NCBI GenBank assembly: GCA_049720225.1
Contig: JBNASD010000002.1
Span: 1,622-65,621 of the forward strand
Length of the DNA stretch: 64,000 nucleotides
Direction: 5' to 3'
DNA from: Microgenomates group bacterium
GTDB lineage: Bacteria; Patescibacteriota; Microgenomatia; PFEM01; JBNASD01
Positions 1 to 64,000 of the stretch are shown here, piece by piece. How positions within the stretch are numbered: position 1 is the stretch's first letter; the number at the start of each line of letters is the position of its first letter. Made by a program: the position numbers and the translations under genes. The notes beneath the pieces were generated by a model, which saw nothing but the letters and a program-made list of their open reading frames with translations, was not told where the DNA came from and did not search any database.

Positions 1-743
1 CCACAAACGACTGGCACCCGAATGGCTAAACCGTCAAAAAGTCCTTTTAAGCTTGGTAAAACTTCGGTGGTTGCGATGGCGGCACCAGTGGTGGTAGGAA
101 CAATATTTATCGCCGCCGCTCTGGCTCGCCTTAAATCTTTATGAGAACCATCGACTAATTCTTGATCAGCAGTGTAAGCATGAATAGTGGTTATTAATCC
201 TTTTTGAATCCCAAATTTTTCCATAATTACCTTAGTAATGGGAGCGATACAATTAGTAGTACAGGAGGCATTATTAATTACCAGTTCCCCTCGATATTTT
301 TCTTCGTTAACCCCCATCACAAAAGTTTTTGTTTCTGCCGCCGGTGCAGAAATCACTACTTTTTTTGCTCCTCCTTCTAAATGAGCAGAAGCAGACTTTT
401 TGTCGCGAAAAACACCCGTTGCTTCAATAACCACATCAACATCGTATTCTCTCCACGGAATTTTTGCCGGCTCTCTTTCTGCCAAAACCGGAATTTTTTG
501 ATTATTTATTTCCAAAACTCCTATTTCTTTATCAGTTTTTAATTTTTCTTTTCTGACCTTTATTTTTCCTTTAAATTGGCCATAAACACTATCGTATTTA
601 AACAAATGAGCCCATCCCTCAATATCCATAGAACCGGAAGTATTAATGGCTACCGGCTTAATTTTAGTTAAATATTTAGCCAATATCACCCTTAAGGCGA
701 CACGGCCAATTCGACCAAAACCATTAATTGCAACGTTTATCAT
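1..743 (-). CDS. gap: glyceraldehyde-3-phosphate dehydrogenase (partial, C-terminus beyond window start)
   Basis: Manual translation of the minus strand from the ATG at 743 gives MINVAINGFGRIGR...SCTTNC...; NAD-binding GFGRIGR motif and catalytic SCTTNC motif; open to position 1. Confidence 0.85.
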   Translation of the reverse strand, partial: MINVAINGFGRIGRVALRVILAKYLTKIKPVAINTSGSMDIEGWAHLFKYDSVYGQFKGKIKVRKEKLKTDKEIGVLEINNQKIPVLAEREPAKIPWREYDVDVVIEATGVFRDKKSASAHLEGGAKKVVISAPAAETKTFVMGVNEEKYRGELVINNASCTTNCIAPITKVIMEKFGIQKGLITTIHAYTADQELVDGSHKDLRRARAAAINIVPTTTGAAIATTEVLPSLKGLFDGLAIRVPVVC

Positions 744-798
744 AATTTTGAAAGTTTGAAAATTTAATCATTAAAAAATTTATTGTCAATTGAAAATT

Positions 799-1830
799 TT
801 AATCAATAATTGCTTTAATTCCTGGTAATGTCCCTTCGGCTAAAAATTCTAACATTGCTCCTCCCCCCGAAGAAACAAAATTAATTTTTTTCTCCCAACC
901 AAATTTCGTTAAGGCGGCTTCAGTATCTCCTCCTCCTACTACTAAAAAAGCACCGCTTTTAACCACCGCCTCGGCTACCATTTTTGTTCCTTTTTCATAT
1001 CTTTTATCATAAAAATTGCCCATTGGTCCAGCCCAAACCACTGTTTTTGCTTTTTTAATAATTTCCGAAAATTTTTTCGCTGTTTCCATTGTAATATCTT
1101 GTCCACTTCTAATCAAGCTTCCTACCACTTTATGGTGATCAAGTAAAAAAGAGGTTTCTTCATATTCCACTAATTTTCCCCCAATCAAAACCCAATCTGC
1201 CCAAGAAATTAATTTTTTGGCTCCCTCCAATTTATCTTTTTTAATACCTCCTAAGATTAAAACGACTGGTCTTTGGGGATTTTCTCTTACCCTCTTTAAT
1301 ATTTCAATTTCTTTAAGAAAATCAAATCCAAAAGCCCGTTTTTTCAAAGAAAAAAATTTTGGCACTCCCACAATTGAAGCATGTTTTCGATGAGAACAAG
1401 CAAAGGCTTCATTGACATAAAAATCTGCTAATTCTGCTATTTTTTTAGCAAAACCTTCATCATTGCTTTCTTCTTCGGGAAAAAACCTAAGATTTTCTAA
1501 CAAAATTATCTTTTCGTTTATCCTAAACCCAGGAAAGTTTTTTAATTTAATATTTAAATTTTCAATTTTCAATTTCAAATTTGCAATCAACCAACGGGCT
1601 ACTGGTGCCAAACTTAATTCTGAAACCACTTTTCCCTCTGGTCTTCCTAGATGAGAGATTAAAATTATTTCTTGAGGATTTTGTTTTAAAAGAAATTCAA
1701 TTGTTGGTAAAGATTCTTCAATTCTCGTTGTATCTTCGATTTGACCATTTTTTAAGGGAACGTCATAATTAACTCTTATCAAAACTTTTTTTCTTTTTAC
1801 TTTTAAATTTTTCACCGAGGGCAGTAACAT
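799..1830 (-). CDS. pgk: phosphoglycerate kinase
   Basis: The ORF 799..1863 translates to VLIRVNYDVPL... and other PGK-typical motifs. I place the start at the internal Met (1830) so that it does not overlap the upstream gene's stop; the start could be 1863. Confidence 0.85.
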   Translation of the reverse strand: MLLPSVKNLKVKRKKVLIRVNYDVPLKNGQIEDTTRIEESLPTIEFLLKQNPQEIILISHLGRPEGKVVSELSLAPVARWLIANLKLKIENLNIKLKNFPGFRINEKIILLENLRFFPEEESNDEGFAKKIAELADFYVNEAFACSHRKHASIVGVPKFFSLKKRAFGFDFLKEIEILKRVRENPQRPVVLILGGIKKDKLEGAKKLISWADWVLIGGKLVEYEETSFLLDHHKVVGSLIRSGQDITMETAKKFSEIIKKAKTVVWAGPMGNFYDKRYEKGTKMVAEAVVKSGAFLVVGGGDTEAALTKFGWEKKINFVSSGGGAMLEFLAEGTLPGIKAIID

Positions 1831-1831
1831 T

Positions 1832-2389
1832 TTAAATTTTCTCTTCTTCTTTAATTTTAGCAATTATTTTATCAATTAATTTTACCGGGTCGTTATCAAA
1901 AATTACTTTTCGATTACCTTTCTTGGCGACTTTTAAAAGATGACGAATTTCATCGGCGATTCCTCCCGAACCTTCTAATACGCCAACGATTTGATTTTCT
2001 TCAAAAGCGACTGTAAATTCATTTAAAGTACCAATTCTTCCATCAATAATAATTACTGCATCGGAAGAACGGACCATTAATAAATTTCTTCCCGTATAAC
2101 CCATTTCGGTATAGACTAAATGGTCATAAACACTATCTTCTGCCGGCAGATGATATTTTCTAATATGCTCTTCTCGACTGCCTGCCGGAGAAAACCCAAT
2201 ATTTACTCCCCCTGCTTTTTTTGCTGCCACTGCCGCTTCATAAGGAACACCAGTAGTAGCTCCACTAACCAAAATACAACCTCGTTTAGCAATTTCTTCG
2301 CCCACTTTGCGTGCTAATTCAGCCGCTTTTTCTGCATTAGAACCGGTAGAACCACCGGAAACACAAATTTTTAATCTTCTTTTTATCAT
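1832..2389 (-). CDS. LOG/TIGR00725-family Rossmann-fold nucleotide-binding protein
   Basis: 185 aa; N-terminal ICVSGGSTGSN... glycine-rich motif and overall similarity to the LOG-like (lysine-decarboxylase-like) fold family. Confidence 0.6.
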   Translation of the reverse strand: MIKRRLKICVSGGSTGSNAEKAAELARKVGEEIAKRGCILVSGATTGVPYEAAVAAKKAGGVNIGFSPAGSREEHIRKYHLPAEDSVYDHLVYTEMGYTGRNLLMVRSSDAVIIIDGRIGTLNEFTVAFEENQIVGVLEGSGGIADEIRHLLKVAKKGNRKVIFDNDPVKLIDKIIAKIKEEEKI

Positions 2390-2391
2390 CT

Positions 2392-3057
2392 TTATTTAAA
2401 ACCTTCAGTTAACTCTTTTAAAACTTTTTCGGGATTACCAGCCAAAACAACGTGAGAAGACACCAAAATACCTTTTACTCCTAATTTTAATCCTATTTTA
2501 ATATCCTGACTGTTTTTAATTCCCGCCCCGATTATTGCCGGAATTTCCCCACAAATTTCTTTAAAATGATAAATCGCGGTCGGATTAAACTGAGAAACCG
2601 ATATTTCCCCTCCGATTAATTCTGATGGTTCGTAGGCTAAAAAATCTGGTTTAATTTTAACATAATTTTTTGCCTGACCTAAACTCCGACAACAAATTAA
2701 AGTTTCAAATCGGTAATTATTTTCTTGATTAAAATTTTTAATTCTTTTCACTGTTCTTTTTAATGTTCCTAAGGGCAATTTATGCTCCGCATGATTTAAA
2801 ATTGTACCTCTTCCTCCCGCCTCAAACACTGCTTCCAAATTAGTAAAGCCGGTAAACTGCCCCTGGGGATACCAATCTAAATGTTGAACCCAAACAGGAA
2901 TTTTTACTGCCTGAGAAACACGAAAAAGATCGACTACCTGAACTACCGGAATAATTTTTATTTTTGTTTCCTTACTAACTTTTTCACAAATTTTAGCTAA
3001 GAAAACTGCTTTTTCTCCTGTTGCTTGAGAATAAGTTTTAAAATTAACAAAAATCAT
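2392..3057 (-). CDS. tpiA: triosephosphate isomerase, archaeal-type (short form)
   Basis: 221 aa; N-terminus MIFVNFKTY resembles archaeal TIM (INFKTY) rather than the bacterial GNWKMN motif; the length is in the archaeal-type range; it lies next to pgk and gap. Confidence 0.75.
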   Translation of the reverse strand: MIFVNFKTYSQATGEKAVFLAKICEKVSKETKIKIIPVVQVVDLFRVSQAVKIPVWVQHLDWYPQGQFTGFTNLEAVFEAGGRGTILNHAEHKLPLGTLKRTVKRIKNFNQENNYRFETLICCRSLGQAKNYVKIKPDFLAYEPSELIGGEISVSQFNPTAIYHFKEICGEIPAIIGAGIKNSQDIKIGLKLGVKGILVSSHVVLAGNPEKVLKELTEGFK

Positions 3058-3698
3058 TGGCCTAAAACCTCCACTAATTTTTCTCCAAATTCGTAAGCTA
3101 CCTGAGGACCAGAGGCAGTAACAATTTTTCCATCTACAATCACTCCACTCTTAGTATATTTTACTCCTTTTGCTTTTAAGTTTTCCTCCTCTGAAGAATA
3201 GGCAGTCGCATTTTTTCCTTGTAAAATACCCGCATTAGCCAAAATTGAAGGAGCAATACAAATTGCCCCAATTACCTTCCCTTTTTCATAAGCAGATTTA
3301 GCTAAATTAAGCACTAATTGATCTTCAAAATAGACAGTTGTTCCACTTCCTCCTACAAAAATTACCCCTTCATACTCATCCAAATTAATTTCTGAAAGTT
3401 CTTTGTCTATCGACACTCTTGCCCCCAACATTCCCTGAGCTTCTTTAACTCCTTTGCTGGCTACTTCCACTTTCCACCCTGCACTTTCTAAAACTTCTCT
3501 TGGTTTTTGGTATTCTTCATCACGAAAATTTACCGGAGCTACTATCATTAATACCTTTAATTTTCCCTCTTCCATGATAACTTTTTCACCTCCTTTTTGA
3601 AGACTTTTTTCTAGTTTACTAACCCTTTTTAACAAAAAACCGCCAATTAAAAGAAATAAAAATAATAATCCACCTCCCAGAATTAAAAATCTTCTCAT
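3054..3698 (-). CDS. DJ-1/PfpI family protein with N-terminal membrane anchor
   Basis: 214 aa; hydrophobic N-terminus followed by ...VIGAICIAPSILANAGIL..., a Cys-containing nucleophile-elbow motif typical of DJ-1/PfpI. Confidence 0.7.
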   Translation of the reverse strand: MRRFLILGGGLLFLFLLIGGFLLKRVSKLEKSLQKGGEKVIMEEGKLKVLMIVAPVNFRDEEYQKPREVLESAGWKVEVASKGVKEAQGMLGARVSIDKELSEINLDEYEGVIFVGGSGTTVYFEDQLVLNLAKSAYEKGKVIGAICIAPSILANAGILQGKNATAYSSEEENLKAKGVKYTKSGVIVDGKIVTASGPQVAYEFGEKLVEVLGQ

Positions 3699-3738
3699 TA
3701 ATTAAATCTTAAATAAGAAGAAGAAAATTTTCAAATTT

Positions 3739-4143
3739 TTAAACTAATGATTTTTTCTTTTTTCGATAATTTTCAATTGCTTTCTTTAAAGCATCAACTG
3801 CCAATAAGGAACAATGAATTTTCGCCGGTGGTAATCCCCCTAAAGCTTTCGTTACTGCTTGATTGGTAATTTTTTCTGCTTCCGAAAGGAGTTTTCCCTT
3901 AACCATAGTAGTAATAATCGAAGAAGTAGCAATAGCTGCTCCACAACCGAGGGTTTGAAACTTAATATCCTTAATATACTCTTTACCTTCTTTTTTTCCA
4001 ATTTTTAGATAAAGCTTCATTATATCGCCACAAACGCGATTACCTACTGTCGCTACCCCATCGGGATTTTTAATTTCTCCCATATTTCGCGGGCGCCTAA
4101 TATGTTCTAAAACTTTTTTTGAATAAAAAAATTGAAAATCCAT
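3739..4143 (-). CDS. iscU: Fe-S cluster assembly scaffold (NifU/IscU-like)
   Basis: 134 aa with the conserved GNRVCGD, GCGAAIATSS and HCS motifs. Confidence 0.85.
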   Translation of the reverse strand: MDFQFFYSKKVLEHIRRPRNMGEIKNPDGVATVGNRVCGDIMKLYLKIGKKEGKEYIKDIKFQTLGCGAAIATSSIITTMVKGKLLSEAEKITNQAVTKALGGLPPAKIHCSLLAVDALKKAIENYRKKKKSLV

Positions 4144-4275
4144 AATTTTTAAAAATCCTAAATTCTAAGCACTAAATCCTAAATAATTTCAAAATTCAAA
4201 TCCCAAATTTTTAAAGCCTTTTTTGAATTTTGGCCATTTGAATTTGTTTAGAATTTAGAAATTAGTATTTAGAAT

Positions 4276-5460
4276 TTAATCCTTAGGTGCCATTTTTCTT
4301 AACCTTTCTATTATTGGCGGCAAAACTTCTAAAACATAATCTATTTCTTCCTCTGTTGTTTCTTTTCCTAAAGAGAACCTTACTGAACCATGAGAAAGTG
4401 CTGGTGAAATTCCCATTGCAGTTAAAACGTGAGAAGGTTGTAATAATCCTGAAGTACAAGCTGAACCAGAAGAAGCCGCAATTCCCTTATCTGATAAAGC
4501 CAGCAAAATTGCTTCCCCTTCCACATTTTCAAAAACAAAAGAGGCAATATCCGGTAACCTTTCTTTTGGGTGGCCAGTTAAATAACTTCCGGAAATTTTC
4601 TCTAATACTCCCTTGATTAACTTATCGCGAAGTTTTTCTACTCTTTTTTTTGCTTCTTCTACCTCTTCTTGGGCAATTTTTAACGCTTCTGCGGCTCCCA
4701 CAATTAAAGGTACTGCTTCTGTTCCCGGCCATAAACCATTTTCATGATGGCCTCCAAAAGTAATTGGCTTAAGAGGAACTCCCTTTTTAACATACAAAAT
4801 CCCTACTCCTTTAGGACCATGAAATTTATGGGCGCCTAAACTTAGCAAGTCTACCCCCATTTCTTTAACATCTAAAGAAAAATATTCCGCAATGGTTGCC
4901 GCGTCGGTATGAAAATATAAATCTTTTATTTTTGTCTTAAATTTTTTAATTATTTTTCCAATTTCTTTAATGGGCTGAATGGTACCTACTTCATTATTAG
5001 CAGACATAATAGTAATTAAACCAGTTTGAGAATTAATAGCTTTTTCTAATTGTTTAGGGTCTACTTTTCCGTATTTATCTACTGGCAAAATTGTAAGTTT
5101 AAACCCTTCCCTTTCTAGCGCTTTAGCGGTATCTAAAACCGCATGGTGTTCTACCGCCGACGTAATAAGATGATTCTTTCCTTTTTCTTTTAAAGCTTTC
5201 ATTACTCCTTGAATCGCTAAATTAACAGAAGTAGTAGTCGTTCCGGTAAAATAAACTTCTGAAGAAAAACAATTTAAGATTCTGGCAACTTTTTCTCTTG
5301 CTTCTTCCACTGCTTTTCTTGCCTCTTGTCCCCACAAATGAATTGAAGAGGGATTGCCAAATTTAGAAGAAAAATAAGGCAACATTACCTTTAAAACTCT
5401 TTTATCAACCGGAGTAGTGGCAGCGTAATCTAAATAAACTTTTTTTATTGTTGAAAACAT
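4276..5460 (-). CDS. iscS: cysteine desulfurase (NifS/IscS class V aminotransferase)
   Basis: 394 aa; VYLDYAATTP N-terminus, PLP-lysine region SLGAHKFHGPKGVG, active-site loop SSGSACTSG. Confidence 0.9.
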   Translation of the reverse strand: MFSTIKKVYLDYAATTPVDKRVLKVMLPYFSSKFGNPSSIHLWGQEARKAVEEAREKVARILNCFSSEVYFTGTTTTSVNLAIQGVMKALKEKGKNHLITSAVEHHAVLDTAKALEREGFKLTILPVDKYGKVDPKQLEKAINSQTGLITIMSANNEVGTIQPIKEIGKIIKKFKTKIKDLYFHTDAATIAEYFSLDVKEMGVDLLSLGAHKFHGPKGVGILYVKKGVPLKPITFGGHHENGLWPGTEAVPLIVGAAEALKIAQEEVEEAKKRVEKLRDKLIKGVLEKISGSYLTGHPKERLPDIASFVFENVEGEAILLALSDKGIAASSGSACTSGLLQPSHVLTAMGISPALSHGSVRFSLGKETTEEEIDYVLEVLPPIIERLRKMAPKD

Positions 5461-5711
5461 ACCCCTCCTTCAGGACAAATTAGTACAATTTTATAATAAA
5501 CCTTTCTTCCTTCTTTTCGAGAAGTAACTAAACCCTCTTTCTCCATCACTTTTAGGTGATAACTTACTGTTGGTTGTTTTAATCGTAATTTTTTAACTAT
5601 CTCTCCAACCGTTTTCTCTCCTTCAAAGTATAAATATTCGTAAATTCGCCGACGAGACCGAATTGCCATTTGCGGCAAAGCGTATGGACAATGAGGTAAA
5701 AGCTTTTCCAT
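5445..5711 (-). CDS. ArsR/SmtB-family HTH transcriptional regulator with terminal Cys pairs
   Basis: 88 aa; winged-HTH region IYEYLYFEGEKTVGEIVKKLRLKQPTVSYHLKVMEKEGLV; Cys at HCPY and CPEGGVC; overlaps the iscS start by 16 nt, which indicates an operon. Confidence 0.6.
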   Translation of the reverse strand: MEKLLPHCPYALPQMAIRSRRRIYEYLYFEGEKTVGEIVKKLRLKQPTVSYHLKVMEKEGLVTSRKEGRKVYYKIVLICPEGGVCFQQ

Positions 5712-5772
5712 AATATATAGATGATAATCTATATTTTATTTTTTGTCAAGAGATTATGCTAAAATTTAACTA

Positions 5773-6084
5773 ATGAAAAAGATTAATCTTTTAATTATTT
5801 TTCTTCAATTAGGAATTATTATTTTTTCTTGGCAAAACTTACCCCCTCAAATTCCTCTTTTTTATTCTCTGCCGTGGGGAAAAGAACGATTATCTTCAAG
5901 CCTTTCTTTATTTATTTTACCCATCTTTTCCTTGGGAATTTTTTTAATTAATTGTTTAATTATCCCCCTTTTAATTAAAAAAACGGAAGAAAAATTTGCT
6001 TTGGATATTTTAGAAGGAGGAAGTTTAAGTTTCAGTATTTTAACTTTTATTTCTTTAGCAAAAATTATTCTTTTGGTCACTTAA
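5773..6084 (+). CDS. small hypothetical membrane protein
   Basis: 103 aa, three predicted hydrophobic helices; its stop abuts the ATG of the next gene. Confidence 0.35.
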   Translation: MKKINLLIIFLQLGIIIFSWQNLPPQIPLFYSLPWGKERLSSSLSLFILPIFSLGIFLINCLIIPLLIKKTEEKFALDILEGGSLSFSILTFISLAKIILLVT

Positions 6085-7176
6085 ATGATTAAACAATTAA
6101 TTATTTTTCCTTCTTTAATTTCTTTCTTGATTTCTTTTTTAATTACCCCTCTAATTATTTTTGTTTACCGAAAAAAAGGTTGGTTAGAAAAACCTCATCG
6201 CCTAAAGGATACCCACACCTATCCTGTTCCCCGCGGAGGAGGTATTCCTATCTGGGGAGCAATATTAATCACCAGTTTAATTTTTCTCCCTTTTGATAAA
6301 CACCTAAAAGGAATTTTGGCGGGAGTTACTTTATTGATGATTGTCGGTTTTTTAGATGATCGACTAGACCTTAACCCTTATTTAAGATTATTACTTGGTT
6401 TTCTTGCCGCTGGATTAGTAGTGGGAAGCGGAATTGGAATTCCTTTTATTACCAATCCTTTTGGAGGAATTATTAAATTAGATCAACCGCAAATTCGGTT
6501 TTATTTTTTAGGAGAGGAAAGAAGTATCTGGATTTTAGCTGATCTTTTTGCTTTGTTTTGGATTGTGTTTTTAACTAACATCGTTAATTGGGCAAAAGGA
6601 TTTGATGGTCAACTCCCGGGAATTGTGGTGATTGCGGGATTAACCATTGCCTTTTTGGCTTTAAGATTTTCTGCCGATATTACCCAATGGCCGGTGGCGA
6701 TTTTAGCCTCAATTACCGCCGGTGCTTATTTAGGATTTTTACCTTTTAACTTTTATCCCCAAAAAATTATGCCAGGTTATGGAGGAGGGACAATCGCTGG
6801 ATTTATGTTGGCAGTTTTAGCCATTCTTTCCACCACCAAGGTAGGAACCGCCATTGTGGTTTTGGGAATTCCCCTCGCCGACGCTTTTTATTCGATTATT
6901 CGCCGAATTGCTGCTGGTAAATCTCCTGTCTGGGGTGACCGCGGTCATCTTCATCATAAAATTTTGGATGAATGGAAATGGAGCAAAAGAAAAACCGCTT
7001 TCTTTTACTGGGCAATCACCGCCGTTTTAGGTTTTTTGGCTCTCAATTTGTCAAGTATGTTTAAATTTTATACAATAGTTTTAGTTTTAGTGATTATTGG
7101 GGGATTATTTTTATGGTTCAATTATTTTTCCACATTTTTCAAAGTCTCCGACCGCGACAAGCCCTTAAAAACTTAA
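6085..7176 (+). CDS. glycosyltransferase family 4 polyprenyl-phosphate sugar-1-phosphate transferase (MraY/WecA-like)
   Basis: 363 aa multi-TM protein; FLDDRLDL aspartate motif and NIVNWAKGFDG; typical MraY/WecA N-terminus (RKKGWLEKPHRLKDTHTYPVPRGGG). Confidence 0.75.
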   Translation: MIKQLIIFPSLISFLISFLITPLIIFVYRKKGWLEKPHRLKDTHTYPVPRGGGIPIWGAILITSLIFLPFDKHLKGILAGVTLLMIVGFLDDRLDLNPYLRLLLGFLAAGLVVGSGIGIPFITNPFGGIIKLDQPQIRFYFLGEERSIWILADLFALFWIVFLTNIVNWAKGFDGQLPGIVVIAGLTIAFLALRFSADITQWPVAILASITAGAYLGFLPFNFYPQKIMPGYGGGTIAGFMLAVLAILSTTKVGTAIVVLGIPLADAFYSIIRRIAAGKSPVWGDRGHLHHKILDEWKWSKRKTAFFYWAITAVLGFLALNLSSMFKFYTIVLVLVIIGGLFLWFNYFSTFFKVSDRDKPLKT

Positions 7177-8048
7177 GTCTACTGGCCCCTTTAGTTTTTT
7201 CAGGAAATCTTTTTGTTGAGGAAAAATTTCTTCTTTCTTTTTTGGGAGTAATTACTTTTACTTTTTTAACTTCCGCCTGTTATATTATTAACGATATTAT
7301 TGACCTTCCTCGTGATCAACTTCATCCCATTAAGAAAAAAAGGCCAATTGCTTCTGGAATTCTTCCCCTTCCAATTGCTTTTTTTATCGCCGTCTGTTTT
7401 TTGTTCACAAGTTTTTGGTTAGGTTTGTGGCTTAATTTTTTCTTTTTTTTAATTTTAATCATCTATTTTTTTCTTCAGCTTGCTTACAGTTTTTATTTTA
7501 AAAATATTATCGTGTTAGATGTTTTAATTATTGCCACCGGTTTTGTTCTAAGGGTTTATGCTGGAGCTTTTCTAATTAATGTTCATATGAATGTTTGGTT
7601 TCTTTTATGTGTCGTTTCTTTAGCGCTTTTTTTAGCGGTAGGAAAAAGAAGGGCAGAATTAGCAGTTTTAGATTTAGAAAAAGCAGGCGTTCACCGAAAA
7701 ACTTTAATTTTTTACACTCCCCAACTTTTGGATGTTTACTTAGCAATGTTTGCCAACTCCGCTTGGCTTTCTTATGCTTTATTTACTTTTTTTTCTCCTC
7801 CTCCCCCCATTAGCCAACAGTTTGCTTTATATCGATTCTTACCGCTCGCATTATCAGGAATTAATAAATGGCTAATGATCACTATCCCTTTAGTAATTTA
7901 TGGAGTAATGCGTTATATGAGTATTATTTATCAAGGAAATAAAGCAGAAGCACCGGAAAAAATTCTTTTATCTGATAGACCATTGTTGACCACCGTTTTA
8001 ATTTGGGGATTAATGGTGGTAGCAATTCTTTACGGAATTAAACCCTAA
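7113..8048 (+). CDS. UbiA-family prenyl-phosphate phosphoribosyltransferase-like (decaprenyl-phosphate 5-phosphoribosyltransferase homologue)
   Basis: 311 aa; LRPRQALKNLSLLAPLVF and YIINDIIDLPRDQLHPIKKKRPIASG match the DPPR-synthase subgroup of UbiA; overlaps the upstream gene by 64 nt, so the true start may be later. Confidence 0.65.
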   Translation: MVQLFFHIFQSLRPRQALKNLSLLAPLVFSGNLFVEEKFLLSFLGVITFTFLTSACYIINDIIDLPRDQLHPIKKKRPIASGILPLPIAFFIAVCFLFTSFWLGLWLNFFFFLILIIYFFLQLAYSFYFKNIIVLDVLIIATGFVLRVYAGAFLINVHMNVWFLLCVVSLALFLAVGKRRAELAVLDLEKAGVHRKTLIFYTPQLLDVYLAMFANSAWLSYALFTFFSPPPPISQQFALYRFLPLALSGINKWLMITIPLVIYGVMRYMSIIYQGNKAEAPEKILLSDRPLLTTVLIWGLMVVAILYGIKP

Positions 8049-8049
8049 A

Positions 8050-8964
8050 TCATTCTATCAGATCAGCGTAGGTACCACTCACCCACCCCTCTTTATCTTC
8101 TTCATATTCGATTTTATACCAACCATTTACCGTTTCTCCTAAATAAGGAAAAGTTTCTCCTGGCTTTGCTTTCCCTAATTCTTCTCCACTAGTAGAAGGT
8201 TTGCTTCTTATTCTCAGCCAACCAGTGGGAGTATTTTTAATCTCAACGTAAGGCTTCTTTAAAGAAGTAGTTGAATTTGACTTAACTAAAGGAGTAGGAG
8301 AAGGCATTGGTTTTCCACTTGAAGTCGCCTCCTCTGCTTCTTTTTTTGAAGCCATTTCCTCTATTCCTTCGATTTCTTTAGCCAATTTGGCATTAATTAA
8401 TAATTTATAACCGGCAATTAATTTAATAGAAATTGTTCTTGATTTATAACCAGGAGCAGCAATTTCTATTTGATAACTTCCTGGGGGAATTTCTTCATTT
8501 AAAAAGGGAGTAAATCCTTTTGGTTCTCCTCCTAACTTTACCACTGCTTGTTCGGGAAAAGAAATTACTGCCAAACTTGCTTTTCTTTTGTTTTCTATCT
8601 TTTCTAACCAAACTACCTGTCCTCCTGATTCCGCTTCTGAGGAAGCTAATTCTCTTTTAATAGAAGTTAAAATACCTGCTGGCAAGTTTATTTTTCCCTC
8701 CCAAGGAATTAACTCATTTGACTCGGGAACTAATTTAATTCGGTGCTCTCCTGGTTCAATTTTATCATTGTAATATGGTTTTTCTAAAGAAGCGGTACCC
8801 ACCTGAACATTATCAATAAAAACTGCTGTTTGTGGCGAAGAAGAAATTGAAATTACGGCAAGTTTAGGGGTAGAAAAAATTTTTTTAAAGACTAAAAAAC
8901 CTAAAAGAAGAATTAAAATTAAACCAAAAAAAAGCAACCATTTTTTATTAAAGGAAAGTTTCAT
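8050..8964 (-). CDS. membrane-anchored PEGA-domain protein with C-terminal bacterial SH3 domain
   Basis: 304 aa; N-terminal TM; PEGA-like beta-sandwich repeats; C-terminal GWLRIRSKPSTSGEELGKAKPGETFPYLGETVNGWYKIEYE is SH3b-like. Confidence 0.55.
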   Translation of the reverse strand: MKLSFNKKWLLFFGLILILLLGFLVFKKIFSTPKLAVISISSSPQTAVFIDNVQVGTASLEKPYYNDKIEPGEHRIKLVPESNELIPWEGKINLPAGILTSIKRELASSEAESGGQVVWLEKIENKRKASLAVISFPEQAVVKLGGEPKGFTPFLNEEIPPGSYQIEIAAPGYKSRTISIKLIAGYKLLINAKLAKEIEGIEEMASKKEAEEATSSGKPMPSPTPLVKSNSTTSLKKPYVEIKNTPTGWLRIRSKPSTSGEELGKAKPGETFPYLGETVNGWYKIEYEEDKEGWVSGTYADLIE

Positions 8965-9044
8965 TATTTTAAAATAACATATTAACTTTAATAACGCAAC
9001 TTTCTTTAAAAATAATTTTTGTGATAAAATAGGAGTAATTTATT

Positions 9045-9116
9045 GGCGCGATGGCGAAGTGGAAACGCAGCTGTCTGCAAAACAGCTATGCGGGGGTTCG
9101 ATTCCCCCTCGCGCCT
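9045..9116 (+). tRNA. tRNA-Cys (GCA)
   Basis: Cloverleaf folded by hand: acceptor GGCGCGA/TCGCGCC, anticodon loop CTGCAAA, T-loop GGTTCGATTCC. Confidence 0.85.
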
Positions 9117-9170
9117 CTAAAATAAATTTTATTTGACTTTTTCCCTCTCTTTTGTTAAAATTATTTCAAT

Positions 9171-9198
9171 CTTCCCATAATCTGGGAAGATTTTTTTT
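9171..9198 (+). terminator. intrinsic terminator hairpin plus T-run downstream of tRNA-Cys
   Basis: CTTCCCA-taatc-TGGGAAG stem-loop followed by eight T residues. Confidence 0.5.
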
Positions 9199-9216
9199 GG
9201 GCTAATAGCCCGGTTT

Positions 9217-9906
9217 ATGATTTTAAACTTTAACTTTAATCGAGGTCAGCTGGCGATTATTTTAAAACGCCAGCCTGGACGTCGAAAAAAAACAAAACTT
9301 CAAAAACTTCAAAATTCTTTACTTCAAATCAAAAGATTTTTTAAAAACCACCGATACCGTGGTCATCCTTTAAGTCGGGTTTTCCGGTTTATTTTTGAAA
9401 ATAAAAGGGCAAGAAAAATCTTGGGATTTAATCTTTTTACCATCGTTTTAATAGGAAGTATTGTTTCTCCTTCTTATTCAGCTATTTCTACTCAAGAAGC
9501 AGAAATTATTACCGTAAACCCTCAAATAATTCAATTAACTACTGAAAAATCAATTCGTTATCCGTTAGATTCCGTTCGAATAACGCAGGGTTATCACCGA
9601 TTTCATTCTGCAATTGATTTTGGGGAAACGGTTGGTTCTCCTGTTTACCCAATAATGGATGGATTAGTGGAAGAAATTTCTTATCAACGTTTTGGTTATG
9701 GAAACTATATAATTATTAACCATGGCTCCGGCTTTAAATCTTTGTATGCTCACTTTTCTAAAATCACTGTCAAAAAAGGCCAAGAAGTTGATAAAAACAC
9801 TGTAATTGGTTTAATTGGAGCAAGTGGTTGGGCCACCGGCCCTCACCTCCATTTGGAAGTTTGGGATCATAATCAACCCTTTAATCCCCTAACGATTTTG
9901 AAATAA
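9217..9906 (+). CDS. M23 family peptidase (LytM-like peptidoglycan endopeptidase)
   Basis: 229 aa; TM anchor; HxxxD motif (HSAIDFG) and HxH motif (GPHLHLEV); NHGSGFKSLYAHFS core. Confidence 0.85.
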   Translation: MILNFNFNRGQLAIILKRQPGRRKKTKLQKLQNSLLQIKRFFKNHRYRGHPLSRVFRFIFENKRARKILGFNLFTIVLIGSIVSPSYSAISTQEAEIITVNPQIIQLTTEKSIRYPLDSVRITQGYHRFHSAIDFGETVGSPVYPIMDGLVEEISYQRFGYGNYIIINHGSGFKSLYAHFSKITVKKGQEVDKNTVIGLIGASGWATGPHLHLEVWDHNQPFNPLTILK

Positions 9907-9910
9907 ACAA

Positions 9911-10474
9911 CTATCTTTTAGAAACAAATTTATTATCTTTAAGATAAAAGCGCCAAGGAATTTTTGCCCAATAAGGGCCAGCGTAATCAATACCAATCCG
10001 CGGAGATTTAGCAATTTGCTTTAGGAAAATTTTTTCTCCCTCTTCTATCCAAATTCTTTTTGAACTACATATATCTTCTCCATAAAAACTTTTATCAAGT
10101 TTTAGGGCTCGGCATAGCTTTCCTGGCCCGTTGGTAGATTCATTTATTCCCTCAACCGGCTCTAAAGCTCTAATTAATACACAAGTTGGTTTTCCTTCTG
10201 TTTCTGTAGAAATATTTAACTGCCAATACATTCCATAAACTAAATAGATATAAATATGCCCCCCAATCATAAATTCCGCCTGATTTCTTTTAGTTTTCTT
10301 CCCTAAATAGGCATGGGAAGCTTTATCATATGGTCCGATATAAGCTTCAGTCTCCACAATCTTTCCCGCTAACCTTTTTCCCCGCCAAATTCTTACCAGA
10401 ATTTTTCCCAAAAGTTGACGGGCAACTTTTAAGGTTGGTTGAGTAAAAAATTCCCTTTTTAAACGACTTTTCAT
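9911..10474 (-). CDS. mpg: DNA-3-methyladenine glycosylase (Mpg/AAG family)
   Basis: 187 aa; ETEAYIG, GHIYIY and LIRALEP motifs of the AAG family. Confidence 0.8.
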   Translation of the reverse strand: MKSRLKREFFTQPTLKVARQLLGKILVRIWRGKRLAGKIVETEAYIGPYDKASHAYLGKKTKRNQAEFMIGGHIYIYLVYGMYWQLNISTETEGKPTCVLIRALEPVEGINESTNGPGKLCRALKLDKSFYGEDICSSKRIWIEEGEKIFLKQIAKSPRIGIDYAGPYWAKIPWRFYLKDNKFVSKR

Positions 10475-10521
10475 TTTTTTATTCCTTTATTATAAAATTC
10501 TTTATATTATAAAATAAAAAA

Positions 10522-11028
10522 ATGCGCTTAAAAATTATCAGATCTTTTCGTCGTCAAAAAACTGCCAGCGCTCAATTAAAAAATGGCATTTTGGAAGTTC
10601 GACTACCTGCTTGGATTTCCGAAAAAGAATCGCAAAAAATAATTAAAAATTTTATTGCCAGAGTTAAAAGAAAACATTCAATAATTACCAATAATAAACA
10701 ACTTAAAAAATTAGCCGATCAATTAAATAATCAATATTTTGAGGGAAAATTAAAATATAAAATTTATTGGTCAAAAAATCAAAACTCATTAGAAGGCAGT
10801 TGTTCTTATAAAAAAGGAGTTGTTAGAATTTCTTATCGCCTTAAAACTTTACCAAAATGGGTATTAAAAGCAGTTATTGTCCATGAACTTACCCATCTTT
10901 TAGTTCCTAACCATTCTCAAAAATTCTGGGAAATTGCCAATCGTTATCCCTTAATGGAACGAGCAAGAGGATATTTATTGGCATGGGAAAAATTTGGAGA
11001 GGAAAAAATAAAAAAACTGCCCAAATAA
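10522..11028 (+). CDS. YgjP-like (DUF45/M48-related) metal-dependent hydrolase
   Basis: 168 aa; HExxH motif VIVHELTHLLVPNHSQKFW, which is characteristic of this family. Confidence 0.65.
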   Translation: MRLKIIRSFRRQKTASAQLKNGILEVRLPAWISEKESQKIIKNFIARVKRKHSIITNNKQLKKLADQLNNQYFEGKLKYKIYWSKNQNSLEGSCSYKKGVVRISYRLKTLPKWVLKAVIVHELTHLLVPNHSQKFWEIANRYPLMERARGYLLAWEKFGEEKIKKLPK

Positions 11029-11059
11029 ATAAAATTTAATCTCTCCTTTTAGTGTCTAA

Positions 11060-12673
11060 TTACATTTCCGGCATCTCTTCCGAAGATTTTTTCTCTTCTT
11101 TTTCTGGAAGATCAGTTACTAAACACTCGGTAGTTAAAACCATCGTCGCAATAGAAACCGCATTTTGAACCGCGGTTCGAGTTACCTTAGCCGGATCAAT
11201 AATTCCTGCTTTTATCATATCAACATATTCACCTGTTAAAACATTTAATCCTACTCCTTTTTGTTTCTTTCTAATTTCCGCAACCACCACATTGCCATCA
11301 AATCCGGCGTTTTCTGCTAATAATTTTGTTGGTACCTCCAATGCTTTTCGAAGAATTTCTGCACCCGTTAATTCATCGCCTGTTAAACCTTTGGAATCAA
11401 TTTCTTTTGCTGCTTGAAGCAAAACAACCCCTCCTCCCGGCACAATTCCTTCCTCAATTGCTGCTTTTGTTGCCGCTACCGCATCTTTTACTCTTTCTTG
11501 CTTTTCTTTCATTTCTGTTTCAGTTGCTGCTCCTACTTCAATTACCGCTACCCCACCGGCTAATTTTGCCAATCTCTCTTCTAATTTTTCTTTATCATAA
11601 TCAGAAGTAGCTTTTTCTATTTCTTTTTTAATTTGATTAATTCTATCCTCAATCGCCTTTTTATCTCCTTTTCCACCAACGATAATTGTGTTTTCCTTAT
11701 CAGCAGTTACCCGATCAGCACGTCCTAAATCCTCTACTCTCACATCTTCTAGTTTTCTTCCCAATTCTTCAGAAATTACATTCCCACCGGTTAAAATGGC
11801 AATATCTTGAAGTATTTCTTTTCTCCGGTCACCAAATCCTGGCGCTTCAACCGCTAACACATTAAAGGTTCCTCTTAATTTGTTAACAATTAAAGTTGCC
11901 AATGCTTCTCCTTCCACTCCATCGGCAATAATCACTAAGTTTTTAGTTACCTTTACTGCTCTCTCTAAGAAAGGAACCAACTCTTGGACACCAGAAATTT
12001 TTTTATCGGTAATTAAAATATAAGCATCTTCTACCGTTGCTTCCATTGTGTCGGGATTAGTAATAAAGTAAGGAGAAATAAAACCTTTATCAAACTCCAT
12101 TCCTTCCTTATAATCAATCTCAATTTCCAAGCCTTTTCCTTCTTCAACTGTTACTACGCCATTGGGGCCTACTTTCTTTAAAGCTTCGGCAATTTTTTTG
12201 CCGATTTCCTCATTTTGAGCAGAAATAGTGGCTACTTGAGTAATTTTATCGCTATCGTCTTTAATTTCTTGAGCTTGTTTTTTAATTGAGGCAACCACTT
12301 GTTCTGCCGCTTTTTGAATCCCTTGAATCAAAATCATTGGGTTAGCACCGGCAGTAATATTTTTGATTCCTTCAGCAACAATTGCCTGGGTTAAAACAGT
12401 AGCGGTAGTCGTTCCATCTCCGGTAACATCGTTGGTTTTTTCCGCGGCTTCTTTAACTAACTGAGCTCCCATATTTTCAAAGGGATCTTGAAGGTCAATT
12501 TCTTTTGCCACAGAAACCCCATCATGAACCACTGAGGGAGCCCCCCATTTTTTATCTAATGCCACATTTCGACCTTTGGGGCCTAAGGTTGTCCCTACTG
12601 CTTTGGCAACCGCATCAATTCCTCTTTTAATTTTTTCTCTTGCTTTTTCGCCATATAAAAGTTGTTTTGCCAT
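11060..12673 (-). CDS. groL: chaperonin GroEL
   Basis: 537 aa; [12 protein letters not shown]..., [13 protein letters not shown] motif; C-terminal tail ends in Met (EEMPEM). Confidence 0.95.
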
Positions 12674-12682
12674 TTTACCTCC

Positions 12683-12961
12683 TTATTCTTCAATTACTGC
12701 CATAATATCAGAGAATTTAACAAAAATATATTCTTTACCAGTAAAATCAAATTTTACCTCATCACCACCCCATTTTTTATAAATAACAATATCATTGACT
12801 TTAAATTGAGGAACAATTTTCTTTCCCTCCTCAATTAAAGGCGCACCCACTGCTAATACTTTTCCTTTTTGTGATTTTTCATCATGGGTATCAGGCAAAA
12901 CAATTCCTCCTGCTGTCTTTTTTTCAATTTCCAAAGGCTCAATTAAAGCATACCCAGGCAT
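12683..12961 (-). CDS. groS: co-chaperonin GroES
   Basis: PLGYALIEP...GGIVLPD mobile-loop region; start placed at the internal Met (MPGYAL) that gives a roughly 93-aa GroES; the ORF extends to 13006. Confidence 0.85.
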   Translation of the reverse strand: MPGYALIEPLEIEKKTAGGIVLPDTHDEKSQKGKVLAVGAPLIEEGKKIVPQFKVNDIVIYKKWGGDEVKFDFTGKEYIFVKFSDIMAVIEE

Positions 12962-13056
12962 CGGTTTAATTTTTGGTAAATTGGAATTACTCTTCGTCCT
13001 TGGCATTTTTAAAAGATAATCAATCTAACGGAACATTAGAAGATTTCTGAAAATGT

Positions 13057-13085
13057 ATTATAAAAATTCAAAAGAAATTTGTCAA
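13057..13085 (-). promoter_or_regulatory. near-consensus sigma-70 promoter for groES-groEL
   Basis: On the minus strand: TTGACA, 17 nt, TATAAT. No CIRCE inverted repeat was found. Confidence 0.4.
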
Positions 13086-13094
13086 GAGTGTTTT

Positions 13095-15644
13095 TTAATT
13101 TTTTATTAACTTTATTTCAAAAAATAAATCTTTATTGAAATCAAGTTTAAAAGAATAAAAATCTTTATCATAAACGGCGATTGGTTTTTGAGGAATAATC
13201 ACCCAATCACGAGAGGCTTTTATTTTAAAAGAAAATTTTTCTGGTTTTATTCCTGATTGTTTTTGGACTAAAAAGAACCAATTATTTTTAAAGAAGGAAG
13301 AAACTGTCCAAGGTAAGAAATAATAAACTTCTACTTCTAAACTATCTGCCGGAGGTACCTCTACTAAAAATCCAAAAATAGTTTTTTCTTTCTCTTCTTC
13401 AATTTTTATTTTATCTTTTTCTACTGCCTTTCCTCCAATTTTTAACTCCATTAATTCGCTTTTTTTAGGGACGATTATTCGTAAATAATTTTTGTATTTT
13501 CCACCGGGAAATTTTTCGGAAGTACTTTTGTTAACATAGCTAATGATTAAACTTTTTTTAATTCTTCCTTCAGAATCAATTTCGGCAAAATGGTCAACAT
13601 TTCTTTCAACAAAATAATTAACTTTATTCACTCCTAAATTTGCCTCTACAATCATCAAATAGTCTCCAAAACATTCTTCTTCTTGTTCTTTACTAAGTTT
13701 TTGACAATTAATATTTTTTAATCCTCCATCCCAACCTAAATTAAAAATTTCTTTTTGTTCTTGAGAATTATTAAAATAAAGCAAAATATTTTTTTCTTCT
13801 AAAGAACGATATAAAGCATAGGCAATTTCTAGCTTTTTTTTGTTTTCTGCTTTTTTAATCTCACTGAAAAGAACCCGAGCTACTTTTCCTAAAAAATCTT
13901 GTTTTTGAGTTGAGCCGGGAAAAAATCCTACTTCAGAATAATATTCTGCTCGTTCAAAAAAATTATCAGCGTTAATTTTTTCTTCGTAATCAGGAATTTC
14001 TATCTCTCCTATTGCCTTAAGAAGATCTTGAATAAAGTAAATATTAATTCCTATCACCCCATCAACTGTCCGCCCTGTTTCTTTATCTAAAAACCACTGA
14101 GCTTTTTGAGCTACTGTAGGAAAATCGGGGTCCCAATTAACATCTCGAAGATACCAATTAGCCTCGCCTAAATATTTTTTTATTTCCTCTGGAGGTTCAA
14201 CATGACCTTTAAGTTGGCCGTCTGCCCAATAAACATCTTGAACCTCAAAATCAATTAATCTTCCTTTATTAAATGTTAAAAAAGCAATGGAACCAATAAA
14301 CCCTCCTGTTGGTCTTAACTCTGCTGAATTTTGTAAAAGAACTAAATAGGTTCTTTTTTCTTTTTCCCCCAATAATGAAGGAAAAATATTTAAAAAGCCT
14401 TTGGTTTTAATTAAAACGTTTTTTAATTCTTTATTTCTTTCTTTTAATTCACCAAAATTTCCTCTTAACCAAATTTGTTTTGTTAACCAATTTTTTTCTT
14501 TTTTAATTTCTACCTCTTTTTCTAGAATAGAAAAATAAAAATATAATTCATCGAGATCTGCCTTTATTTCTTCAGTTAATGATAAAAGGTTAGTCTCCCT
14601 TTCTTTTCCTAAAACAAAATTAAAAATTTCTTCTCCTTTTTGGGTAACTTCAGTAGTTTTAATTAATAAAGAATTTAATTTCTTTAAATCTGAAATACCA
14701 TCGAATGAAGGAAATAAATTAAAAAATTTTTTTCCCAAAAGAAAACTTTTTTTTGCTGAAGAAAAATCCCCTTCTATGGCATTATTTATTCCCTTTTTTA
14801 GAAAATTTATTCCTAAAAAAAAGCCCAATCCATAAAAAAGGAAAAAGAAAAATAATAGCAACAAGAAAAAAATTCCTGATTTAAATTTTTTTTCTTTTAC
14901 TGGTAATTCTTTATGGGAAACGGAAAGAATTTCTTTTAAAGTAACGAAGGAAGGTTTTTCTCCTGAAGTTTTTTTCTGAAAGAAAGGCTTTTGTTTTTTA
15001 CTAAGAAAAAATTCTTCGGTTTCTTTGATTCCTTCTTCTAATGGAGTAATTGGTTGCCAATTTAAATCTTTTTCCCCCGTAGATGAAAGAGAAAATTTTT
15101 TTCCGCTGGTATGAGGCAAAAAAATTGCTTTTAAAATTCCCAAAACCGCATCGGTAATAAATAACGCAGGAAGAGAAAAATTTTTTTGTTTTAATAACCA
15201 AAAATCCTTTTCATCCATTCCTGGACCGTAAACAAAAGGAATTTCTAATATCCGAAAATTAACTTGAGAGAAATTTTTTTTAATTTCTTCTAAAGAAAGT
15301 TCGCTATTTAAAATTAAAATTTTTGCTTTATTTTTCTCCGCTAATCCCAAAAGGCTTTTGGTTAATTCCGAAGATTTTCCTAAATCTAAAATATAATCAA
15401 TTTTTTCGGCAATAATTTCTGCAGGAAAAAAAATTACTGACGAGTCAAAATTAAAAGAAAGACATAAAAAATCATTACCCAATAATTTTTTTTCTATAAT
15501 TTCTTTTTTAGAAGAAGGAGCGAGAATAATTACCCGACAACCTTGAGCAAACAGCGCTTTACTTAAAAATAAAGACAAAAAATCATCTTGAGAAACAATT
15601 AAAACTTGCGGTTTTTGGGTTTTATTAATCTGGGCAGTAATCAC
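13095..15644 (-). CDS. large DUF4012-domain membrane protein
   Basis: 849 aa; cytoplasmic N-terminal region, one TM (FFLLLLFFFFLFYGLGFFLG), then an extracytoplasmic domain with AELRPTGGFIGS, which I recognise as the DUF4012 signature. Confidence 0.6.
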   Translation of the reverse strand: MITAQINKTQKPQVLIVSQDDFLSLFLSKALFAQGCRVIILAPSSKKEIIEKKLLGNDFLCLSFNFDSSVIFFPAEIIAEKIDYILDLGKSSELTKSLLGLAEKNKAKILILNSELSLEEIKKNFSQVNFRILEIPFVYGPGMDEKDFWLLKQKNFSLPALFITDAVLGILKAIFLPHTSGKKFSLSSTGEKDLNWQPITPLEEGIKETEEFFLSKKQKPFFQKKTSGEKPSFVTLKEILSVSHKELPVKEKKFKSGIFFLLLLFFFFLFYGLGFFLGINFLKKGINNAIEGDFSSAKKSFLLGKKFFNLFPSFDGISDLKKLNSLLIKTTEVTQKGEEIFNFVLGKERETNLLSLTEEIKADLDELYFYFSILEKEVEIKKEKNWLTKQIWLRGNFGELKERNKELKNVLIKTKGFLNIFPSLLGEKEKRTYLVLLQNSAELRPTGGFIGSIAFLTFNKGRLIDFEVQDVYWADGQLKGHVEPPEEIKKYLGEANWYLRDVNWDPDFPTVAQKAQWFLDKETGRTVDGVIGINIYFIQDLLKAIGEIEIPDYEEKINADNFFERAEYYSEVGFFPGSTQKQDFLGKVARVLFSEIKKAENKKKLEIAYALYRSLEEKNILLYFNNSQEQKEIFNLGWDGGLKNINCQKLSKEQEEECFGDYLMIVEANLGVNKVNYFVERNVDHFAEIDSEGRIKKSLIISYVNKSTSEKFPGGKYKNYLRIIVPKKSELMELKIGGKAVEKDKIKIEEEKEKTIFGFLVEVPPADSLEVEVYYFLPWTVSSFFKNNWFFLVQKQSGIKPEKFSFKIKASRDWVIIPQKPIAVYDKDFYSFKLDFNKDLFFEIKLIKN

Positions 15645-15738
15645 GTTTTTATCTTAAAAAAAACCGAAAATCTTTGCAACCACAAAAAATATTTTTTTAA
15701 TATTATAAGATTACTAAAAATTTGTCTTTCAAGTTCAA

Positions 15739-16164
15739 CTAAAGGGCACTATCGGGGGCAGGTTCGGAAGGTACAAGAAAATGGGCTTTATTCTTTTTTC
15801 GATTTATAAAATTGTAAGAAATAGAAAAAGAAATATTTTTTTCTAGCTCTTTTATTTTTTTCTGAAGTAATTTAAGATTTTCGTTTTTAATTTTAAAATT
15901 ACCATTAAGTTGATTCACTACTAATTGAGAATCTAAAAAAAATTTAACTTTAAACTTTTCTCTTTTTGAAAAATTTTCTTTTAGCCATTTTAAGGCTTCT
16001 AAAACCGCAATATATTCTGCCTTGTTATTAGTAGTATAACCAATAAATTTTCCCTTTTTAATAATGGTCTTTCCTTTAGAGTCTTTCACTATAAAACCTA
16101 TCCCTCCTGGACCAGGATTTCCTTTTGCTCCCCCATCGGTATAAACATAAAAAATTTCTTCCAT
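15739..16164 (-). CDS. rnhA: ribonuclease HI
   Basis: 141 aa; YTDGGAKGNPGPGG and NNKAEYIAVLEAL catalytic motifs. Confidence 0.85.
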   Translation of the reverse strand: MEEIFYVYTDGGAKGNPGPGGIGFIVKDSKGKTIIKKGKFIGYTTNNKAEYIAVLEALKWLKENFSKREKFKVKFFLDSQLVVNQLNGNFKIKNENLKLLQKKIKELEKNISFSISYNFINRKKNKAHFLVPSEPAPDSAL

Positions 16165-16185
16165 AGGTGTTATTATATATTATTA

Positions 16186-16488
16186 ATGAAAATTTTTTTA
16201 AAAATTAAAAAGGCAGTCAAAAAAATTCCTCCAGGAAAAGTAACTACTTACGGAGAGATTGCTCGATTTTTAAAGATTAATAATCCCAAAATTGTTGGTT
16301 GGGCTCTTCATCAAAATAATGACCCAGCTGTCCCCTGTCACCGTGTAGTTAATCGTTTTGGTAAATTAGCAAAAAATTATGCTTTCGGAGGTATCCAAAA
16401 ACAGAAAGAAAAATTAAAAAAAGAGGGGGTAAAATTTAAAGACGAAAATACCGTAGATTTAAAAGCTTCCTTTTGGTCATTTTTTTGA
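16186..16488 (+). CDS. MGMT-family DNA-binding domain protein (methylated-DNA-protein-cysteine methyltransferase C-terminal domain, Cys retained)
   Basis: 100 aa; IPPGKVTTYGEIA helix-turn-helix and PCHRVV active-site motif. Confidence 0.7.
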   Translation: MKIFLKIKKAVKKIPPGKVTTYGEIARFLKINNPKIVGWALHQNNDPAVPCHRVVNRFGKLAKNYAFGGIQKQKEKLKKEGVKFKDENTVDLKASFWSFF

Positions 16489-17904
<1,416 letters not shown>

Positions 17905-17915
<11 letters not shown>

Positions 17916-18783
17916 TCTTTTGGCGCAAAAAAGCCATTAATTCTTCCTTTATTTCTTCTCTCTCTAAAGCAAATTCTATATTGGTCTTAAGCCAAGATAG
18001 AGGGTCACCGGTGGTTAACCAAGTACCTTTAATTGGCTGAGCGATAACAACCTCTTTTTTTGCTAAAGTGTTTAAAGCATCCGCTAACCACAACTCTCCC
18101 CCTTTTCCTAATTTTTGTTTTTTAAGGACTTCAATTACTTTCCAAGTTAAAATAAATCTTCCAAATTGAGCCATATTTGAAGGCGCTTTTTCTTTAGGCA
18201 TTTTTTCTAAAATAGAATGAACTTGATAAGGAACTTTTCCTTTTTTTCGATATTTTATGCTTCCATATTTATGAATCTCCTCCCACGAAACCTCCTGAAC
18301 TCCCAATACCGCTGCCGGTTGATATTTTTGCCACACACTCGCTAGTTGTTTTATGGCGGGAACTTTGCTTTTAACAATATCATCGCCAAAAAGATAGGCA
18401 AATGGCTCATTTTTTCCTAATAAAGGCGCAGCTACCAAAAGCGGCGTTCCGTTTCCATAAGGATAATCTTTTGTTTGGCGCAAATAGACAAAATTGGCTA
18501 GCCGAGGAATTTGTTGAACCATTTTTAAATATTCAGTTTTCCCATTGGCTTCTAACATATTTTCTAAAGCAGGCGAAGAATCAAAATGATCTTCTAAAGT
18601 GTGTTGCCCAGCTCGGGTAACAATAATAATTTCTCTAATTCCCGAAGCAACTAGTTCCTCTACCAAATATTGAATAATCGGTTTATCCAATAAAGGAAGC
18701 ATTTCTTTTGGTTGAACCTTAGTAGCGGGAAGAAATCTTGTGCCGTAACCGGCGGCGGCGATAACTGCTTTGGTAATTTTCAT
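17905..18783 (-). CDS. galU: UTP-glucose-1-phosphate uridylyltransferase
   Basis: 292 aa; KAVIAAAGYGTRFLPATKVQPKEMLP N-terminal nucleotide-binding motif. Confidence 0.85.
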
Positions 18784-20017
18784 TGGTTGTTTTTATTTTA
18801 TTTCTTTTGTCAATCCAAATCAAGCCCAAGATTATGGTTAATAAAAGCTGATTTTGTTGAAGTGTGAGCCAATAATGATCAAAAAAACCTAATAATAAAA
18901 TAGTGTTTAAGCTAGTTAATAGTAAAGAAGAAAAAACAAAAACTCGGCGATAGGTAAAAAACAAAAAACAGAAAAAGAAAACCAAACCAATAATTCCTGC
19001 TTCGCTAGCAATCAATAAATAAATATTGTGAACTGGCTGAAGCCATAAAGTAGAGCTTTGCCAAAATTCTGGCAAATAAACAATAAAATTATTTAAGCCA
19101 ACTCCTATTAAAGGAGATTGTTTAATTAATTGGACTGCCACCTTTGCTAAATTCCAACGGTAAAAAAATGATTCTGAGGAAAAATTTATTAATTTAATTA
19201 AATAAACCAAAACAAAAATAAGTAAAAATAATAGCAAAAACCTTAAAGTTATTTTTTTAACTTTTTTTAAAATGAACCAAAATAAAAGCAAAATCCCTCC
19301 TAACCACGCGGAACGAGAGAAAGTTATAATTAAAGAAACCCCCGCTAATATTAAATAGCAAATGGCAAATATTTTATTTTTTCTAATTAAAAAAGGGAAA
19401 GTTAAAATTAAGCTAACTAATAAAAAACCAGCTAGGGAATTAGGATGGGAAAAAGTAGCATAGGGTCTAAGAAAAAGTCGTCCTTCAATATCAATTTTAG
19501 CAATTCCCGGAGTAGCAAGATTAAAAGTTCTTTCTCCTAACCACCAAAAAATTCCTCCTAATGAGGATTGTTTTATAAATTGGCCAATGGCAATTAAAGA
19601 GGAATAAACCACAGAAATAATTAACCCGTAATTCACTAACTCTAATCCATCAATGTTTTTTACTACATACATCCCTAAAAGAAAAAATTCTAAAATTTTG
19701 AAAAATTTATAAAAAGCAACAGGAGAATTTTTTGCTAATAAACAATTAACCAACAAAAACAAAAGAAAGAAAAGAAAAAACAGAAATCTATTTGAAATTT
19801 TTAATCTAAATTTACAATTTCTAATCTTCAATTTAAAATCTTCAAAACCCCAAAAAAGAAAAATTAAAAAAACCAAAATATCAGTTAAATAAATAGTAGG
19901 GGATAAATAATCTACTCTTAAACCCCAAACATAACTCCATTCTGGCCAAAAATGACGCCCTATTTGTAAAGGAAGCAAGCCTAACAGTAACAAAAAGAGT
20001 TTTTGATGAATAACCAT
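18719..20017 (-). CDS. O-antigen ligase / Wzy-like polymerase family membrane protein
   Basis: 432 aa, about 10 TM helices; FSRSAWLGGILLL motif of the Wzy_C/O-antigen ligase domain; the 65-nt overlap with galU suggests a later real start. Confidence 0.6.
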   Translation of the reverse strand: MVIHQKLFLLLLGLLPLQIGRHFWPEWSYVWGLRVDYLSPTIYLTDILVFLIFLFWGFEDFKLKIRNCKFRLKISNRFLFFLFFLLFLLVNCLLAKNSPVAFYKFFKILEFFLLGMYVVKNIDGLELVNYGLIISVVYSSLIAIGQFIKQSSLGGIFWWLGERTFNLATPGIAKIDIEGRLFLRPYATFSHPNSLAGFLLVSLILTFPFLIRKNKIFAICYLILAGVSLIITFSRSAWLGGILLLFWFILKKVKKITLRFLLLFLLIFVLVYLIKLINFSSESFFYRWNLAKVAVQLIKQSPLIGVGLNNFIVYLPEFWQSSTLWLQPVHNIYLLIASEAGIIGLVFFFCFLFFTYRRVFVFSSLLLTSLNTILLLGFFDHYWLTLQQNQLLLTIILGLIWIDKRNKIKTTNENYQSSYRRRRLRHKISSRY

Positions 20018-20473
20018 CTATTTTTTAGGCTTAACCACTACTCTTCTTTCTTTTCCTTCTCCTTGAGATTCTGTCTCTACTCCTTCCTCATTAGCCAAAA
20101 CTAAATGAATTATTTTTCTTTCAAAAGCGGGCATCGGCGGAAGAACTTCTTCCTTTCTGGAAAATCTTACTTTCCGAGCCGCTGATAATGCCATTCTTTT
20201 AAGAACCTCTTCTCTTTTTTGGCGATAATCATTAACATCAACTAAAATTTTTATCTTTTCTTTAATTTTTTTAAAAAGAACTACCGACAAAAACGTTTGT
20301 AAAGAGTTTAAGGTTTTTCCATGATAACCAATCAAAAGACCGGGGGCTTCTGTATGAAGATTTATTTTATAACCTTCGTTATTTTCTTCCACCTCTATCG
20401 TTGCAGGAACTTCCAGAATATCCAAAACCTCCTCCGTTACTTCTTTAATTAATTTATTTTCTTCTAAATTCAT
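20018..20473 (-). CDS. jag: Jag/KhpB-like KH plus R3H domain RNA-binding protein
   Basis: 151 aa; KH region (LLIGYHGKTLNSLQ), R3H-like C-terminus; position immediately after yidC. Confidence 0.75.
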   Translation of the reverse strand: MNLEENKLIKEVTEEVLDILEVPATIEVEENNEGYKINLHTEAPGLLIGYHGKTLNSLQTFLSVVLFKKIKEKIKILVDVNDYRQKREEVLKRMALSAARKVRFSRKEEVLPPMPAFERKIIHLVLANEEGVETESQGEGKERRVVVKPKK

Positions 20474-21254
20474 TTCTTTTTTCAGATAATTTTATCATTA
20501 AAATTTGTTGAATTAAAGTAAACAACGAAAAAACAAACCAATATAAAACCAACCCTGAGGGAAAAGAATAACCAATAAAAATAGTCATTAGAGGAAAAAG
20601 ATAAAGCATTTGTTTTTGCATTGCTACCGTTAAATCGTCCTCTATTCCTGAAGTTTCTTTTGCCTCTTCCGAAGCTTTTTTCACCGTTGGTTGCATTATT
20701 TTTGAACTTACAAACTGAATTAAAGCGGCAGACAAAAGAAGAAAACCAGGAAGAGGAAGTTTTAAATCTGGTAAATAAAAAACGTCTGGTTTTGCCAAAT
20801 CAAGGTATAAAAACCGCGTATTAATCACCGTTTCCGAAGAAAGTCTTAAAAAAGGGTATAAAACTTGATTAATTTTTTCAATAATATCTCCATCTTGAAC
20901 TAAAACTTTAGCAAAGGCTTGATAAAGAGCAATTAAAATAATCAACTGAATAATCTGGGGAAGACAACCAGCCGCCGGATTTATTCCTTTCTGTCGATAA
21001 AGTTCCAATTGGGCTTTGGCAAATTGTTGTCTGTCGTTTTTATACTTTTCTTTTAGTTTTTCCAGTTCTGGAGCTAATTCTTTCATTTTTTGAACAGCTT
21101 TTAAAGAGGGGAGAGTAAGGGGAATTAATAAACTGCGAATAATAATTGTCAAAGCAATAATTGCAAGCCCTAAATTATTAAATAAAACCTGGTATAAAAA
21201 AATTAGGGCATTTAAAATCGGTTGAAACAAAAAAAGATACCAAAGTTCTCTCAT
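20454..21254 (-). CDS. yidC: membrane protein insertase YidC (short form)
   Basis: 266 aa; LLIPLTLPSLKAVQKMKELAPELEKLKEKYKNDRQQ...GINPAAGCLP conserved core. Confidence 0.9.
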   Translation of the reverse strand: MRELWYLFLFQPILNALIFLYQVLFNNLGLAIIALTIIIRSLLIPLTLPSLKAVQKMKELAPELEKLKEKYKNDRQQFAKAQLELYRQKGINPAAGCLPQIIQLIILIALYQAFAKVLVQDGDIIEKINQVLYPFLRLSSETVINTRFLYLDLAKPDVFYLPDLKLPLPGFLLLSAALIQFVSSKIMQPTVKKASEEAKETSGIEDDLTVAMQKQMLYLFPLMTIFIGYSFPSGLVLYWFVFSLFTLIQQILMIKLSEKRNEFRRK

Positions 21255-21497
21255 TTATGGTACTGGATCTTCTCCTCCTTTATTAAAAGGATGACAGCGA
21301 ATAATTCTTTTTCCCGCTAACCATCCTCCTTGGATTATACCATACTTTAAAATTGCCTGACGGGCATATTCGGAACAAGTAGGTCGAAAACGACAAAAAG
21401 GTTGATCGTTTAAAAGAAAAAATTTAAAAATTAAATATTTAAAATTTTCCAATAACTGATAAGTTTTAACTAAAAACAAAACTAAAAATTTTATCAT
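21255..21497 (-). CDS. yidD: membrane protein insertion efficiency factor YidD
   Basis: 80 aa; [11 protein letters not shown]...RCHP motif. Confidence 0.85.
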
Positions 21498-21839
21498 TTA
21501 AAGCCACCCCTTACTTTTTAAAAATAATTCTACCTCTCTTTTGATTGTCCAAAAGTCTTTTTCTAAAATTTCTTTTTTTGCTAAAAAAACTCCCCTAATC
21601 CCTTTTTTTATCTCCGGTAAAAAACCACGAATAACTGCCGCTAAAATTCTTTTAATTCTGTTTCTTTTACTCGCTTTTTTTTCTATTTTTTTCGAAACAA
21701 TAATCGCAAATTGAGGGGGAAAATTTTCTTTTTCTTCTAACAACAAAAAGTTAAAAAGAAAGCTACTAAAAAATTCCCTTTTTCTTTTTTGAAAAACTTG
21801 TTCTCTTTTAAGATTAATTCTGTTTTTTAAAGGAAGCAC
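21498..21839 (-). CDS. rnpA: ribonuclease P protein component
   Basis: 113 aa; basic KRNRIKRILR motif; positioned between rpmH and yidD. Confidence 0.85.
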   Translation of the reverse strand: MLPLKNRINLKREQVFQKRKREFFSSFLFNFLLLEEKENFPPQFAIIVSKKIEKKASKRNRIKRILAAVIRGFLPEIKKGIRGVFLAKKEILEKDFWTIKREVELFLKSKGWL

Positions 21840-21849
21840 TTTTAAAAAA

Positions 21850-21987
21850 CTAAACAGTTAATTTTTTCCTTCCTTTTTTTCTTCTTCTTTTAATTACATT
21901 TTGACCGGCTTTGGTTTTCATTCTTGCCCGAAAGCCATGCACTTTTTTTCTTCTTAATTTTTTAGGTTGCCAGGTTCTCTTCGGCAT
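21850..21987 (-). CDS. rpmH: 50S ribosomal protein L34
   Basis: Not in the ORF track. Manual translation gives [45 protein letters not shown], 45 aa. Confidence 0.9.
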
Positions 21988-22026
21988 AGCTTTAAATTAT
22001 AACTAATTTTATTATTCTTGACAAAT

Positions 22027-22035
22027 TGTGGATAA
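22027..22035 (-). promoter_or_regulatory. perfect DnaA box (TTATCCACA, reverse orientation) within the dnaA promoter spacer
   Basis: TGTGGATAA lies between a TTGACA -35 (22018..22023) and a TAGATT -10 (22041..22046). Confidence 0.6.
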
Positions 22036-22067
22036 CTTGGTAGATTAAAACCAATGCCCCCTTTAAA

Positions 22068-23435
22068 ATGAATAAAGATCGTCTTTGGCAAACTGCTTTA
22101 GAAAATTTAAAAATTTCACTTTCGCCAGCCAGTTTTAATACTTGGTTTTCTCAAACTTTTATTGTTAATATTAAAGTTCAAGAAGAAAAAAGACAAATCA
22201 TTGAGATTGGCTGCCCTAATGCTTTTGTTAGCCAAACGATTGAAAACCGTTATTATGGCTTAATCAAAGATATTCTTGACAAACTTACCGATAAAAAAAC
22301 CAGTTTAGTTTTTTTAGTTCGGCAAAAACCAAAAACAACTAAAATCACCAACGAAAAACCTGCTCCTCTTTTTGAAAAACCAGAAGAAAAATCAGAAGTA
22401 AAAGAAGCGATTCGAAAGGCGGGATTACGAGAAGATTTTACTTTTGATAACTTTGCAGTTTCTTCCACTAACCAAATGGCTTATGCCGCTGCCCAAGCGG
22501 TGGTTAAATCCCCCGGAAAAGCTTACAACCCTTTATTTCTTTATGGGGGAGTGGGGGTAGGAAAAACTCATTTAATGCAAGCAATCGGTAATGCTATTTT
22601 AGTAAAAAATCCGAAAACAAAATTAGTCTATTGTACTGGCGAAGAATTTACTAATGAAATTGTGGAGGCAATTAGACAAAAAACTACCGATGAATTTAAA
22701 AGGAAATATCGCAATATTAAAGTTTTGTTGGTTGACGATATTCAATTTATTGCCGGACGAGAAAAAGTTCAGGAAGAATTCTTTCATACTTTTAATGCTT
22801 TATGGAAGGTAGGGGGACAAATTGTCCTTACTTCTGATCGTCCTCCTCAAGAAATAAGCCGGTTGGAAGCAAGACTACGCTCTCGATTTGAGGGGGGATT
22901 AATTGTGGATATTCAAGAACCAGATTTTGAATTAAGAACCGCTATTTTACTTATTAAAGCCCAGCAAAGAAATCTCAATCTTCCCATGGATATTGCTCAA
23001 TTAATTGCCGGAAATATTACCTCCACTCGAGGATTGGAGGGTTTTTTGGCAAAATTAATTAATGAAACCGAAACCAAAAAAATCCCCATTACTCAAGAAT
23101 TAGTCACCGCTTTGTTGGGAAACGTTAATGGTCTTTCTCCTCAAAAATATGTTAAACCAAAAGAAATGATTTCTACTGTAGCTTCCCATTTTAATTTAAA
23201 AGTTTCTGAACTTTTAGGGTCGCGAAGAACAAAAACAATTGCCCTCGCTCGCCAAGTTTTAATGTATCTTTTAAGAACTGATTTAAAACTTCCTTTAGAA
23301 GAAATTGGAAAAATTTTAGGAGGGCGAGACCACTCCACAATTATTCATGGTGTGGAAAAAATTACTAATCTCTTGCCTGAGTCTGAGGATTTACGAGTGG
23401 ACATTATGGGGATAAGAAAAAAACTTTATGGATAA
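22068..23435 (+). CDS. dnaA: chromosomal replication initiator DnaA
   Basis: 455 aa; Walker A GGVGVGKTHL, box VII/sensor motifs, C-terminal DNA-binding HTH. Confidence 0.95.
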   Translation: MNKDRLWQTALENLKISLSPASFNTWFSQTFIVNIKVQEEKRQIIEIGCPNAFVSQTIENRYYGLIKDILDKLTDKKTSLVFLVRQKPKTTKITNEKPAPLFEKPEEKSEVKEAIRKAGLREDFTFDNFAVSSTNQMAYAAAQAVVKSPGKAYNPLFLYGGVGVGKTHLMQAIGNAILVKNPKTKLVYCTGEEFTNEIVEAIRQKTTDEFKRKYRNIKVLLVDDIQFIAGREKVQEEFFHTFNALWKVGGQIVLTSDRPPQEISRLEARLRSRFEGGLIVDIQEPDFELRTAILLIKAQQRNLNLPMDIAQLIAGNITSTRGLEGFLAKLINETETKKIPITQELVTALLGNVNGLSPQKYVKPKEMISTVASHFNLKVSELLGSRRTKTIALARQVLMYLLRTDLKLPLEEIGKILGGRDHSTIIHGVEKITNLLPESEDLRVDIMGIRKKLYG

Positions 23436-23463
23436 CTTTTTTAAAAAATTTTTTTAAATCAAC

Positions 23464-23472
23464 TTATCAACA
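23464..23472 (+). promoter_or_regulatory. DnaA box with one mismatch (TTATCAACA)
   Basis: Sequence match in the AT-rich dnaA-dnaN intergenic region. Confidence 0.45.
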
Positions 23473-23549
23473 AAAAACTTAACTTTGTTAACATCTAAAA
23501 TCTATTAAATAAAGCTGGAAAAATTAAACTAACTTTTTAAACTTTTCAC

Positions 23550-23558
23550 TTATCCACA
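23550..23558 (+). promoter_or_regulatory. perfect DnaA box (TTATCCACA)
   Basis: Exact consensus in the dnaA-dnaN intergenic region, flanked by AT-rich tracts. Confidence 0.6.
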
Positions 23559-23652
23559 AAACTACTAATACTAAATTAAGAAATAAAAGTTTATTTTTTG
23601 GGGGGGAATTTAATTATTGCGTCTTTAAATTTTTTTTGTTAGGATTTAAGTA

Positions 23653-24777
23653 ATGAAAGCAATTGTTCTTCAAGAAAATTTTTTAAAGGGGCTTTCTTTG
23701 GTCAGTCGGGCAGTTTCTTCTAAAAGCCAACTTCCTGTTTTAAGTAATATTTTAATTACCACCGAAAAAGGTCAACTAAAACTTTCTGCTACTAATTTAG
23801 AAACGGGAATAAATTATTGGTTAGGAGCAAAAATTGAAAAAGAAGGAGCAATTTGTGTTTCCGCGAAAAATTTAACGGAATTTGTTTCTTTTCTTCCTCC
23901 GGAAAAAATAGAATTGGAGGTAAAAGAAAATTCTTTAAGTTTAAAATCAGGAAATTATTCAGCTAGTTTTGTTGGTTTATCACCAAGCGAGTTTCCTTTA
24001 TTGCCAACAGTAGACTTAAAAGGGATTTTTTCTTTTGATTATCAAAAAATGGCAGAAGCAATTAATCAACTTTTTTTTGCTGCCTCAACCGACGAATCAA
24101 GGCCAGTACTTACGGGAATTTTGTTTCAAATTAAAGATGGTGACTTAATTCTGGTAGCAACCGATGGTTATCGTCTTTCATTTAAAAAAATTGAAAAATT
24201 AAAAGGGTTGGAAAAATTAAAAGAAATTAAAGAAAAAATAATTATTCCGGCAAAATCTTTAGTGGAGGTAATTAGAGTTTTAGAAGAAGAAAAAGAAGGA
24301 AAAATTAATTTAGATTTAATTTCTTCTTCTACTCAGGTAGTTTTTTCTTCCGCGCACGCTCAGGTAATTTCCCGGTTAATTGAAGGAGATTTTCCTGATT
24401 TTGAAAGAATTATTCCTTCTTCTTACAATACCAAAATAATTTTAGAAAAAGAAGATTTTTTAAGAGCAGTTCGGAGCGCGGCAATTTTTGCTCGAGAATC
24501 GGCTAATGTCGTTAAATTAAAAATTAAAAAAGGAGAATTAAAAATTAGTGCCAATGCTCCTCAGGTAGGAGAAAACTTGGTGAACTTAGAAGTCTCTCAA
24601 GAAGGAGAGGATAATAATATTGCTTTTAACGTTCGTTATCTTTTAGATTTCTTAAATTCTACTTCAGCAAAAAAGATTGTTTTTGAGACTTCAGGAGCTT
24701 TAAATCCCGGCGTTTTTAAACCAGAAGATGATTCTTCTTATCTTCATTTAATTATGCCGGTTAGGGTACAGGAGTAG
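23653..24777 (+). CDS. dnaN: DNA polymerase III beta sliding clamp
   Basis: 374 aa; MKAIVLQENFLKGLSLVSRAV... N-terminus typical of DnaN; three-domain length. Confidence 0.9.
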   Translation: MKAIVLQENFLKGLSLVSRAVSSKSQLPVLSNILITTEKGQLKLSATNLETGINYWLGAKIEKEGAICVSAKNLTEFVSFLPPEKIELEVKENSLSLKSGNYSASFVGLSPSEFPLLPTVDLKGIFSFDYQKMAEAINQLFFAASTDESRPVLTGILFQIKDGDLILVATDGYRLSFKKIEKLKGLEKLKEIKEKIIIPAKSLVEVIRVLEEEKEGKINLDLISSSTQVVFSSAHAQVISRLIEGDFPDFERIIPSSYNTKIILEKEDFLRAVRSAAIFARESANVVKLKIKKGELKISANAPQVGENLVNLEVSQEGEDNNIAFNVRYLLDFLNSTSAKKIVFETSGALNPGVFKPEDDSSYLHLIMPVRVQE

Positions 24778-25231
24778 GGGAGGAAACATAACGATAATCG
24801 ATTTTATGTGTTTGAGGATCTATCCCTAAAGAAGATATCCAGTCTAAAACTTCTTTTTCAATAAGGTTTTTGTCAATTTTATTTTTTATTTTAACTTCAA
24901 GATGTAAAGGAGCAATATAATCAACTAAAAAATTTTGAGTTTCATAAGGAAGATATTCTATTAAAGGAAACTTTATTTTTAGGGAATCTAAAATAGTTTG
25001 AGGGTTATCTCCTTTTCCCTCGGGAGAGAACGTGGGCGAAGGAGTCATTTTTTCTAAAATGGTAGGAGTGGGGGTAAAAGCGGAGAAGGGAGTGGGAGTT
25101 AAAGAGAGAGAGGGAAAAAAGGGAGAAGGAGTTGTTTTTTGATTAGCTATTATTTTCAAAAAAAATAGGATAGAAGCGATAAAAGAAAGACCTAAAATTA
25201 AAAAAAATAAGTTTTTTTTGTTTTTTTTCAT
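24761..25231 (-). CDS. small membrane-anchored protein with Pro/Thr/Ser-rich linker
   Basis: 156 aa; N-terminal TM, low-complexity PTPFSAFTPTPT region; first gene of the secretion-like cluster. Confidence 0.35.
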   Translation of the reverse strand: MKKNKKNLFFLILGLSFIASILFFLKIIANQKTTPSPFFPSLSLTPTPFSAFTPTPTILEKMTPSPTFSPEGKGDNPQTILDSLKIKFPLIEYLPYETQNFLVDYIAPLHLEVKIKNKIDKNLIEKEVLDWISSLGIDPQTHKIDYRYVSSPTPVP

Positions 25232-27963
25232 TGTGGTCTTAAAAATCCGTCAAAATAAACCGGGTTGATTTTAGTTATTTTAATTAATCCGTTTTGATCA
25301 CCAAAAGCCTGCGCCAACCAAATTAAATTATCTTCTTTATTAACAATGATTCCAATATGGCCATATTCTCCCCCCCTTATTACCGCTAAATCTCCAATTG
25401 TCGCTTGTTTGGGATCATTAATTATTATATAACCAGAAGGAAGATTATCAAGATAATCTTTAGCATGTCTTCCACCGCCAGGATCCCTTCCTAAGGCAGC
25501 CATTATCCCTCTTACAAAACCTACACACTGAAGACCCGGTCCGACATTAAAAACAGAATAATGAAATTGCTCAATAATGATTGTTTTAACTTCCTCAGAA
25601 AGATCACTAGCTCGAATACAATTTTCTGTGTCTTCCCATGTGGAAGAATTTACATAATCAATTCCGCATTGATTAAGAATCCAGATAACACTTTCCGCTA
25701 AATGCCCAGCAACACTTGGATCACGAGGAGAAACTGCCGTACCAATATAAGATGGGGTAGTTCCTTTTCCTTCTTCTAAAAAAGCTCCTCCAACGGTAAT
25801 AATGGTTAAAAGAGAAACGCCAGTAATTGCTCCGATACTTCCTGTTGTGGCAATTACCGGTAAGAAAGAGGGAATAGAAATCGAAGATAAAGAAGAAAGA
25901 AATCCGCTAATAGTATTTCCTATTCCCATTAAAAAAGATCCCAATTTTCCTGCCAGAAAACCTAAAAAAGGAGTTCCTTTGCTTAAAATTCCCAATAATA
26001 AAGAAAGAATACCCGCAGTAATTAAAGTTGGCCCTAAGAATGTTCCTAAAGGAAGAAAAAATCCCAATAAAATTAAAGAGGAACCAAAAATAATTCCAAT
26101 CTCAGGAGATTCTTTTATTTTTTTAAAGAACTTTTTAAAAAGAGACGGAAGAGAAGTTAAAATAAAAGTCACTATTCCCCCAAGTGGGGTAGAAAAAAAA
26201 CTAACAATTGTCGAAAGACCGACTTTAATTCCTAATTTTTTAACCCCCCAACTTCCTATTTTGGTTAAAATTTTTATTGCCCCCTGACCTAATAATTTTC
26301 CTATTTTAGTGTTTTTAAAAAACTTCCAAAAAGCCCTTTTTATTTGATAAAAACTTTTTATTTTTCCAAAAGTTAAAATTTTAATTAAAGGATTTTCGGG
26401 AATTTTAATTTTTTGGGTGACGAATTTAATTAAAAAAGACGGTTTTAAGAAAGAAGGAGAATAAAACCTACTAAAAATCTTAAGATAAAAAGGCGATTCT
26501 TGGAAAATAGCTTTTTGGATATTCTTCCAAAACAAAAGCCGCGAACTTTGGGGGTAAATATTTTCAAGGGAAACAACTATTTCTTCTACTATTTTGGGAG
26601 TAAATCCCTTAGCTAAATAAACTAACCCCAAATGTTGTTCTTGATATTCTTGGGGAGCTAAACTAATTAAACCCTGCAGTGGTTTTACTACTAAAGAAAG
26701 AAGAAAGCGTTGAGGGGTAGGTTTAAATTTTAAGAAAAAGAAAGAGACTTTTTCTAAACCTTCTTTGGTGCTCCATGAAGTTACTTTTTGGATGATTCTT
26801 TTTGCAGAAGAAATAAGTCCTTCTGGAGGAACGAAAGGTAAAAGCTCTTCTTCTAAAAAATTTCCTAATTTTTCTGGACCTATAAACTGAGAAAATTTTG
26901 AATGAAAATCAAAAATCCGATTAGTAATTTTTTGAACAAGGATTTTAATTTCTTCAGGAGGTTTTTTTAAGGATAGTTCTTTAATTTCAGAAAAAACAGC
27001 TTCTCTCCACCTTTCTAAGTCTTCCTCAATTAAAATTAAAGCAGGCTCTATTTGTTGAAGAATTTCTTGAGCTACTTCCGGAATTTTTGGGTGAGATAAA
27101 GAAATAGAATCTAAAATTTCTACTAATTTTTGGGAACTTTTTTGGGGAGAACGGGTGGAAATTTCTCCGGTTTTAATTTTTTCGATAATAGCAGAAACTA
27201 TTTTTTGATTAATTTGAGTAATTTCTTCTTGGGATAGGTCATATTTTTTTAAAGATAAATCAACGCCTTGAGATAGATAAGAAAAAAGAGAAGAGGAAAT
27301 TAAAGAGGAGACTGTTATTGGTCGAGAAACAACGGCAACCTTTGCGGCAAGTGGATAGGTAGCGGTAGTGATTTCATCAACAACTTCCTGAGGAGAAAAG
27401 GAAGGAAGGAGTGATTTTAAAACAGGAATAATTATTTCTTCTTTATACCTTTCTAGAGGAGGTTCTCTCTTAAAAAAAGAAGAACTTATTGTTGAGGTAA
27501 TTTTTTCTATACATTCTCTAGCAATTTTTAAAGAAAATATCCTGGCTGTTAACGGGTTAAGTCTTCTTTTTTCAAGAATTTCTTTAATTCTTTGTCGATA
27601 TTCTTGAAAAGAAGAATCAAATCCTAAGACATTTTCTTGGTTTTCTAGATATTCTTCATAAGCCTTTACAATTTCTTGAAGATTTTCTGGTAAATTTCTT
27701 GGAGAGGAAGTTTCTTGAATTAATATTTCATTAATTTTTAAATAAACCCTTTTTAAAAAATCAGGGTCTTTTGGATCAAGTTCTGGAAAAAAATTGGCTA
27801 AATAAAACAAAAGATCAGAAGGTTTTTCTATTTTTATTTTTAATTTTTCTAAAAAAATTTTTATTTCTGGTTGTTGAGAAACTTCCTCAAAAGGTTCTCC
27901 AAAAAGAAGAGTAAAAACTAAAAACTGAAGAATTTGATAAAACTTTTTTTGCTCTTCAGTCAT
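25228..27963 (-). CDS. large membrane protein with C-terminal CHAP (Cys/His amidohydrolase) peptidoglycan-hydrolase domain (PrgK/VirB1-like role)
   Basis: 911 aa; N-terminal region of about 550 aa with no signal peptide, then a block of TM helices (residues about 560-720), then CHAP motifs ...GLQCVGFVRG... and ...GEYGHIGIIV.... Confidence 0.65.
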   Translation of the reverse strand: MTEEQKKFYQILQFLVFTLLFGEPFEEVSQQPEIKIFLEKLKIKIEKPSDLLFYLANFFPELDPKDPDFLKRVYLKINEILIQETSSPRNLPENLQEIVKAYEEYLENQENVLGFDSSFQEYRQRIKEILEKRRLNPLTARIFSLKIARECIEKITSTISSSFFKREPPLERYKEEIIIPVLKSLLPSFSPQEVVDEITTATYPLAAKVAVVSRPITVSSLISSSLFSYLSQGVDLSLKKYDLSQEEITQINQKIVSAIIEKIKTGEISTRSPQKSSQKLVEILDSISLSHPKIPEVAQEILQQIEPALILIEEDLERWREAVFSEIKELSLKKPPEEIKILVQKITNRIFDFHSKFSQFIGPEKLGNFLEEELLPFVPPEGLISSAKRIIQKVTSWSTKEGLEKVSFFFLKFKPTPQRFLLSLVVKPLQGLISLAPQEYQEQHLGLVYLAKGFTPKIVEEIVVSLENIYPQSSRLLFWKNIQKAIFQESPFYLKIFSRFYSPSFLKPSFLIKFVTQKIKIPENPLIKILTFGKIKSFYQIKRAFWKFFKNTKIGKLLGQGAIKILTKIGSWGVKKLGIKVGLSTIVSFFSTPLGGIVTFILTSLPSLFKKFFKKIKESPEIGIIFGSSLILLGFFLPLGTFLGPTLITAGILSLLLGILSKGTPFLGFLAGKLGSFLMGIGNTISGFLSSLSSISIPSFLPVIATTGSIGAITGVSLLTIITVGGAFLEEGKGTTPSYIGTAVSPRDPSVAGHLAESVIWILNQCGIDYVNSSTWEDTENCIRASDLSEEVKTIIIEQFHYSVFNVGPGLQCVGFVRGIMAALGRDPGGGRHAKDYLDNLPSGYIIINDPKQATIGDLAVIRGGEYGHIGIIVNKEDNLIWLAQAFGDQNGLIKITKINPVYFDGFLRPQ

Positions 27964-28023
27964 AATTTAATGATACAGTAAAATTTTTTACAAAACAAAC
28001 CTAAAAGAAGTTTTATAAATTTT

Positions 28024-29814
28024 TTAGCGGTTTAAGTTAGTAAAGACTTCTTCTGGTTTAGTAGTTATCAAACGGTGTTCCTCTGGGGAGGAAACCGCTT
28101 TGATGGCGACGTGATTAGCACCAGCAAAAAAGAGTCCCTCGCCGACATTAGCGGAAAGAAGAAAATTTTTTTCTCCTTCGGAAAGGTAGAAAACTTCTCC
28201 TACTTTTTCAATTGAAGCGGGGGATTGTTTCATTAAAATTTGAATTGAAGAATTGGTAACAATGGCCTTTCCTAAATCAGTAGCCAAAAAGTCTTCTACA
28301 TCTTGAGTGATAGTGGTTAAACCTAACCAGTATTTTCTCGCTCTTTTGGCAATGGAATATAAAAAGTTTGCCGAATCAGGATATTTCATTAAATGCCAGG
28401 CTTCGTCAACGACTAGAATTCTTTTTTTCATATCTTTTTTAATTTTTGTCCAAATATAATCAAGGATAATAAACATGGCAATTGGCCGAAGACTTTCTTC
28501 TAATTCTTTAATGGAAAAAACCGTAAAATAGTTTTTAATATCGACATTAGAGGGTTGGTCAAAGATTCCCATAAAGCTTCCTTTAATAAATTTTTCTAAA
28601 CGAACCGCCAATGAATTTGCTTCCGGTTCCTCCATTCCGATTAACACTTTATAAAGATCCTCCATTAAAGGCGGTTCTTTCTTTTGGGTTTCTGGTTCAG
28701 GGGTAATTCCTTTCATTTTGTAAGTGGCAACCAACGCTTTATCTAAAAGCGCTTCTTGAGTAGGGGTAAGATCGCCCATAATTATTTTAAACAAAGAATG
28801 CAAAGAAAGAATTTTTAAACCTAACTCATTTTCTCCCTCCTCATAAACTTGAGAAAGATCAAAGGGATTAATTTTTGCTTGAGAATTAAAACCAAAAGAA
28901 ATATATTCTCCACCGACTGCCTGGGCTAAAGTTTTATACTCATCCTCAGGATCAATAACAATAATTTCTGTGCCAAACATCAAAGAGCGGAGAATTTCTA
29001 GTTTTACTAAATAACTTTTTCCCGATCCTGACTTTCCAAAAACAACCGAATTGGCGTTTTCTAAGGTAAATCGATCGAAAACCACCAACGAACCGTTATG
29101 TTGGTTTATTCCGTATAAAATTCCTTCATTGGCAGTTAGTTCTGAAGAGGTAAAAGGAAAAGTAGTTGCCAAAGAAGTGGTATCCATATTGCGAGTAATC
29201 ATTAATTTGTCCAAACAAGTAGGAATAGTGGTTTTAAATCCATCTTCCATTTGTAAAGTGGCGTGTTTGGAAACAATGAGTAAAGATCCAAGCATTGCCA
29301 CTACTTGTTTGGAAATCTGGTTTAACTCTTCTAAAGAGTTGGCCGGAATAGTGATATAAAGACCAAATTGAAAAAATCTTTCTGCTCCTTTTACCAATTC
29401 TTCTTGAAGTTTTCGGGCGTCTTCTAATTTAGCTAAAGTAGCAGGATCAGGAAGTCTTCCTTTTTCGGTGGTGATTTGAATTTCTGCCTCCATTTCTGTA
29501 ATTTTTCTTCTTAATTCATCCAAAACCCCTTTTGCCTCAACCGGATAAATATACATCGCTATTTCTAAACTGTGATCAAAATTAATTAATGGCCCGAGCC
29601 AATTAGGAGAAACAAAACGAGGATAACCGGCAACAAAAAGAGTCCGAAAATATTTGTTACCAATTTTAATATAATCAAAATCAACTTCAATTGCCGAGGG
29701 GGCAATAATGTCTTTTATAGAAACCAAACCTTGATTAAATTTTTCAAGGTCTTGGTTTTCTTGAGAGTGATTTTCTTCAGCCTTCTTTTTAAAAGAGAAA
29801 AAATTAATTTTCAT
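28024..29814 (-). CDS. type IV secretion VirB4/TrsE/PrgJ-family ATPase
   Basis: 596 aa; Walker A VVFGKSGSGKSY, Walker B ILVVDEAWHLM; N-terminal IAPSAIEVDFDYIKIGNKYFRTLFVAGYP is typical of Gram-positive and CPR VirB4 homologues. Confidence 0.85.
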   Translation of the reverse strand: MKINFFSFKKKAEENHSQENQDLEKFNQGLVSIKDIIAPSAIEVDFDYIKIGNKYFRTLFVAGYPRFVSPNWLGPLINFDHSLEIAMYIYPVEAKGVLDELRRKITEMEAEIQITTEKGRLPDPATLAKLEDARKLQEELVKGAERFFQFGLYITIPANSLEELNQISKQVVAMLGSLLIVSKHATLQMEDGFKTTIPTCLDKLMITRNMDTTSLATTFPFTSSELTANEGILYGINQHNGSLVVFDRFTLENANSVVFGKSGSGKSYLVKLEILRSLMFGTEIIVIDPEDEYKTLAQAVGGEYISFGFNSQAKINPFDLSQVYEEGENELGLKILSLHSLFKIIMGDLTPTQEALLDKALVATYKMKGITPEPETQKKEPPLMEDLYKVLIGMEEPEANSLAVRLEKFIKGSFMGIFDQPSNVDIKNYFTVFSIKELEESLRPIAMFIILDYIWTKIKKDMKKRILVVDEAWHLMKYPDSANFLYSIAKRARKYWLGLTTITQDVEDFLATDLGKAIVTNSSIQILMKQSPASIEKVGEVFYLSEGEKNFLLSANVGEGLFFAGANHVAIKAVSSPEEHRLITTKPEEVFTNLNR

Positions 29815-30700
29815 TTTTATTTAAATCCGGATTTTTAACTAGATTATTAATTTTTTCTAAAACCGCATCAATTGGTTCTGGTTTTGTTGTTTTTTGAACT
29901 TGAGAATTTTGTTTTTCTTCCTGAGAAAAAATTACATTATTTTGGGGAGGAGAATTTGGGGTAACAGAAGGAGAGTTATTTTGAGATTCGGTTGGTTTTT
30001 CTAAAGAAAAATTACGCTGAGGAAGAGTGGCTTCAACCATTGGTTGAGTGTAATATTCGGTTTCTTCGACTTGTTGTCCTGGTGATTCAGGATTATAGAT
30101 TTCAAAAAAAAGCTTAATTAGCTCTTTGGTATCTAATTGTTTTCCTTTAATTCCCAATCGCCGCAAGAGACGAATAATGTGGTCTTTTTTAGGTAAAAGA
30201 TTAATTTTTGCTTTTTGAAGAATATAGTCTTTATCAAAGGGAAGCTTTTTGGAGGTAGGTTTTAAGCTTTGAGTGAGAGTTTTTATTCCGCTAATTTCTA
30301 AAGGACTCATCGGAATTACAATATAAAATTTTTTATCCAAGACATTATTTTTTTTAACTGTCTCTTCGACAAATTGAATATATTTTAAAATTTGATTTTT
30401 AATTAAAGGACGCGTTTCTTTTTCGCCGGTTTTTTTTAGGAGATTAATATAATCGCTAACATCTTTTGGTTGAGTACGGATAACAATTTGGATAGGAAAA
30501 GTTAAAGAATTAAGAAGGGCGGCATAGGCGTAAATCATTGCTTCTTGTTCTTTTTCTGATAAAAGATCGTAATTAATAGCGCTGACGCTTAAAATAACAC
30601 ACGCTCCGCCGTTTTTTAAAAGAACAATTCCCTCGCGGATATCTTCAATTTCTAGGTGGTCTTGGGTGCTGGCGCGAATGGCAATTTGGGCAGGATCCAT
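29804..30700 (-). CDS. VirB4 N-terminal-domain-like protein (possibly a split VirB4) with Q/N/S/P-rich tail
   Basis: 298 aa; HLEIEDIREGIVLLKNGGACVILSVSAINYDLLSEKEQEAMIYAYAALLNSL resembles the CagE/TrbE/VirB4 N-terminal domain pattern; 11-nt overlap with the ATPase gene; C-terminal low-complexity tail. Confidence 0.4.
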   Translation of the reverse strand: MDPAQIAIRASTQDHLEIEDIREGIVLLKNGGACVILSVSAINYDLLSEKEQEAMIYAYAALLNSLTFPIQIVIRTQPKDVSDYINLLKKTGEKETRPLIKNQILKYIQFVEETVKKNNVLDKKFYIVIPMSPLEISGIKTLTQSLKPTSKKLPFDKDYILQKAKINLLPKKDHIIRLLRRLGIKGKQLDTKELIKLFFEIYNPESPGQQVEETEYYTQPMVEATLPQRNFSLEKPTESQNNSPSVTPNSPPQNNVIFSQEEKQNSQVQKTTKPEPIDAVLEKINNLVKNPDLNKNEN

Positions 30701-30701
30701 T

Positions 30702-31796
30702 TTAATTTACTTTTTTTCCTCTAATTTCCAAGGGAGGAACAATTTCTCCCTTTAATTCTATCTTGATTATATCAAACTCATATCCCTCTTTTTCGATTTG
30801 AATTTCATATATGCCATCAGGAAGGGGGGTAACAATTCTAAATTGGCCTAATTTATTAGTTTTTAAGGCTCTTACCGGCATGCCGTTTTTATCTTTTATT
30901 TCAATAAGCGCTCCTTCAATTAATTCGTCGTTTTGATCAAGCACCATCCCGGCAATAATATTAGGATAGGAAGGAGGGGTGGGAATAGGTAATTCTTTGT
31001 TTGTTTTTGGGCTAATTGGTGGTTTTTTTGGTAGTTGAGAAAGTTTGTGATAATAAGAAATTACCGTTTCGATAGGCGGTTTTCCTGGATAGCCATAATA
31101 GGAATAGAAATTTTCGCCAATTCCTCCTGGAGCTACCTCTTCAAGGTCTTTTTCTTTAAGATCGACAAATTTTGGTGATGATTTTTCCTCTTTTGGTTTT
31201 TCAAGGGTAGGCTTTTTAATTGATTGAAAAGAAGGTGGTTGTTCCTTTTTGGTCGGGGTAGAGATAGACGAATAAGATGGTTGTCTTTTTTCAAAAACAT
31301 GATTAATCTTTAAAGAAGAAACCTGGGAGAAAAGAGAAAGAATATTTTCAAGAACTTTTTTTTCTTCATTTTCTTCTTTGGGAAAAGTTTTTGTTTCCAA
31401 ACGATGAAGATATTGCGATAAAGAATTTCGATTAGGAGGTAAGTGGTGATTTTTTTCCTGAGGAAAAGATTTTATTTGGTATCGGAAAATTTCCGGAGTT
31501 TCCGGAGTTTTTTTCCATGTGTATAATGTAGGAGAAAAAACTGACTTAAAAAAAGCAAAAATCCAATTAGGAAGAGGTCTTTCTTCAATTGGTAAAAAAG
31601 CAGAAGCAAAACCAAAAAAAACCGCCCCCGCTGCTAAAAGTCCTTTAAAAAAAGGAAAAATAGGCAAACTCCAAAAGAAAAGGCCAGTTAAAGCTCCTCC
31701 AACTAACCACCCAAATTGTTTTAAAGTCATATCGCCAATAAGGCGAAATTCATAAGAAGAAATCTGTTGGGGTACTGGATGTTGTTGGATGGGCAT
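30702..31796 (-). CDS. PrgI/VirB3-like membrane protein fused to a C-terminal carboxypeptidase-regulatory-like beta-sandwich domain
   Basis: 364 aa; N-terminal SYEFRLIGDMTLKQFGWLVGGALTGLFF plus a second helix resembles the PrgI family found upstream of VirB4 in Gram-positive systems; C-terminus GMVLDQNDELIEGALIEIKDKNG...DGIYEIQIEKEGYEF. Confidence 0.45.
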   Translation of the reverse strand: MPIQQHPVPQQISSYEFRLIGDMTLKQFGWLVGGALTGLFFWSLPIFPFFKGLLAAGAVFFGFASAFLPIEERPLPNWIFAFFKSVFSPTLYTWKKTPETPEIFRYQIKSFPQEKNHHLPPNRNSLSQYLHRLETKTFPKEENEEKKVLENILSLFSQVSSLKINHVFEKRQPSYSSISTPTKKEQPPSFQSIKKPTLEKPKEEKSSPKFVDLKEKDLEEVAPGGIGENFYSYYGYPGKPPIETVISYYHKLSQLPKKPPISPKTNKELPIPTPPSYPNIIAGMVLDQNDELIEGALIEIKDKNGMPVRALKTNKLGQFRIVTPLPDGIYEIQIEKEGYEFDIIKIELKGEIVPPLEIRGKKVN

Positions 31797-31902
31797 ATTT
31801 TATTATTTTAAACTGATAACTATTCTTATTCAAGCCAATCAAAACATATCATTTAGAGTATAATTATAGACTGTAACAAGTGTAATAATAATCATAGAAT
31901 TT

Positions 31903-33777
31903 TTGAATTTTTTGATAGAAAATGGTAAAATTTTAATCGAAATGACAGAGGGAAACCAAGAAAAAAAACCGTCTCCTTTTGATTCTTCTCCAGAAGGGAT
32001 ATTGGCAAGATTTGAAGAAAGAAAAAGATGGAGAGAAAGTGAAAAAGGAAAAGAAGTAAGAAGAAGAGCAAAAGCCGAAGGGATTATTAAGAATGAGATT
32101 GGAGGAAAAAGTAATTTGCTGGAATCAGTAGAAGAAAAACCACCAACTCAAGAATTAGAACGTCTAATAAATGACTTAGCAAATTCAATTTTTCAACTAG
32201 AACGGAGATTAGCTGCAGGACATCAGATAGATAATGAAATGTTGCAGCTTCAAAAAGAACAGTTAGAAATGTGGGTTGGAGGAGGTTATGATGCTTTTGT
32301 AAGTGCTGAGGATGCGCAAGTAGCAATAGATCCGAGATTATTTGAAACTCAACCTCCTGCTTGGTACAGGAGGTTGGATGATAGATGGCAAGAAATAATT
32401 CGGGCAAGAATAGCAATTTTAATGGGTTGTTATCCAAAGCGAGCCAGAGGACATTTAGATTTAGGAATTATGGTTGAAAATGCTGATGTGAGGATAGAGA
32501 GAGACGCTTTAGATTTTATGTGGCGAGAAATGCCTGGCTTTCGGATTGCTTTAGCAACGATGATTAATGATCTTTTTGAAATTCGAGAAGAAATACCTCC
32601 TGGCTTATCTAAAGAAAAAAACAACGCCGTTTTTTTAATGGTTTTGAAGGAGGAAGCAAGAAAAGAGGGGGGAATTTTGGATAGATTCGCTGATTATAAA
32701 AAAGAATTAATATCAAGGTTAAAACAATATTTTGAGAAAAATCCAGATTTACTAATAAAAAAAGGCGAAGGAATACCACAGTTTTCTCCAGAAAACGCTG
32801 CAAGGGGAGCAGTAGCTGTTGCTTGGAACCTGCTGTTTTTAGGAAATGCTGTTGATTCTGGAGATCAGGGGGATTTAGGTTATTTGGATAGGGTGCCTCC
32901 TGAAGTAAGTGGGGAAGAATTGAAAATTAACCCTGCAAAAGGAAGAAAAGTTACCAACCCCATTGTTTATGCTGAGCAAGCAAGAGCAATGATGTTGCCT
33001 TTTGATAAAGCATGGAGTAAGTTTTATCGAGAGATGGAGAAAGTGGGAACGGAAGAAACATGGTTAGGAAGATTAGGAGACTATGTTGCAGAAAGAATGC
33101 GGCATGATCCAGAATTTAGAAGAAAATTTTTTAGAAGAGAAATAAGAATTATTCCCCAAAGACTTTTTGCTTCTTGGTTTGATTTGATTACATTTAAAGA
33201 TAAAGACGAGGCTTCTTTAGGAAGAAAATTAGTGGAAGCTCCAAAAAAAAATATAGATGAAGGCCTTTGTGATTTTTCTAATCCAGAAGAATTGGATTTT
33301 TCAAAAATATCTTCTTCAGAATTATGGGGGGGGTATGCTGATATTTGGGATTCTGCCAGAAAAATTTACGAAATGATTGGAGGCAAAAATCCTTTAAAAA
33401 TGGAGAATGTTTTTGAATGGAGACAAATTTTAGCAACTGCACTTTCAAAATTAAGAAATACCCCTTTAGCTCCGTACTATAAAGATCCCGAAATTTTAGT
33501 AAGTTGTTTGGCAGGAGCAGTTGGTTTAGTTGATTTTTCAAGCAAATATATTTTATTTCTTCCTGAAAGAATTTATGATACTTTGATAACTCTAGCTTTA
33601 GATGATGATAGATTATTTACAGGAATGCCAAAGGGAGCTAGAAAATACGTTTTTGAAAAACTAAATGCTTTTGATCATTATTCACTTATTGATTTTTTGA
33701 GAAGTGTTTTTCCTTTTAGGCGAGGTTTACTTCGAGCTAAACGGGCTCAAAAAGCAGCTCAGCTCCGAGCAGAATAG
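31903..33777 (+). CDS. hypothetical cytoplasmic protein (no recognisable domain), opposite strand inside the secretion-like cluster
   Basis: 624-aa uninterrupted ORF. It is rich in R/E/D/W and poor in K/I/N compared with neighbouring genes. Four 100-nt samples, counted by hand, gave about 39-44% GC in this gene, 40% in a pilin gene and 33% in dnaN. Confidence 0.5.
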   Translation: MNFLIENGKILIEMTEGNQEKKPSPFDSSPEGILARFEERKRWRESEKGKEVRRRAKAEGIIKNEIGGKSNLLESVEEKPPTQELERLINDLANSIFQLERRLAAGHQIDNEMLQLQKEQLEMWVGGGYDAFVSAEDAQVAIDPRLFETQPPAWYRRLDDRWQEIIRARIAILMGCYPKRARGHLDLGIMVENADVRIERDALDFMWREMPGFRIALATMINDLFEIREEIPPGLSKEKNNAVFLMVLKEEARKEGGILDRFADYKKELISRLKQYFEKNPDLLIKKGEGIPQFSPENAARGAVAVAWNLLFLGNAVDSGDQGDLGYLDRVPPEVSGEELKINPAKGRKVTNPIVYAEQARAMMLPFDKAWSKFYREMEKVGTEETWLGRLGDYVAERMRHDPEFRRKFFRREIRIIPQRLFASWFDLITFKDKDEASLGRKLVEAPKKNIDEGLCDFSNPEELDFSKISSSELWGGYADIWDSARKIYEMIGGKNPLKMENVFEWRQILATALSKLRNTPLAPYYKDPEILVSCLAGAVGLVDFSSKYILFLPERIYDTLITLALDDDRLFTGMPKGARKYVFEKLNAFDHYSLIDFLRSVFPFRRGLLRAKRAQKAAQLRAE

Positions 33778-35280
33778 TTATTTAATAATTCCCAGCGTTC
33801 TTAATGTATTAGCTATTGCATTTCCGATAGCTACTGGTCGAGGAGCAGTTCCGGGAGGATAGGCTTGATATCTTTCTGATATTTGTTGTCCTGTATATTG
33901 AAGTCCGAACCTGCCTGATAACTTAATTGGTCCTAGTGCTTCTCCAATTGCCGTTCCGTATGGGAAAGGTTTAACTTGGAAAGCGTCTCTAATCATATCG
34001 GGAATCTTTGGAAGTAATAAGATTAAGCCTAATCCTAAAATTGCTACCGTTACTCTTCCGTAAAGCCCAATTAAAGGGGGCACCCATATTTGTCCAGCGT
34101 TTATAATAAGAGCGTTGCAAATTAAAAGAAACAAGGCTACTCCTGGAAAAACTGCTAAATTGGCCACTAAGTTTCTAAGCCAATTTTCAAATCCTTTTTG
34201 TCCTGGTAATATTCCCAAAGCAATTTGAAAAGGAGAAAAAATTATTAAAAAAAGAATTGTAACATAAGATTTTATTAAAGAAAGAAGAGTTTTAAAGAAG
34301 GAAATGATTATTATGATTAAAAAAATAATAAGAAAAAACAACGCTCCTGCTAAAGCACCTACACCAGCACCTCCCCCACCAGCCACTATTCCTCCTATAA
34401 TACCTCCTACCGCAGTTGAAGCAACTCCAAGAATTAAAAGAGGGACTAAAAAATTTCCAAATGTACTGGTGAAAGAATTAAATAATCCGCCGGCCCCCCC
34501 TAAAAAAGAATTTTGATAAAATGCTATTCGGTCAGTAGGAAGGAGATTATTAGAAGAAAACACATTGATAATAAAATAAATAAACCAATAAAGAAGGTCA
34601 ATCAAGAAACCAGCAATAGCGTAAGAGAAAGTTACTAAAATTAAGCCAATAACTATTTTTGGGATAGCATTTTGAATAGAAATTACTGTTTGAGGATTGA
34701 TTTTTGCTCGAAACATAATCGCAAAACCAAAAAGGATAAAAACGATAGTAAAAAATAAATAAGAAATATTACGAAAGGCTTTCCACAGTTTTAAAATTGG
34801 TATTAAACCTTGATAACCGCTTCCTTGTTGAGCAAAAACCGGTTTTGCTATTCCTAATTTTTTTCCTAAGTCAGCAAAATAATCAATTGAAGAAGCAGGT
34901 TTTACAATGTAGGTTGCCGCTATTAAATTACTTATAACTCCTAGCACTCCGCCAGGAGAATAGTTATTATAATTAAAACCTCCTCCTCCGCCTCCGCTTG
35001 GTTCATCGCTTAATTTATCTATTTCTTCTAATACTGATTTGGGGATTTCGCCTACCAATATGTTTAAAACCCATCCCATCATTGTTTCCATTACTCCATA
35101 TTCTCCAGCAATCCATTTGCTTAAAGAGATATTGGGGTTTTTTAAAGCTTCATAAAAATTTTTAAGATAACTTCCTATTTTGGGAGGAGAAGTAGGAGTT
35201 TGGGCATTTGCGATTCTAAGGTTGAATAAAAATAAAGATAAAAAAACAAGAACGATAATTAAAAAAAATTTTTTTCTCAT
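33778..35280 (-). CDS. VirB6/TrbL-like polytopic membrane protein
   Basis: 500 aa; signal peptide, multiple TM helices, Gly-rich tracts (GGGGGGF; GGIIGGIVAGGGGAGVGALAGA) typical of TrbL/VirB6 proteins. Confidence 0.6.
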   Translation of the reverse strand: MRKKFFLIIVLVFLSLFLFNLRIANAQTPTSPPKIGSYLKNFYEALKNPNISLSKWIAGEYGVMETMMGWVLNILVGEIPKSVLEEIDKLSDEPSGGGGGGFNYNNYSPGGVLGVISNLIAATYIVKPASSIDYFADLGKKLGIAKPVFAQQGSGYQGLIPILKLWKAFRNISYLFFTIVFILFGFAIMFRAKINPQTVISIQNAIPKIVIGLILVTFSYAIAGFLIDLLYWFIYFIINVFSSNNLLPTDRIAFYQNSFLGGAGGLFNSFTSTFGNFLVPLLILGVASTAVGGIIGGIVAGGGGAGVGALAGALFFLIIFLIIIIISFFKTLLSLIKSYVTILFLIIFSPFQIALGILPGQKGFENWLRNLVANLAVFPGVALFLLICNALIINAGQIWVPPLIGLYGRVTVAILGLGLILLLPKIPDMIRDAFQVKPFPYGTAIGEALGPIKLSGRFGLQYTGQQISERYQAYPPGTAPRPVAIGNAIANTLRTLGIIK

Positions 35281-35331
35281 TGTTATTTCTAATTTAAGAT
35301 ATTTTATTGTCTTTTGTCAACATTTTTAATT

Positions 35332-37872
35332 TTATCGAGTTAAAAGGTCATACCAATATTTTAAATTTCTAGGAAAATTAGGGTTAGTAGCAAAACTACA
35401 AGGGGCGGGTTTTCCTTCTGAATATTGACACATAAATTCTTCAAAACTTTGGTTAGCGTAAGGTCGGGTAAATAAACATTCCAGTTGAGAAGAGAGATTA
35501 TTTTTTTCTCCTCCTAAACAACCGAGATCATAAGCATCAACTCCTGATGCTCCTGATTCTTCAATCCATAAAGCAATTACAAAAGCAGGATTCCAACCAT
35601 TGTTAACCGCTTGGTTATACACAAAGTCCCATTGATTGCTTATCTGAGAATCTGGCCAAGAATTTCTAACCATCTCAATTACGTTTTGTTTATTTTCTTC
35701 TTTAATGGTAATTGAGGAATCTCGAAAGGGTAAAGAGTAGTCGAGAACAGAAGCAGAGGAATTCAAAGAAGAGGAATTATAAGGAAGTAACGCTTTTTGC
35801 ACCCAACCAAAAGATTTTTTAACTCCTGCCTGCCCAAAAATTTCTACCAGAATTGGTTTCTCTTTACCTGGAGAAGCTTCAATATATTGGGTTGAATTTT
35901 GAAGGGCATGGGTAAACTTAAAAGCTTCTTGGGCGTCCTCGCTGGGAACTTTGAAAATAGAAAAAACTTCATTTCGAAGATACTGATCTGATTCCCAAGT
36001 ATAAGGAGTTTGAATTTGGGGAGTAATAATGTAGGTTTTTTCGGTATGAAAGGGTAAAATTTGTTGAAGGGCTTCTTCTAACGTTAAACCCAAATCAATA
36101 AGCGACTGTAAAATTCCAGGAGTAGGATTAGAGATTCGATCTTTTAAAAAACATTCGCCAAGAACACAAATTACCTCTGGAAGTAATTTTTCTCCTTGGG
36201 GAAAATATCCTTCACACATTCGAGGGGTAGGGGTAGGCATTGGTGTTCCTCCGCAATTTATAATTTCTCCGGTAGAACCTATTAAACAGCTTGCGCATCC
36301 AGAAAGAAATGGTCGAGGATCTTCTTTACATTGGTGATTAAGGTTAGTAACATTAACACAGATATTAATACTTTCTCCCGGGTTAGCAACAACAGAAATT
36401 GGTCCCGGAAAGGGAGAATAAGTGCATTCGTAAGGAAAAGAGGTTGCTACTGGACCCCACAAGCTACTATAAACCCCCTTTCCGCCTACCGATACAGAAA
36501 GATTTCCTGAAAGGTCAAATAATCCACAATTTGCTTGGGCGTGGAATATCCAACAGACTGAGTATTTATTGCCTCCTTGACGGGATATTTGAGGAGAGAT
36601 ACTCATAGAATAATTATTAGCTTGAGCAAAAAGAGGGTTATTGTTAGTTATATTTTCTCCAAGAACATTTTTTGAATTATTAATTGCCAAAAGGCTGTTT
36701 TCCATGGAGATTATATTGGTTTTTTTAGGAAGAAGCATTTTTGCTAATTCCTCCCCAGTGTTGGCCATTTCTTTCGTCCATTCCGGAGTTTTAAATTCTA
36801 TTTCTTTTTCTACGCTAAACCAATTGTTTGTTCCTTGTTCACAAACTTCATAAGTAATTTTTCCCAAAGAAGACTTTTTTTGAACCACAGGAAAATAATT
36901 AGGGGGGGTGAGTCTTTTTAAAGTTTTTTGATGAAGATGAGAAGCGATTGTTTGATTTTTAGGAAAATCTAATTGAAGTATTTTTAGTAAAGCTTGAATT
37001 GTTTTTGCCGGTTCTTGGGGAGAACCGAACCAAGCACTGATAGTGGCAATAAAAGATTCTCCTTTGGTAATTGGCGCTGCTTTAAATGGTTCATCCGCTT
37101 GACAAGCGCCATATTTTTGAACTTTTTGAACTTTTAGTTTTTTAAGAATGAGGTTTTTAGCTATTACCGGATCAAGCTTTTGAAACCACTCTCGCCAGCG
37201 AGGATCCATAAAAGAGCCGGTATCTCTTATTGCCACTAATAATTCTCCCATTGCCTCTCCGATTCTCATTCCTTCTCCTAAAGCAGGCAAAAATTCGCTT
37301 CCCTCTGCAACTAACTGCCTATAATAATTTAATAAGTTAGAGTCTACTCGAAGGTTTTGAAGATGAATAGTATAACCATTGGCCACTGAATTTTCTGCGG
37401 TGTAATGAAGAACGATACTAGTAGGAGTGGCATAAAGAATAATTACCTCAAGATTATCTCCCAAGTCATAACCTGAAGCAGGAACTAAAACCGCTTGTCC
37501 GGGGGAGGCGGAAAATCCTACTAAAGTAGCCCAATCATATTGCAAAGGAAGATCAGGGGGACGAGGGATTGGACCGCCCACAGTATTAGTTTCCCAATTC
37601 CAGTCATTAACTTGATAAAGATTACTAATAATAGGTTGAGGAGTATTCTCTAAAAGGGTGCTTAATTGGGGAGCTTTAGGGTCAATTGGGTGTTCAAAAG
37701 GGATATATTGAAGTTGACCGGAGATTTGTTGATATCCTCTTATTTCTAAATTTAAATCAGGATGGCTTTGGGGGCAACTTATGTAATCATAGGGTGGATT
37801 ACAATCGGCCAAAACAGGAGAAGAAAGAAAAAATAACCAAACCAAAAAAAGAAAGAAAAATATTTTTTTCAT
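35332..37872 (-). CDS. large secreted Cys-rich protein, possible C-terminal lysozyme-like (SLT-type) domain
   Basis: 846 aa; signal peptide MKKIFFFLFLVWLFFLSSPVLA; many Cys; C-terminal FVIALWIEESGASG...AYDLGCLG weakly resembles the catalytic E-S and G-L-M-Q region of lytic transglycosylases. Confidence 0.45.
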   Translation of the reverse strand: MKKIFFFLFLVWLFFLSSPVLADCNPPYDYISCPQSHPDLNLEIRGYQQISGQLQYIPFEHPIDPKAPQLSTLLENTPQPIISNLYQVNDWNWETNTVGGPIPRPPDLPLQYDWATLVGFSASPGQAVLVPASGYDLGDNLEVIILYATPTSIVLHYTAENSVANGYTIHLQNLRVDSNLLNYYRQLVAEGSEFLPALGEGMRIGEAMGELLVAIRDTGSFMDPRWREWFQKLDPVIAKNLILKKLKVQKVQKYGACQADEPFKAAPITKGESFIATISAWFGSPQEPAKTIQALLKILQLDFPKNQTIASHLHQKTLKRLTPPNYFPVVQKKSSLGKITYEVCEQGTNNWFSVEKEIEFKTPEWTKEMANTGEELAKMLLPKKTNIISMENSLLAINNSKNVLGENITNNNPLFAQANNYSMSISPQISRQGGNKYSVCWIFHAQANCGLFDLSGNLSVSVGGKGVYSSLWGPVATSFPYECTYSPFPGPISVVANPGESINICVNVTNLNHQCKEDPRPFLSGCASCLIGSTGEIINCGGTPMPTPTPRMCEGYFPQGEKLLPEVICVLGECFLKDRISNPTPGILQSLIDLGLTLEEALQQILPFHTEKTYIITPQIQTPYTWESDQYLRNEVFSIFKVPSEDAQEAFKFTHALQNSTQYIEASPGKEKPILVEIFGQAGVKKSFGWVQKALLPYNSSSLNSSASVLDYSLPFRDSSITIKEENKQNVIEMVRNSWPDSQISNQWDFVYNQAVNNGWNPAFVIALWIEESGASGVDAYDLGCLGGEKNNLSSQLECLFTRPYANQSFEEFMCQYSEGKPAPCSFATNPNFPRNLKYWYDLLTR

Positions 37873-38180
37873 TTGGGAATAGTAAAGACGGTAAGATCAA
37901 TTCCGGTAAATTCTTTAATGAAAAGCAAAATAAGCCAGCTTCCCAAAAGAATAACCATTCCCAATATGGCATAAGTGATCGTTTTTTGGGCAGATTCTTT
38001 AGTTTTTGGGTCGCCTCCAGAAGTAAGATATTTAAAACCACCAATTAAAAGCATAATAAAAAGAGCAATTCCGGCTAAACGAATAGCCAGGTTAAGGACA
38101 GATTGAAAAATACATTCTAAACACCAAATTTGCGCTATTTGATCGGGTGCGCACTTTTGCCAACACTCTTGAATTGTCAT
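37869..38180 (-). CDS. T4SS pilin-like protein (VirB2/TrbC-like two-helix protein), paralogue 1
   Basis: 103 aa; motif YLTSGGDPKTKESAQKTITYAILGMVILLGSWLI between two hydrophobic helices. Confidence 0.6.
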   Translation of the reverse strand: MTIQECWQKCAPDQIAQIWCLECIFQSVLNLAIRLAGIALFIMLLIGGFKYLTSGGDPKTKESAQKTITYAILGMVILLGSWLILLFIKEFTGIDLTVFTIPK

Positions 38181-38251
38181 ATTTTTAATTTAAATCAAAA
38201 CCCCCCTTCCGTCAAGGAGGAAGAGGGGAAAATAATTAATTTTTTAAAAAA

Positions 38252-38671
38252 TTAAAGGGTAGGAATAGTTAATGTTAATATACTGACGTTAAAGAATACT
38301 TCGATCAATCTAATAATTGCCCAAGCGGCAAAAACAATTACCAAACCAATTAAAGCGGCAGTAATTGTTCCTTGAGCTTTAGCAGTTGCTTCTTTATCTC
38401 CTCCTGAGGTAATCCATTTTATTCCTCCTAAAACTAAAAAAGCAAAAGCAACCAATGCCGCGATGATAAGAATTAGTCTTATTAAAGCAGAAACCAAATC
38501 AGGAATAGTAAATTTAGCTAAATTTTCAAATCCTGCTCCTGGTTCTAGTTTAATGGTTTGGTCAGCGGCTAAAACGATAGATGTTAAAAAATTCATCCTT
38601 TTCACCTCCCTTCTTAATTTTATATTATAAAAAAGTTTAGGAATTTTTTTCAAGTTTAATCTCCTGGACAA
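38252..38671 (-). CDS. T4SS pilin-like protein, paralogue 2
   Basis: 139 aa; WITSGGDKEATAKAQGTITAALIGLVIVFAAWAI. Confidence 0.6.
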   Translation of the reverse strand: MSRRLNLKKIPKLFYNIKLRREVKRMNFLTSIVLAADQTIKLEPGAGFENLAKFTIPDLVSALIRLILIIAALVAFAFLVLGGIKWITSGGDKEATAKAQGTITAALIGLVIVFAAWAIIRLIEVFFNVSILTLTIPTL

Positions 38672-39258
38672 CTGAGATTTCTTCCGCTTACTCTTCCTTT
38701 TGGATCAGGGGTTTTGCTTCCTCCCAAACAAACATATTGGTGGCTGTCGGCATCGCACCACGGATTTTCATAGGCCCATTTTCCCCCGCGATGGTCACAA
38801 ATACAACGGCAGGATTTATAACAATCTCCTTGGTTATAACCTGCAGGACAGCTATATTCTTGACAAATTTGACTTCGACATTGGTCTAAAGAAGGGAGAG
38901 AAACTTTTCCTCCCGAAGGAGGAGATTGCGAGGGTGGAGGAGTGGTTGGCCAAGGAGAAAAAAATCCTCTAACAAATCTTAAAATTGCCCACGCGGAAAA
39001 AGTAATAATTAGACCAATTAAAGCGGCGGTAATGGTACTTTTAGCTTTTGCGACTGCCTCTTTATCTCCGCCTGAGGTAATCCAGCGAATTCCTCCTATA
39101 AGAAGAAGCAAGATAAAAGCAATCAGGGCAATGGTTAAGGCAAGATTTATTAAATTAGAAACCACTAACTGAATATCTAAATTTATCCAACTTTTAATTG
39201 TTGGTGATGCTTCTAAATATTGCCGAATATCGCTAATCACTACTAAGGTGTTGGCCAT
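38656..39258 (-). CDS. T4SS pilin-like protein with C-terminal Pro-rich linker and Cys-rich domain, paralogue 3
   Basis: 200 aa; WITSGGDKEAVAKAKSTITAALIGLIITFSAWAI followed by TTPPPSQSPPSGG and about 12 Cys. Confidence 0.6.
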   Translation of the reverse strand: MANTLVVISDIRQYLEASPTIKSWINLDIQLVVSNLINLALTIALIAFILLLLIGGIRWITSGGDKEAVAKAKSTITAALIGLIITFSAWAILRFVRGFFSPWPTTPPPSQSPPSGGKVSLPSLDQCRSQICQEYSCPAGYNQGDCYKSCRCICDHRGGKWAYENPWCDADSHQYVCLGGSKTPDPKGRVSGRNLSCPGD

Positions 39259-39668
39259 TCGATTTTTAAAATTTGTAAGAAATCAAAACCCAAGGCTGGC
39301 GCTAAGAAATTTATGATTGCAAAAACCGACATAAAAATCAAAAAACCAATTAGAGCAGAAGTGATTGTTCCTTGGGCCTTGGCCACTTTTTCTTTATCTG
39401 GGCCAGCAGTTAACCAGCGAAAACTTCCCCAAATAAGCATAGCTAAAAGAACAACTCCCACCAATGAGAAAAGAATTTTTAAAGTATTAGCTATTAAAAG
39501 GGCAATGATTTCATGCCCCTCTCCTTTACCTAAATTTGGATTAATAACGGGATTATAAATTCCTTCTGCAGGGAGGAGAGGATTTCCTTCATCGATTCTT
39601 GCTAAAAAATATTTATTGTTAATTGTCGATTTCATTTTATTTTTGGACCTAGCAATGGTATTAACCAT
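39243..39668 (-). CDS. T4SS pilin-like protein, paralogue 4
   Basis: 141 aa; WLTAGPDKEKVAKAQGTITSALIGFLIFMSVFAI. Confidence 0.6.
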   Translation of the reverse strand: MVNTIARSKNKMKSTINNKYFLARIDEGNPLLPAEGIYNPVINPNLGKGEGHEIIALLIANTLKILFSLVGVVLLAMLIWGSFRWLTAGPDKEKVAKAQGTITSALIGFLIFMSVFAIINFLAPALGFDFLQILKIEWPTP

Positions 39669-40030
39669 TGAACCTCTAGAAATTCAAATCCTAATAAAGA
39701 ACTTAACAAAGACATTACGGCATAAGCGAACACAATAATTAATAAGCCAATTAATGCTGAGGTAATTTTTTTGGTAGCATTGGCAGTTTTTTGTTGGTCT
39801 CCTGCGGCAGTCATAAAACTGTAAGCACCAATAATAAATTGAAAAATAAACCAAATACCGGCAATAATAGTCATTACTCCAATAATTCGGGAAATAATGT
39901 CGGTAAAAACCCTAGCCGAAATGATAATGCTTTTTTCTTCGGCTAAAAAAGACCAAGGACCCAAACCTGGTGTATTTTTTCCACCGATTGGGCCTAAATC
40001 ATATTCTTTTGCTAAAAGATTAGAGACCAT
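39632..40030 (-). CDS. T4SS pilin-like protein, paralogue 5
   Basis: 132 aa; FMTAAGDQQKTANATKKITSALIGLLIIVFAYAV. Confidence 0.55.
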   Translation of the reverse strand: MVSNLLAKEYDLGPIGGKNTPGLGPWSFLAEEKSIIISARVFTDIISRIIGVMTIIAGIWFIFQFIIGAYSFMTAAGDQQKTANATKKITSALIGLLIIVFAYAVMSLLSSLLGFEFLEVQWLIPLLGPKIK

Positions 40031-40358
40031 AGATCTTTGGTTTTAAAATGGCGGTTGGATCGCCAAACAATAAATAACCAAAAATAGCCGCTAAAACAAA
40101 TGAGCCTAAAATAAAAAGCAATCCCAACATTGATTGCCAAATTTTTTGCCAGGCGGCCTCCATTTTTTTAGGATCATCGCCTGCCCCTAAAAACCCATAA
40201 CCGGCCAAAATTAAATTAATAAATGCCCAGATTCCCCCGATAACAATTAAAAGCCTAACGAGATTGGTAAAAAAGGGAATTAATCCTGACTGAAAGCCTC
40301 CGTACTTATCATCTGTAAACGGTGGAGGAGGATTAATATTACCAATAATATCTAGCAT
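40020..40358 (-). CDS. T4SS pilin-like protein, paralogue 6 (divergent)
   Basis: 112 aa; FLGAGDDPKKMEAAWQKIWQSMLGLLFILGSFVL. Confidence 0.5.
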   Translation of the reverse strand: MLDIIGNINPPPPFTDDKYGGFQSGLIPFFTNLVRLLIVIGGIWAFINLILAGYGFLGAGDDPKKMEAAWQKIWQSMLGLLFILGSFVLAAIFGYLLFGDPTAILKPKIYGL

Positions 40359-40359
40359 T

Positions 40360-40695
40360 TTAGCGATTAAAAATTTTAATTCCCGTAATCACTTCAATTA
40401 TTTGTATTATCCAATAACTTAAAAAAATAATCAATAACCCTGTTAGGGAAGCGGTAAGAGTTTTTTGCCAGTTTTTGGAAGCTTCTTGATCTCCTTTTCC
40501 GGCATTTATAATAAACATTAAACCAGCAACAAGAACAAGAATAAAAGTAATTACTCCTGCAATAATATAAACATTAGGAAGAATTGCCGAAATAAGACTT
40601 CCTAAACTTTGATATTCAGAAACATTTCCAATTCCTTTGTTGGGTTTTAAAAAAAACTGTTCACCAATATTTACCTGAGCAAGATAATTTTTCAT
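40360..40695 (-). CDS. T4SS pilin-like protein, paralogue 7 (divergent)
   Basis: 111 aa; FIINAGKGDQEASKNWQKTLTASLTGLLIIFLSYWI. Confidence 0.5.
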   Translation of the reverse strand: MKNYLAQVNIGEQFFLKPNKGIGNVSEYQSLGSLISAILPNVYIIAGVITFILVLVAGLMFIINAGKGDQEASKNWQKTLTASLTGLLIIFLSYWIIQIIEVITGIKIFNR

Positions 40696-40754
40696 TTCTT
40701 TAAGTTTAACAATGCCTTTTTAAATAGTCAAATTTTTGCTATAATTTCTGTTTA

Positions 40755-41822
40755 ATGAAGTTTAGTCATTATCTGACTTCTTATATCAATTCCGCTAAAC
40801 CTCTTTTAGATGATTTTTTTGAGGAACAAAAAAATGAAGCCGAAAAAATTTCCCCCTTAGCCGGAGAGATGATTGATTATTATCGCAATTTTATGGAGGG
40901 AGGAAAAATGATTCGGGGGATGTTAACCAAATTGGGTTATGAAATTGCCGGAGGAAAAGAGGAAGAAAAAATTCTTTGGGTTTCTTTATATCCAGAAATC
41001 ATTCATAGTTTTTTGTTAATTCATGATGATATTATGGATGAGGACGAAATAAGAAGGGGAAAACCGACTGCCCATCTTTATTATGCTTTTTTAGGAAGAA
41101 AAAAATATCATTTAAAAGATGCTTCTCACTATGGTTTATCAATGGCGATTGATTTGGGTGATTTAGGAAACTATTTGGCTGGCGAAGCGTTGTTAAAAAG
41201 TAATTTTCCTCCAGAAAAAATATTGGCGTTGATAAAATTGGCCAATCGAATTTTTTTAGATACCGCTTTTGGCCAAGCGTTAGATATTACCGGCGAAGCA
41301 AAGAAAAATTGGAGCAAAAATTATATTTTAAAAATTTTTCTTTTTAAAACCGCCCGTTATTCGGTAGTTGGCCCTTTACAATTTGGAGCAGTTTTGGCGA
41401 ATGCTAATAAAAAATTCTTAAACGCCTTTAAAAATTATGGAGAAGCGGTGGGAATTGCTTTTCAAATTCAGGATGATATTTTGGGAATGTTTGGAGAAGA
41501 AGAAATTGTTGGTAAAGATACCGGAAAAAGGGATATAAAGGAAGGAAAATTAACTTTATTAATTGAAGAAGCTCAAAAAAGAGCTTCACCTGAACAAAAA
41601 TTGTTTCTAAAAAGGGTTTACGGAAAAAGGGATATTTCTTCTAAAGAAGTAAAGGAAGTAAAAGAAATTATCATTAATACCGGTGCTTTAGAATATTGCC
41701 AAAAATATGCTCAAAAGTTGGTAGAAAAAGGAAAAAAATTTATTCCCCAAATTACTCCCTTAAAAGATTTTCAGGAAGTTTTAGAAACTTTTGCTGATTT
41801 TGTAATTGAAAGAAAAAAATGA
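40755..41822 (+). CDS. polyprenyl diphosphate synthase (trans-isoprenyl, IspA/GGPPS family)
   Basis: 355 aa; first Asp-rich motif LIHDDIMDED and second motif FQIQDDILG. Confidence 0.85.
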   Translation: MKFSHYLTSYINSAKPLLDDFFEEQKNEAEKISPLAGEMIDYYRNFMEGGKMIRGMLTKLGYEIAGGKEEEKILWVSLYPEIIHSFLLIHDDIMDEDEIRRGKPTAHLYYAFLGRKKYHLKDASHYGLSMAIDLGDLGNYLAGEALLKSNFPPEKILALIKLANRIFLDTAFGQALDITGEAKKNWSKNYILKIFLFKTARYSVVGPLQFGAVLANANKKFLNAFKNYGEAVGIAFQIQDDILGMFGEEEIVGKDTGKRDIKEGKLTLLIEEAQKRASPEQKLFLKRVYGKRDISSKEVKEVKEIIINTGALEYCQKYAQKLVEKGKKFIPQITPLKDFQEVLETFADFVIERKK

Positions 41823-42322
41823 GAAAGAAAGAAATTTTTAGCCGTTATTTAATTAATCGTCTTTATCAATTTATTTATTGGCGGACAAAAAATAAAGATG
41901 ATGCCGAGGAAATTTTGCAAGAAACCTTAAAAAATGCTTGGCAATGTTTGTCGCTTTATTCTAAAAAATCATCCTTTTTTACTTGGCTTTGCGGAATTGC
42001 TAAACATGAGATTGCCGATTATTACCGCAAGAAAAAGATAAAAACGATTTTGTTTTCTTGGTTTCCTTGGTTGGAGAATTTAGTCAGCGAAGCTTTAGGA
42101 CCGGAGCAAGAATTTTTGAAAAAGGAATTTTTAAAAAGAGTTAATGAAACTTTTAATCAATTATCCGAAGGATATCGGGAGGTTTTACGACTAAAGTATA
42201 TAGAGGGACTAACCGTTAAGGAAATTGCCCAAAAATTAAATGAAACCGTTAAAGCCATTGAATCACGGCTTTTCCGCGCCCGAAAAGCTTTTACCAAAGC
42301 TTTTGCTGCTAACTATTCTTAA
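41819..42322 (+). CDS. ECF-type RNA polymerase sigma factor (sigma-70 family, group 4)
   Basis: 167 aa; region 2 (TLKNAWQ...) and region 4 HTH LRLKYIEGLTVKEIAQKLNETVKAIESRLFRARKAF; ATGA overlap with the upstream gene. Confidence 0.8.
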   Translation: MRKKEIFSRYLINRLYQFIYWRTKNKDDAEEILQETLKNAWQCLSLYSKKSSFFTWLCGIAKHEIADYYRKKKIKTILFSWFPWLENLVSEALGPEQEFLKKEFLKRVNETFNQLSEGYREVLRLKYIEGLTVKEIAQKLNETVKAIESRLFRARKAFTKAFAANYS

Positions 42323-42617
42323 AGAAGGTTATCTTCTTTTGGCAAATACTTACGGATTTTTGGTTCACCCCTATTTAACCTTAAAAAAAATTTCTCAGGA
42401 TCGGTCACAGGGATTGATTTTTTTAAGTTTATGGTTGGGAGGATGGTTGGCGGTAGGAATTTTTTTAGTTTTAGGGAAGTTAATTGTTTGGTTTTTTCCT
42501 GATTTTTGGTGGGTTAAAAAATTTTTTTGGTTAATTGCTTTGGGAGGAGGATTTTTTCTTTTGGTTTTTAGCTTGTATTTAGGTTACTGGTTAGTTATTT
42601 TTTGGAGGAAAAAATGA
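42240..42617 (+). CDS. small polytopic membrane protein, candidate anti-sigma factor
   Basis: Three predicted TM helices directly downstream of the ECF sigma. The track ORF overlaps the sigma gene in another frame; an in-frame TTG at 42339 would give a non-overlapping 93-aa protein. Confidence 0.35.
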   Translation: MKPLKPLNHGFSAPEKLLPKLLLLTILKEGYLLLANTYGFLVHPYLTLKKISQDRSQGLIFLSLWLGGWLAVGIFLVLGKLIVWFFPDFWWVKKFFWLIALGGGFFLLVFSLYLGYWLVIFWRKK

Positions 42618-42832
42618 GTATCCCGCAAAATTGGCGATTGGGACCAATTATATTGACATTAACCGGAGAACAGTGCGGAGGGTGTGGAGAAAAAATTTTC
42701 CCCCCCCGAGATTTATGTCCTAAATGTAGAGAAAGAGTTTTGCCAGAAGGAAATAACTTGGCAAAAGAGATTAGAGAAGGACGTACTCCCGCGCCGAAAA
42801 TTTTTTATGGAGGAAAAGAAAGAGAAATTTGA
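42602..42832 (+). CDS. small zinc-ribbon protein (CxxC...CxxC)
   Basis: 76 aa; CGGCGEKIFPPRDLCPKCRER. Confidence 0.35.
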   Translation: MEEKMSIPQNWRLGPIILTLTGEQCGGCGEKIFPPRDLCPKCRERVLPEGNNLAKEIREGRTPAPKIFYGGKEREI

Positions 42833-42885
42833 TTTTTCTTTTTGAAGTGCTAAAATTTACCAGTTTAATTAAACAACCAATTTAA

Positions 42886-43605
42886 ATGAGTAAACAAAGA
42901 AAAATTAAATTGGATCCAAACAATATCCCTAAACATATTGGGATTATTATGGATGGTAATCGCCGTTGGGCAGCAAAAAGAGGGTTAACGCCGACTCAAG
43001 GGCATGAAGCAGGAGTAAAAGCTTTGGTAAAAATCGTTGAGCATTGTTTAGATTTAGGGGTAAAAACTTTAACCGTTTATGCTTTGTCCACAGAAAATTG
43101 GCGAAAAAGAGCCAAAGAGGAGGTAAGAGGAATTTTTAATTTGCTAGTAAGAATAGTTCAAGAAAAAAAGAAGGAGTATCAAGAAAAAGGGATTAAAGTG
43201 TCGGTTTTGGGTGATTTTCAGGCTTTTCCCCGGAAGGTAGTGCGGGCAATAAAGGAAATTTTATCAATTGTTAAGAAAAACGAGAGATTAAAATTAAATA
43301 TCGCTTTAAATTATGGAGGAAGAAATGAAATTTTAAGGGCGGTAAAAAAAATTATTGCCGAAGGAATTCCCCCAGAAAAATTAACGGAAGAAAATTTTAG
43401 TAAATTTTTATATACCAATGGGGAACCAGATCCTGATTTAATTATTCGTACGGGAGGAGAAATTCGCCTTTCTAATTTTTTACTTTGGCAAATGAGTTAT
43501 TCTGAGCTCTATTTTACTGATACGTTGTGGCCTGATTTTACGCCGGAAAAATTAGATGAAGCAATTGCTGATTATCAAAAAAGACAAAGAAGGTTTGGGA
43601 AATAA
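42886..43605 (+). CDS. uppS: undecaprenyl diphosphate synthase (cis-isoprenyl transferase)
   Basis: 239 aa; HIGIIMDGNRRWA and other UPPS motifs. Confidence 0.9.
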   Translation: MSKQRKIKLDPNNIPKHIGIIMDGNRRWAAKRGLTPTQGHEAGVKALVKIVEHCLDLGVKTLTVYALSTENWRKRAKEEVRGIFNLLVRIVQEKKKEYQEKGIKVSVLGDFQAFPRKVVRAIKEILSIVKKNERLKLNIALNYGGRNEILRAVKKIIAEGIPPEKLTEENFSKFLYTNGEPDPDLIIRTGGEIRLSNFLLWQMSYSELYFTDTLWPDFTPEKLDEAIADYQKRQRRFGK

Positions 43606-43620
43606 TTCAATTTTAAATTG

Positions 43621-43956
43621 TTAAAATATTGTGATTCCCAATATTACTTCCAAAATTTGAGTGAGCCAGTAGGCTAAAAAAATGATTAAGAAGCCAATTA
43701 AGGCAGAAGTAATTCTTCCTTGGGCTTTTTTGGTTGTTTCCGGATTTCCTCCTGAGGTTAAGAGTTCAAATCCTCCCCAAATTAACATTCCAAACAGAAT
43801 TAAACCGGCAATAATAAACAAATAAGGTAAAAGGGCAGAAATAATTTCTCCTAAGGTTAAATCAGTTTTGCTAAGATCAATTTTTGGCGTAACCGTTGGT
43901 TTTAAGGCGTCTTTTAGTGTTTTAAAATCAATTTGAGCTAAAAGTTTTTTTTCCAT
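43621..43956 (-). CDS. T4SS pilin-like protein, paralogue 8
   Basis: 111 aa; LLTSGGNPETTKKAQGRITSALIGFLIIFLAYWL. Confidence 0.6.
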   Translation of the reverse strand: MEKKLLAQIDFKTLKDALKPTVTPKIDLSKTDLTLGEIISALLPYLFIIAGLILFGMLIWGGFELLTSGGNPETTKKAQGRITSALIGFLIIFLAYWLTQILEVILGITIF

Positions 43957-44516
43957 TATGGTGTACCAAAACCGGGAATATTTAAAATTTTTACCCCAAT
44001 TAATTCTAACAAAAATATTGAAAAAAGAATAAATAAAAGACCACTTAAGGCGGAGGTGATCATTTCTTGACCGGCTTTAACATTTTCGGGATTACCAGCG
44101 GAGGTGAGAATTTTGATTGCCCCAAAAATGATTAACAAAAAACCAATTCCCCCCCCAATACCAATAGCAAATTTTAAAAACCAGACTACAAAACCATTCG
44201 GTTTAATAGGAATACATCCTAAGGCAGTTTGAATTCCTTCTTGATCTTCTCCGTTACAAGCTACCAGCTGCCTGTAGGTAGGTATACAACATTTTGTTGG
44301 TCCTCCTCTTGTAGGTGGGCAGTCTTTTTTTCCAACATCTATTGGTTTGTCCGAAGGACAATTGACTCCTGCAGGACGACATTCGCCTCCAATTTTTCTA
44401 CAATCATTACCCGCCTCAGCCAAAACATTTTTGGGAAATAAAAAGAAAGAAACAATTAAAAATAAATTAAAAAAGATTAAAAAAACTATCTTTTTCATTT
44501 TTAAAAAGTTTAACAT
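43956..44516 (-). CDS. T4SS pilin-like protein with N-terminal Cys-rich domain, paralogue 9
   Basis: 186 aa; signal peptide plus Cys-rich segment (CRKIGGECRPAGVNCPSDKP...CCIPTYRQLVACNG) followed by ILTSAGNPENVKAGQEMITSALSGLLFILFSIFL. Confidence 0.55.
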   Translation of the reverse strand: MLNFLKMKKIVFLIFFNLFLIVSFFLFPKNVLAEAGNDCRKIGGECRPAGVNCPSDKPIDVGKKDCPPTRGGPTKCCIPTYRQLVACNGEDQEGIQTALGCIPIKPNGFVVWFLKFAIGIGGGIGFLLIIFGAIKILTSAGNPENVKAGQEMITSALSGLLFILFSIFLLELIGVKILNIPGFGTP

Positions 44517-44606
44517 AAGAAAGAAGAAAGAAGCAATAAGAAAGACAGAATACGAAATTAGGTAGAGTTAAAGCGAAAAGGAGGAAGCGTGATATACTTA
44601 AAATAA

Positions 44607-46352
44607 ATGAAAAAGAAATTAAGGTACTTTATTATCTTTTTTTTTCTTTTTTCTTTTTCTTTTTTAACTTTTAATTTTTCCTTTGCTGCTACCTGTAATA
44701 CTGCCGATTGTTCTTCTCCTGAGGATTGTCAGCAAAAAATTAAGGAATGTGAGGAAATCATTAATGCTTATCAACCCGCTCAAGAGAAAAATAAGGAACA
44801 ACTGGTAACTTTAGAAAAACAAATTAACAATTTAGAAAAATTAATTAAAAATGCTGAAGAGCAAATTAAAAGGTTAGAAAAAGAAATTTTGGTTCGTTCA
44901 GAAAAATTAGAATCTCAAAGAGAAATTTTTAATACTCGGGTGAGAAATTACTATATTCGTTCTCAATATTTTTCTCCCTTTTTAATTTTTTTAGCTTCAG
45001 AGAATGCCAATGTTTTAACTCGGGAACTTTCTTATCGGCTGGCAGTAGCCAATGAAGACAAAAAATTAATTATTAAAATTGCCGGCGAATTGGCAAAATT
45101 AGAAGAAGATAAACAAAATTTAGCGAAAAATAAAAATTGGTTAGCCAAAAGCAAAGAAAATCTTAATAAACAGTTTGCTTTTTTAAAAAGCGAAATAGAA
45201 AAGGTAGATCAATTTTTAGGCGAAGTTAAGGGGAAAATTGCCGCTTTATCTGCTCGCCAAAAAGCTTTACTTTCCGCCAGAGCCGGAACTTTTACTTCTT
45301 CGGTAGGAGAGGTGCCTGTTAGTTCCATTCCTTGTTCGGGACCGCCGGGAAGTCCTACTTATTGTGATCCGGGACCAGGCAATTGGTTTGCCGCTTTTTC
45401 TTTTGGCGCTTGGACTCATCGGAAGGGTTTAAGTCAATATGGAGCTAAGGGAAGAGCCGAGGCTGGACAAAACTATAAAGAAATCTTGCGTGCTTATTAT
45501 GGAAGAGAACCAGTAAAAAAAGATATTGGGGGGACAATTTCGGTAATTGGGTTTGGAGAATTGGATTTTGAATATTATTTGTTAGGAATTGCCGAGATGC
45601 CTTCTTCGTGGCATTCGGAAGCCTTAAAAGCTCAGGCGGTGGCGGCGCGTTCTTATGCCTACCGTTATAAACAACAAGGAAAGGCAATCTGCACTACTCA
45701 AGCCTGTCAAGTTTTTTCTAAAAGTAAAGCAGATAATCCTCCGGCAGAGTGGCGGAAAGCGGTAGAGGAAACAAGAGGAGAAATTGTGGAAGAAGTGATT
45801 GCTTTTTATTCCTCAACTGCCGGCGGTTATTTAACTTATCCTTCGGCTTTTTGGGATACTACTGATGGGCAAGGAGGTCCAGGATTTGCTTCCCGAGCTT
45901 GGGAAAGTAAAGGTGGTTCTCCTTGGTTTTATTCTTCTTGGTATACCCAAAGCTACAAAGCGGACTCTCCCAAATGTGGTCGAAGCCATCCTTGGTTAAG
46001 CGAGCAAGAAATGGCGGATATTTTAAATGCTTGGTTTGTTTTAAATAAGCAAGGAGGAGATGAAAGAATTCTCCCGGTGACAATTAATCAATGTCCGGTC
46101 GATGGAGGAGGGGGGAATCCTTATTCTTTAGAAGAATTAAAAAATAAAGCCCAAAGTTTAGGAGGTGCCTTTACCAATGTAAATTCCGTTCGGGTTGTTT
46201 ATAGTAATAACGGGGAAACCGCCCAAGTAATTTTTCAAACCAATAAAGGAGAAGTTAATATTTCTGGTCAAGAATTTAAACAGGCTTTTAATTTAAGAGC
46301 TCCCGGTTATATTGCCATTCGTAGTCCGCTTTTTAATGTTGAAAAAAAATGA
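44607..46352 (+). CDS. SpoIID/LytB-domain protein with N-terminal coiled coil
   Basis: 581 aa; signal/TM, long coiled coil, then YLLGIAEMPSSWHSEALKAQAVAARSYA... and QACQVF, the SpoIID/LytB amidase-enhancer domain. Confidence 0.75.
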   Translation: MKKKLRYFIIFFFLFSFSFLTFNFSFAATCNTADCSSPEDCQQKIKECEEIINAYQPAQEKNKEQLVTLEKQINNLEKLIKNAEEQIKRLEKEILVRSEKLESQREIFNTRVRNYYIRSQYFSPFLIFLASENANVLTRELSYRLAVANEDKKLIIKIAGELAKLEEDKQNLAKNKNWLAKSKENLNKQFAFLKSEIEKVDQFLGEVKGKIAALSARQKALLSARAGTFTSSVGEVPVSSIPCSGPPGSPTYCDPGPGNWFAAFSFGAWTHRKGLSQYGAKGRAEAGQNYKEILRAYYGREPVKKDIGGTISVIGFGELDFEYYLLGIAEMPSSWHSEALKAQAVAARSYAYRYKQQGKAICTTQACQVFSKSKADNPPAEWRKAVEETRGEIVEEVIAFYSSTAGGYLTYPSAFWDTTDGQGGPGFASRAWESKGGSPWFYSSWYTQSYKADSPKCGRSHPWLSEQEMADILNAWFVLNKQGGDERILPVTINQCPVDGGGGNPYSLEELKNKAQSLGGAFTNVNSVRVVYSNNGETAQVIFQTNKGEVNISGQEFKQAFNLRAPGYIAIRSPLFNVEKK

Positions 46353-46388
46353 TAGAATAAAATCGATTAAAGGATTTTAATTAAAAAA

Positions 46389-47045
46389 GTGCCAGACATT
46401 TTTGTTACCCACGAGGAAAAGAAAATAAATATCTCTGAAACTCGAAAAAAAATAAAGGAAGAGTTAAATCAACTTTTGGGAAAAAGTTCACAGTTTTTGG
46501 CTTCTTTTATTCCCCAACCACGAAATTTAAGATTTGAAACCCAAGAAAAAGAAGAAAAAATTATTTTGCTTTTGCGTCGTCACCCCATCACTCTTCTTCC
46601 TTGGGTAATTTTAGTAGTCCTTCTTTTGGTAGCTCCCTTTTTTCTTTTAAAAGTTATCTCTTTTGAATTTCTTCCTGAAAACTTTCGGATTGTTTTTTTT
46701 CTTTCTTGGTATCTTTTTACTTTTGCTTTGGCTTTTGAAAAATTTTTAACTTGGTTTTTTAATGTCAATATTCTTACTGACGAACGGATAATTGATATTA
46801 ATTTTCCTACTTTACTTTATCGCGAAATTAGTGAAGCAAAATTGGATCGAATTCAAGATGTGAGTGTAAAAACTGGAGGATATATTCGCTCTTTATTTAA
46901 TTTTGGGGATGTGACTATTCAAACTGCAGGAGCAGTTCCAGAAATTTGTTTTGAAGATGTTCCTAATCCCCAACGGGTTTCGCAGGTAATTAATCAATTA
47001 CTTTATGAAGAAGAACTGGAAAAAATGGAGGGAAGAGTAAAATGA
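46389..47045 (+). CDS. bPH_2 (YdbS/DUF304-like) membrane protein
   Basis: 218 aa; two TM helices followed by a bacterial PH-like domain (ERIIDINFPTLLYREISEAKLDRIQDVSVKTGGYIRSLFNFGDVTIQTAG). Confidence 0.5.
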   Translation: MPDIFVTHEEKKINISETRKKIKEELNQLLGKSSQFLASFIPQPRNLRFETQEKEEKIILLLRRHPITLLPWVILVVLLLVAPFFLLKVISFEFLPENFRIVFFLSWYLFTFALAFEKFLTWFFNVNILTDERIIDINFPTLLYREISEAKLDRIQDVSVKTGGYIRSLFNFGDVTIQTAGAVPEICFEDVPNPQRVSQVINQLLYEEELEKMEGRVK

Positions 47046-47293
47046 CGCCTTTTGATAATTTTTTGAATTTTTTAATTAATTTTTTTCCCCAACTTAATTT
47101 TTGGGGGGTAATAAAAATTTTTGTGATTATTGCGTTTTTTTTGTATCTTGGTTTTGCGTTAATAATTGTTCGCCAAGTAGGGTTAATGAGTAAAACCTTA
47201 GATGGGGGGTTTAAAACTCAAATTAAAATTTTAAGCTGGATTCATTTAATTGCCGCTGTCTTGATGCTTTTTATTTGTTTTTGGATTTTATGA
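47042..47293 (+). CDS. small membrane protein
   Basis: 83 aa, two hydrophobic helices; ATGA overlap with the upstream gene. Confidence 0.3.
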   Translation: MTPFDNFLNFLINFFPQLNFWGVIKIFVIIAFFLYLGFALIIVRQVGLMSKTLDGGFKTQIKILSWIHLIAAVLMLFICFWIL

Positions 47294-49071
47294 AATTAGA
47301 AACTGCCAAGATTGTTGGTGTTGCTACTCCAATCTTTTGGTCTCAGGTTCATATTTTTTTTCCTACTGAAGAAGAAAAAATTAGTCGTCGTGGGCAGTTA
47401 ATTGCGGTAATAAGTATTGAAAAAACACAACAAGAGGGAGAAATTGCTTCTATTGGTAAAGAAATAATTGCTCGACTTCATGAAGAGTATTATGGTTGGT
47501 TAGAAAACTCTCCTTTTGCTCAGTTAAAACAAGCAGTAGAAAGAGTTTTTCAGGAAGCGAATGGCAATTTTAAAGTAGAAATTATTGCTGGAAGTTTGGT
47601 AAAAAATGTTCTTTGTTTAGCTTTTAGAGGAGAAGGAGAAGCTTATTTATTGCGAGAGGGAAAATTAGGGAAAATTTTAAAAGGAAATAGTTTAACAATA
47701 GAGACCGCCAGTGGTTTTGTTGAAAAGGGCGATATTCTTTTATTGGGGAGTAAAAAATTTTTTGAAATTATTCCCCGAAATACCATTGAATTAGCCTTGA
47801 AAGAAAATTCTCCTTTTCAAGCTTGCGAAATTTTAAGCCCATTAGTTTTAGGGGAAAAGGAAGGATTAGCGAGTGCGGTGGTAGGAAAAGTAATTCAAGA
47901 CGAAGAGGAAAAATTAGAAAAGCCAGAAGAGTCATTTTTAATTTCCAAAAAAAGAATAAATTTTCCTTTAATTTTTGGAAAAATCAAACAAAAAATCATT
48001 GCCGTTCCTAAAAAAGAAAAATCTTCTCAAAGTTTAATTACCGTAGCTTTAATTTTGTCCTTATTATTAGCGGTGGGAGTAATTTATGGAGGAAAAGAAA
48101 GAAAAAAGAAAGAAAGGGAAAAACAAATTAAAGAAATTCTTTCTCAGGTAGCAGTTAAAAAACAAGAGGGAGAATCCCTTTTAGTTTTAAATCCTTCTAA
48201 AGCGCGAGAAACTCTTAAAGAAGCAGAAAAACTTCTTGAAGAACTAGGAGAAATTCCTCCTGAATTGGCAAAGACAAAAGAAGAATTAAGATTTTCTTTA
48301 GAGGGGATTTTAAAAGAATATCAGCAAGAACCGGAACTTTTTTTTGATTTGGAATTAATTAAAAAAGAAGGGAAAGGAAAAGAGTTTCTTTTTACTCAGG
48401 GGAAGATTTTAGTTTTAGATCAAGAGAACGGAGCAATTTATCAAGTAGATAAGGAAAAAAGATCAACCATTTTGGTTAGTAGTGAAGAAATTAAAAAAGG
48501 AAAAAAATTGGCGGTTTTTAAAGAACAAGTTTTTCTTCTTACCTCCGAAGGGATTTATCGATTAGAAAAAGAAAGCTTGGAAAAATTAGTTGAAGTTGAT
48601 TCCGAAATAAAAGATTTTGCCATTTTTGCAGGAAATATTTATACTCTTGATTCTTCTTCGGTGTGGATTTATTCTTCGGTGGGGGAAGGTTTTTCGCCTA
48701 AAAGAAAGTGGTTAAATGAAGAAAGGGATTTTTCTTTAGCAACCCAAATGATAATTAATGGTTCAATTTGGATAGTAAATGGAGGAAAAATAGAAAAATA
48801 TTTTCGAGGAAAACAGGATATTTTTCGCCCCGAGGGATTGGACAAAAATTTTTCTTCCGAGTTATTATTAGCGGTAGGAGAAAAGGATAACTTTCTTTAT
48901 ATTTTGGACAAGGGACACTCTCGATTAGTCGTTCTTAATAAAAATGGCCAATATTATGCTCAATATCTGTTTAAAGGAGGAAACTTTAGTGACTTAACTT
49001 TAGACGAAGAAGGTAAAATGATTTTCCTTCTTCAAGAAAGCAAGATTTTTCAATTAAAATTAAAAGACTAA
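47275..49071 (+). CDS. hypothetical single-pass membrane protein with large N- and C-terminal domains
   Basis: 598 aa; TM near residue 260 (SLITVALILSLLLAVGVIYGG); no domain recognised. Confidence 0.4.
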   Translation: MFLDFMKLETAKIVGVATPIFWSQVHIFFPTEEEKISRRGQLIAVISIEKTQQEGEIASIGKEIIARLHEEYYGWLENSPFAQLKQAVERVFQEANGNFKVEIIAGSLVKNVLCLAFRGEGEAYLLREGKLGKILKGNSLTIETASGFVEKGDILLLGSKKFFEIIPRNTIELALKENSPFQACEILSPLVLGEKEGLASAVVGKVIQDEEEKLEKPEESFLISKKRINFPLIFGKIKQKIIAVPKKEKSSQSLITVALILSLLLAVGVIYGGKERKKKEREKQIKEILSQVAVKKQEGESLLVLNPSKARETLKEAEKLLEELGEIPPELAKTKEELRFSLEGILKEYQQEPELFFDLELIKKEGKGKEFLFTQGKILVLDQENGAIYQVDKEKRSTILVSSEEIKKGKKLAVFKEQVFLLTSEGIYRLEKESLEKLVEVDSEIKDFAIFAGNIYTLDSSSVWIYSSVGEGFSPKRKWLNEERDFSLATQMIINGSIWIVNGGKIEKYFRGKQDIFRPEGLDKNFSSELLLAVGEKDNFLYILDKGHSRLVVLNKNGQYYAQYLFKGGNFSDLTLDEEGKMIFLLQESKIFQLKLKD

Positions 49072-49072
49072 A

Positions 49073-49522
49073 ATGAAAATTATTAATCGTCGAGCGGTTT
49101 ATGATTACGAAATTTTGGAAAAACTTGAAGCAGGAATTGCTTTAACTGGTTCAGAGGTGAAATCAATTAAAACCGGCCACCTTGATTTAAATGAGGCTTT
49201 TATAAAGATTAAGGAAGGAGAAGCTTGGCTTTTTAACGCCCATATTTATCCTTATAAATTTGCTTTTTTAAAAGAAGAATATGACCCTCGGCGACCAAGA
49301 AAGTTGTTATTACATAAAAAGGAAATTTTAAAATTAGCCCAAAAAACAGCCTCTTCCGGTTTGACAATTATTCCTCTTTCTTGTTATACTAAAAACGGCA
49401 AAATTAAATTGGAAATTGCTTTAGCCAAGGGAAGAAAAAAATATCAAAAAAAGGAATTGTTGAAAAAAAGGGAAGTGGAGAAAGAAATTGAGGAAAGTTT
49501 AAGAAAAGACAAATGGGGATGA
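49073..49522 (+). CDS. smpB: SsrA-binding protein
   Basis: 149 aa; GIALTGSEVKSIK, PRKLLLHKKEI motifs. Confidence 0.9.
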   Translation: MKIINRRAVYDYEILEKLEAGIALTGSEVKSIKTGHLDLNEAFIKIKEGEAWLFNAHIYPYKFAFLKEEYDPRRPRKLLLHKKEILKLAQKTASSGLTIIPLSCYTKNGKIKLEIALAKGRKKYQKKELLKKREVEKEIEESLRKDKWG

Positions 49523-49864
49523 ATTGATTCGACGGAAAGGTACCTTAAAAACTGCAAGCCGAGGTGATGCTCCTCGTAAAAAGCATCAAAAAATAACTGC
49601 CGATAATTCCTATCGGTTCGCTTACGCTGCTTACGCATAAGCGACGGTAAATAAGTTTTCTCCCAACAAAACTTATTTACCGGGAACAACGTTGGGATGC
49701 GGTTTATCTGTTGGCGAGCAGATAAGCCTAAGTTTTTTTCGCCTTTGCCTTAACTTTCCGGCTACCAGGATCAGGTTAAGGCAAGAACTAAAAGGTAGCT
49801 AAGCTTGTAGATGTTTTTAAGTTACCTTTTCCGGACCCCGCTTCGCTGGCGGGCATCTCCACCA
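49515..49864 (+). ncRNA. ssrA: tmRNA (ssrA), CCA encoded
   Basis: 5' GGGGAUGAAUUGAUUCGACGG matches the tmRNA 5' consensus; 3' T-arm CCCGC-TTCGCTG-GCGGG; 7-bp acceptor pairing of GGGGATG with CATCTCC, then ACCA. The candidate tag ORF at 49599..49640 encodes ADNSYRFAYAAYA followed by a stop. Confidence 0.8.
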
Positions 49865-50554
49865 GTGATAAATAATTTTCTTTTTCCCCGTCGTTGTTTA
49901 GGTTGTGGGGAAGAAGGAAGTTATTTTTGTTCTTCTTGTTTAAATTTAATTCCTGTTAAAAGTCAGCAGATTTGTCCTGTTTGTCAAAAATTATCTTTTG
50001 GAGGCAAAACTCATCCTTGGTGTGTTAGCGAATGGGGAATGAATGGCCTTACTTCAGGATTTTATTATCAGGGGATAATTAAAAAAGCGATTAAAAAAAT
50101 AAAATATCGGTTAGTTAGAGACTTAAGTGAGGAATTGATTAATCTTTTTTTAACGATAATTGGGGAAGAAAAAGAATTCAGGCATTTTTGTTTAGAAAAC
50201 CAGGTAATTCTTGTTCCCATTCCTCTTCATTTTTCGCGATTGCGTTGGCGAGGTTTTAATCAGGCAGAAGTTTTAGGAAGATTGGTGGCAAAAAATTTAG
50301 GGACTGATTTTTTGCCTGATTTGCTAATTCGGATAAAAAAAACTAAACCCCAGGCGGATTTAGATAAAAAAGAAAGAGAAAAAAATTTACGAAATGCTTT
50401 TGTTTTAAATAAAAAATGGCAAAAAGAAATAAAAGGAAAGGGAATTATTCTTTTTGATGATATTTGGACCACCGGAGCAACTTTAAAGGAAGCAACAAAA
50501 ACTTTAAAAAGAAATGGAGCAAGAAAAGTTTGGGGATTAACCCTTGCTGGATGA
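49865..50554 (+). CDS. comFC: ComF family phosphoribosyltransferase-domain protein (competence protein ComFC-like)
   Basis: N-terminal double CxxC zinc finger (CLGCG...CSSC...CPVCQ) and PRTase motif ILFDDIWTTGATL. A GTG start at 49865 sits immediately after the tmRNA CCA; the track's ATG at 49811 lies inside the tmRNA. Confidence 0.7.
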   Translation: MINNFLFPRRCLGCGEEGSYFCSSCLNLIPVKSQQICPVCQKLSFGGKTHPWCVSEWGMNGLTSGFYYQGIIKKAIKKIKYRLVRDLSEELINLFLTIIGEEKEFRHFCLENQVILVPIPLHFSRLRWRGFNQAEVLGRLVAKNLGTDFLPDLLIRIKKTKPQADLDKKEREKNLRNAFVLNKKWQKEIKGKGIILFDDIWTTGATLKEATKTLKRNGARKVWGLTLAG

Positions 50555-50585
50555 AAAGGGTGGTCATTTTTTGTTAAAATAAACA

Positions 50586-50671
50586 CGGAGGCGTCGCATA
50601 GTGGTCCAGTGCGAGGGTTTGCTAAACCCTTGAGCCGCAAGGCTCACGTGGGTTCGAATCCCACCGCCTCC
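50586..50671 (+). tRNA. tRNA-Ser (GCU)
   Basis: Acceptor GGAGGCG/CGCCTCC; anticodon arm AGGGT-TTGCTAA-ACCCT; long variable arm; GGTTCGAATCC T-loop. Confidence 0.85.
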
Positions 50672-50679
50672 GCTTACAA

Positions 50680-50764
50680 CGGAGGGTTGGCAGAGCGGTC
50701 AAATGCGCGGGTCTTGAAAACCCGACCCCTTTGGGGTACGCAGGTTCGAATCCTGCACCCTCCG
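50680..50764 (+). tRNA. tRNA-Ser (UGA)
   Basis: Acceptor GGAGGGT/ACCCTCC; anticodon arm CGGGT-CTTGAAA-ACCCG; long variable arm. Confidence 0.85.
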
Positions 50765-50772
50765 CTTAATTT

Positions 50773-51567
50773 ATGAACTTTTGGCAAATTATTATTTTAG
50801 GGGTAATTGAGGGGTTTACCGAATTTCTTCCCATTTCCTCAACTGCCCATTTAATTTTAACCACTAAAGTTCTTAATATTGGTTTTAGTGAGTTTGTAAA
50901 AAGCTTTGAAATTGCTATCCAGCTAGGAGCAATTTTAGGGGTGGTTTTTTTATATTGGAAAAAGATTATTTTTACCAAAAAGATAATTAAAAAAATAGTT
51001 ATCGCCTTTTTGCCAACCGCCTTTTTTGGAGCTTTTCTTTATAAATTATTTAAAAACTATTTGATGGAAAATCTATTAATTATTGTTTGGATGTTAGTTT
51101 TAGGAGGAGTCTTTTTAATTATTTTTGAATCCTGGTATAAAGAAAAGAAAGAAAGTATAAAAACAATTGAGGAAATTTCCAATAAAAATTGTTTTTTGGT
51201 TGGTATTTTTCAGTCATTGGCAATCATTCCCGGCGTCTCGCGAGCGGCGGCTACCATTTTAGGAGGATTATTTTTAGGAATAAGCAGAAAAACAATTGTT
51301 GAATTTTCTTTTCTTTTAGCTATTCCCACAATGTTAGGAGCAACTACTTATGATTTATTGCGGGTAGGGTTTACTTTTTCTTCTCAACAGTTTGTTCAAC
51401 TTTTGGCGGGATTTTTAATTTCTTGCTTGGTAGCGATAATCACCGTTAAGGGTTTTCTTAGATATATTCAGAAGCACGATTTTAGATTATTTGGTTTTTA
51501 CCGAATTGGATTGGGATTAATTTTTTATTTGTTGCTTGTATTTAATAAAATTATGTTTAATAATTAG
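50773..51567 (+). CDS. uppP: undecaprenyl-diphosphatase
   Basis: 264 aa; N-terminal GVIEGFTEFLPISSTAHL and PGVSRAAAT motifs of BacA/UppP. Confidence 0.9.
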   Translation: MNFWQIIILGVIEGFTEFLPISSTAHLILTTKVLNIGFSEFVKSFEIAIQLGAILGVVFLYWKKIIFTKKIIKKIVIAFLPTAFFGAFLYKLFKNYLMENLLIIVWMLVLGGVFLIIFESWYKEKKESIKTIEEISNKNCFLVGIFQSLAIIPGVSRAAATILGGLFLGISRKTIVEFSFLLAIPTMLGATTYDLLRVGFTFSSQQFVQLLAGFLISCLVAIITVKGFLRYIQKHDFRLFGFYRIGLGLIFYLLLVFNKIMFNN

Positions 51568-51616
51568 TTAAGGTTTTTAAATTGAAATTTAAAGCCTTAA
51601 GTCTTAAAATAAAAAT

Positions 51617-52129
51617 ATGCCTGCCAATAAAAACAAAGAAAATAATTTAAAAGACAATCGCACTTTGAAAACTTTGTTAGAATGGGAAGCACCTTCAAGA
51701 ATTTTTAAACCAAAAAGTAAAGAATTTTTTTCGACAGTTTTAACTATTGGCGCCCTTTTTGTGGTGATTTTAGTTTTTTTAAAGGAATGGTTTTTAATTT
51801 TAACCATTATTAGTTTAATTTTTTTAGTTTTTGTTTTTTATAAAGTCCCTCCCCAAAAAGTGAAACATAAGATTACTAATCGGGGGGTGGTAAGCGGAGA
51901 AACACAATATCCGTGGGAAGATTTTGTCCGTTTTTGGATAGAAGAAAAAGATGGCCAAAAAATTTTGTATTTAGATCGAGTTCGTCCTCCTTATCGATTG
52001 ATGATGTTAATAGATTCTCCGAAAGAAGTAAAAGAAATTCTTCTTGATTATTTACCAGAAGAAAAACCCCAACCAACCTTTTTAGAAAAAGCCTCAAACT
52101 GGTTAAGTGAAAAATTTCCCTTAGAGTAA
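51617..52129 (+). CDS. hypothetical membrane protein (two TM helices plus small soluble domain)
   Basis: 170 aa ORF; no motif recognised. Confidence 0.35.
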   Translation: MPANKNKENNLKDNRTLKTLLEWEAPSRIFKPKSKEFFSTVLTIGALFVVILVFLKEWFLILTIISLIFLVFVFYKVPPQKVKHKITNRGVVSGETQYPWEDFVRFWIEEKDGQKILYLDRVRPPYRLMMLIDSPKEVKEILLDYLPEEKPQPTFLEKASNWLSEKFPLE

Positions 52130-52132
52130 TAA

Positions 52133-52204
52133 GCTTCCGTAGCTTAACGGATAAAGCATCGGCCTGCGGAGCCGAAGATGCCAGTTCGACTCTGGCCGGA
52201 AGCA
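52133..52204 (+). tRNA. tRNA-Arg (GCG)
   Basis: Acceptor GCTTCCG/CGGAAGC; anticodon arm TCGGC-CTGCGGA-GCCGA; T-arm GCCAG-TTCGACT-CTGGC. The minus-strand ORFs 51876..52205 and 52205..52450 are artefacts over the tRNAs. Confidence 0.8.
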
Positions 52205-52209
52205 CTAAC

Positions 52210-52294
52210 GGAGGGTTGGCAGAGCGGTCAAATGCGTTCGCCTCGAAAGCGAAAGGACTTTTGTCCTACGCAGGTTCGAATCCTGCACCCTCCG
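52210..52294 (+). tRNA. tRNA-Ser (CGA)
   Basis: Acceptor GGAGGGT/ACCCTCC; anticodon arm TTCGC-CTCGAAA-GCGAA; long variable arm. Confidence 0.85.
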
Positions 52295-52377
52295 CCAAGC
52301 AAAAAACCTTAACCCTTTTCTAGGAGGTTTAAAAGTTGATTTTAGGAAAAAATTAAATTTTTTAAAAGAAGTTTGTG

Positions 52378-52449
52378 GCCTCTGTAGCTTAACGGATAAA
52401 GCATCGGCCTCCGGAGCCGAGAATGCCAGTTCGACTCTGGCCAGAGGCA
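52378..52449 (+). tRNA. tRNA-Arg (CCG)
   Basis: Near-duplicate of the 52133 tRNA, with anticodon loop CTCCGGA and acceptor GCCTCTG/CAGAGGC. Confidence 0.8.
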
Positions 52450-52515
52450 CAATTAGAAAGAAAAAAAGAGAAGTATTTATAGCGGTGGCTAGTTTTATAG
52501 AGATAATCTAAATTT

Positions 52516-53250
52516 ATGAAGCTTATATTTAAAATTAATCCCCTCTATTTTATTGCCCACACTCTTTCCAGCATTACTAACGATAGATTTTCTTCAATTA
52601 AATATAAAAAAGACATTGTCAATTTTCAGAATTATGCTTGGAAAGAATCCAAAAATTGCTATGATTTATTGGCGGGAAGAATAACATTTCCTGAAAGGTT
52701 TACGGATAAAAAAATTATTAATGAGATTGGAAATGTTTCTTTATTTCTTGCTAAGCTTCAAAAATCAAAAGAATATCAAAAAATTTTCAAACAGACCCAA
52801 GAATATTTAAAACTTTGTCAAAAAAGGTGGGAGGAAAGTTACGAAACGACTTTTAAAATTATGAAAGAGTTGACCGGCTTAAAATTTAATAAAAGTTTTA
52901 TCGTTTATATTACCCACCCTAGCCTGAAAAACGGTTGTTATTTAGGAAAAAACCAAATAGCGTGGGGTCATAATGAGGATTGGCCAAATTATTCTGTAAT
53001 TTATTTATGGCATGAAATACTTCACTCTTACTTTTCAAATTCAGAACTAGATCATGCTCTTATATCGTTGGCTACTGACGAAGAATTAAGAGTTAGATTA
53101 AACGGAGGAAAATATCCACCTTTTATTTCTCATAAAGAACTGTTTCCTCTTATGAGAAAAATTCTGCCATTTTGGCGAGAATATTTAATCTCTAAAAAGA
53201 AAAATCTTTTTGGTTTTCGGAAAAAAATTAATAAAATAATAAAAATTTAG
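52516..53250 (+). CDS. hypothetical protein with HExxH motif (putative zinc metallopeptidase-like)
   Basis: 244 aa; YLWHEILHSYF contains HEILH; no other domain recognised. Confidence 0.4.
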   Translation: MKLIFKINPLYFIAHTLSSITNDRFSSIKYKKDIVNFQNYAWKESKNCYDLLAGRITFPERFTDKKIINEIGNVSLFLAKLQKSKEYQKIFKQTQEYLKLCQKRWEESYETTFKIMKELTGLKFNKSFIVYITHPSLKNGCYLGKNQIAWGHNEDWPNYSVIYLWHEILHSYFSNSELDHALISLATDEELRVRLNGGKYPPFISHKELFPLMRKILPFWREYLISKKKNLFGFRKKINKIIKI

Positions 53251-53272
53251 AGTGATTAATTTTCTGCGAAAG

Positions 53273-53659
53273 TTAAGAAGGAAGGCATTTCTGTTCGCAG
53301 TTAAAAAGTTTTTCTGGCTCTTCGGAGTATTTTTCTATACAAGCTTCAACGCAATTTTTACAATAAATAAATTCGTCACTTTCTACTAATTGGCATTTTC
53401 CTTCTTTTATTTCACAGGAAGCAAATTGCCGGCAACCATCGCCAATTTGGTATTCTAGACTACATACTTCAGGAATGTTAGGACCACATTTAATTTCTAA
53501 TCCATGGCAGTTTTCAATTCCGCACTTTTGACTACTTAATGGGGGAATATTTTGGGGAATTTTACTCGAAGAGTTTTTCTTTTGAAAAAGAATAATAAAC
53601 AAAAAAGAAAAGAATAAAAAAGAAAAAAGAAAAATAATAAATTTATTTTTAATTGGCAC
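53273..53659 (-). CDS. small membrane-anchored or secreted Cys-rich protein
   Basis: 128 aa; N-terminal hydrophobic helix; about 12 Cys in the C-terminal 80 residues. Confidence 0.4.
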   Translation of the reverse strand: MPIKNKFIIFLFSFLFFSFLFIILFQKKNSSSKIPQNIPPLSSQKCGIENCHGLEIKCGPNIPEVCSLEYQIGDGCRQFASCEIKEGKCQLVESDEFIYCKNCVEACIEKYSEEPEKLFNCEQKCLPS

Positions 53660-53723
53660 TAAATAAAGTTTAAAAAATTAAAATTTTATTGTCAAGGATG
53701 ATAAAATAAAAGTTAAATTTTAA

Positions 53724-54182
53724 ATGAATTTTAAAAATAAAAAAATAAAAAGGGAATTTTCCGCCGGAGGAGTGGTTTTTCGTCAGGAGCCAGAAGGAAT
53801 CTTATGGTTAATAATTAGACCCAAGGGATCAAATCAATGGCGATTTCCTAAAGGAAAAATAGAAAAAGGAGAAAAAGCAGAACAAACTGCTTTAAGGGAG
53901 GTTAAGGAAGAAGGAGGAGTAGAGGCGGAAATTTTAAAAAAATTGTTGCCAATAAAATATTTTTATTTTCAAGATAATCAAAGAATTTTTAAGACGGTAG
54001 TTTTTTTCTTAATGAAGTATTTACAAGAAAGTAGTGAAATTTTAAGCTGGGAAACAGAGGAAATCGCTTGGTTACCGGAAGAAAAAGCCAAGGAAAGATT
54101 AGCTTTTGAAAACGAAAAAAAACTTTTGAGGGAAGCGGTTAAAGAATTAGAAAAAATGAAAAATGAAGGGTTTTTAAATTAG
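53724..54182 (+). CDS. NUDIX hydrolase
   Basis: 152 aa; Nudix box GKIEKGEKAEQTALREVKEEGGV. Confidence 0.8.
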   Translation: MNFKNKKIKREFSAGGVVFRQEPEGILWLIIRPKGSNQWRFPKGKIEKGEKAEQTALREVKEEGGVEAEILKKLLPIKYFYFQDNQRIFKTVVFFLMKYLQESSEILSWETEEIAWLPEEKAKERLAFENEKKLLREAVKELEKMKNEGFLN

Positions 54183-54274
54183 GGTGGGGTGCCGGAGTGG
54201 ACGAACGGGCGCGCCTGGAGAGCGCGTGTCTGGCGTAGGCCGGACCGTGGGTTCGAATCCCACCTCCACCGCCA
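54183..54274 (+). tRNA. tRNA-Ser (GGA), CCA encoded
   Basis: Starts one nt after the NUDIX stop codon; acceptor GGTGGGG/CTCCACC; anticodon arm CGCGC-CTGGAGA-GCGCG; long variable arm; GGTTCGAATCC; then GCCA. Confidence 0.85.
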
Positions 54275-54305
54275 ATTATTTTAAATTTTTAAAAGCTATT
54301 TTCTT

Positions 54306-55040
54306 ATGATTAAAAAGTTTTATTTCCAAAAATTGCTTTCTACTGATTTTTCCCAAATTAGAAAATTTTTTAAAGTTGATTTTTTAAATTCTTCTTTTGG
54401 TAATTTTCCCTTATTAAAATTTTCCCAAATAATTTCTAAAAATTATCCCTTGTTGGTGATAATGGCTGGTTGTCATGGAGAAGAAATTGCTTCAACTTTA
54501 TCTATTTTTGAAAATTATCGCTTAATTTCTGCTGAGGCAAGAAGGCATAAAGTTAATTTAATTATTTATCCTCTGGTAAATCCTTGGGGATTTTTTAAAA
54601 ATCAGCGTTATAATCAAGAGGGATTAAATTGTAATCGTGGTTGGATTCATCAAAAGATTAAAAAAGCTAAAGAAGTAAAAATAATTTTAAAAGACCTTAA
54701 AAAAATAAAACCACTTATTTTTGCTAGCCTTCATGAAGATAGCGAGGTAGAAAAAGAGTTTTTTCTTTATTCCTTTGGGGAAAGAAAATACGAGAAATTT
54801 TTAATTGAAGTAGGAAAAAAATACTTTCCTATTTTAAAAGACGGTTTTCAAGAAGGAGTAAGAGTGAAAGATGGAGTTGTTTTTAATGATCATGATGGTT
54901 TAGCAGAAGACTTTATGCACCATCGGGGATGTAAGTTTGCATGTTGTACAGAAACTCCTTTAAAACAATCGTTAATTAAAAGAAAAAAATGTAATCGTGA
55001 TTTAATATTAAAACTAATTGAACTTACTTCTGAAGGATAA
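54306..55040 (+). CDS. M14-like zinc carboxypeptidase / succinylglutamate desuccinylase-aspartoacylase family protein
   Basis: 244 aa; MAGCHGEE (HxxE zinc motif) and SLHED second His motif. Confidence 0.5.
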   Translation: MIKKFYFQKLLSTDFSQIRKFFKVDFLNSSFGNFPLLKFSQIISKNYPLLVIMAGCHGEEIASTLSIFENYRLISAEARRHKVNLIIYPLVNPWGFFKNQRYNQEGLNCNRGWIHQKIKKAKEVKIILKDLKKIKPLIFASLHEDSEVEKEFFLYSFGERKYEKFLIEVGKKYFPILKDGFQEGVRVKDGVVFNDHDGLAEDFMHHRGCKFACCTETPLKQSLIKRKKCNRDLILKLIELTSEG

Positions 55041-55125
55041 TTTTTCTACTTGCGCGGAAATTTTGCGGTAAATTTGCGGAGAAAAATAAAAATTTAGGAA
55101 GGTCGTGGTAAAATTAAACTAATAA

Positions 55126-56904
55126 ATGGTGGATGAAATCGAGGAAATTAAAAGAAAAATTGATATTGTCGAGTTTATTTCTCGGTATGTTCCTTTAAAA
55201 AAAGCGGGAAGAAATTTTAAAGCTTTATGCCCTTTTCATAGCGAAAAAACTCCTTCTTTTTTTGTTTCTCCCGAAAGACAGATTTGGCATTGTTTTGGCG
55301 CTTGTAATGAAGGGGGAGATATTTTTAAGTTTTTAATGAAGATAGAAAATATTGAATTTGGGGAAGCGTTAAAAGAACTAGCTTCCCAAGCGGGAGTAAG
55401 ATTAACTCGTTATCAACCGACTCCTAGAGAAAAGGAAAAACAGATTTTGTATGAAATTAATCATTTAGCGGCTGAATTTTATCACTATCTTTTGCTAAAC
55501 CACCCAATTGGAAAAAAAGCTTTAGATTATATTTTTAGTCGGGGAATAAAAAAAGAATCAATAGAAAAATTTAAAATTGGTTATGCTCCTAATGCTTGGG
55601 AGGAATTACAAAAGTTTTTAGTGCGAAAGAAAGGTTATCAAATTAAAGATTTAGAGAAAGCAGGGTTGATTATTCCTAGTTTAAGAGGGAGGGGTTATTA
55701 TGATCGTTTTCGGGGACGAATAATTTTTCCTCTCCGTGATCATCGAGGAAATATTTGTGGTTTTTCTGGTCGAGTTTTGCTTCCTGAAGTAAAGGAAGCA
55801 AAGTATATCAATACGCCAGAAACTTTAATTTACCATAAATCAGAGCTTCTTTATGGTTTTTTTGAAAACAAAGAAGAAATTAAAAAAGTAGATGAAATAA
55901 TTTTGGTTGAAGGAGAATTTGATATGATTTCTTCTTGGCAGGTAGGGGTAAGAAATGTGGTGGCTATAAAAGGCTCTGCTTTAACCCAACGACAGATAGA
56001 GCTTATTTCTCGTTTGACTAAAAATTTAACTTTTGCTTTAGATTCTGATATTGCCGGTGATCAAGCGGCTCGAAGAGGAATTGAAGTTGCGGAAAATTTT
56101 GGGATGATGATGAGGGTGGTAGAGATAAAAGGAGGGAAAGATCCTGATGAAGTCGCCCAAAAAAATCCTTTGCTTTGGCAGAAACTAGTAAAGAATGCGG
56201 TAGGAATTTATGATTACTTTATCGATTCTGCCTTAAAACGTTTTGATCCGAATAAAGTAGAGGGGAAAAGAAAAATTGGAGAAGAATTAGTGCCTTTATT
56301 GGCCAAAATTAGCGATAAAATTGTTCAGAATCATTATATAAAAATTCTAGCTGAGAAATTAAAGGTAGGCGAAGAAGCTATTTTTTTACAAATAGAAAAA
56401 ATAATTAAAAACAATTTTCAGAAAGAAGAAAATCAAAAAGTTTTTTTCTCTTCAACCAATAGACGAGAAATTTTAGAAGAATATCTTTTGGCCTTGGCTT
56501 TTCAGTCAGGAAAATGGGCTAAGTTGGTAAAAAGAAAGGTGGTTAAATTAATTAAAACACCGCGATTTTTAAGAATCATAGAAGCATTAATTGATTATCT
56601 TAAAAAATATAAAAAATTAAATTCGGAAAAATTGGCTTCCTTTTTGCCCCCAGAACTTCAAGAAACCTTTAATCGTCTTTATTTAATTCAATTGGGAGAG
56701 GTAGTGGAAGATGATCAGCATTGGGAGAAAGAATTTACCAAAACTTTAAAAGAATTAGAAAAAACAGAAATTAAAGAGAGAATGAACTTTTTAGCAGAAG
56801 AAATTAAACGATTAGAAAAAGAAGGGGAGGAAGAAAAAGCAGAGAAACTGAGTCAGCAATTAAGCGAATTAGGGAATAAATTAGCTTCTTTAGAAGAAAA
56901 ATAG
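55126..56904 (+). CDS. dnaG: DNA primase
   Basis: 592 aa; zinc-ribbon CPFHSEKTPSF...HCFGC; TOPRIM EGEFDMIS...DSDIAGDQAA. Confidence 0.9.
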   Translation: MVDEIEEIKRKIDIVEFISRYVPLKKAGRNFKALCPFHSEKTPSFFVSPERQIWHCFGACNEGGDIFKFLMKIENIEFGEALKELASQAGVRLTRYQPTPREKEKQILYEINHLAAEFYHYLLLNHPIGKKALDYIFSRGIKKESIEKFKIGYAPNAWEELQKFLVRKKGYQIKDLEKAGLIIPSLRGRGYYDRFRGRIIFPLRDHRGNICGFSGRVLLPEVKEAKYINTPETLIYHKSELLYGFFENKEEIKKVDEIILVEGEFDMISSWQVGVRNVVAIKGSALTQRQIELISRLTKNLTFALDSDIAGDQAARRGIEVAENFGMMMRVVEIKGGKDPDEVAQKNPLLWQKLVKNAVGIYDYFIDSALKRFDPNKVEGKRKIGEELVPLLAKISDKIVQNHYIKILAEKLKVGEEAIFLQIEKIIKNNFQKEENQKVFFSSTNRREILEEYLLALAFQSGKWAKLVKRKVVKLIKTPRFLRIIEALIDYLKKYKKLNSEKLASFLPPELQETFNRLYLIQLGEVVEDDQHWEKEFTKTLKELEKTEIKERMNFLAEEIKRLEKEGEEEKAEKLSQQLSELGNKLASLEEK

Positions 56905-56924
56905 TAAAATAAGATGATAAGAAA

Positions 56925-58016
56925 ATGGGCTATAAGTTTTCCAAAGAAGTTCAAAAATTGATTGAGAAAGGAAAAAAACAGGGTTTTTTAACCCAAGATG
57001 AGGTATTGGAAGTTTTTCCCAACGCGGAGGAGAGACTAGAGGAGTTAGATAATTTTTATGATGTTTTATTTAAAGAGCAAGTAGACGTTTTTGATTCAAT
57101 TACCGAGAAAGAAATCTTGGAAGATGAAAAAGCAACGGCGGATTTAGAAAAAGAATTACGAATGCTAGTGGCTTTAGAAAGTAAAGTTTCTTCAACCGAT
57201 CCGGTGAGAATGTATCTTAAAGAAATTGGTAAAACTCCTTTATTAACCGCCGAAGAAGAAATAGAACTGGCAAAAAGAATAGAAAAAGGCGATGTTAAGG
57301 CTAAAAATAAATTGATAAAGTCTAATTTAAGACTCGTTGTTTCCATTGCTAAAAGATATATTGGTCGGGGATTAACCTTTTTGGATTTAATTCAGGAGGG
57401 AAATCAAGGTTTGATGCGGGCGGTAGAAAAATATGATTGGCGAAGGGGTTATAAATTTTCTACCTACGCGACTTGGTGGATAAGACAAGCAATTACTCGG
57501 GCAATTGCGGACCAAGCAAGAACAATTAGAATTCCCGTTCATATGGTGGAAACCATTAATCGTCTATATCGAGTTTCTCGAAAACTAACTCAAGAATTAG
57601 ATCGGGAACCAACTCCAAAAGAAATTGCCCAAGAAATGGGAATGAGCGAAGAAAAAGTGAGAGAAATTTTAAAGATTTCGCAAACGACTACTTCCTTAGA
57701 AAAACCAGTAGGAGACGAAGGTGATTCTTTATTGGGAGATTTTATTCAGGACACGACCAATCCTAGTCCTTATGACAGCGCTTCAAAACAGCTTTTAAAA
57801 GAAACATTAAGGGAAGTTTTAGATACGCTTTCTGAAAGAGAAGCAAAGGTTTTAAAAATGCGGTTTGGTTTAGATGGTTATAAACCGATGACTTTGGAAG
57901 AAGTGGGAAGGGAGTTTGGAGTAACCAGAGAAAGAATTCGCCAAATTGAGGTTAAAGCCTTAAGAAAGTTAAAGCATCCTTCAAGAAGGAAAAAGTTACA
58001 AGATTATTTAGAGTGA
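56925..58016 (+). CDS. rpoD: RNA polymerase sigma factor RpoD (primary sigma-70)
   Basis: 363 aa; regions 1.2, 2 ([18 protein letters not shown]), 3 and 4.2 ([15 protein letters not shown]...RERIRQIE). Confidence 0.95.
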
Positions 58017-58342
58017 AATTTAAAAATATGAATCCAGAAAGAAAAGAACCTTATCAGTCACCAAAAAGGATGCCTTTTCCTGGAGATGTTTTTTATCAAC
58101 CTTTAGATCCTTTTGATTATGCGTGCAAAAGGGTTATAAAAGAAGAAATAGAAAAATTATTAGAAGGTTTAACTCAACGTCAAAGAGAGGTAATTGTAGA
58201 GAGATTTGGATTAGGAGGAGAGGAACAAAGAAGTTTAAGGGAAATAGGAAATAAGTTAGGTTTAACTCCTGAAAGAGTTAGGCAAATTGAAAAAGATGCT
58301 TTAGAAAAATTAAGAAATAGAAGAAATAAAATTCCTTATTAA
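58013..58342 (+). CDS. stand-alone sigma-70 region-4 domain protein
   Basis: 109 aa; [48 protein letters not shown] parallels region 4.2 of the upstream RpoD; ATGA overlap with the rpoD stop. Confidence 0.55.
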
Positions 58343-58407
58343 GTAAAGAAAATTTAGAAAATAAGGTTGAGGAAAAAAGAAACCTTTGTTAAAATAATTA
58401 AACCAAT

Positions 58408-58479
58408 TCCGGCGTGGCGCAACGGTAGCGCGAGGACCTGTTAAGTCCGAGGTTGGAGGTTCGAATCCTCCCGCCGGAG
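58408..58479 (+). tRNA. tRNA-Asn (GUU)
   Basis: U1-A72 acceptor (TCCGGCG/CGCCGGA) as in other bacterial tRNA-Asn; anticodon loop CTGTTAA; T-arm GGAGG-TTCGAAT-CCTCC. My fold has an A27-G43 mismatch. Confidence 0.7.
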
Positions 58480-58491
58480 CAAAGAGTTTTT

Positions 58492-58965
58492 TTACTTCAA
58501 ATACCTTTTATACTTCCCAAAACAAAGTCTTGGTCCAAAACCTAAAGGATGAAGTTTTTTAATTGAAGTGATTAAAACTTTATTTTTATCAGAGTCTGAA
58601 ATTAATATTTCTATATCTTCTTTGGTTAATTCTGAAAACTCCCAAAGAAGTTGTCGACAAATTCCACAAGGACCTGAATGAATTTTTACTTTAAAATAAT
58701 CGCTTTTGGCAATAATAGCAAGTTTTTTAATATGATATTCTCCTTCGGTTACCATTTGAGAAATTGCTGATCTTTCTGCGCAGATTCCTCCATAAGCGCA
58801 GGTATTGATATTTACTCCTTTATAAATATTTCCTTTTTTAGTTAATAAAGCACACCCAACATAAAATTGAGAATAAGGATCATAGGCATTTTTTAATACT
58901 TCTTCTGCTTCATTAATTAATTTTTGATCTTGGACTGAAAGTTTATTAAATTGAATTTTTTTCAT
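58492..58965 (-). CDS. cdd: cytidine deaminase
   Basis: 157 aa; CAERSAI and PCGICRQ zinc-binding motifs. Confidence 0.85.
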   Translation of the reverse strand: MKKIQFNKLSVQDQKLINEAEEVLKNAYDPYSQFYVGCALLTKKGNIYKGVNINTCAYGGICAERSAISQMVTEGEYHIKKLAIIAKSDYFKVKIHSGPCGICRQLLWEFSELTKEDIEILISDSDKNKVLITSIKKLHPLGFGPRLCFGKYKRYLK

Positions 58966-58967
58966 AT

Positions 58968-60371
58968 TTAAAATTCCCTTCTAATTGGTCTTCTTTTTCT
59001 TTGAGATTTGGAAGGAAAATTTTCAACGATTGAAAAATATATATTAATCTCTGGCCCAAAAACAATTCCTAGTAATTGACGCAAGTGGTTAAAAGATTTT
59101 TCTCTTTTTTCTAAATCTCTAAGTAAATTTTCTTCTTTCAAAGTTACTTTAAAACTTGTGGGTGATGTTTGTACTATTTCAAACTCTTGAATATTAATTC
59201 CAATATCAAACATCCAGCGATAACTTATATCTAAAATAGTTCCAGCTGGAATAATTAAGCCATCACTTCGCAAGAAAGCATCATTTTGTCGACCTTCTAC
59301 TTTTTCAATTTGCCTCCAACTTATACTACATGGCTCTTGTTCTTCAATAGTTACTAGATCTCCCTGAACATATTTAATAAAAGGCATTGCAGAGTTTAGT
59401 AAATTTGTTCCCACTACTAAACCAGTACCTTTTTTAATAGGTTTCATTGTTTCTGGAGTAACAACATCTACCCTCACTGTGTCTTCGCAAAGATGATAAT
59501 GACCACAGGGAAGTTCAAGCGCTATTCTAGTTAATTCTTCTGAACTATATTCATCTAATACAGGAATACCACCTAATTTTTCCATTAGATCTCTTCTTTC
59601 TTCTTTAGAAGACATTTCTGAATGGACAACAACTAGTTTTAATCGCTCTTTTGCTTCATCCGATAAAAAAGGAAATATTGACTGGAGATTGGTTGGATAA
59701 AGCGATAATATTTCTGGTTTAACTTCTTTCAAAATTTCTGCTATTTCTTGAGGATTAATTAAACTACTTATAAATATAGATTGATAATCGCCATTACTTA
59801 TTGAATCAACCCACCAAGGCACAGTATAAACATGTGCTATTGTCCAATCTTTATTGTAAACCCCCCCACTTTGCAACCAAAATTGGCGCACACCTTGAAA
59901 AGTGTCTGTAATAATTGCTTCTGGATTAACATATATTCTTAATGTTTTTCCAGATGAACCGCTTGATCTTGTTGGAAATAAATCATCAATTCTACAATCT
60001 GGATTTACACATCTATGTGGAAAAGCATCAATTAGCTCATCTTTTGTTATTACTGGTAAACGATGATAATCATCCCAACTTCTAAGATCGCTTGGCTCAA
60101 AACCTTCCTTTTGATATTTTTCTCTATAAACAGGAATTTTCTCATAAGCTAGAGTTACAAGATTTTTAATTCTTTCAAATTGTCTTCTTTCAATTTCTTC
60201 AAAAGACAAAAAAGGTGCTTCGTATAAAGCTCTTAAATATTCAGGATTATAGGAGAGTGATAAAGCTTGTCTAAACTCTGGAGAAGTTTTGTGCATCGAG
60301 GGTAATCTTTCTGTTTCCCAATACTCAACTACTTTTTGTGATTTTTGGACTTTTTCTTTCATTTCTATCAA
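58968..60371 (-). CDS. PaaK-like adenylate-forming enzyme (phenylacetate-CoA ligase / F390 synthetase / CapK family)
   Basis: 467 aa; N-terminal FEEIERRQFERIKNLVTLAYEKIPVYREKY and nucleotide-binding TRSSGSSGKTLRIY. Confidence 0.65.
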   Translation of the reverse strand: MIEMKEKVQKSQKVVEYWETERLPSMHKTSPEFRQALSLSYNPEYLRALYEAPFLSFEEIERRQFERIKNLVTLAYEKIPVYREKYQKEGFEPSDLRSWDDYHRLPVITKDELIDAFPHRCVNPDCRIDDLFPTRSSGSSGKTLRIYVNPEAIITDTFQGVRQFWLQSGGVYNKDWTIAHVYTVPWWVDSISNGDYQSIFISSLINPQEIAEILKEVKPEILSLYPTNLQSIFPFLSDEAKERLKLVVVHSEMSSKEERRDLMEKLGGIPVLDEYSSEELTRIALELPCGHYHLCEDTVRVDVVTPETMKPIKKGTGLVVGTNLLNSAMPFIKYVQGDLVTIEEQEPCSISWRQIEKVEGRQNDAFLRSDGLIIPAGTILDISYRWMFDIGINIQEFEIVQTSPTSFKVTLKEENLLRDLEKREKSFNHLRQLLGIVFGPEINIYFSIVENFPSKSQRKRRPIRREF

Positions 60372-60648
60372 TTATTATATCATACGTTTTTACGGTTTTA
60401 TTATTATTAAGCTATTTTTAACTCAAAAAAGTTTTTCAACATAATTAAATCAATTTCAAATTCAACTTTTCTTTTCAAGAATAAGTCTTTTAATGGGAGC
60501 ATAAATCAAGAGAATTAAATTTTCACTTCTTACTTAAATATTTAAATTAAGAAACTTCAAAATCATTTTTTTAATTTGGAATTTTTAAAAATCAAATTTA
60601 TTTATTTCCTCTCTTGACAAAAAAAGACAATTATTCATAATTTTATAA

Positions 60649-61593
60649 TTGATTTATTTTTTCAAAATGCTAATTCAAAAAATTTCTCCGCATTTAAAGA
60701 AATTGGCTAAAAATTGTCCGGAGATTGAAAAGGAATTTTATCGCTCTGAAGAAGAAGAATTATTTAAAGAAAAAGATTTTCTTGACCCTCTTTTAGAAGA
60801 AAAATTTACTCCTGTTAAAGGATTAATTCATAAATATTCAAATCGGGTGCTAATTTTACTTACCATGAAATGTGCTTCTTATTGTCGATTTTGTACCCGA
60901 AGAAGAACGGTTTCAGAAATTAAAAAGGGAAAAATTTCTCCTAAAGATTTAGAAGAAATGATAAATTATGTTAAGTCTCATTCGGAAATTAAAGAAATAA
61001 TTTTAAGCGGAGGAGATCCTTTTATGGTTCCCCAAACTTTAAGGTTGGCTTTAAAAAAATTTTCTTCTTTACCACAAATTAAAGTTATAAGGATCGGAAC
61101 GCGGGTACCTGTTTCTAATCCGCGGTTAGTAACCGATGATCTTTTAAATACTTTTTCCAAAATTAAGCAACCACTCTATGTAATGATTCACTTTGAGCAT
61201 CCCAACGAGATTACTTCTTTAACAATTAAGGCAATAGAAAAATTAAGGAAAGCGGGAGCAATTCTTTTTTCCCAAACGGTGTTTCTTAAAGGAGTAAATG
61301 ATAAGGTAGAAATTTTAGAAGAATTATTTACTCGGTTGATTGAGATTGGAGTTAAGCCTTATTATATTTTCCATTGTGATCCGGTGGTTGGCACAAAGCA
61401 TTTTTGGGTAAAGATAGAAAAAGAAATAGAGATTATGACAGAGTTAAGAAAACGACTTTCCGGATTAGCTTATCCTTTATACGTGATTGATGTTCCCCAC
61501 GGATTTGGCAAAATCCCCGTTCCTCTTAAATTTTGGGAATTTAGTTTAACCCATTATAAAGATTTTGAAGGAAAGGAACAAAAAATAATTTAA
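60649..61593 (+). CDS. KamA-family radical SAM protein (lysine 2,3-aminomutase-like, short EpmB-type)
   Basis: 314 aa; CASYCRFCTRRR (CxxxCxxC radical-SAM motif in KamA context). Confidence 0.8.
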   Translation: MIYFFKMLIQKISPHLKKLAKNCPEIEKEFYRSEEEELFKEKDFLDPLLEEKFTPVKGLIHKYSNRVLILLTMKCASYCRFCTRRRTVSEIKKGKISPKDLEEMINYVKSHSEIKEIILSGGDPFMVPQTLRLALKKFSSLPQIKVIRIGTRVPVSNPRLVTDDLLNTFSKIKQPLYVMIHFEHPNEITSLTIKAIEKLRKAGAILFSQTVFLKGVNDKVEILEELFTRLIEIGVKPYYIFHCDPVVGTKHFWVKIEKEIEIMTELRKRLSGLAYPLYVIDVPHGFGKIPVPLKFWEFSLTHYKDFEGKEQKII

Positions 61594-61652
61594 ATATTCT
61601 TTTTTATTTCTGAGAAAAATTTTTTCAAAATATAATAAAAGGGGGAATTAAT

Positions 61653-64000
61653 TTAAAGATAGAACTTTTTAAAGAATAATCGCTTTCCTATTTCTGTAAG
61701 AATAAAATAAGCAATAAGAATAAAAATAATCCATAACCATAGCCAAAATGGTAAATTAACAAAATCAAAAAGCTTTTCTCCTAAAGCCAATAACGGAAGA
61801 ATAATTACCATTCCTCCTGAAAAAAGACTGGCCAAAATTAAAATTTTACTGGGACTGCTTTTATAAAACGGAAGTTTAGTTCTGATAACAAAAGTAATTA
61901 ACATTTCCGAGAGAGAAGATTCAATAAACCAGGCAGTTCTTAAAATTTCCGCCGGTAATTTCCAAAAAAAGACAATAGGAAGAATAACCAATAAATCAAA
62001 AATTGAACTTATTAAACCAAAATAAAGCATAAAATTATTAATCATTTTAATATTCCAACGTTTTGGTTTTTTGGTAAATTGAGGATCAACTTTGTCAGTA
62101 GTAATCGCGCATAAGGGAATATCAGTAAGAAAATTAATTAAAAGAATTTGTTTAGGAAGGAGGGGAATGAATTTTAAAAATAAAGACGCCAGGGCAACGG
62201 TAGTCATATTGCCAAAATTAGCGCTAATGGTATTCATGATGTATTTCATAATATTTCCGAAAGTTTTTCTTCCGGCTTTAATTCCCAACGCGAGAATTCC
62301 TAAATCTTTTTCAAGAAGAATAATATCAGCCGCTTCTTTAGCGACAGGAGCACCGGTATCAACAGCAATTCCCACATCCGCTGCCTTTAAGGCAGGAGCA
62401 TCATTAATGCCATCACCAAGGAAACCTACTACATGACCTTTTTTGTTTAAGAAAGCAACAATTTGGTATTTTTGTTCTGGAGTAAGACGAGCAAAAAAAT
62501 CATATTTCCAGGCAGCTTCTTCTAATTTTTCTTTGTTTAAAATTTTAAAATTTTCGCCAGAAAAAATTTTATTTTCATCAACTTTAAAACCAACCTGATT
62601 AGCAATGCTTTTAGTAACTACCAAACTATCTCCGCTTAAAATTTTAATTTTTATTCCCAACTCTTGGAGTAATTTAATTGATTTTTTAATATTAGGTTTG
62701 AGAGGATCACTAAAAAGTAAAAAGCCAACTAACGATAAATTTTTTTCATCTTCTTTGGTTGAGGTTTTTTTATCAAGTTGAGTTTCTCCTACAGCAATTA
62801 CCCGAAAACCTTTTTCTTCATAATTTTTTACATTTTTTAAAAAAAATTCCTTCTTTTCAGAGGAAAGATTAGTAATTGACAAAATAGATTCAGGAGAGCC
62901 CTTAACGATAAGGAAGTTTTTTTGTTTGTAATTTACCAAAACACTCATTCTTCGTCGTTTAAAATCAAATTCATTTTCGTCAAGGGGTTGATATTCACTA
63001 AGCTTATTTTTTAAAGTTTTTACTTTATCGCTTTTCCAAAGAGCTTGATCGATGGGATTGGTAGAAAAAGAATTTTGGCCATAAATAAAGTTTTTAGTAC
63101 AAACTAAAGCTTTCACTAAAACTTGATTATCATTTACCCCATTAAGATTAAGATATTTAATAAGAGAAAGCACTCCTTTTGTAAGAGTTCCTGTTTTGTC
63201 GAAACAAAGAGTATCAATATTTCCTAAATCCTCTACGGAGATTAATCGTTTGACTACAACTTTTTTACGGGCCATTTTTAAAGCTCCTTGAGAGAGGGTA
63301 ATAGTGATGATTACCGGGAGAAGTTCAGGAGTAATTCCTACTCCCAAAGCAATGGCAAAAAGAAAAGAATCAATTATTCCTTTTCCAAACCAAGAATTAA
63401 CTAGAAAAACTAAAATAGTCATTATTAAAAAAACTCGAAAAATGAATGAGCTAAACTTACGAATTTCTTTTTGAAATTCTGTTTCTAAATCATTTTTTTC
63501 AAGATAAAAAGTAGTTTTTCCCAAAAAAGTGTAATTTCCGGTAGCGGTAACGACGCCGATTCCGTATCCTCCAGTGATGTGAGTTCCCATAAAAACCATA
63601 TTGGTGATTTTTGCAGGATGATCTGAATTTTCTTTAATTGGTTGAGTAGTCTTATTTACCGGAAAAGACTCTCCGGTTAAAGAAGATTCGTTTGCCAACA
63701 ATTCATCAACTTGAATAAGACGAATATCGGCGGGAACTAAATCGCCAATTTGAAGTTTGACAATATCGCCAATCACTAAATTTTTACTTTCTATCTCTTG
63801 CCATTTTCCCTCTCTTTTAACCATTACTTTATGAGAGATTAATTTTTTAAGTTTTTGGGAGATTTTTTCTGCTTTATATTCTTGGAAAAAGCCCAAAAAA
63901 GCACTTCCCATTATAATGAAAAGAATAATTACCGAATTAAAATGTTCTCCTAAAAGAAAAAGAATTAATGTGGTAAACACTAAAATTAACATAAACCAAT
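61653..64000 (-). CDS. cation-transporting P-type ATPase (partial; N-terminus beyond window end)
   Basis: DKTGTLT phosphorylation motif, TGES actuator motif, GDGINDAPALKAADVGIA hinge; the ORF is open to the window edge. Confidence 0.85.
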   Translation of the reverse strand, partial: WFMLILVFTTLILFLLGEHFNSVIILFIIMGSAFLGFFQEYKAEKISQKLKKLISHKVMVKREGKWQEIESKNLVIGDIVKLQIGDLVPADIRLIQVDELLANESSLTGESFPVNKTTQPIKENSDHPAKITNMVFMGTHITGGYGIGVVTATGNYTFLGKTTFYLEKNDLETEFQKEIRKFSSFIFRVFLIMTILVFLVNSWFGKGIIDSFLFAIALGVGITPELLPVIITITLSQGALKMARKKVVVKRLISVEDLGNIDTLCFDKTGTLTKGVLSLIKYLNLNGVNDNQVLVKALVCTKNFIYGQNSFSTNPIDQALWKSDKVKTLKNKLSEYQPLDENEFDFKRRRMSVLVNYKQKNFLIVKGSPESILSITNLSSEKKEFFLKNVKNYEEKGFRVIAVGETQLDKKTSTKEDEKNLSLVGFLLFSDPLKPNIKKSIKLLQELGIKIKILSGDSLVVTKSIANQVGFKVDENKIFSGENFKILNKEKLEEAAWKYDFFARLTPEQKYQIVAFLNKKGHVVGFLGDGINDAPALKAADVGIAVDTGAPVAKEAADIILLEKDLGILALGIKAGRKTFGNIMKYIMNTISANFGNMTTVALASLFLKFIPLLPKQILLINFLTDIPLCAITTDKVDPQFTKKPKRWNIKMINNFMLYFGLISSIFDLLVILPIVFFWKLPAEILRTAWFIESSLSEMLITFVIRTKLPFYKSSPSKILILASLFSGGMVIILPLLALGEKLFDFVNLPFWLWLWIIFILIAYFILTEIGKRLFFKKFYL

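What the first reader, a model, noticed from the sequence alone, without database searches (positions are those of the whole stretch)
24761..44516. Type-IV-secretion-like locus without coupling protein, relaxase or integrase, immediately after dnaN
A contiguous minus-strand block encodes a PT-rich small membrane protein, a 911-aa CHAP hydrolase with internal TM block, a VirB4/TrsE ATPase, a VirB4 N-domain-like protein, a PrgI/VirB3-like protein, a VirB6/TrbL-like protein, an 846-aa Cys-rich secreted protein and seven tandem VirB2-like pilin paralogues; two more pilins follow after an embedded sigma/isoprenoid operon. I could recognise no VirD4-type ATPase, no relaxase, no VirB11, and no tRNA-adjacent integrase. 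The cluster sits next to the replication origin in otherwise housekeeping context. That argues for a resident chromosomal apparatus (pilus, adhesion, DNA uptake or cell-cell contact, as proposed for CPR episymbionts) rather than a conjugative element. The auxiliary proteins (cytoplasmic 550-aa N-domain on the CHAP protein, the 624-aa plus-strand protein, the Cys-rich giant) have no characterised counterparts that I recognise.
Basis: partly seen in the sequence, partly recalled or inferred. Interest (0 to 1): 0.8.

Follow-up and report, generated by a model that had tools for sequence, protein, structure and literature searches.

The report
Origin-adjacent Patescibacteria-type type IV secretion locus
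This is a real chromosomal type IV secretion and pilus gene cluster of an ultrasmall Microgenomates (CPR/Patescibacteria) bacterium, lying next to the replication origin and lacking conjugation genes, but this kind of system, its position and its missing relaxase were already described in 2023-2025, so it is a new example of a known thing.

Summary
Window 24761-44516 encodes a VirB4 ATPase (NCBIfam CD1110 family, 419 bits against a cut-off of 325). It also encodes a TrsD-like protein that supplies the missing VirB4 N-domain, a PrgI/VirB3-like protein, a 9-TM VirB6 candidate, a CHAP hydrolase and nine VirB2-like pilins. The cluster abuts dnaN, dnaA and oriC. The 64-kb window holds no coupling protein, relaxase, VirB11, integrase or att-like repeat.

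Wang et al. 2023 and Quinonero-Coronel et al. 2025 describe this Patescibacteria T4SS, including pilin arrays in Microgenomatia, the absent relaxase and the placement next to dnaA/dnaN. Gene order is shared with about 60 of 80 related Microgenomatia loci and with the essential Southlakia locus.

The 624-aa plus-strand protein stays unexplained. It has no fold match, belongs to a family of at least 175 clusters, and always sits in the same slot. In some relatives that slot holds a VirD4-like ATPase.

Interest is low to moderate.

The parts
22068..24777 (+). Context: dnaA (22068-23435) and dnaN (23653-24777), with oriC-type DnaA boxes around dnaA. The dnaN 3' end overlaps the last T4SS-operon gene convergently.
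   Evidence: Translations. GC-skew minimum at 21-23 kb. Perfect DnaA boxes at 22027 and 23550, with a cluster at 23351-23472. dnaA/dnaN lie next to virB4 in 60 of 80 related loci.
24761..25231 (-). 156-aa bitopic protein: TM 10-28, a Pro/Thr-rich linker, and an ~85-aa C-terminal domain. It is the last gene of the PrgI-VirB4 operon. Role unknown.
   Evidence: No Pfam or NCBIfam hit. One TM segment. Homologues occupy the same position in 5 related loci.
25228..27963 (-). 911-aa protein: ~550-aa cytoplasmic helical N-region, a hydrophobic block (585-722) and an extracellular C-terminal CHAP amidase/peptidase domain. It is the wall-hydrolase slot directly downstream of virB4.
   Evidence: CHAP 5.4e-6 for the whole protein and 7e-8 for the isolated domain. 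TM segments. Of 43 proteins in the same slot in relatives, 11 carry Peptidase_M23, 4 CHAP and 2 NAGPA. The analogue SEML1_0007 has a C-terminal DD-peptidase fold. Only one sequence homologue was found in the large database.
28024..29814 (-). VirB4 ATPase (596 aa) lacking the usual N-terminal domain.
   Evidence: NF045971, 419 bits against a 325-bit cut-off, aligned to profile positions 172-736 of 752. P-loop_TraG 7e-30. PDB 4ag5 at 9e-52. 62-80% identity to 80 Microgenomatia MAG loci.
29804..30700 (-). TrsD-like protein (298 aa), the detached VirB4 N-domain.
   Evidence: NF041427 TrsD 9.6e-12. Matches CD1110 VirB4 profile positions 7-120 and the Mbov_0397 VirB4 N-region. Present next to virB4 in 74 of 80 loci.
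30702..31796 (-). PrgI/VirB3-like membrane protein (364 aa) with an extracellular C-terminal prealbumin-like (CarboxypepD_reg) domain. First gene of the ATPase operon.
   Evidence: PrgI 4.6e-5 (below the gathering score) and CarboxypepD_reg 6.6e-8. Found in 72 of 80 loci.
31903..33777 (+). 624-aa (probably 611-aa, from the ATG at 31942) soluble, highly charged, all-alpha protein. It is divergent from PrgI and convergent with the VirB6 candidate. It belongs to an unannotated family tied to this slot.
33778..35280 (-). 500-aa polytopic membrane protein (signal/anchor segment plus about 8 TM). VirB6 candidate by position and topology.
   Evidence: 9 hydrophobic segments. No Pfam TrbL hit in any of 20 family members. 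Weak NCBIfam hits to mollicute ICE membrane proteins: Mbov_0396 at 5.6e-4 and MMCAP2_0566 at 2.7e-6 in 2 members each. Same position in at least 26 loci.
35332..37872 (-). 846-aa secreted or anchored multidomain wall-hydrolase-like protein. It has a conserved N-terminal degenerate LytM-like module (~28-250), beta-sandwich middle domains with a Cys cluster, and a C-terminal all-alpha lysozyme-like domain (~715-846). Its start overlaps the preceding pilin gene by 4 nt.
37869..40695 (-). Seven tandem VirB2-like pilin genes (37869-38180, 38252-38671, 38656-39258, 39243-39668, 39632-40030, 40020-40358, 40360-40695), mostly overlapping or 1 nt apart. The third carries a C-terminal Cys-rich extension.
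   Evidence: PF18895 at E 1e-10 to 1.4e-3, with five above the gathering score. Two TM helices each. Paralogues share 21-32% identity.
40755..43605 (+). Embedded plus-strand genes: polyprenyl synthase (40755-41822), ECF sigma factor (41819-42322), a 2-TM protein (42240-42617) and undecaprenyl-PP synthase (42886-43605).
   Evidence: Translations. Sigma70_r2 and r4_2, Sigma70_ECF. The same insertion occurs in relatives L083 (with sigma) and L084.
43621..44516 (-). Two further pilin genes (43621-43956 and 43956-44516). The second has a signal peptide and an N-terminal Cys-rich extracellular extension.
   Evidence: PF18895 at 2.2e-12 and 4.6e-4. The pilin domain of the second is 77-81% identical in relatives, where the N-extension is longer.

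Best explanation
This is the resident, vertically inherited Patescibacteria-clade type IV secretion system of a Microgenomatia bacterium. It derives from the monoderm (MPF_FATA) conjugation machinery and is placed beside oriC.

It is organised as two minus-strand operons:
- (i) seven pilins, then the PrgK-like hydrolase (846 aa), then the VirB6 candidate;
- (ii) PrgI/VirB3-like, then TrsD-like, then VirB4, then the CHAP hydrolase, then a small bitopic protein.

Two more pilins lie beyond a conserved isoprenoid/ECF-sigma insertion. A cytoplasmic 624-aa protein is transcribed divergently between the two operons.

Inferred mechanism:
1. VirB4, whose N-domain is supplied in trans by the TrsD-like protein, docks on the PrgI/VirB3 and polytopic VirB6-like membrane platform.
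2. It extracts VirB2-like pilins from the membrane and polymerises them into a filament or conduit.
3. The degenerate-LytM plus lysozyme-like protein and the membrane-anchored CHAP protein open or remodel peptidoglycan at the assembly or contact site.
4. The structure bridges to a host cell and supports the host-dependent lifestyle. It does not transfer the bacterium's own DNA by conjugation.

Shown here: gene content, family assignments, folds, synteny and the absence of conjugation genes in the window. Inferred: pilus formation, contact with a host, and the nature and direction of any cargo.
For: - Family assignments.
- Split VirB4: complementary profile ranges.
- PrgK-like fold of the 846-aa protein: read with the PrgK domain architecture (degenerate LytM + SLT + CHAP) in PMC11323569.
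- CHAP domain.
- Wall-hydrolase domains recur in the slot after virB4 in relatives.
- No second P-loop ATPase, relaxase or recombinase in 64 kb.
- No att-like repeats.
- oriC context.
- Conserved order next to dnaN/dnaA in 60 of 80 Microgenomatia loci with 62-80% identical VirB4.
- Same layout as the Tn-seq-essential S. epibionticum locus SEML1_0001-0019.
- Phylum-wide description of exactly this system. Review.
Against: - No experiment exists for any Microgenomatia system. A pilus has not been seen.
- The VirB6 assignment fails Pfam TrbL and rests on topology, position and weak hits.
- PrgI scores below Pfam's curated cut-off.
- No VirB8-like component was found.
- Only 64 kb of a contig of at least 113 kb was visible, so a T4CP or relaxase elsewhere in the genome cannot be excluded. 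The 2025 survey finds VirD4 homologues in most genomes, far from virB4.
- Some relatives have a VirD4-like ATPase, and one also a tyrosine recombinase, beside PrgI. DNA handling by the clade's system is therefore not excluded.
Confidence: 0.8

Rival explanations
1. An integrated conjugative element or a decayed remnant of one, whose relaxase, coupling protein and integrase lie outside the stated coordinates.
For: The VirB4 family is the one used by Gram-positive ICEs. Relatives L081/L082 have a VirD4-like ATPase and a tyrosine recombinase beside PrgI.
Against: The 64-kb window has no relaxase, T4CP or recombinase and no flanking direct repeats. Composition does not differ from the flanks. The same order next to dnaA/dnaN recurs across a whole class, with VirB4 tracking taxonomy (PMC12102498).
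Confidence: 0.03
2. A DNA-import machine, analogous to archaeal Ced or Helicobacter ComB. It would use the pilus and VirB4 to pull host DNA or nucleotides into a cell that cannot make them.
For: This was proposed in the 2025 survey. The cell presumably lacks nucleotide synthesis. VirB4 shows weak similarity to CedB and CedD (1e-15 and 5e-7, far below cut-offs). A ComFC-like gene lies 5 kb away.
Against: The locus has no DNA-binding or translocase partner. In S. epibionticum the T4SS is essential while comEC is not, so any link to the competence pathway is not required. The Ced similarity only reflects the shared VirB4 fold.
Confidence: 0.15
3. A protein-export system that delivers wall-degrading or other effectors to the host cell. 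The modular 846-aa family and/or the variable cytoplasmic proteins of the divergent slot would be cargo.
For: The conserved module of the 846-aa family is joined to changing enzyme domains: SLT_3, GH5 cellulase, beta-helix/dockerin and FGE-sulfatase. The divergent slot holds unrelated large acidic proteins even in close relatives. Wang 2023 favours protein export or another non-DNA role.
Against: The locus has no coupling protein to recruit cytoplasmic substrates. The 846-aa protein has its own N-terminal export signal, so it needs no T4SS. No translocation signal is known.
Confidence: 0.25
4. A pilus-only adhesion or contact organelle with no transport function.
For: Nine pilin paralogues, two of them with extra extracellular Cys-rich domains. 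No substrate-recruiting ATPase is present.
Against: A full inner-membrane platform and wall hydrolases are retained. Patescibacteria already use type IV pili for adhesion. Essentiality in S. epibionticum suggests more than attachment.
Confidence: 0.1

Closest known systems
Patescibacteria-clade T4SS (Quinonero-Coronel et al. 2025, PMC12102498), with the S. epibionticum SEML1_0006-0019 locus as exemplar (Wang et al. 2023, PMC10633639)
   Same: It shares the MPF_FATA-type VirB4, the adjacent TrsD-like and PrgI-like genes, and a polytopic VirB6-type protein. It shares a VirB2-like pilin array (the published range is 2-11 genes at about 25% identity). A large protein with a C-terminal wall-hydrolase domain follows virB4. 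There is no relaxase, and the locus lies next to dnaA/dnaN.
   Different: The Saccharibacteria VirB6-like proteins are about 1000 aa with cytoplasmic ARM-like domains and are present in two copies. Here there is one 500-aa membrane-only protein, plus a separate divergently transcribed cytoplasmic 624-aa protein. The hydrolase domains differ: CHAP and LytM-like/lysozyme-like here, against a DD-peptidase fold on SEML1_0007 and two lysozyme-like domains plus a cysteine-proteinase domain on SEML1_0006. An isoprenoid/ECF-sigma insertion splits the pilin array. No NTF2/VirB8-like protein was found.
pCF10 / pIP501 / CTn2-type Gram-positive conjugative T4SS (MPF_FATA)
   Same: The VirB4 passes the CD1110-family cut-off. 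A TrsD-like protein is present, as in pGO1. PrgI/VirB3 is present. The PrgK-type hydrolase domain set (degenerate LytM, lysozyme-like, CHAP) is present.
   Different: The locus has no relaxase, no T4CP, no surface adhesin of the PrgB type and no recognisable VirB8-like PrgL. It has VirB2-type pilins, which Gram-positive systems lack. The PrgK domains are split over two proteins. The locus is chromosomal and vertically inherited.
T4CP-less effector T4SSs (Bordetella Ptl, Brucella VirB)
   Same: They work without a coupling protein and are chromosomal and non-conjugative. Multiple VirB2 paralogues also occur in Bartonella, Anaplasma and Rickettsia systems.
   Different: Those are diderm MPF_T machines with VirB7/9/10 outer-membrane cores and VirB11.

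Membership tests
Patescibacteria-clade T4SS (MPF_FATA-derived) | VirB4 ATPase of the monoderm MPF_FATA type | tested here: met
   NF045971 VirB4-like CD1110 family at 419 bits, above the 325-bit cut-off. P-loop_TraG 7e-30. PDB 4ag5 9e-52.
Patescibacteria-clade T4SS (MPF_FATA-derived) | VirB4 falls inside the monophyletic Patescibacteria clade of the VirB4 tree | tested here: inconclusive
   No tree with reference sets was built. The 80 best genomic relatives (62-80% identity) are Microgenomatia-type MAGs with the same neighbourhood, although some records carry other taxonomic labels.
Patescibacteria-clade T4SS (MPF_FATA-derived) | TrsD-like protein (VirB4 N-domain homologue) encoded next to virB4 | tested here: met
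   NF041427 at 9.6e-12, below its 200-bit equivalog-style cut-off. It also matches CD1110 profile positions 7-120, complementary to the ATPase's 172-736. Adjacent in 74 of 80 loci.
Patescibacteria-clade T4SS (MPF_FATA-derived) | PrgI/VirB3-like membrane protein near virB4 | tested here: met
   PF12666 at E 4.6e-5 over profile positions 1-82 of 91, but 24.3 bits is under the 27-bit curated cut-off. Relatives carry the same weak PrgI hit. Adjacent in 72 of 80 loci.
Patescibacteria-clade T4SS (MPF_FATA-derived) | Array of VirB2-like pilins (PF18895) | tested here: met
   Nine genes. Six are above the gathering score and three below, and all align.
Patescibacteria-clade T4SS (MPF_FATA-derived) | No relaxase associated with the locus; chromosomal position near dnaA/dnaN | tested here: met
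   No relaxase or recombinase domain in any ORF of about 150 aa or more in the window. dnaN overlaps the last gene of the locus. DnaA boxes and the GC-skew minimum support the origin. CONJscan MOB profiles were not available.
Patescibacteria-clade T4SS (MPF_FATA-derived) | Required for host-dependent growth | not testable with these tools
   Known only for S. epibionticum, by Tn-seq.
Conjugative element (ICE or plasmid T4SS) | Relaxase (MOB) gene | tested here: not met
   None by Pfam or NCBIfam in the window. The 624-aa family has no conserved His motif and no fold match.
Conjugative element (ICE or plasmid T4SS) | VirD4/TcpA-type coupling ATPase | tested here: not met
   Only DnaA and VirB4 carry a Walker A motif among ORFs of 150 aa or more. 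tblastn with a relative's T4CP-like protein finds nothing in the window. One could exist elsewhere in the genome.
Conjugative element (ICE or plasmid T4SS) | Integrase and flanking att repeats, or a patchy distribution | tested here: not met
   No recombinase. No long direct repeats. The locus is conserved in place across the class.
PrgK / VirB1-class T4SS wall hydrolase | LytM (M23) fold domain, degenerate in PrgK | tested here: met
PrgK / VirB1-class T4SS wall hydrolase | Lysozyme-like (SLT/muramidase) domain | tested here: inconclusive
PrgK / VirB1-class T4SS wall hydrolase | CHAP domain on the same polypeptide | tested here: not met
   CHAP lies on the separate 911-aa protein.
VirB6 / TrbL / PrgH | Sequence membership (Pfam TrbL or equivalent) | tested here: not met
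   None of 20 family members hits TrbL. The profile finds nothing in the PDB. There are only weak hits to mollicute ICE membrane proteins.
VirB6 / TrbL / PrgH | Polytopic membrane protein (5 or more TM) encoded within the T4SS operon | tested here: met
   9 hydrophobic segments. The position between the hydrolase and the PrgI operon is conserved.

The most novel reading that the evidence does not exclude
The divergently transcribed slot between the pilin/VirB6 operon and the PrgI-TrsD-VirB4 operon may encode a previously unrecognised class of T4SS partner. In this genome it holds a 624-aa all-alpha cytoplasmic protein with no detectable fold relative. That protein belongs to a family of at least 175 clusters (at 50% identity) that keeps this exact slot down to 28% identity. 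In other Microgenomatia the slot holds a VirD4-like ATPase or unrelated large acidic soluble proteins. These proteins could be lineage-specific substrate receptors that replace the coupling protein, or the translocated cargo itself.
Probability: 0.15. Interest if true: 0.6.

Novelty: new member of a known kind. Interest (0 to 1): 0.3.

Why it matters
The Patescibacteria T4SS is the only T4SS known to be essential for its owner's growth, and what it moves is an open question. This locus adds a clean Microgenomatia example from the class in which the 2025 survey could hardly detect VirB3 or VirB6 near virB4. Its proteins serve as seeds that recover PrgI-like genes in 72 of 80 related loci and VirB6-candidate genes in at least 26 of 80.

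It also shows that the full PrgK-type hydrolase domain set of Gram-positive conjugation systems has been kept, split over two genes. Finally, it points to one unexplained, slot-conserved cytoplasmic family, and to a VirD4-like occupant of the same slot in relatives, as concrete candidates for substrate recruitment or cargo.

None of this changes the published picture. It refines it.

Tried and rejected
- Coupling protein. I looked for a hidden T4CP with a Walker-A scan of all ORFs and a tblastn of a relative's T4CP-like protein against the window. Nothing was found.
- ICE boundaries. A direct-repeat search found only pilin paralogy and low-complexity matches.
- Extending beyond the window. The source contig could not be reached through exact-protein look-ups; three look-ups were not on record.
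- VirB6. Pfam and a PDB profile search for the candidate family gave nothing.
- Opposite-strand proteins. I tested whether these proteins in the related loci are all remote homologues of the 624-aa protein. hhalign probabilities were 2% or less. Iterated HMM searches add only L070, L002 and L039, and one pairwise link adds L019. Common ancestry of all slot occupants is therefore not supported.
- CHAP protein. The word-indexed homologue search for the 911-aa protein returned only one relative, so no useful alignment or structure model of its N-region could be made.
- Signals. Promoter and terminator scans were at chance level.
Full report
**1. What is there**

The window comes from a Microgenomates-group MAG. 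Exact copies of three of its proteins are NCBI records from a 113-kb contig. dnaA (22068-23435) and dnaN (23653-24777) sit at the GC-skew minimum. The only two perfect DnaA boxes in 64 kb lie just upstream of dnaA and in the dnaA-dnaN spacer.

Directly after dnaN, overlapping its 3' end convergently, begins a minus-strand block. The 596-aa ATPase is a VirB4:
- Pfam P-loop_TraG 7e-30;
- NCBIfam NF045971 'VirB4-like, CD1110 family' at 419 bits against a curated cut-off of 325;
- the Thermoanaerobacter VirB4 structure 4ag5 at 9e-52.

It aligns only to positions 172-736 of the 752-position profile. The missing N-terminal part is encoded by the upstream 298-aa gene, which matches TrsD (9.6e-12) and positions 7-120 of the same VirB4 profile.

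The other assignments are as follows:
- The 364-aa protein has a PrgI domain (E 4.6e-5, slightly under Pfam's cut-off) and a C-terminal prealbumin-like domain.
- The 911-aa protein ends in a CHAP domain after a hydrophobic block.
- Nine genes match PF18895 T4SS_pilin and align as two-helix paralogues at 21-32% identity.
- The embedded plus-strand genes are a polyprenyl synthase, an ECF sigma factor, a small 2-TM protein and UPPS.

**2. What is not there**

Among all ORFs of 150 aa or more in the window, only DnaA and VirB4 have a Walker A motif. That rules out VirD4-, VirB11- or FtsK-type ATPases in these 64 kb. Pfam and NCBIfam scans of the other ORFs give only housekeeping functions or no assignment. 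The housekeeping genes include YidC, Jag/KhpB, GroEL, TGT, PGK, TIM, DnaG, RpoD, BacA and a P-type ATPase. There is no relaxase or recombinase. No att-like direct repeats bracket the locus. GC content is like that of the flanks.

**3. Comparative evidence**

A scan of one genome per species returned 80 loci with VirB4 at 62-80% identity. All have the Microgenomatia-type neighbourhood (Curtiss-, Beckwith-, Woese- and Gottesmanbacteria among others), although some records carry other taxonomic labels. tblastn of the window's proteins against these loci gave the following:
- TrsD-like in 74 loci and PrgI-like in 72;
- dnaA/dnaN within 10 kb in 60, and most of the rest are truncated contigs;
- two arrangements of the origin genes relative to virB4, 40 loci with dnaN and dnaA on the opposite strand to virB4 as in the window and 19 with them on the same strand.

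The wider order recurs: pilins, large secreted protein, polytopic protein, opposite-strand gene, PrgI, TrsD, VirB4, hydrolase, dnaN. This is the signature of a vertically inherited chromosomal system.

**4. Literature**

The system is known. Wang et al. 2023 (PMC10633639) found by Tn-seq that the S. epibionticum T4SS (SEML1_0006-0019) is essential for epibiotic growth. They reported that it resembles Gram-positive conjugative systems but has essential pilins and no recognisable coupling protein or relaxase. Their tables show the same layout after dnaA-dnaN-recF: exported proteins, lysozyme-type hydrolases, a 1113-aa protein with a C-terminal peptidase fold, VirB4, a TrsD-like protein, PrgI, VirB6-like proteins and six pilins.

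Quinonero-Coronel et al. 2025 (PMC12102498) surveyed 3,035 genomes. They found:
- a monophyletic Patescibacteria VirB4 clade nested in MPF_FATA;
- widespread TrsD, PrgI/VirB3 and VirB2 arrays of 2-11 genes, about 25% identical and especially common in Microgenomatia;
- relaxases in only 103 genomes;
- T4CP homologues mostly far from virB4;
- enrichment of dnaA, dnaN, rnpA and rpmH next to virB4 in Paceibacteria and Microgenomatia.

A 2025 review repeats this.

**5. The 'uncharacterised' proteins**

(a) The 846-aa protein. It has 54 database relatives that share a ~200-residue N-terminal module, while the rest of the protein varies. Some relatives carry SLT_3 lysozyme-like, GH5, beta-helix/dockerin or FGE-sulfatase domains.

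PrgK consists of a degenerate LytM, an SLT domain with muramidase activity, and CHAP (PMC11323569). The module here lacks conserved HxxxD and HxH motifs, so it is probably also degenerate. With CHAP on the 911-aa protein, the locus carries the PrgK domain set split over two genes. I infer from secondary structure, and did not show by residue ranges, that the LytM match is the N-module and the lysozyme match is the C-terminal helical domain.

(b) The 911-aa protein. It is fast-evolving, with only one relative found by the word-indexed search. In relatives, however, 17 of 43 proteins between virB4 and dnaN carry M23, CHAP or NAGPA domains. It is therefore the local version of a positionally conserved hydrolase with swappable domains, like SEML1_0007. 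Its ~550-aa cytoplasmic N-region remains unexplained.

(c) The 500-aa protein. It is polytopic and conserved in place. It does not meet Pfam TrbL. Members give only weak hits to mollicute ICE membrane proteins. This agrees with the survey's remark that VirB6 is hard to detect in Microgenomatia.

An exhaustive HMMER search finds 175 representative clusters, 93 of them at E<=1e-30. The conserved core usually follows a variable N-terminal extension. Members at 59%, 35% and 28% identity occupy the same slot, divergent from PrgI and convergent with the VirB6 candidate.

In at least 38 of 80 related loci the upstream region holds a large opposite-strand ORF, nearly always soluble and mostly acidic. 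Most of these are unrelated in sequence. A close relative, L083, has an unrelated 542-aa protein there.

In one group (L043, L045, L052, L054, L060, L079) and in L081/L082 the occupant beside PrgI is a VirD4-like ATPase. The two occupants scanned, L081 and L052, score above the cut-offs for TrwB_AAD_bind, TraG-D_C and T4SS-DNA_transf. In L081/L082 a tyrosine recombinase lies next to it. The papers I read do not mention this slot.

**6. Mechanism**

Shown: the parts list, the folds, the operon layout with overlapping or near-abutting genes, and conservation.

Inferred from established T4SS biology:
- VirB4 plus the TrsD-like protein, on a PrgI/VirB3 and polytopic platform, dislocates and polymerises the VirB2-like pilins.
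- The LytM-like/lysozyme-like protein and the CHAP protein remodel peptidoglycan.
- The filament or conduit contacts a host cell.

The cargo and its direction are unknown. I rank protein export or exchange above DNA import, adhesion only, and conjugation (see rivals).

**7. Verdict**

The locus is a new member of a known kind. The increments are the PrgK-like identity of the 846-aa protein, seeds for Microgenomatia PrgI and VirB6 candidates, and the unexplained slot family. Interest is 0.3.

Noticed in passing
window 31797-33777; loci L013, L019, L003, L004, L026, L070, L083-L085 and others: A divergently transcribed slot lies between the VirB6-candidate operon and PrgI. In at least 38 of 80 related loci it holds large soluble, mostly acidic proteins that are largely unrelated in sequence, even between close relatives. 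The 624-aa family (at least 175 clusters) is one occupant.
   Followed up: yes
L081/L082 5102-7432(+) and 7630-8502(-); L052 5585-7759(-) and its group: Some Microgenomatia carry a VirD4/TrwB-like ATPase in the slot beside PrgI. In L081/L082 a tyrosine recombinase lies next to it, and the two T4SS operons are rearranged around it. This window has no trace of either.
   Followed up: partly
window 40755-43605; L083 2422-7687; L084 9185-11084: The isoprenoid genes (polyprenyl synthase, UPPS) that split the pilin array are conserved in relatives. The ECF sigma factor with a small membrane protein, a possible anti-sigma, is shared with L083. This may link envelope lipid-carrier supply or regulation to the pilin genes.
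   Followed up: partly
window 43956-44516 and 38656-39258: Two pilins carry extra Cys-rich extracellular domains, one N-terminal after a signal peptide and one C-terminal. The pilin domain of the first is 77-81% identical in relatives, whose N-extensions are longer (321-340 aa). That is far more conserved than the other paralogues, so it may be a specialised (tip or adhesin) pilin.
   Followed up: partly
window 44607-46352: A 581-aa SpoIID-domain protein with an N-terminal coiled coil is divergent from the last pilin gene. The same neighbour occurs in L083. It may be another wall-remodelling factor linked to the system, or simply a cell-division gene.
   Followed up: no
window 49515-49864 and 49811-50554: A tmRNA gene is followed by a ComFC-like gene (double zinc ribbon plus phosphoribosyltransferase). 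The listed ORF start overlaps the tmRNA 3' end, so the true start is probably further downstream. A run of Ser and Arg tRNA genes follows at 50.5-54.3 kb.
   Followed up: no
window 13000-16000: This stretch has markedly lower GC (0.27 against about 0.33). It contains an 849-aa DUF4012 protein next to O-antigen-ligase-like and sugar-nucleotidyl-transferase genes. It may be a surface-polysaccharide island.
   Followed up: no
window 8050-8964 and 9217-9906: A PEGA+SH3 exported protein and a separate M23 peptidase lie 15 kb from the locus. PEGA proteins sit inside the Saccharibacteria T4SS locus (SEML1_0005).
   Followed up: no
Genome-contig loci L002, L003, L009, L011, L016, L018, L019 and others: Many public MAG records carrying this Microgenomatia-type locus are titled Gammaproteobacteria, Pseudomonadales or Nevskiaceae. 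These are probably mislabelled taxonomy in third-party assemblies.
   Followed up: no
window 47275-49071: A 598-aa protein with one central TM segment has no family assignment, only weak sub-threshold NCBIfam hits.
   Followed up: no

Follow-up and report, generated by a model that had tools for sequence, protein, structure and literature searches.

A fixed but hypervariable slot gene in a Patescibacteria-type T4SS locus co-varies with the tail of its VirB6-like neighbour

Introduction

Why does a T4SS locus whose other genes run on the minus strand carry one large gene on the opposite strand in its middle, and what might the product of that gene do there? The question is raised by a window of 64,000 nucleotides (the whole stretch of DNA analysed here) from a Microgenomates group bacterium (GCA_049720225.1, contig JBNASD010000002.1), in which an open reading frame runs without interruption over 31903..33777 of the plus strand. 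An earlier, sequence-only reading had described it as the sole plus-strand gene inside the cluster, and the minus-strand genes on either side (24761..31796 and 33778..40695) bear this out. The same reading took it for a compositionally distinct orphan, being either a cargo, effector, immunity or regulatory protein of the system or a horizontally acquired insert. We refer to it as the slot gene.

Results

Gene content of the T4SS locus

Judging from its genes, the locus is a Patescibacteria-type, MPF_FATA-like T4SS of an uncultivated ultra-small bacterium. It adjoins dnaA/dnaN, lacks a relaxase, and encodes VirB4, TrsD, PrgI, a CHAP protein, and seven PF18895 pilin-like proteins. The minus-strand genes on one side of the slot gene are predicted to encode a PrgI/VirB3-like protein with a CarboxypepD_reg domain (30702..31796), a TrsD-like relative of the N-terminal domain of VirB4 (29804..30700; matched to NCBIfam TrsD at E = 9.6e-12, short of the curated cutoff), a VirB4-like ATPase (28024..29814; Pfam P-loop_TraG, AAA_10, and a sub-threshold CagE_TrbE_VirB), a 911-aa CHAP-domain protein that is a candidate VirB1-like cell-wall hydrolase (25228..27963), and a 156-aa bitopic protein, last in the ATPase operon and conserved in the related loci L004 and L005 (24761..25231). 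On the other side, also on the minus strand, lie the VirB6-like gene described below, the gene for a fast-evolving secreted protein of 846 aa with a signal peptide only (35332..37872; 64% identity to L004, undetectable in L008, L010, and L011), and an array of seven VirB2-like T4SS pilin genes (37869..40695) identified by Pfam PF18895, five of which pass the gathering threshold while those at 40020-40358 and 40360-40695 fall below it. A coupling-protein gene was found neither in the window nor within ±8 kb of 80 related loci.

Start, promoters, and composition of the slot gene

The sequence-only reading had counted 624 aa from TTG 31903. The frame is indeed open over that length, but we set the start at ATG 31942 (611 aa) because the N-terminus M-[TPSA]-E at this position is common to all homologues and because an extended -10 promoter (TGGTAAAAT, 31923-31931) lies within the 5' extension of the longer reading. 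The coding sequence of the soluble 611-aa protein is then 31942..33777 (+), with the stop codon TAG at 33775-33777. A consensus scan delimited the promoter-like site as 31903..31931 (+), comprising TTGAAT, 17 nt, and TAAAAT with an upstream TG. Its -10 element ends 10 nt before the ATG, which implies a leaderless transcript or a very short leader, and a TGNTAWAAT element occurs 6-21 nt 5' of the ATG in 10 independent homologous loci. The same scan placed a divergent promoter-like site for the PrgI-TrsD-VirB4 operon at 31805..31833 (-), so that the two sites stand back-to-back, about 70 nt apart. Near the junction with the VirB6-like gene, a terminator scan returned 4 sites against 2.2 ± 1.7 expected, which is not above chance.

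The composition of the slot gene is only weakly distinct, with native nucleotide composition and codon usage. Two 100-nt samples had been hand-counted at 44% and 39% GC; the first (32271..32370) in fact measures 46% and the second (33001..33100) 39% as reported, and neither value is rare, being reached by 7% and 21% of all 100-nt windows, respectively. GC over 31903-33777 is 35.5%, and 13.5% of same-size windows are as GC-rich or more; the corrected coding sequence (31942-33777) has 35.9% (z = +0.85, rank 9 of 45 ORFs). Furthermore, GC3 (21.2%) is below the window mean of 22.9%, the synonymous-codon distance ranks 23rd of the 45 ORFs, and 62% of the arginine codons are AGA, an AT-rich codon. 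Sliding GC and codon usage thus put the gene within the normal range of the window, contrary to the compositional claim, and the amino-acid make-up alone stands out. Here the earlier reading was partly right: Arg (8.7%) is the highest of the 45 ORFs (z = 2.3), Asp+Glu ranks 5th, and Ile+Asn (42nd) and Lys (37th) are low, but Trp (13th) is not enriched.

Features of the slot protein

As had been noted from the sequence, the slot protein has neither a signal peptide nor a hydrophobic segment (maximum 19-aa Kyte-Doolittle value, 1.51). The lack of a recognised motif was likewise confirmed, since searches of Pfam, NCBIfam, PHROGs, and PADLOC with the protein itself gave no match, nor did PDB sequence searches with the single sequence and with a 72-sequence profile. 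Pfam searches of 48 family members at E ≤ 0.01 and E ≤ 5 returned no recurrent family and no DNA-binding domain. An AF2 model built from 72 sequences reached a pLDDT of 90.4 and a pTM of 0.82, while a 10-sequence run (pLDDT 54) was unusable. Foldseek searches with the model found no fold match in PDB (best E = 1.6, TM ≤ 0.13) or in BFVD, so the remote-homology and structure searches left the protein without a known domain or fold.

The model and the conservation table divide the protein into two parts. Residues 1-112 (31942..32277, +) form a variable N-terminal region, sparsely occupied and poorly conserved across the columns of the 72-sequence alignment and predicted as a helical hairpin, a disordered linker, and one long helix (helices at 17-55 and 70-112, with lower pLDDT); N-terminal extensions bring other family members to a total length of up to 1151 aa. 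Residues 113-611 (32278..33774, +) form a conserved, mainly alpha-helical core, modelled mostly at pLDDT 92-98 with less confident loops, in which W141, K166, P198, G199, F212, N296, S306, D308, R335, R348, K360, G376, G379, P405, Y465, D467, K503, G528, Y545, R557, and R594 are near-invariant. The last 30 residues (33685..33774, +) are basic, with a net charge of +6. Across the family, the mean charge of this stretch is +5.1 versus -0.66 per 30 aa elsewhere in the protein, against a background of +1.5 ± 3.4 in the window proteome, and 87.5% of members have a charge of at least +3. Such a basic tail is a property not specific to T4SS substrates.

Several identities were ruled out. With no Walker A motif, no TM segment, and no Pfam T4CP domain in 48 members, the slot protein is not a VirD4-type coupling protein. 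Nor is it a conjugative relaxase, as it has no Pfam/NCBIfam, PDB sequence, or fold match, and the family conservation table holds no conserved His or metal-binding triad. Internal duplication of its two halves was rejected (hhalign probability 0.2%), as was fusion to a VirB6-like membrane domain in a Rosetta-stone test, where none of 142 family sequences contained a multi-TM domain and just 4 had a single borderline hydrophobic segment.

A large family in a fixed position

The slot family was defined by alignment A2 with the window protein as seed, membership being given by a profile match together with a position convergent with, and abutting, a VirB6-like gene; the window protein has both. 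Far from being an orphan, it belongs to a family of 135 representative clusters (E ≤ 1e-3, exhaustive profile search). When the loci were reached from the protein side, family members occurred exclusively in the T4SS slot in all eight independent contexts (weakest E = 3e-4). A second, word-indexed protein search with the alignment as query recovered the same 10 proteins, and a profile scan of genome contigs found one locus only, identical to L001. Searches of plasmids, phages, and viral contigs for relatives were negative.

The search from the VirB6-like side gave a consistent picture. At all 58 informative loci, a large convergent ORF of 384-1340 aa abuts the VirB6-like stop codon, beginning 3-230 nt beyond it, which contradicts the idea of a one-off acquired insert. 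Strong hydrophobic segments are absent from 53 of these 58 slot proteins. Thirty-eight could be linked to the family of the window protein; the other 20 are unrecognisable, showing no tie to it by HMM or hhalign, no Pfam domain above threshold, and no basic C-terminus. The surroundings are conserved as well: of 31 related loci, 30 have a pilin array upstream of the VirB6-like gene and on its strand, and the PrgI-TrsD-VirB4 operon follows beyond the slot gene in 14 of 18. The occupants nevertheless fall into 28 slot types among 56 loci. Normal composition and presence in relatives, two of the observations that would speak against the sequence-only reading, were therefore both made, while the third, a known domain, was not. 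A genomic island was also rejected, given the native composition, the presence in relatives, and the lack of plasmid, phage, or viral-contig relatives.

The VirB6-like partner and its tail

The neighbouring gene (33778..35280, -) converges on the slot gene, stop codon directly against stop codon (0-nt spacer). From hydropathy and position, it would encode a polytopic membrane protein of 500 aa with a signal peptide and about 7-8 TM segments, and homologues with 30-47% identity occupy the same position in all related loci. We call it VirB6-like purely from its topology and position: it matched no VirB6, TrbL, or PrgH profile and gave no Pfam or PDB hit, even with an 8-sequence profile, and the only NCBIfam match, to the Mbov_0396 ICE transmembrane protein, was weak (E = 5.6e-4) and fell short of the curated cutoff.

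Following a conserved KPFPYGxAIGE motif, residues 443-500 (33781..33954, -) form a hypervariable C-terminal tail that is co-exchanged with the slot gene. The window tail has a type A ending (...LRTLGIIK), which was present in all eight loci found via the slot family. This motif is kept across loci whose slot proteins share just 23-25% identity, which argues that the tail is functional and not an unconstrained linker. Hydropathy counting and the positive-inside rule, the two grounds for its placement, suggest that the tail is probably cytoplasmic.

Cassette exchange and co-variation

In three pairs of loci with flanks 89-99% identical, the slot gene and the last ~50 VirB6-like codons have been replaced together. 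For example, L004/L015 and L016 have flanks 96-98.6% identical and about 2 kb without similarity between them, and this segment corresponds to the slot coding sequence plus the last 54 VirB6-like codons. Between L065 and L068, the flanks are 99.4% and 98.4% identical, and the slot proteins 33%. The third pair, L059 and L080, is a mosaic in which the N-terminal 171 aa are kept, whereas L059 agrees with L037 over the C-terminal 490 aa and in the tail. The converse was seen for L017 and L019, whose slot proteins (82%) and tails (69%) are much more alike than their VirB6-like bodies (43%). As very divergent alleles replace one another between near-identical strains, the slot as a class is horizontally exchanged among relatives; to this extent the earlier suggestion of horizontal acquisition holds, although the copy in the window looks native. 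Only short AT-rich chance matches were found as inverted repeats flanking the cassette, and an invertible or shufflon-type cassette was rejected on these grounds.

Tail and slot types also co-vary across the whole set of loci. Slot type was shared by 20 of 20 pairs with the same tail type versus 40 of 1520 pairs with different tails. In a partial Mantel test controlled for body identity, r was 0.19, a value reached in 0 of 2000 permutations, and in all 11 pairs with low body identity and high tail similarity the slot proteins were alike. The tail and the 3' end of the slot gene are physically adjacent, so their co-transfer could reflect hitch-hiking and not interaction; what the co-variation shows is co-inheritance only. 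In terms of rates, VirB4 identity is 64-84% across relatives, versus slot proteins down to 23% or undetectable, while within a type the slot protein (62%) is more conserved than the VirB6-like body (46%) and PrgI (45%).

Discussion

We think it likely that the slot gene encodes a soluble, cytoplasmic, T4SS-dedicated protein whose core pairs in a type-specific manner with the VirB6-like tail, the 3' ends of both genes forming an exchangeable cassette. The gene would be expressed from an extended -10 promoter of its own, in convergence with the operon of pilin, secreted-protein, and VirB6-like genes, and its alpha-helical core of ~500 aa would be the cognate partner of the ~55-aa tail. Homologous recombination in conserved flanks (the VirB6 KPFPYG motif on one side and the slot-gene 5' end or promoter on the other) may swap the cassette between strains, and such swapping would have produced dozens of ancient types. 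The adjacency of tail and slot-gene 3' end, with the hitch-hiking that it permits, and the tail's cytoplasmic side, assigned by hydropathy and charge, both weigh against this explanation, as does the absence of an equivalent gene from the Saccharimonadia T4SS studied by Tn-seq. The functional tie to the secretion cluster that the sequence-only reading had proposed is supported by synteny and by co-inheritance with the tail, and cargo, effector, or immunity protein is still the best class of explanation.

For the role of the protein, we rank translocated cargo first, an exclusion-like factor second, and an adaptor third. That the slot protein is a cargo recruited by its cognate tail is plausible but tentative; the tail would take over the part of a coupling protein in recruiting it to the channel, helped by the conserved basic C-terminus, and interaction with the host bacterium would drive diversification. 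The consistently basic last 30 residues of an otherwise slightly acidic protein, the lack of a coupling-protein gene in the window and around related loci, and a diversity unlike that of a housekeeping machine subunit such as the far more conserved VirB4 all point in this direction. On the other hand, it is VirD4-type coupling proteins, rather than VirB6 tails, that recognise the T4SS substrates known so far, a gene present once and always at the same place is less what one expects of an effector than of a machine part or an exclusion gene, and the slot protein is better conserved within a type than the VirB6-like body and PrgI. The wealth of near-invariant polar residues would suit a cytoplasmic enzyme or a binding site just as well, and the 20 unlinked slot proteins do not share the basic tail.

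An exclusion or kin-recognition factor is rather doubtful. Here the slot protein of a recipient or sibling would block delivery by recognising the incoming cognate tail, and cassette types would be exclusion or compatibility groups. TraS and Eex, which target cytoplasmic determinants of the VirB6 homologue TraG, and YddJ, which targets ConG, would be parallels. Such a role would account for the direct adjacency of slot gene and VirB6-like gene at all 58 loci, for types that co-vary with the VirB6 region (with linkage as a caveat), and for discrete, ancient types that are conserved internally and exchanged between strains. To our knowledge, however, exclusion factors are short (~70-170 aa) and either inner-membrane proteins or lipoproteins, and each such system has a handful of groups. 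The slot proteins are 400-1300 aa long, are without a strong hydrophobic segment at 53 of the 58 loci, resemble no known exclusion factor in sequence or fold, and comprise 28 types among 56 loci; their many conserved polar residues suggest more than simple binding.

It is unlikely that the slot protein is a non-translocated cytoplasmic subunit, namely an adaptor, gate, or assembly platform docked on the tail. Such a subunit could be the trans-encoded equivalent of the cytoplasmic helical domains fused to 'extended' VirB6 proteins and possibly a coupling-protein substitute in substrate selection. A universal, single-copy gene in a fixed position, a soluble product without a hydrophobic segment, a within-type evolutionary rate similar to that of machine parts, and the missing coupling-protein gene nearby are what one would expect of it. 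The long VirB6-like proteins of S. epibionticum, moreover, carry ARM-like domains in a T4SS without a slot gene, and the VirB6-like protein of the window is only 500 aa long with a short tail. But a housekeeping role leaves unexplained both the dozens of deeply divergent types and the replacement of whole cassettes between strains 97-99% identical, no Walker motif is present, and none of 142 family sequences is fused to a VirB6-like membrane domain.

The remaining explanations fare worse. We regard as very unlikely a variable gene in a recombination hotspot, such as a defence or addiction gene without a tie to the T4SS, with which the tail hitch-hikes. Relatives have an insertion hotspot next to the slot gene, on the side of the PrgI operon (with genes for HEPN/nucleotidyltransferase, AbiEii, and 23S rRNA intervening-sequence proteins), no relation to the family could be recognised for 20 of the 58 slot proteins, and adjacency by itself can account for co-transfer. 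Nevertheless, all 58 loci have an occupant in the slot, always in one orientation, two-thirds of its occupants belong to one superfamily found nowhere but in the T4SS slot, PADLOC and PHROGs gave no matches and plasmids and phages no relatives, and the tail motif is conserved within a type. Even less probable is a transcriptional regulator or insulator, in which the gene or its convergent transcription would separate or regulate the pilin and ATPase operons. Its promoter is divergent from and back-to-back with that of the PrgI operon, its 3' end converges on the pilin operon with a 0-nt spacer, and its opposite orientation is kept in all 58 loci; yet the 48 members searched yielded no DNA-binding domain, a regulator of 400-1300 aa would be very large, and neither the hypervariability nor the co-variation with the tail is explained. 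An insulating effect of the orientation may persist as a side property. Finally, a compositionally foreign, recently acquired orphan, as suggested by local 100-nt GC maxima (46% and 39%) and the Arg-rich make-up, can practically be set aside in view of the normal whole-ORF GC, GC3, and codon usage, the 135 clusters of the family, and a position conserved in every relative examined.

Comparison with known systems

Gene set and dnaA/dnaN position agree with the Patescibacteria MPF_FATA-like T4SS as described in the passages covered of two reports (PMC12102498, PMC10633639). A VirB2-like pilin array and the lack of both a relaxase and a Pfam-recognisable VirB6 are common to the window and those systems, and the former report describes VirB6 as nearly undetectable in Microgenomatia (PMC12102498). 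The opposite-strand gene family and the tail/slot cassette do not figure in the same passages (PMC12102498, PMC10633639). In the single species in which this was tested, epibiotic growth depends on the Patescibacteria T4SS, yet what the system does and which substrates it has are called 'completely unknown' (PMC11665869, PMC10633639). In S. epibionticum, VirB6-like proteins of 998 and 1088 aa (SEML1_0011 and SEML1_0013) end in C-terminal ARM-like helical domains, and there is no separate slot gene. A helical cytoplasmic module may go with the VirB6-like channel protein of a Patescibacteria T4SS in both cases (PMC12857230), but here it would be, by analogy, a separate polypeptide encoded on the opposite strand and never fused among 142 family members.

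Compared with the exclusion pairs TraG-Eex (SXT/R391, IncA/C), TraG-TraS (F), and ConG-YddJ (ICEBs1), the slot gene likewise abuts a VirB6-family gene, forms discrete types, and has a product that co-varies with a variable region of the VirB6 homologue. Its product, at 611 aa, is soluble and unrelated in sequence and fold to the known factors, which are small membrane proteins or lipoproteins. The types are also far more numerous (28 among 56 loci), and the locus is chromosomal and without a relaxase. An exclusion role here would be one by analogy. An entry-exclusion gene next to a VirB6 homologue is a criterion used in the literature, and the exclusion determinants are reported to be cytoplasmic (PMC11493245). 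The slot gene shows this adjacency together with co-variation, but not a small membrane protein or lipoprotein as its product.

The cassette also resembles polymorphic delivery loci. In T6SS VgrG/PAAR-effector, CdiA-CT/CdiI, and Rhs-CT/immunity loci, conserved delivery genes flank a variable block that is recombined. Here too the block is replaced as a unit, with unrelated alleles in near-identical strains, and one mosaic keeps the N-terminal 171 aa while swapping the C-terminal 490 aa. However, what varies here is a pair of convergent 3' gene ends, for the channel-protein tail and the soluble protein, and not a toxin tip with an immunity gene downstream, two-thirds of its alleles belong to one superfamily with conserved residues, and no toxin or immunity domain was detected. 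The positively charged C-terminal signals of T4SS substrates bind VirD4-type coupling-protein receptors. The slot protein shares with such substrates its solubility, its presence in a T4SS locus, and a conserved basic C-terminus; unlike them, it has no coupling-protein gene nearby, and the receptor that we propose would be the VirB6-like tail.

The slot family thus represents a fixed yet hypervariable T4SS component of a large clade, without a known domain or fold. The literature and libraries searched held no report of a soluble ~600-aa partner of a VirB6 tail or of the slot-protein fold. As the genetics tie the protein to the cytoplasmic end of the channel, it offers a handle on what the T4SS recognises or moves, with cargo, cargo receptor, and self/non-self determinant as candidate roles to probe, and the natural swap variants are ready-made specificity controls for the binding of cognate versus non-cognate tails. 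We raise with caution the possibility that tail and slot protein are a highly polymorphic recognition pair, serving either as a coupling-protein substitute for cargo selection or as a cytoplasmic kin-recognition/exclusion system. If so, the pair would be new in either capacity: as a replacement for the coupling protein in a monoderm, pilus-bearing T4SS, or as a means of kin recognition or exclusion between ultra-small epibiotic bacteria.

Gene content and architecture of the T4SS locus

The AT-rich window (33.1% GC overall) contains dnaA (22068-23435), dnaN (23653-24777) and, directly beyond dnaN, a first block of minus-strand T4SS genes (24761-31796) encoding a 156-aa bitopic protein, a 911-aa CHAP-domain protein, a VirB4-like ATPase, and TrsD-like and PrgI/VirB3-like proteins. 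A second minus-strand block (33778-40695) encodes a 500-aa polytopic membrane protein (33778-35280), called VirB6-like on topology and position only, an 846-aa secreted protein and seven T4SS pilin-like genes of PF18895, two of which match under Pfam's threshold. Between the blocks lies the sole plus-strand gene of the cluster, as the sequence-only reading had pointed out; we refer to it as the slot gene. Gene content suggests that the window derives from Patescibacteria, possibly Microgenomatia; no rRNA genes were found in its 64 kb. The secreted protein (35332-37872, minus strand), whose gene separates the pilins from the VirB6-like gene, shows very rapid evolution: identity is 64% to the counterpart in the related locus L004 and 22% to that in L001, and no counterpart was detected in L008, L010 or L011, while a 268-aa protein takes its place in L013. 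It could be a tip adhesin.

The minimum of the cumulative GC skew falls at ~21-22 kb, immediately ahead of dnaA (22068), consistent with oriC lying there. With oriC near dnaA, both minus-strand T4SS operons (24761-40695) run head-on to replication and the slot gene is co-directional. According to the available text of PMC10633639, T4SS genes adjoining dnaA in S. epibionticum likewise lie on the opposite strand.

The arrangement recurs in relatives. Contexts reached from the protein side comprised the window, L001, L002/L003, L004/L005, L008, L010, L011 and L013/L014. In all informative ones the family gene converges on the gene for a polytopic membrane protein of ~480-560 aa, which is followed by a variable secreted protein (268-1170 aa) and then a T4SS pilin array; this was so even where the slot protein matched with only 23-25% identity or, in one case, with E = 3e-4. 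The other flank is variable, with the PrgI operon adjacent, separated by inserts, or absent from the retrieved flank. A metagenome search with the polytopic-protein alignment gave at least 569 relatives, from 600 candidate stretches, of which the best 80 were kept; 58 of these were informative (≥1.5 kb downstream). The next gene was a convergent ORF of 384-1340 aa in 58/58 loci, starting 3-230 nt past the VirB6-like stop codon, and 53 of the 58 products have no strong hydrophobic segment. Pilin arrays preceded the VirB6-like gene, in the same orientation, at 30 of 31 loci, and at 14 of 18 the PrgI-TrsD-VirB4 operon lay past the convergent gene. An opposite-strand slot thus belongs invariably to the T4SS layout of this clade. 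By phmmer, 38 of the 58 slot proteins were tied to the family; the other 20 showed no relation to it by HMM or hhalign and no Pfam domain above threshold.

The interval between slot gene and PrgI operon is an insertion hotspot (L002 8038-9960, L003 3004-4926, L011 6778-8146, L010 6746-9915), holding a HEPN/nucleotidyltransferase pair, AbiEii, a 23S rRNA intervening-sequence protein gene and citrate-lyase/CoA-ligase-like genes. One relative (L002 17641-18513 and 18711-21041, and likewise L003) carries a tyrosine recombinase and a coupling-protein-like gene (DUF8128 / TrwB_AAD_bind / TraG-D_C) between pilin module and PrgI; neither the window nor the surroundings of the 80 metagenomic loci yielded a coupling-protein gene. 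The pilin-array/VirB6-like/slot module of L001/L007 (CAZIOQ010000006.1, GCA_964540975.1; slot protein 39% identical) comes from a MAG labelled 'uncultured Gammaproteobacteria bacterium', a label or binning that looks doubtful. Elsewhere in the window, a 593-aa ORF without Pfam match (47290-49071, plus strand) lies directly upstream of a 149-aa ORF (49073-49522, plus strand) placed like the SmpB gene of L001, which there follows a similar 647-aa gene; a tmRNA gene (49515-49864, plus strand) starts 8 nt before the end of the 149-aa ORF.

Boundaries and composition of the slot gene

The ORF had been read as 31903-33777 (624 aa). However, the N-termini of its homologues all begin M-[TPSA]-E at the ATG at 31942, and the proposed 5' extension contains an extended -10 promoter, TGGTAAAAT, whose last base is 31931. 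The product is therefore 611 aa (CDS 31942-33777). It is soluble, lacking hydrophobic segment and signal peptide as originally described. In the window, 7 of 59 genes (starts at 5773(+), 20473(-), 31942(+), 40755(+), 53724(+), 55126(+) and 60362(-)) have an extended -10 promoter (TGNTANAAT) that stops only 7-16 nt short of the ATG, against ~0.2 by chance, and the same layout precedes the slot gene in 10 loci; this pattern suggests that leaderless or very short-leader mRNAs may be widespread in the organism. At the last of these starts, the promoter lies 11 nt upstream of the ATG of a 464-aa ORF without Pfam match (58968-60362, minus strand), which deviates more in synonymous codon usage (0.114) than any other long gene. 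The slot and VirB6-like stop codons abut with a 0-nt spacer (TAG/TTA at 33775-33780), so that a terminator-like hairpin and T-run for the pilin/VirB6-like operon (33757-33770, minus strand) falls within the last codons of the slot gene; the terminator scan overall gave a number of sites not above chance.

The gene had also been considered compositionally distinct, partly from two 100-nt samples put at 44% and 39% GC. The first is in fact 46% and the second holds, and both are ordinary local fluctuations, reached by 7% and 21% of all 100-nt windows. GC is 35.5% over 31903-33777, a value attained or exceeded by 13.5% of same-size windows, and 35.9% over the corrected CDS (z = +0.85, rank 9 of 45 ORFs). 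GC3 (21.2%) is below the window mean (22.9%), synonymous codon usage ranks 23 of 45, and Arg is encoded in 62% of cases by AGA, the AT-rich native codon. With GC, GC3 and codon usage all native, composition offers no evidence for foreign origin. The amino-acid bias is real and only modestly unusual: Arg (8.7%) is the window's highest, Asp+Glu rank 5, Ile+Asn 42 and Lys 37 of 45, while Trp, also named as enriched, is unremarkable. Such a bias is expected of a protein that, ATPases aside, is the only large soluble one in a setting of membrane and secreted proteins. Overall, the sequence-only reading erred on composition, orphan status and start codon, and was right about the odd-one-out gene.

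The slot protein family

Rather than an orphan, the slot protein belongs to a large family: an exhaustive profile search recovered 135 representative clusters at E ≤ 1e-3, of which 59 reached E ≤ 1e-30, and a word-indexed search gave nine relatives beyond the window's own protein (39-63% identity, all unnamed or 'hypothetical'). Only 4 of 142 family sequences have a hydrophobic segment, single and borderline. No recurrent Pfam family emerged from 48 members even at E ≤ 5; NCBIfam, PHROGs, PADLOC and PDB sequence searches gave no match, and plasmid, phage and viral-contig searches found no relatives. Approximately 30 positions are ≥80% identical across sequences only 20-60% identical overall, including K166, N296, S306, D308, R335, R348, K360, Y465, D467, K503, Y545, R557 and R594. 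The last 30 residues are basic family-wide (mean +5.1, versus -0.66 per 30 aa elsewhere in the protein).

An AlphaFold2 model (72-sequence alignment; pLDDT 90.4, pTM 0.82) predicts an N-terminal helical hairpin plus long helix (residues ~17-112), variable within the family, a compact, mostly alpha-helical core with two small beta-hairpins (residues 113-611), and a basic terminal helix. Foldseek returned nothing for the model in PDB (best E = 1.6, TM ≤ 0.13) or BFVD. The predicted structure thus has no match among solved or viral structures, and we do not claim a new fold.

Exchange of the slot gene with the VirB6-like tail

Comparison of slot proteins with neighbouring VirB6-like proteins revealed strongly discordant locus pairs, and the slot gene and the last ~55 VirB6-like codons (the tail) are inherited and exchanged as one unit with many deeply divergent types. 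For example, L004/L015 and L016 are 98.6% identical in DNA across 7 kb (pilins, secreted protein and the remaining VirB6-like body) and 96% on the PrgI side, with no similarity in the intervening ~2 kb. One breakpoint falls 54 codons ahead of the VirB6-like stop, just past a conserved KPFPYGxAIGE motif, and the other ~5 codons into the slot gene; each slot protein is recognised by the family profile (E = 9e-197 and 1e-18), yet BLASTP detects no similarity between the two. Similarly, L065 and L068 have flanks 99.4% and 98.4% identical and slot proteins only 33% identical, with a breakpoint 137 nt before the VirB6-like stop. Conversely, L017 and L019 share the exchanged cassette (slot 82%, tails 69%) on bodies only 43% identical. 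Between L059 and L080, with a breakpoint 150 nt before the stop, the slot N-terminal 171 aa are kept (79% identity), whereas the C-terminal 490 aa and the tail match L037 instead (58% and 56%). In such partial swaps (L061 vs L082 as well), the slot C-terminal part moves with the tail and the N-terminal part is left on the backbone or diverges on its own, a pattern that suggests a two-module protein.

The 56 non-redundant loci comprised 43 tail types and 28 slot types. The slot type was the same in 20/20 same-tail-type pairs versus 40/1520 different-tail pairs. In a partial Mantel test controlling for body identity, tail and slot similarity were correlated (r = 0.19, reached by 0 of 2000 permutations), and in every body-identity bin tails were more alike where slot proteins were alike. 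No inverted repeats were found flanking the cassette, which points to exchange by homologous recombination in conserved flanks.

Possible functions of the slot protein

Because the two 3' ends are adjacent, co-transfer alone is no proof of interaction. However, a related C-terminal tail ending is kept in 8/8 loci found through the window's family (...LR[TS]xG[IV]IK in the five nearest loci, with a degenerate form in the three farthest), and persists with slot proteins 23-25% identical and VirB6-like bodies ~30% identical. Its conservation within types indicates a type-specific constraint on the tail and counts against pure hitch-hiking. Hydropathy (a signal peptide and approximately seven TM segments) and a tail net charge of +5 predict a cytoplasmic location for the VirB6-like tail, as in A. 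tumefaciens VirB6. From these patterns we infer that the cognate cytoplasmic tail of the channel protein is probably a docking site for the soluble slot protein.

A cargo- or immunity-type component of the system, as first proposed, is probably what the slot gene encodes. We tentatively place first a translocated cargo recruited by the VirB6-like tail, given its basic C-terminus, the absence of a coupling protein nearby and a diversity pattern unlike that of machine parts, although the gene is single-copy and fixed in position and we know of no precedent for VirB6-tail recruitment. Exclusion factors are, to our knowledge, small membrane proteins, whereas the slot protein is large, soluble and unrelated to them. 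An exclusion or kin-recognition factor, which we rank second and consider somewhat unlikely, would fit its VirB6-abutting position and co-variation: known exclusion genes abut VirB6 targets and co-vary with them by specificity group, with determinants that are cytoplasmic (PMC11493245). Less likely again is a non-translocated adaptor or gate, which might be the counterpart, encoded in trans, of helical cytoplasmic domains that both extended VirB6-like proteins carry as fusions in the available account of the S. epibionticum T4SS (PMC10633639) and gives no reason for hypervariability. All other readings together carry little weight: an unrelated hotspot gene is very improbable, a regulator or insulator still more so, and a foreign orphan, given native composition and a wide family, merits hardly any credence.

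Comparison with known systems

The slot family and the tail/slot cassette are not described in the available text of PMC12102498, PMC10633639 and the 2025 T4SS review PMC12857230, and we found no other paper on either. The real interest lies in the conserved slot and its co-swapped VirB6-like tail, which define a new, testable specificity module of a functionally unexplained secretion system that is essential in the one species tested. As far as the available text of PMC12102498 and PMC10633639 goes, profiles hardly detect VirB6 in Microgenomatia, in agreement with the window locus, and the S. epibionticum T4SS (PMC10633639), unlike that of the window, has no separate slot gene. In the same text, the MPF_FATA-like T4SS of Patescibacteria resembles the window locus in adjoining dnaA, in lacking a relaxase, and in combining TrsD, PrgI and VirB4 with VirB2-like pilin arrays.

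Follow-up and report, generated by a model that had tools for sequence, protein, structure and literature searches.

Nine minus-strand genes in the window (the 64,000-nucleotide stretch of a Microgenomates MAG analysed here), seven in tandem at 37869-40695 and two at 43621-44516 (Table 1), are confirmed as genuine diverged paralogues belonging to PF18895, a T4SS pilin-like family, and eight of them form an ancient, fixed-order set of orthologous classes (d1, d2, a1, a2, a3, a4, a6 and a7). The ninth, c3, is a lineage-specific duplicate of a6, the most conserved class. We propose that all nine are pilin-like subunits of one heteromeric T4SS structure, a reading to which, taken whole, we give an even chance of being correct.

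Every copy matches the Pfam family PF18895 (T4SS_pilin), six above the gathering score of 26.6 that we used as cut-off (E 2e-12 to 2e-9) and three below it (c6, c7 and c9); these three nonetheless have clear positional orthologues among the pilin-like genes of related genomes. All except c9 also match NF045849, a Mycoplasma ICE pilin-like family (E 4e-8 to 3e-3), and orthologues occur on hundreds of metagenomic contigs, every one annotated PF18895. A Kyte-Doolittle scan finds two hydrophobic helices in each copy, the AF2 model of c2 is a confident two-helix hairpin (H31-63 and H68-101), and an alignment of the nine, whose mean pairwise identity is 25% (maximum 49%), reveals a common signature comprising an SGGD[KP] loop, A74, I78-T79, A81 and an invariant Gly in helix 2. 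The original prediction of nine diversified pilin-like paralogues with a conserved two-helix architecture and loop signature is therefore upheld, in a T4SS context. It had named a topology check, which returned the two helices in each copy and a signal peptide on c9, and a holin or other unrelated-family alternative, for which neither Pfam nor PHROGs gives a rival assignment. We consider it extremely improbable that the likeness is spurious, a product of composition shared by small hydrophobic proteins or holins that are not related to each other: three copies do lie under the Pfam cut-off, and hydrophobic hairpins draw weak matches to many families, but six copies exceed the cut-off, SGGD[KP] and the invariant Gly are specific motifs held in common, the contig orthologues carry the PF18895 annotation, synteny with T4SS genes is strict, and the PHROGs search returned no holin matches for the copies. 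The Pfam matches and contig orthologues, together with the blastp orthology and conserved order described below, effectively refute that reading.

The proteins had also been called VirB2/TrbC-like, and of that label the T4SS_pilin family stands while the homology does not. No copy matches PF04956, a profile of 424 family members gives an hhalign probability of 0.5% against VirB2/TrbC sequences, and neither sequence nor profile similarity to the solved VirB2, TraA and TrbC pilins was found; searching by fold with the hairpin model had no discriminating power, helical hairpins being generic. A link to classical VirB2/TrbC is unsupported by any sequence or fold test that we ran. What is shared with VirB2, TrbC and TraA is small size, a short polar loop between two hydrophobic helices, a pre-assembly membrane topology with both ends facing out, and a position within a VirB4-containing locus; the N-terminal leader of the best-conserved class, which ends in Ala and has Gln, Glu or Asp as the next residue, is reminiscent of the AAA/Q in the VirB2 sequence. 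Classical systems, however, have a single pilin gene against nine copies here, and, unlike in T-pilus/F-pilus systems, the organism is a monoderm and no VirB5-like gene was recognised at the locus.

The neighbouring genes indicate a chromosomal, origin-proximal, monoderm-type MPF-FATA-like T4SS. dnaA lies about 14 kb from the array, with dnaN likewise nearby, and VirB4, which also matches NF045975 (289 bits), lies about 8 kb away. Orthologues of the TrsD/TraC-like protein match PF26593, and NF045889, the weak match of the candidate VirB6 analogue, is the Mbov_0396 ICE transmembrane protein family. The stop codon of c1 overlaps the start of the following gene (ATGA). This gene encodes an 846-aa protein with modular homologues, and every related locus has a counterpart of 546-1089 aa there; the AF2 model of the 846-aa protein (pLDDT 80) shows beta-sandwich domains, with a helical domain at the C-terminus, and Pfam, PDB and Foldseek searches gave the protein no assignment.

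Table 1. Features of the pilin-like array and its locus (window coordinates).
Feature	Coordinates	Strand	Details
911-aa protein, C-terminal CHAP domain (cell-wall hydrolase, VirB1-type role)	25228..27963	-	PF05257 27.3 bits
VirB4-family ATPase (CD1110 type)	28024..29814	-	NF045971 419 bits (cut-off 325); PF19044 match
TrsD/TraC-like protein, equivalent of VirB4 N-terminal part	29804..30700	-	NF041427 E 9.6e-12
PrgI-like (VirB3-type) protein with CarboxypepD_reg domain	30702..31796	-	
Polytopic membrane protein, candidate VirB6 analogue	33778..35280	-	500 aa; weak NF045889 match, E 5.6e-4; conserved position
Secreted multidomain protein, apparently translationally coupled to c1	35332..37872	-	846 aa; position conserved
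c1 (a7), pilin-like	37869..38180	-	103 aa; PF18895 E 2.8e-10; N-terminal CxxxC...CxxC
Promoter-like TTGACG-17-TAAATT	38187..38215	-	Putative, consensus scan; ends 6 nt before c1 ATG; -35 box in hairpin loop
Terminator-like GC-rich hairpin (10 bp) then TTTTGATTT, directly after c2	38201..38228	-	Centroid -18.8 kcal/mol; top terminator-like match
c2 (a6), pilin-like, candidate major subunit	38252..38596	-	114 aa; PF18895 E 1.2e-10
Promoter-like TTGAAA-18-TATAAT (11/12), upstream of c2	38624..38653	-	Putative, consensus scan
c3 (extra class a5x), pilin-like, Cys-rich C-terminal module	38656..39258	-	200 aa; PF18895 E 3.5e-10
c4 (a4), pilin-like	39243..39668	-	PF18895 E 6e-10
c5 (a3), pilin-like	39632..40030	-	132 aa; PF18895 E 2.2e-9; 11-nt overlap with c6
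c6 (a2), pilin-like	40020..40358	-	112 aa; PF18895 24.1 bits
c7 (a1), pilin-like, first array gene	40360..40695	-	111 aa; PF18895 19.1 bits, below cut-off
Promoter-like TTGACT-17-TAAACT	40703..40731	-	Putative, consensus scan and sequence; ends 7 nt before c7 ATG
c8 (d2), distal copy	43621..43956	-	111 aa; PF18895 E 2.2e-12
c9 (d1), distal copy: signal peptide, 8-Cys ectodomain, pilin core	43956..44516	-	186 aa; PF18895 20.7 bits

The age of the set emerges from comparison with 79 related loci, each from a species-level genome. In all-against-all blastp, the partner of each window copy except c3 is the gene at the corresponding position in L001, L002, L003 and L005; identity to these genes is 36-83%, and to the copy's own paralogues 33-49%. 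Exactly eight pilin-like ORFs are present in 36 of the 46 full-length related loci, the dominant gene order is d1 d2 a1 a2 a3 a4 a6 a7, and mean orthologue identity ranges from 42% to 62% by class (highest in a6), compared with 27% between paralogues within one genome. The best matches of c7 are the first array genes of L001, L002 and L005 (49-71% identity), c6 is 83%, 57% and 71% identical to its same-position genes in those three loci, and c5, c4, c1 and c8 share 44-64%, 36-49%, 50-75% and 62-70%, respectively, with their orthologues. Each class has fixed residues peculiar to it, which lie inside the helices and not in exposed tails alone, among them the W/Q residues of c6 helix 2. The copy nearest to c3 is c2 (49% protein identity; 77% DNA identity over 143 nt), and class a5x was found in only about 7 of the 79 loci. 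A search for near-identical DNA between copies found none, nor other signs of gene conversion.

These comparisons bear on whether the copies might be interchangeable major pilins, diversified for antigenic variation or host strains and expressed alternately or mixed; host-range versatility or antigenic variation has been favoured for such arrays (PMC12102498). The low identity between copies fits this, as do N- and C-terminal tails (exposed if so) that vary more than the core, ectodomain modules of d1 and c3 that are hypervariable between genomes, and the precedent of tandem VirB2 paralogue arrays in Bartonella and Anaplasma, as cited in PMC12102498. Those arrays are recent lineage-specific expansions, read as antigenic variation, whereas the window paralogues are ancient and positionally conserved: their eight classes correspond one-to-one, with gene order retained, in 79 species-level genomes, orthologues are far more alike than paralogues, class-specific residues are fixed within helices too, and near-identical repeats are absent. 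Packing of a1 to a4, tight or overlapping, points to their co-expression, and in a relative, Southlakia epibionticum, the pilin series is essential by Tn-seq for epibiotic growth (PMC10633639; reviewed in PMC12857230), which supports non-redundancy. Ancient, one-to-one ordered classes disfavour recent or antigenic diversification, as originally suggested for this expansion, and favour distinct, non-redundant subunits; we regard interchangeable pilins as unlikely.

A single polycistronic array with overlaps of 11-37 nt had also been proposed. Part of the overlap arises from longest-ORF calling: the c2 ORF runs on to a TTG at 38671, and its start is most likely the ATG at 38596, with a GGAGGTGA Shine-Dalgarno sequence conserved in close relatives, as in the NCBI model P0001 (114 aa), to which c2 is identical; c4 may start at 39635 (130 aa), giving an ATGA overlap with c5. 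The overlap between c5 and c6 is present. Because 59 nt separate the c2 start from the upstream gene, c4 may be shorter than called, and a 71-nt gap between 38252 and 38180 contains a hairpin, the array is probably not a single polycistron and seems to be divided into two or three transcription units at the least. The putative promoters and terminator are consensus matches only; that upstream of c2 is the best minus-strand promoter-like match in 33.5-45 kb, and L003 has TTGACA-17-TATAAT at the equivalent place. The a6-to-a7 spacer is the array's largest (median 51 nt) and holds an equivalent promoter-like motif in 26 of 49 related a6-to-a7 spacers, against 0.6 expected from shuffles. A terminator-like hairpin stands downstream of a6 in 10 of 53 loci, compared with 0-4 of 53 for other classes. 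That the a6 terminator is clear in no more than those ten loci, and that the strong c2 Shine-Dalgarno sequence is confined to close relatives, count against a pilin-subunit explanation.

Two copies carry Cys-rich fusions, as predicted. In c3 the pilin core is followed by a Pro-rich linker (TTPPPSQSPP) and a C-terminal 10-Cys module containing WAYENPW, common to copies in L011 and L012; in c9 a signal peptide (hydrophobic segment at residues 10-28, VLA/EA site) precedes an N-terminal 8-Cys module. Cys counts are even in the three Cys-bearing window copies (c1, c3 and c9). Across related loci, fusion of Cys-rich or other modules is sporadic and occurs at either terminus, with Gly- or Pro-rich linkers before C-terminal add-ons and a signal peptide before every N-terminal one, a pattern that implies an N-out/C-out topology of the pilin-like hairpins. 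Orthologues of d1 span 89-1248 aa, 70% having at least four Cys, and their cores reach 82% identity while the ectodomain is variable.

We suggest that each protein would enter the membrane as a helical hairpin, termini outward and SGGD[KP] loop cytoplasmic, and that a VirB4-powered machine would then pull out the subunits and build one heteromeric wall-spanning or extracellular structure. Class a6 (c2) would be the bulk subunit, the remaining classes would be low-copy specialised subunits with initiation, tip or adaptor roles, and d1 (c9) and c3, the latter an a6 duplicate that would have gained its C-terminal module, would present variable Cys-rich modules outward as host-cell contact elements. 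We name c2 as the candidate major subunit because of the 62% conservation of its class, its perfect Shine-Dalgarno sequence (in the window and close relatives), the best promoter match, the best terminator-like hairpin and the largest spacer. Among the options raised originally, major and minor subunits, some with surface modules, fit the data best, heteromeric assembly being what we infer from conservation.

It is possible, though on balance doubtful, that the proteins are not filament subunits at all and would instead be small integral membrane parts of the translocation channel or of its assembly platform, acting with the VirB6-like protein. Their only curated non-Pfam relatives are the Mycoplasma ICE proteins of NF045849, which adjoin VirB6-like (NF045889) and VirB4 proteins in the gene order seen here; Gram-positive T4SSs are mostly without pili (PMC10633639, PMC12857230); and the CPR filaments resolved so far, seen as thin filaments on one cultured CPR bacterium, are unrelated Ig-like Pam pili (bioRxiv 10.64898/2026.03.03.709456). 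The absence of homology to solved pilins points the same way and, with the generic hairpin fold and the Pam pili, counts against pilin subunits. We know of no filament built of PF18895 proteins in any Patescibacterium, nor, to our knowledge, are the two-helix pilin-like proteins of wall-less Mycoplasma ICEs known to form pili. However, eight conserved classes, several with large secreted ectodomains rich in Cys or beta structure and as long as 1248 aa, exceed a channel's expected needs, and one highly conserved class predicted to be strongly expressed would be typical of a polymerising major subunit.

Comparison with known systems helps to place the proposed heteromeric assembly. Mycoplasma ICE Mbov_0395/0396/0397 (NF045849, NF045889, NF045975) share the order pilin-like protein, membrane protein, VirB4, but the window scores all fall under the curated equivalog cut-offs, and those elements are mobile and conjugative with one pilin-like copy, whereas the window locus is chromosomal, beside the origin and multi-copy. 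Type IV pili and type II secretion pseudopili, by analogy only, likewise combine an abundant subunit with several conserved paralogues, which are low-copy, not interchangeable and encoded together and some of which bear extra tip domains, but they are an unrelated family with an N-terminal helix and globular head, PilB/PilC and a prepilin peptidase. Six structurally alike, sequence-divergent pilin-like genes lie in the T4SS cluster of S. epibionticum ML1 (Wang 2023, PMC10633639), which is also of Gram-positive type with relaxase and coupling protein unrecognisable; it differs in belonging to Saccharimonadia and in having six copies against 8+1 here. Quinonero-Coronel 2025 (PMC12102498) described 441 pilin-gene arrays, each of 2-11 genes, with enrichment in Microgenomatia; identity within an array averaged 25% and reached 54% at most. 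These Patescibacteria VirB2-like arrays, tandem PF18895/PF04956-type genes near virB4 and dnaA and commonest in Microgenomatia and Saccharimonadia, show no essential difference from the window's 7+2 genes; positional orthology of eight classes, ectodomain fusions and internal transcription signals are not part of that report. Pilin-like arrays in Patescibacteria were already published in 2023-2025 (PMC10633639, PMC12102498, PMC12857230), and our addition is that these copies make up an ancient set in fixed order and are not the product of a recent expansion.

Nine pilin-like genes are present in the window, as the original prediction had it: seven consecutive small ORFs on the minus strand at 37869-40695 and, separated from them by 2.9 kb, two more at 43621-44516 (see the table, where each copy is named after its orthologue class). 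All nine match Pfam PF18895 (T4SS_pilin) in profile HMM searches; six pass the gathering score of 26.6 bits (37.7-47.3 bits), and the three that fall under it (a1, a2 and d1; 19.1-24.1 bits) are positional orthologues of PF18895 family members in other genomes. A hydropathy scan places two hydrophobic helices and a short polar loop in every copy, and AF2 predicts a helical hairpin for the a6 copy (residues 31-63 and 68-101, core pLDDT >90). Alignment of the copies bears out the common loop and helix-2 signature described from the sequence, and a family alignment of 424 sequences conserves the SGGD[KP] loop, A74, I78-T79 and A81, together with a near-invariant glycine in helix 2 (about 100%). 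The case that the original prediction had raised against itself, proteins lacking a two-helix core or belonging to a holin family, did not materialise: the core is found in 9/9 copies, and Pfam and PHROGs profile searches of the copies matched no holin family (the sole PHROGs match is to one family of unknown function, E 0.007), which rules out a holin reading. Chance similarity among the nine copies is excluded; the array is real and was correctly recognised, and it is an instance of a published kind.

Coordinates of pilin-like copies, sequence motifs, promoter-like elements and neighbouring genes in the window
Feature	Coordinates	Strand	Remark
Pilin-like a7	37869-38180	-	last array gene
Pilin-like a6	38252-38596	-	
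Pilin-like a5x	38656-39258	-	extra copy, C-terminal Cys-rich module
Pilin-like a4	39243-39668	-	
Pilin-like a3	39632-40030	-	
Pilin-like a2	40020-40358	-	
Pilin-like a1	40360-40695	-	first array gene
Pilin-like d2	43621-43956	-	
Pilin-like d1	43956-44516	-	N-terminal Cys-rich module
C-terminal motif, examples	38252-38270, 37869-37885		
Promoter-like TTGAAA-18-TATAAT	just upstream of 38252-38596	-	region's best match on this strand; consensus match only
Promoter-like TTGACG-17-TAAATT	38187-38215		ends 6 nt before the ATG of a7; consensus match only
Promoter-like TTGACT-17-TAAACT	40703-40731		ends 7 nt before the first array gene; consensus match only
846-aa secreted protein	35332-37872	-	apparent translational coupling to the last pilin gene (ATGA overlap)
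500-aa polytopic membrane protein	33778-35280	-	sole match NF045889 (Mycoplasma ICE VirB6 analogue), weak
Polyprenyl synthase, ECF-type sigma factor with adjacent membrane protein, UppS	40755-43605	+	between the pilin groups

Southlakia epibionticum has an atypical T4SS that includes an essential series of predicted pilins (Wang et al. 2023, PMC10633639), and a survey of 3,035 Patescibacteria genomes reported 441 VirB2-like arrays of 2-11 genes, commonest in Microgenomatia and Saccharimonadia, located close to virB4 and in many cases also to dnaA (Quinonero-Coronel et al. 2025, PMC12102498), findings that a 2025 review restates (PMC12857230). The window array agrees with these published arrays, whose pilin-like genes stand in tandem or are split by non-pilin genes (PMC12102498, PMC10633639), and its within-array identity is similarly low (mean 25%, maximum 49%, between the a6 and a5x copies; published average about 25%, maximum 54%, PMC12102498). 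The array itself is therefore already known, and what is new here is incremental but testable: a fixed gene set of eight classes, modules fused to the termini, and transcription signals inside the array.

The eight classes emerge from comparison with four metagenomic relatives and 79 genome loci, all of which have the whole layout in common. It starts with SpoIID, d1 (a signal-peptide pilin with an ectodomain) and d2 (a second pilin), carries UppS, an ECF-type sigma factor and polyprenyl synthase on the opposite strand between the pilin groups, an arrangement kept in related genomes, and continues with the array a1, a2, a3, a4, a6, a7, the large secreted protein and a VirB6-like protein, before ending in a conserved opposite-strand gene and the PrgI-like, TrsD-like and VirB4 genes. 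Exactly eight pilin-like ORFs occur in 36 of 46 full-length loci, and the canonical order is dominant. Every window copy except a5x finds its best match in the same-position gene elsewhere (36-83% identity), with only 33-49% identity to its own paralogues; mean orthologue identity is 42-62% versus 27% for paralogues within one genome (53 related loci; within-array maximum 53%). Each class has its own fixed residues inside the helices, and no near-identical DNA was found between window copies. Protein identity to the nearest relatives is only 46-83%, a distance at which dN/dS would suffer from saturation of synonymous sites. The extra copy a5x is closest to a6 (77% DNA identity over 143 nt, 49% in protein), and its type is exceptional, occurring in only about seven loci.

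Because orthologues exceed paralogues in identity, the order is fixed, residues are class-specific and near-identical DNA is absent, these comparisons mark the paralogues as old, individually conserved and colinear, which is not what recent expansion or antigenic variation would give. The antigenic diversification suggested in the original prediction is thus at odds with the one-to-one positional orthologues of eight classes across 79 loci, and a reading of the copies as alternating antigenic variants, disfavoured by the same orthology data, seems to us improbable. The window array is also unlike those of the Anaplasma/Bartonella type, which consist of recent lineage-specific duplicates without one-to-one orthologues. 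Non-redundant roles for the classes are consistent with the data and with the essentiality seen in S. epibionticum.

Among the classes, a6 stands out as a candidate major subunit by its conservation (the highest of any class, 62%), by the longest array spacer, which follows it (median 51 nt), and by terminator-like hairpins after it in 10/53 loci, compared with 0-4 for other classes. In the window this spacer is 71 nt long; a GC-rich hairpin of 10 bp and the T-run behind it make up the best terminator-like site of the region. The likeliest start of the a6 copy within its ORF (38252-38671) is the ATG at 38596, preceded by a GGAGGTGA Shine-Dalgarno and identical to the start in the NCBI model. 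A strong Shine-Dalgarno was considered as a general mark of a6 and rejected: it is perfect in the window and close relatives, to which it is limited, and fails in the wider clade.

These start sites and signals bear on how the array is expressed. The gene overlaps originally described hold in part: with a start at 38596, a6 has no overlap with its upstream neighbour, while for a4 (ORF 39243-39668) a possible start at 39635 would give an ATGA overlap. The description of the genes as one polycistronic array fares less well, as the predicted hairpin and three promoter-like elements, the latter consensus matches only, speak against it. An element of the -35/-10 kind ends 6-9 nt before the a7 start in 26/49 related spacers, where shuffling leads one to expect 0.6. 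Such pairs precede the start codons of both a7 and the first array gene, and since they end only 6-9 nt before these codons, their positions suggest leaderless or near-leaderless mRNAs for the two genes.

Two copies are fused to Cys-rich modules, in agreement with the original prediction: in a5x a TTPPPSQSPP linker leads into a C-terminal module with 10 Cys, and in d1 a signal peptide is followed by an N-terminal module with 8 Cys. The WAYENPW Cys-rich module of a5x was recognised by eye in two of the about seven loci that have this copy (L011 and L012), although a word-index search with this module returned zero matches, an indication of that search's limited sensitivity. Extra modules are sporadic across the clade and occur on almost every class, most being Cys-rich and some beta-rich, and the longest module-bearing pilin-like protein reaches 1248 aa. 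A signal peptide precedes every N-terminal module, and Gly- or Pro-rich linkers precede the C-terminal ones, which implies that, before assembly, the two termini lie outside the cytoplasm and the loop within it. This is also the accepted topology of classical VirB2-type pilins.

The termini of the copies carry recurrent motifs of their own. An N-terminal M-x(1-6)-[LI][LI]-A-[QAK] (for example MEKKLLAQ, MKNYLAQ) recurs in most classes other than d1, in the window in copies 43621-43956, 40360-40695, 39632-40030, 39243-39635 and 38252-38596, as well as in their orthologues; per class, 11-45% of sequences have the strict form [LIVF]AQ among their first 15 residues. In a6 the motif closes a signal-peptide-like leader, with Ala then Gln, Glu or Asp at the end, and, recalling the AAA|Q site of VirB2, possibly marks where processing occurs. 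At the other end, the copies keep [LIF]-x-[IL]-P at a distance of 1-4 residues from their C-termini (TIPTL, TIPK, WPTP, IPGFGTP), its Pro being nearly invariant in a6. The a7 copy has CxxxC...CxxC in a short N-terminal tail (residues 1-25), a feature common to the close relatives L003, L014 and L050 but not to the a7 class overall.

The array lies in a Microgenomates-group MAG (100% match to P0001), and an MPF-FATA-type virB4 with TrsD and PrgI is linked to it, with dnaA close. Downstream on the same strand follow the 846-aa secreted protein, the 500-aa polytopic protein, and PrgI-like and TrsD-like proteins; farther on come a CD1110-type VirB4 ATPase, a CHAP-domain protein, and then dnaN and dnaA. 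A Pfam or NCBIfam scan of roughly 40 window ORFs turned up neither a relaxase nor a coupling protein. The 846-aa protein has zero Pfam, NCBIfam or PDB sequence matches, and its AF2 model is confident, with weak beta-sandwich matches only in a fold search and neither a family nor a fold assigned. A module at its residues about 35-235 recurs in many further CPR proteins, in some together with cellulase, beta-helix or FGE-sulfatase domains; a lytic transglycosylase C-terminus, guessed from an EES motif, found no support. VirB6 is scarce in Microgenomatia (PMC12102498), and the conserved gene for the 500-aa protein may encode this missing VirB6 in a highly diverged form. Among the relatives, the VirB4 gene of L002 (17622-20369) contains an intein with a LAGLIDADG endonuclease (Pfam PF14890, PF14528), and in L005 an inserted HEPN/nucleotidyltransferase pair (18818-19551) separates the VirB6-side genes from the PrgI-like gene. 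Many contigs in the genome set (L007-L085), whose locus is plainly that of Patescibacteria, bear the title 'uncultured Gammaproteobacteria bacterium', a further one reads 'Nevskiaceae' and another 'Bathyarchaeia archaeon'; these look like mislabelled MAG records.

Taken as a statement of homology, the original term 'VirB2/TrbC-like' gained no support from our searches. PF04956 matches none of the nine copies at E up to 1; when the family profile is compared by hhalign with A. tumefaciens VirB2 (sequence verified against PDB entry 8cue) and with a four-sequence VirB2/TrbC alignment (three more homologues from plasmid records), the probability is 0.3-0.5%; and a profile search of PDB sequences found no pilins. 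Fold searches with the AF2 hairpin of the a6 copy do not discriminate, the fold being simple. Given these results, 'VirB2-like' is a label from architecture and context, homology not being established by the tools used. A tblastn search with the a6 copy against 72,556 plasmids returned zero matches, which leaves it without a near relative on known plasmids. NCBIfam NF045849 (Mbov_0395 pilin-like conjugal transfer protein, an equivalog with a curated cut-off of 40 bits) matches eight of the nine copies, all but d1 (E 4e-8 to 3e-3, best 32.8 bits); by these sub-threshold scores the copies are related to NF045849 and lie outside the equivalog. The nearest curated relatives are a Mycoplasma ICE trio of pilin-like, VirB6-like and VirB4 proteins, which hints that the pilin-like gene is possibly native to monoderm T4SSs.

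On what the classes build together, our preferred reading, about as likely as not, is that they form one heteromeric wall-spanning or extracellular assembly powered by VirB4, in which a6 would supply the bulk of the subunits, the remaining classes would be specialised ones, and copies bearing modules would serve as host-contact elements. Its main rival, in which the proteins stay in the membrane as parts of a channel or platform instead of forming filaments, we consider possible but rather unlikely; in its favour, a filament of these pilin-like proteins has yet to be observed, and where thin filaments were resolved, on a cultured CPR bacterium, they are Pam pili, which are unrelated (bioRxiv 10.64898/2026.03.03.709456). 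Within the heteromeric-assembly reading, a more specific form is put forward tentatively, namely one T4SS structure of eight non-interchangeable VirB2-like classes, one bulk and seven specialised, whose termini may act as a plug-in scaffold for disulfide-rich, fast-evolving host-contact modules. Known T4SSs use one pilin plus VirB5, and we know of no counterpart among them to an eight-class pilus or conduit; if true, the heteromeric structure would be an architecture new among T4SSs. The pilin-like gene would then also be ancestral to monoderm MPF-FATA systems and not borrowed from diderms, as the Mycoplasma ICE relatives suggest. In the one Patescibacterium tested, epibiotic life requires the T4SS and its pilin series. 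If the set is fixed and ancient, the working hypothesis moves from variation to division of labour in one machine, with a6 as bulk subunit and d1 and the other module-bearing copies as host-contact candidates for concrete targets.
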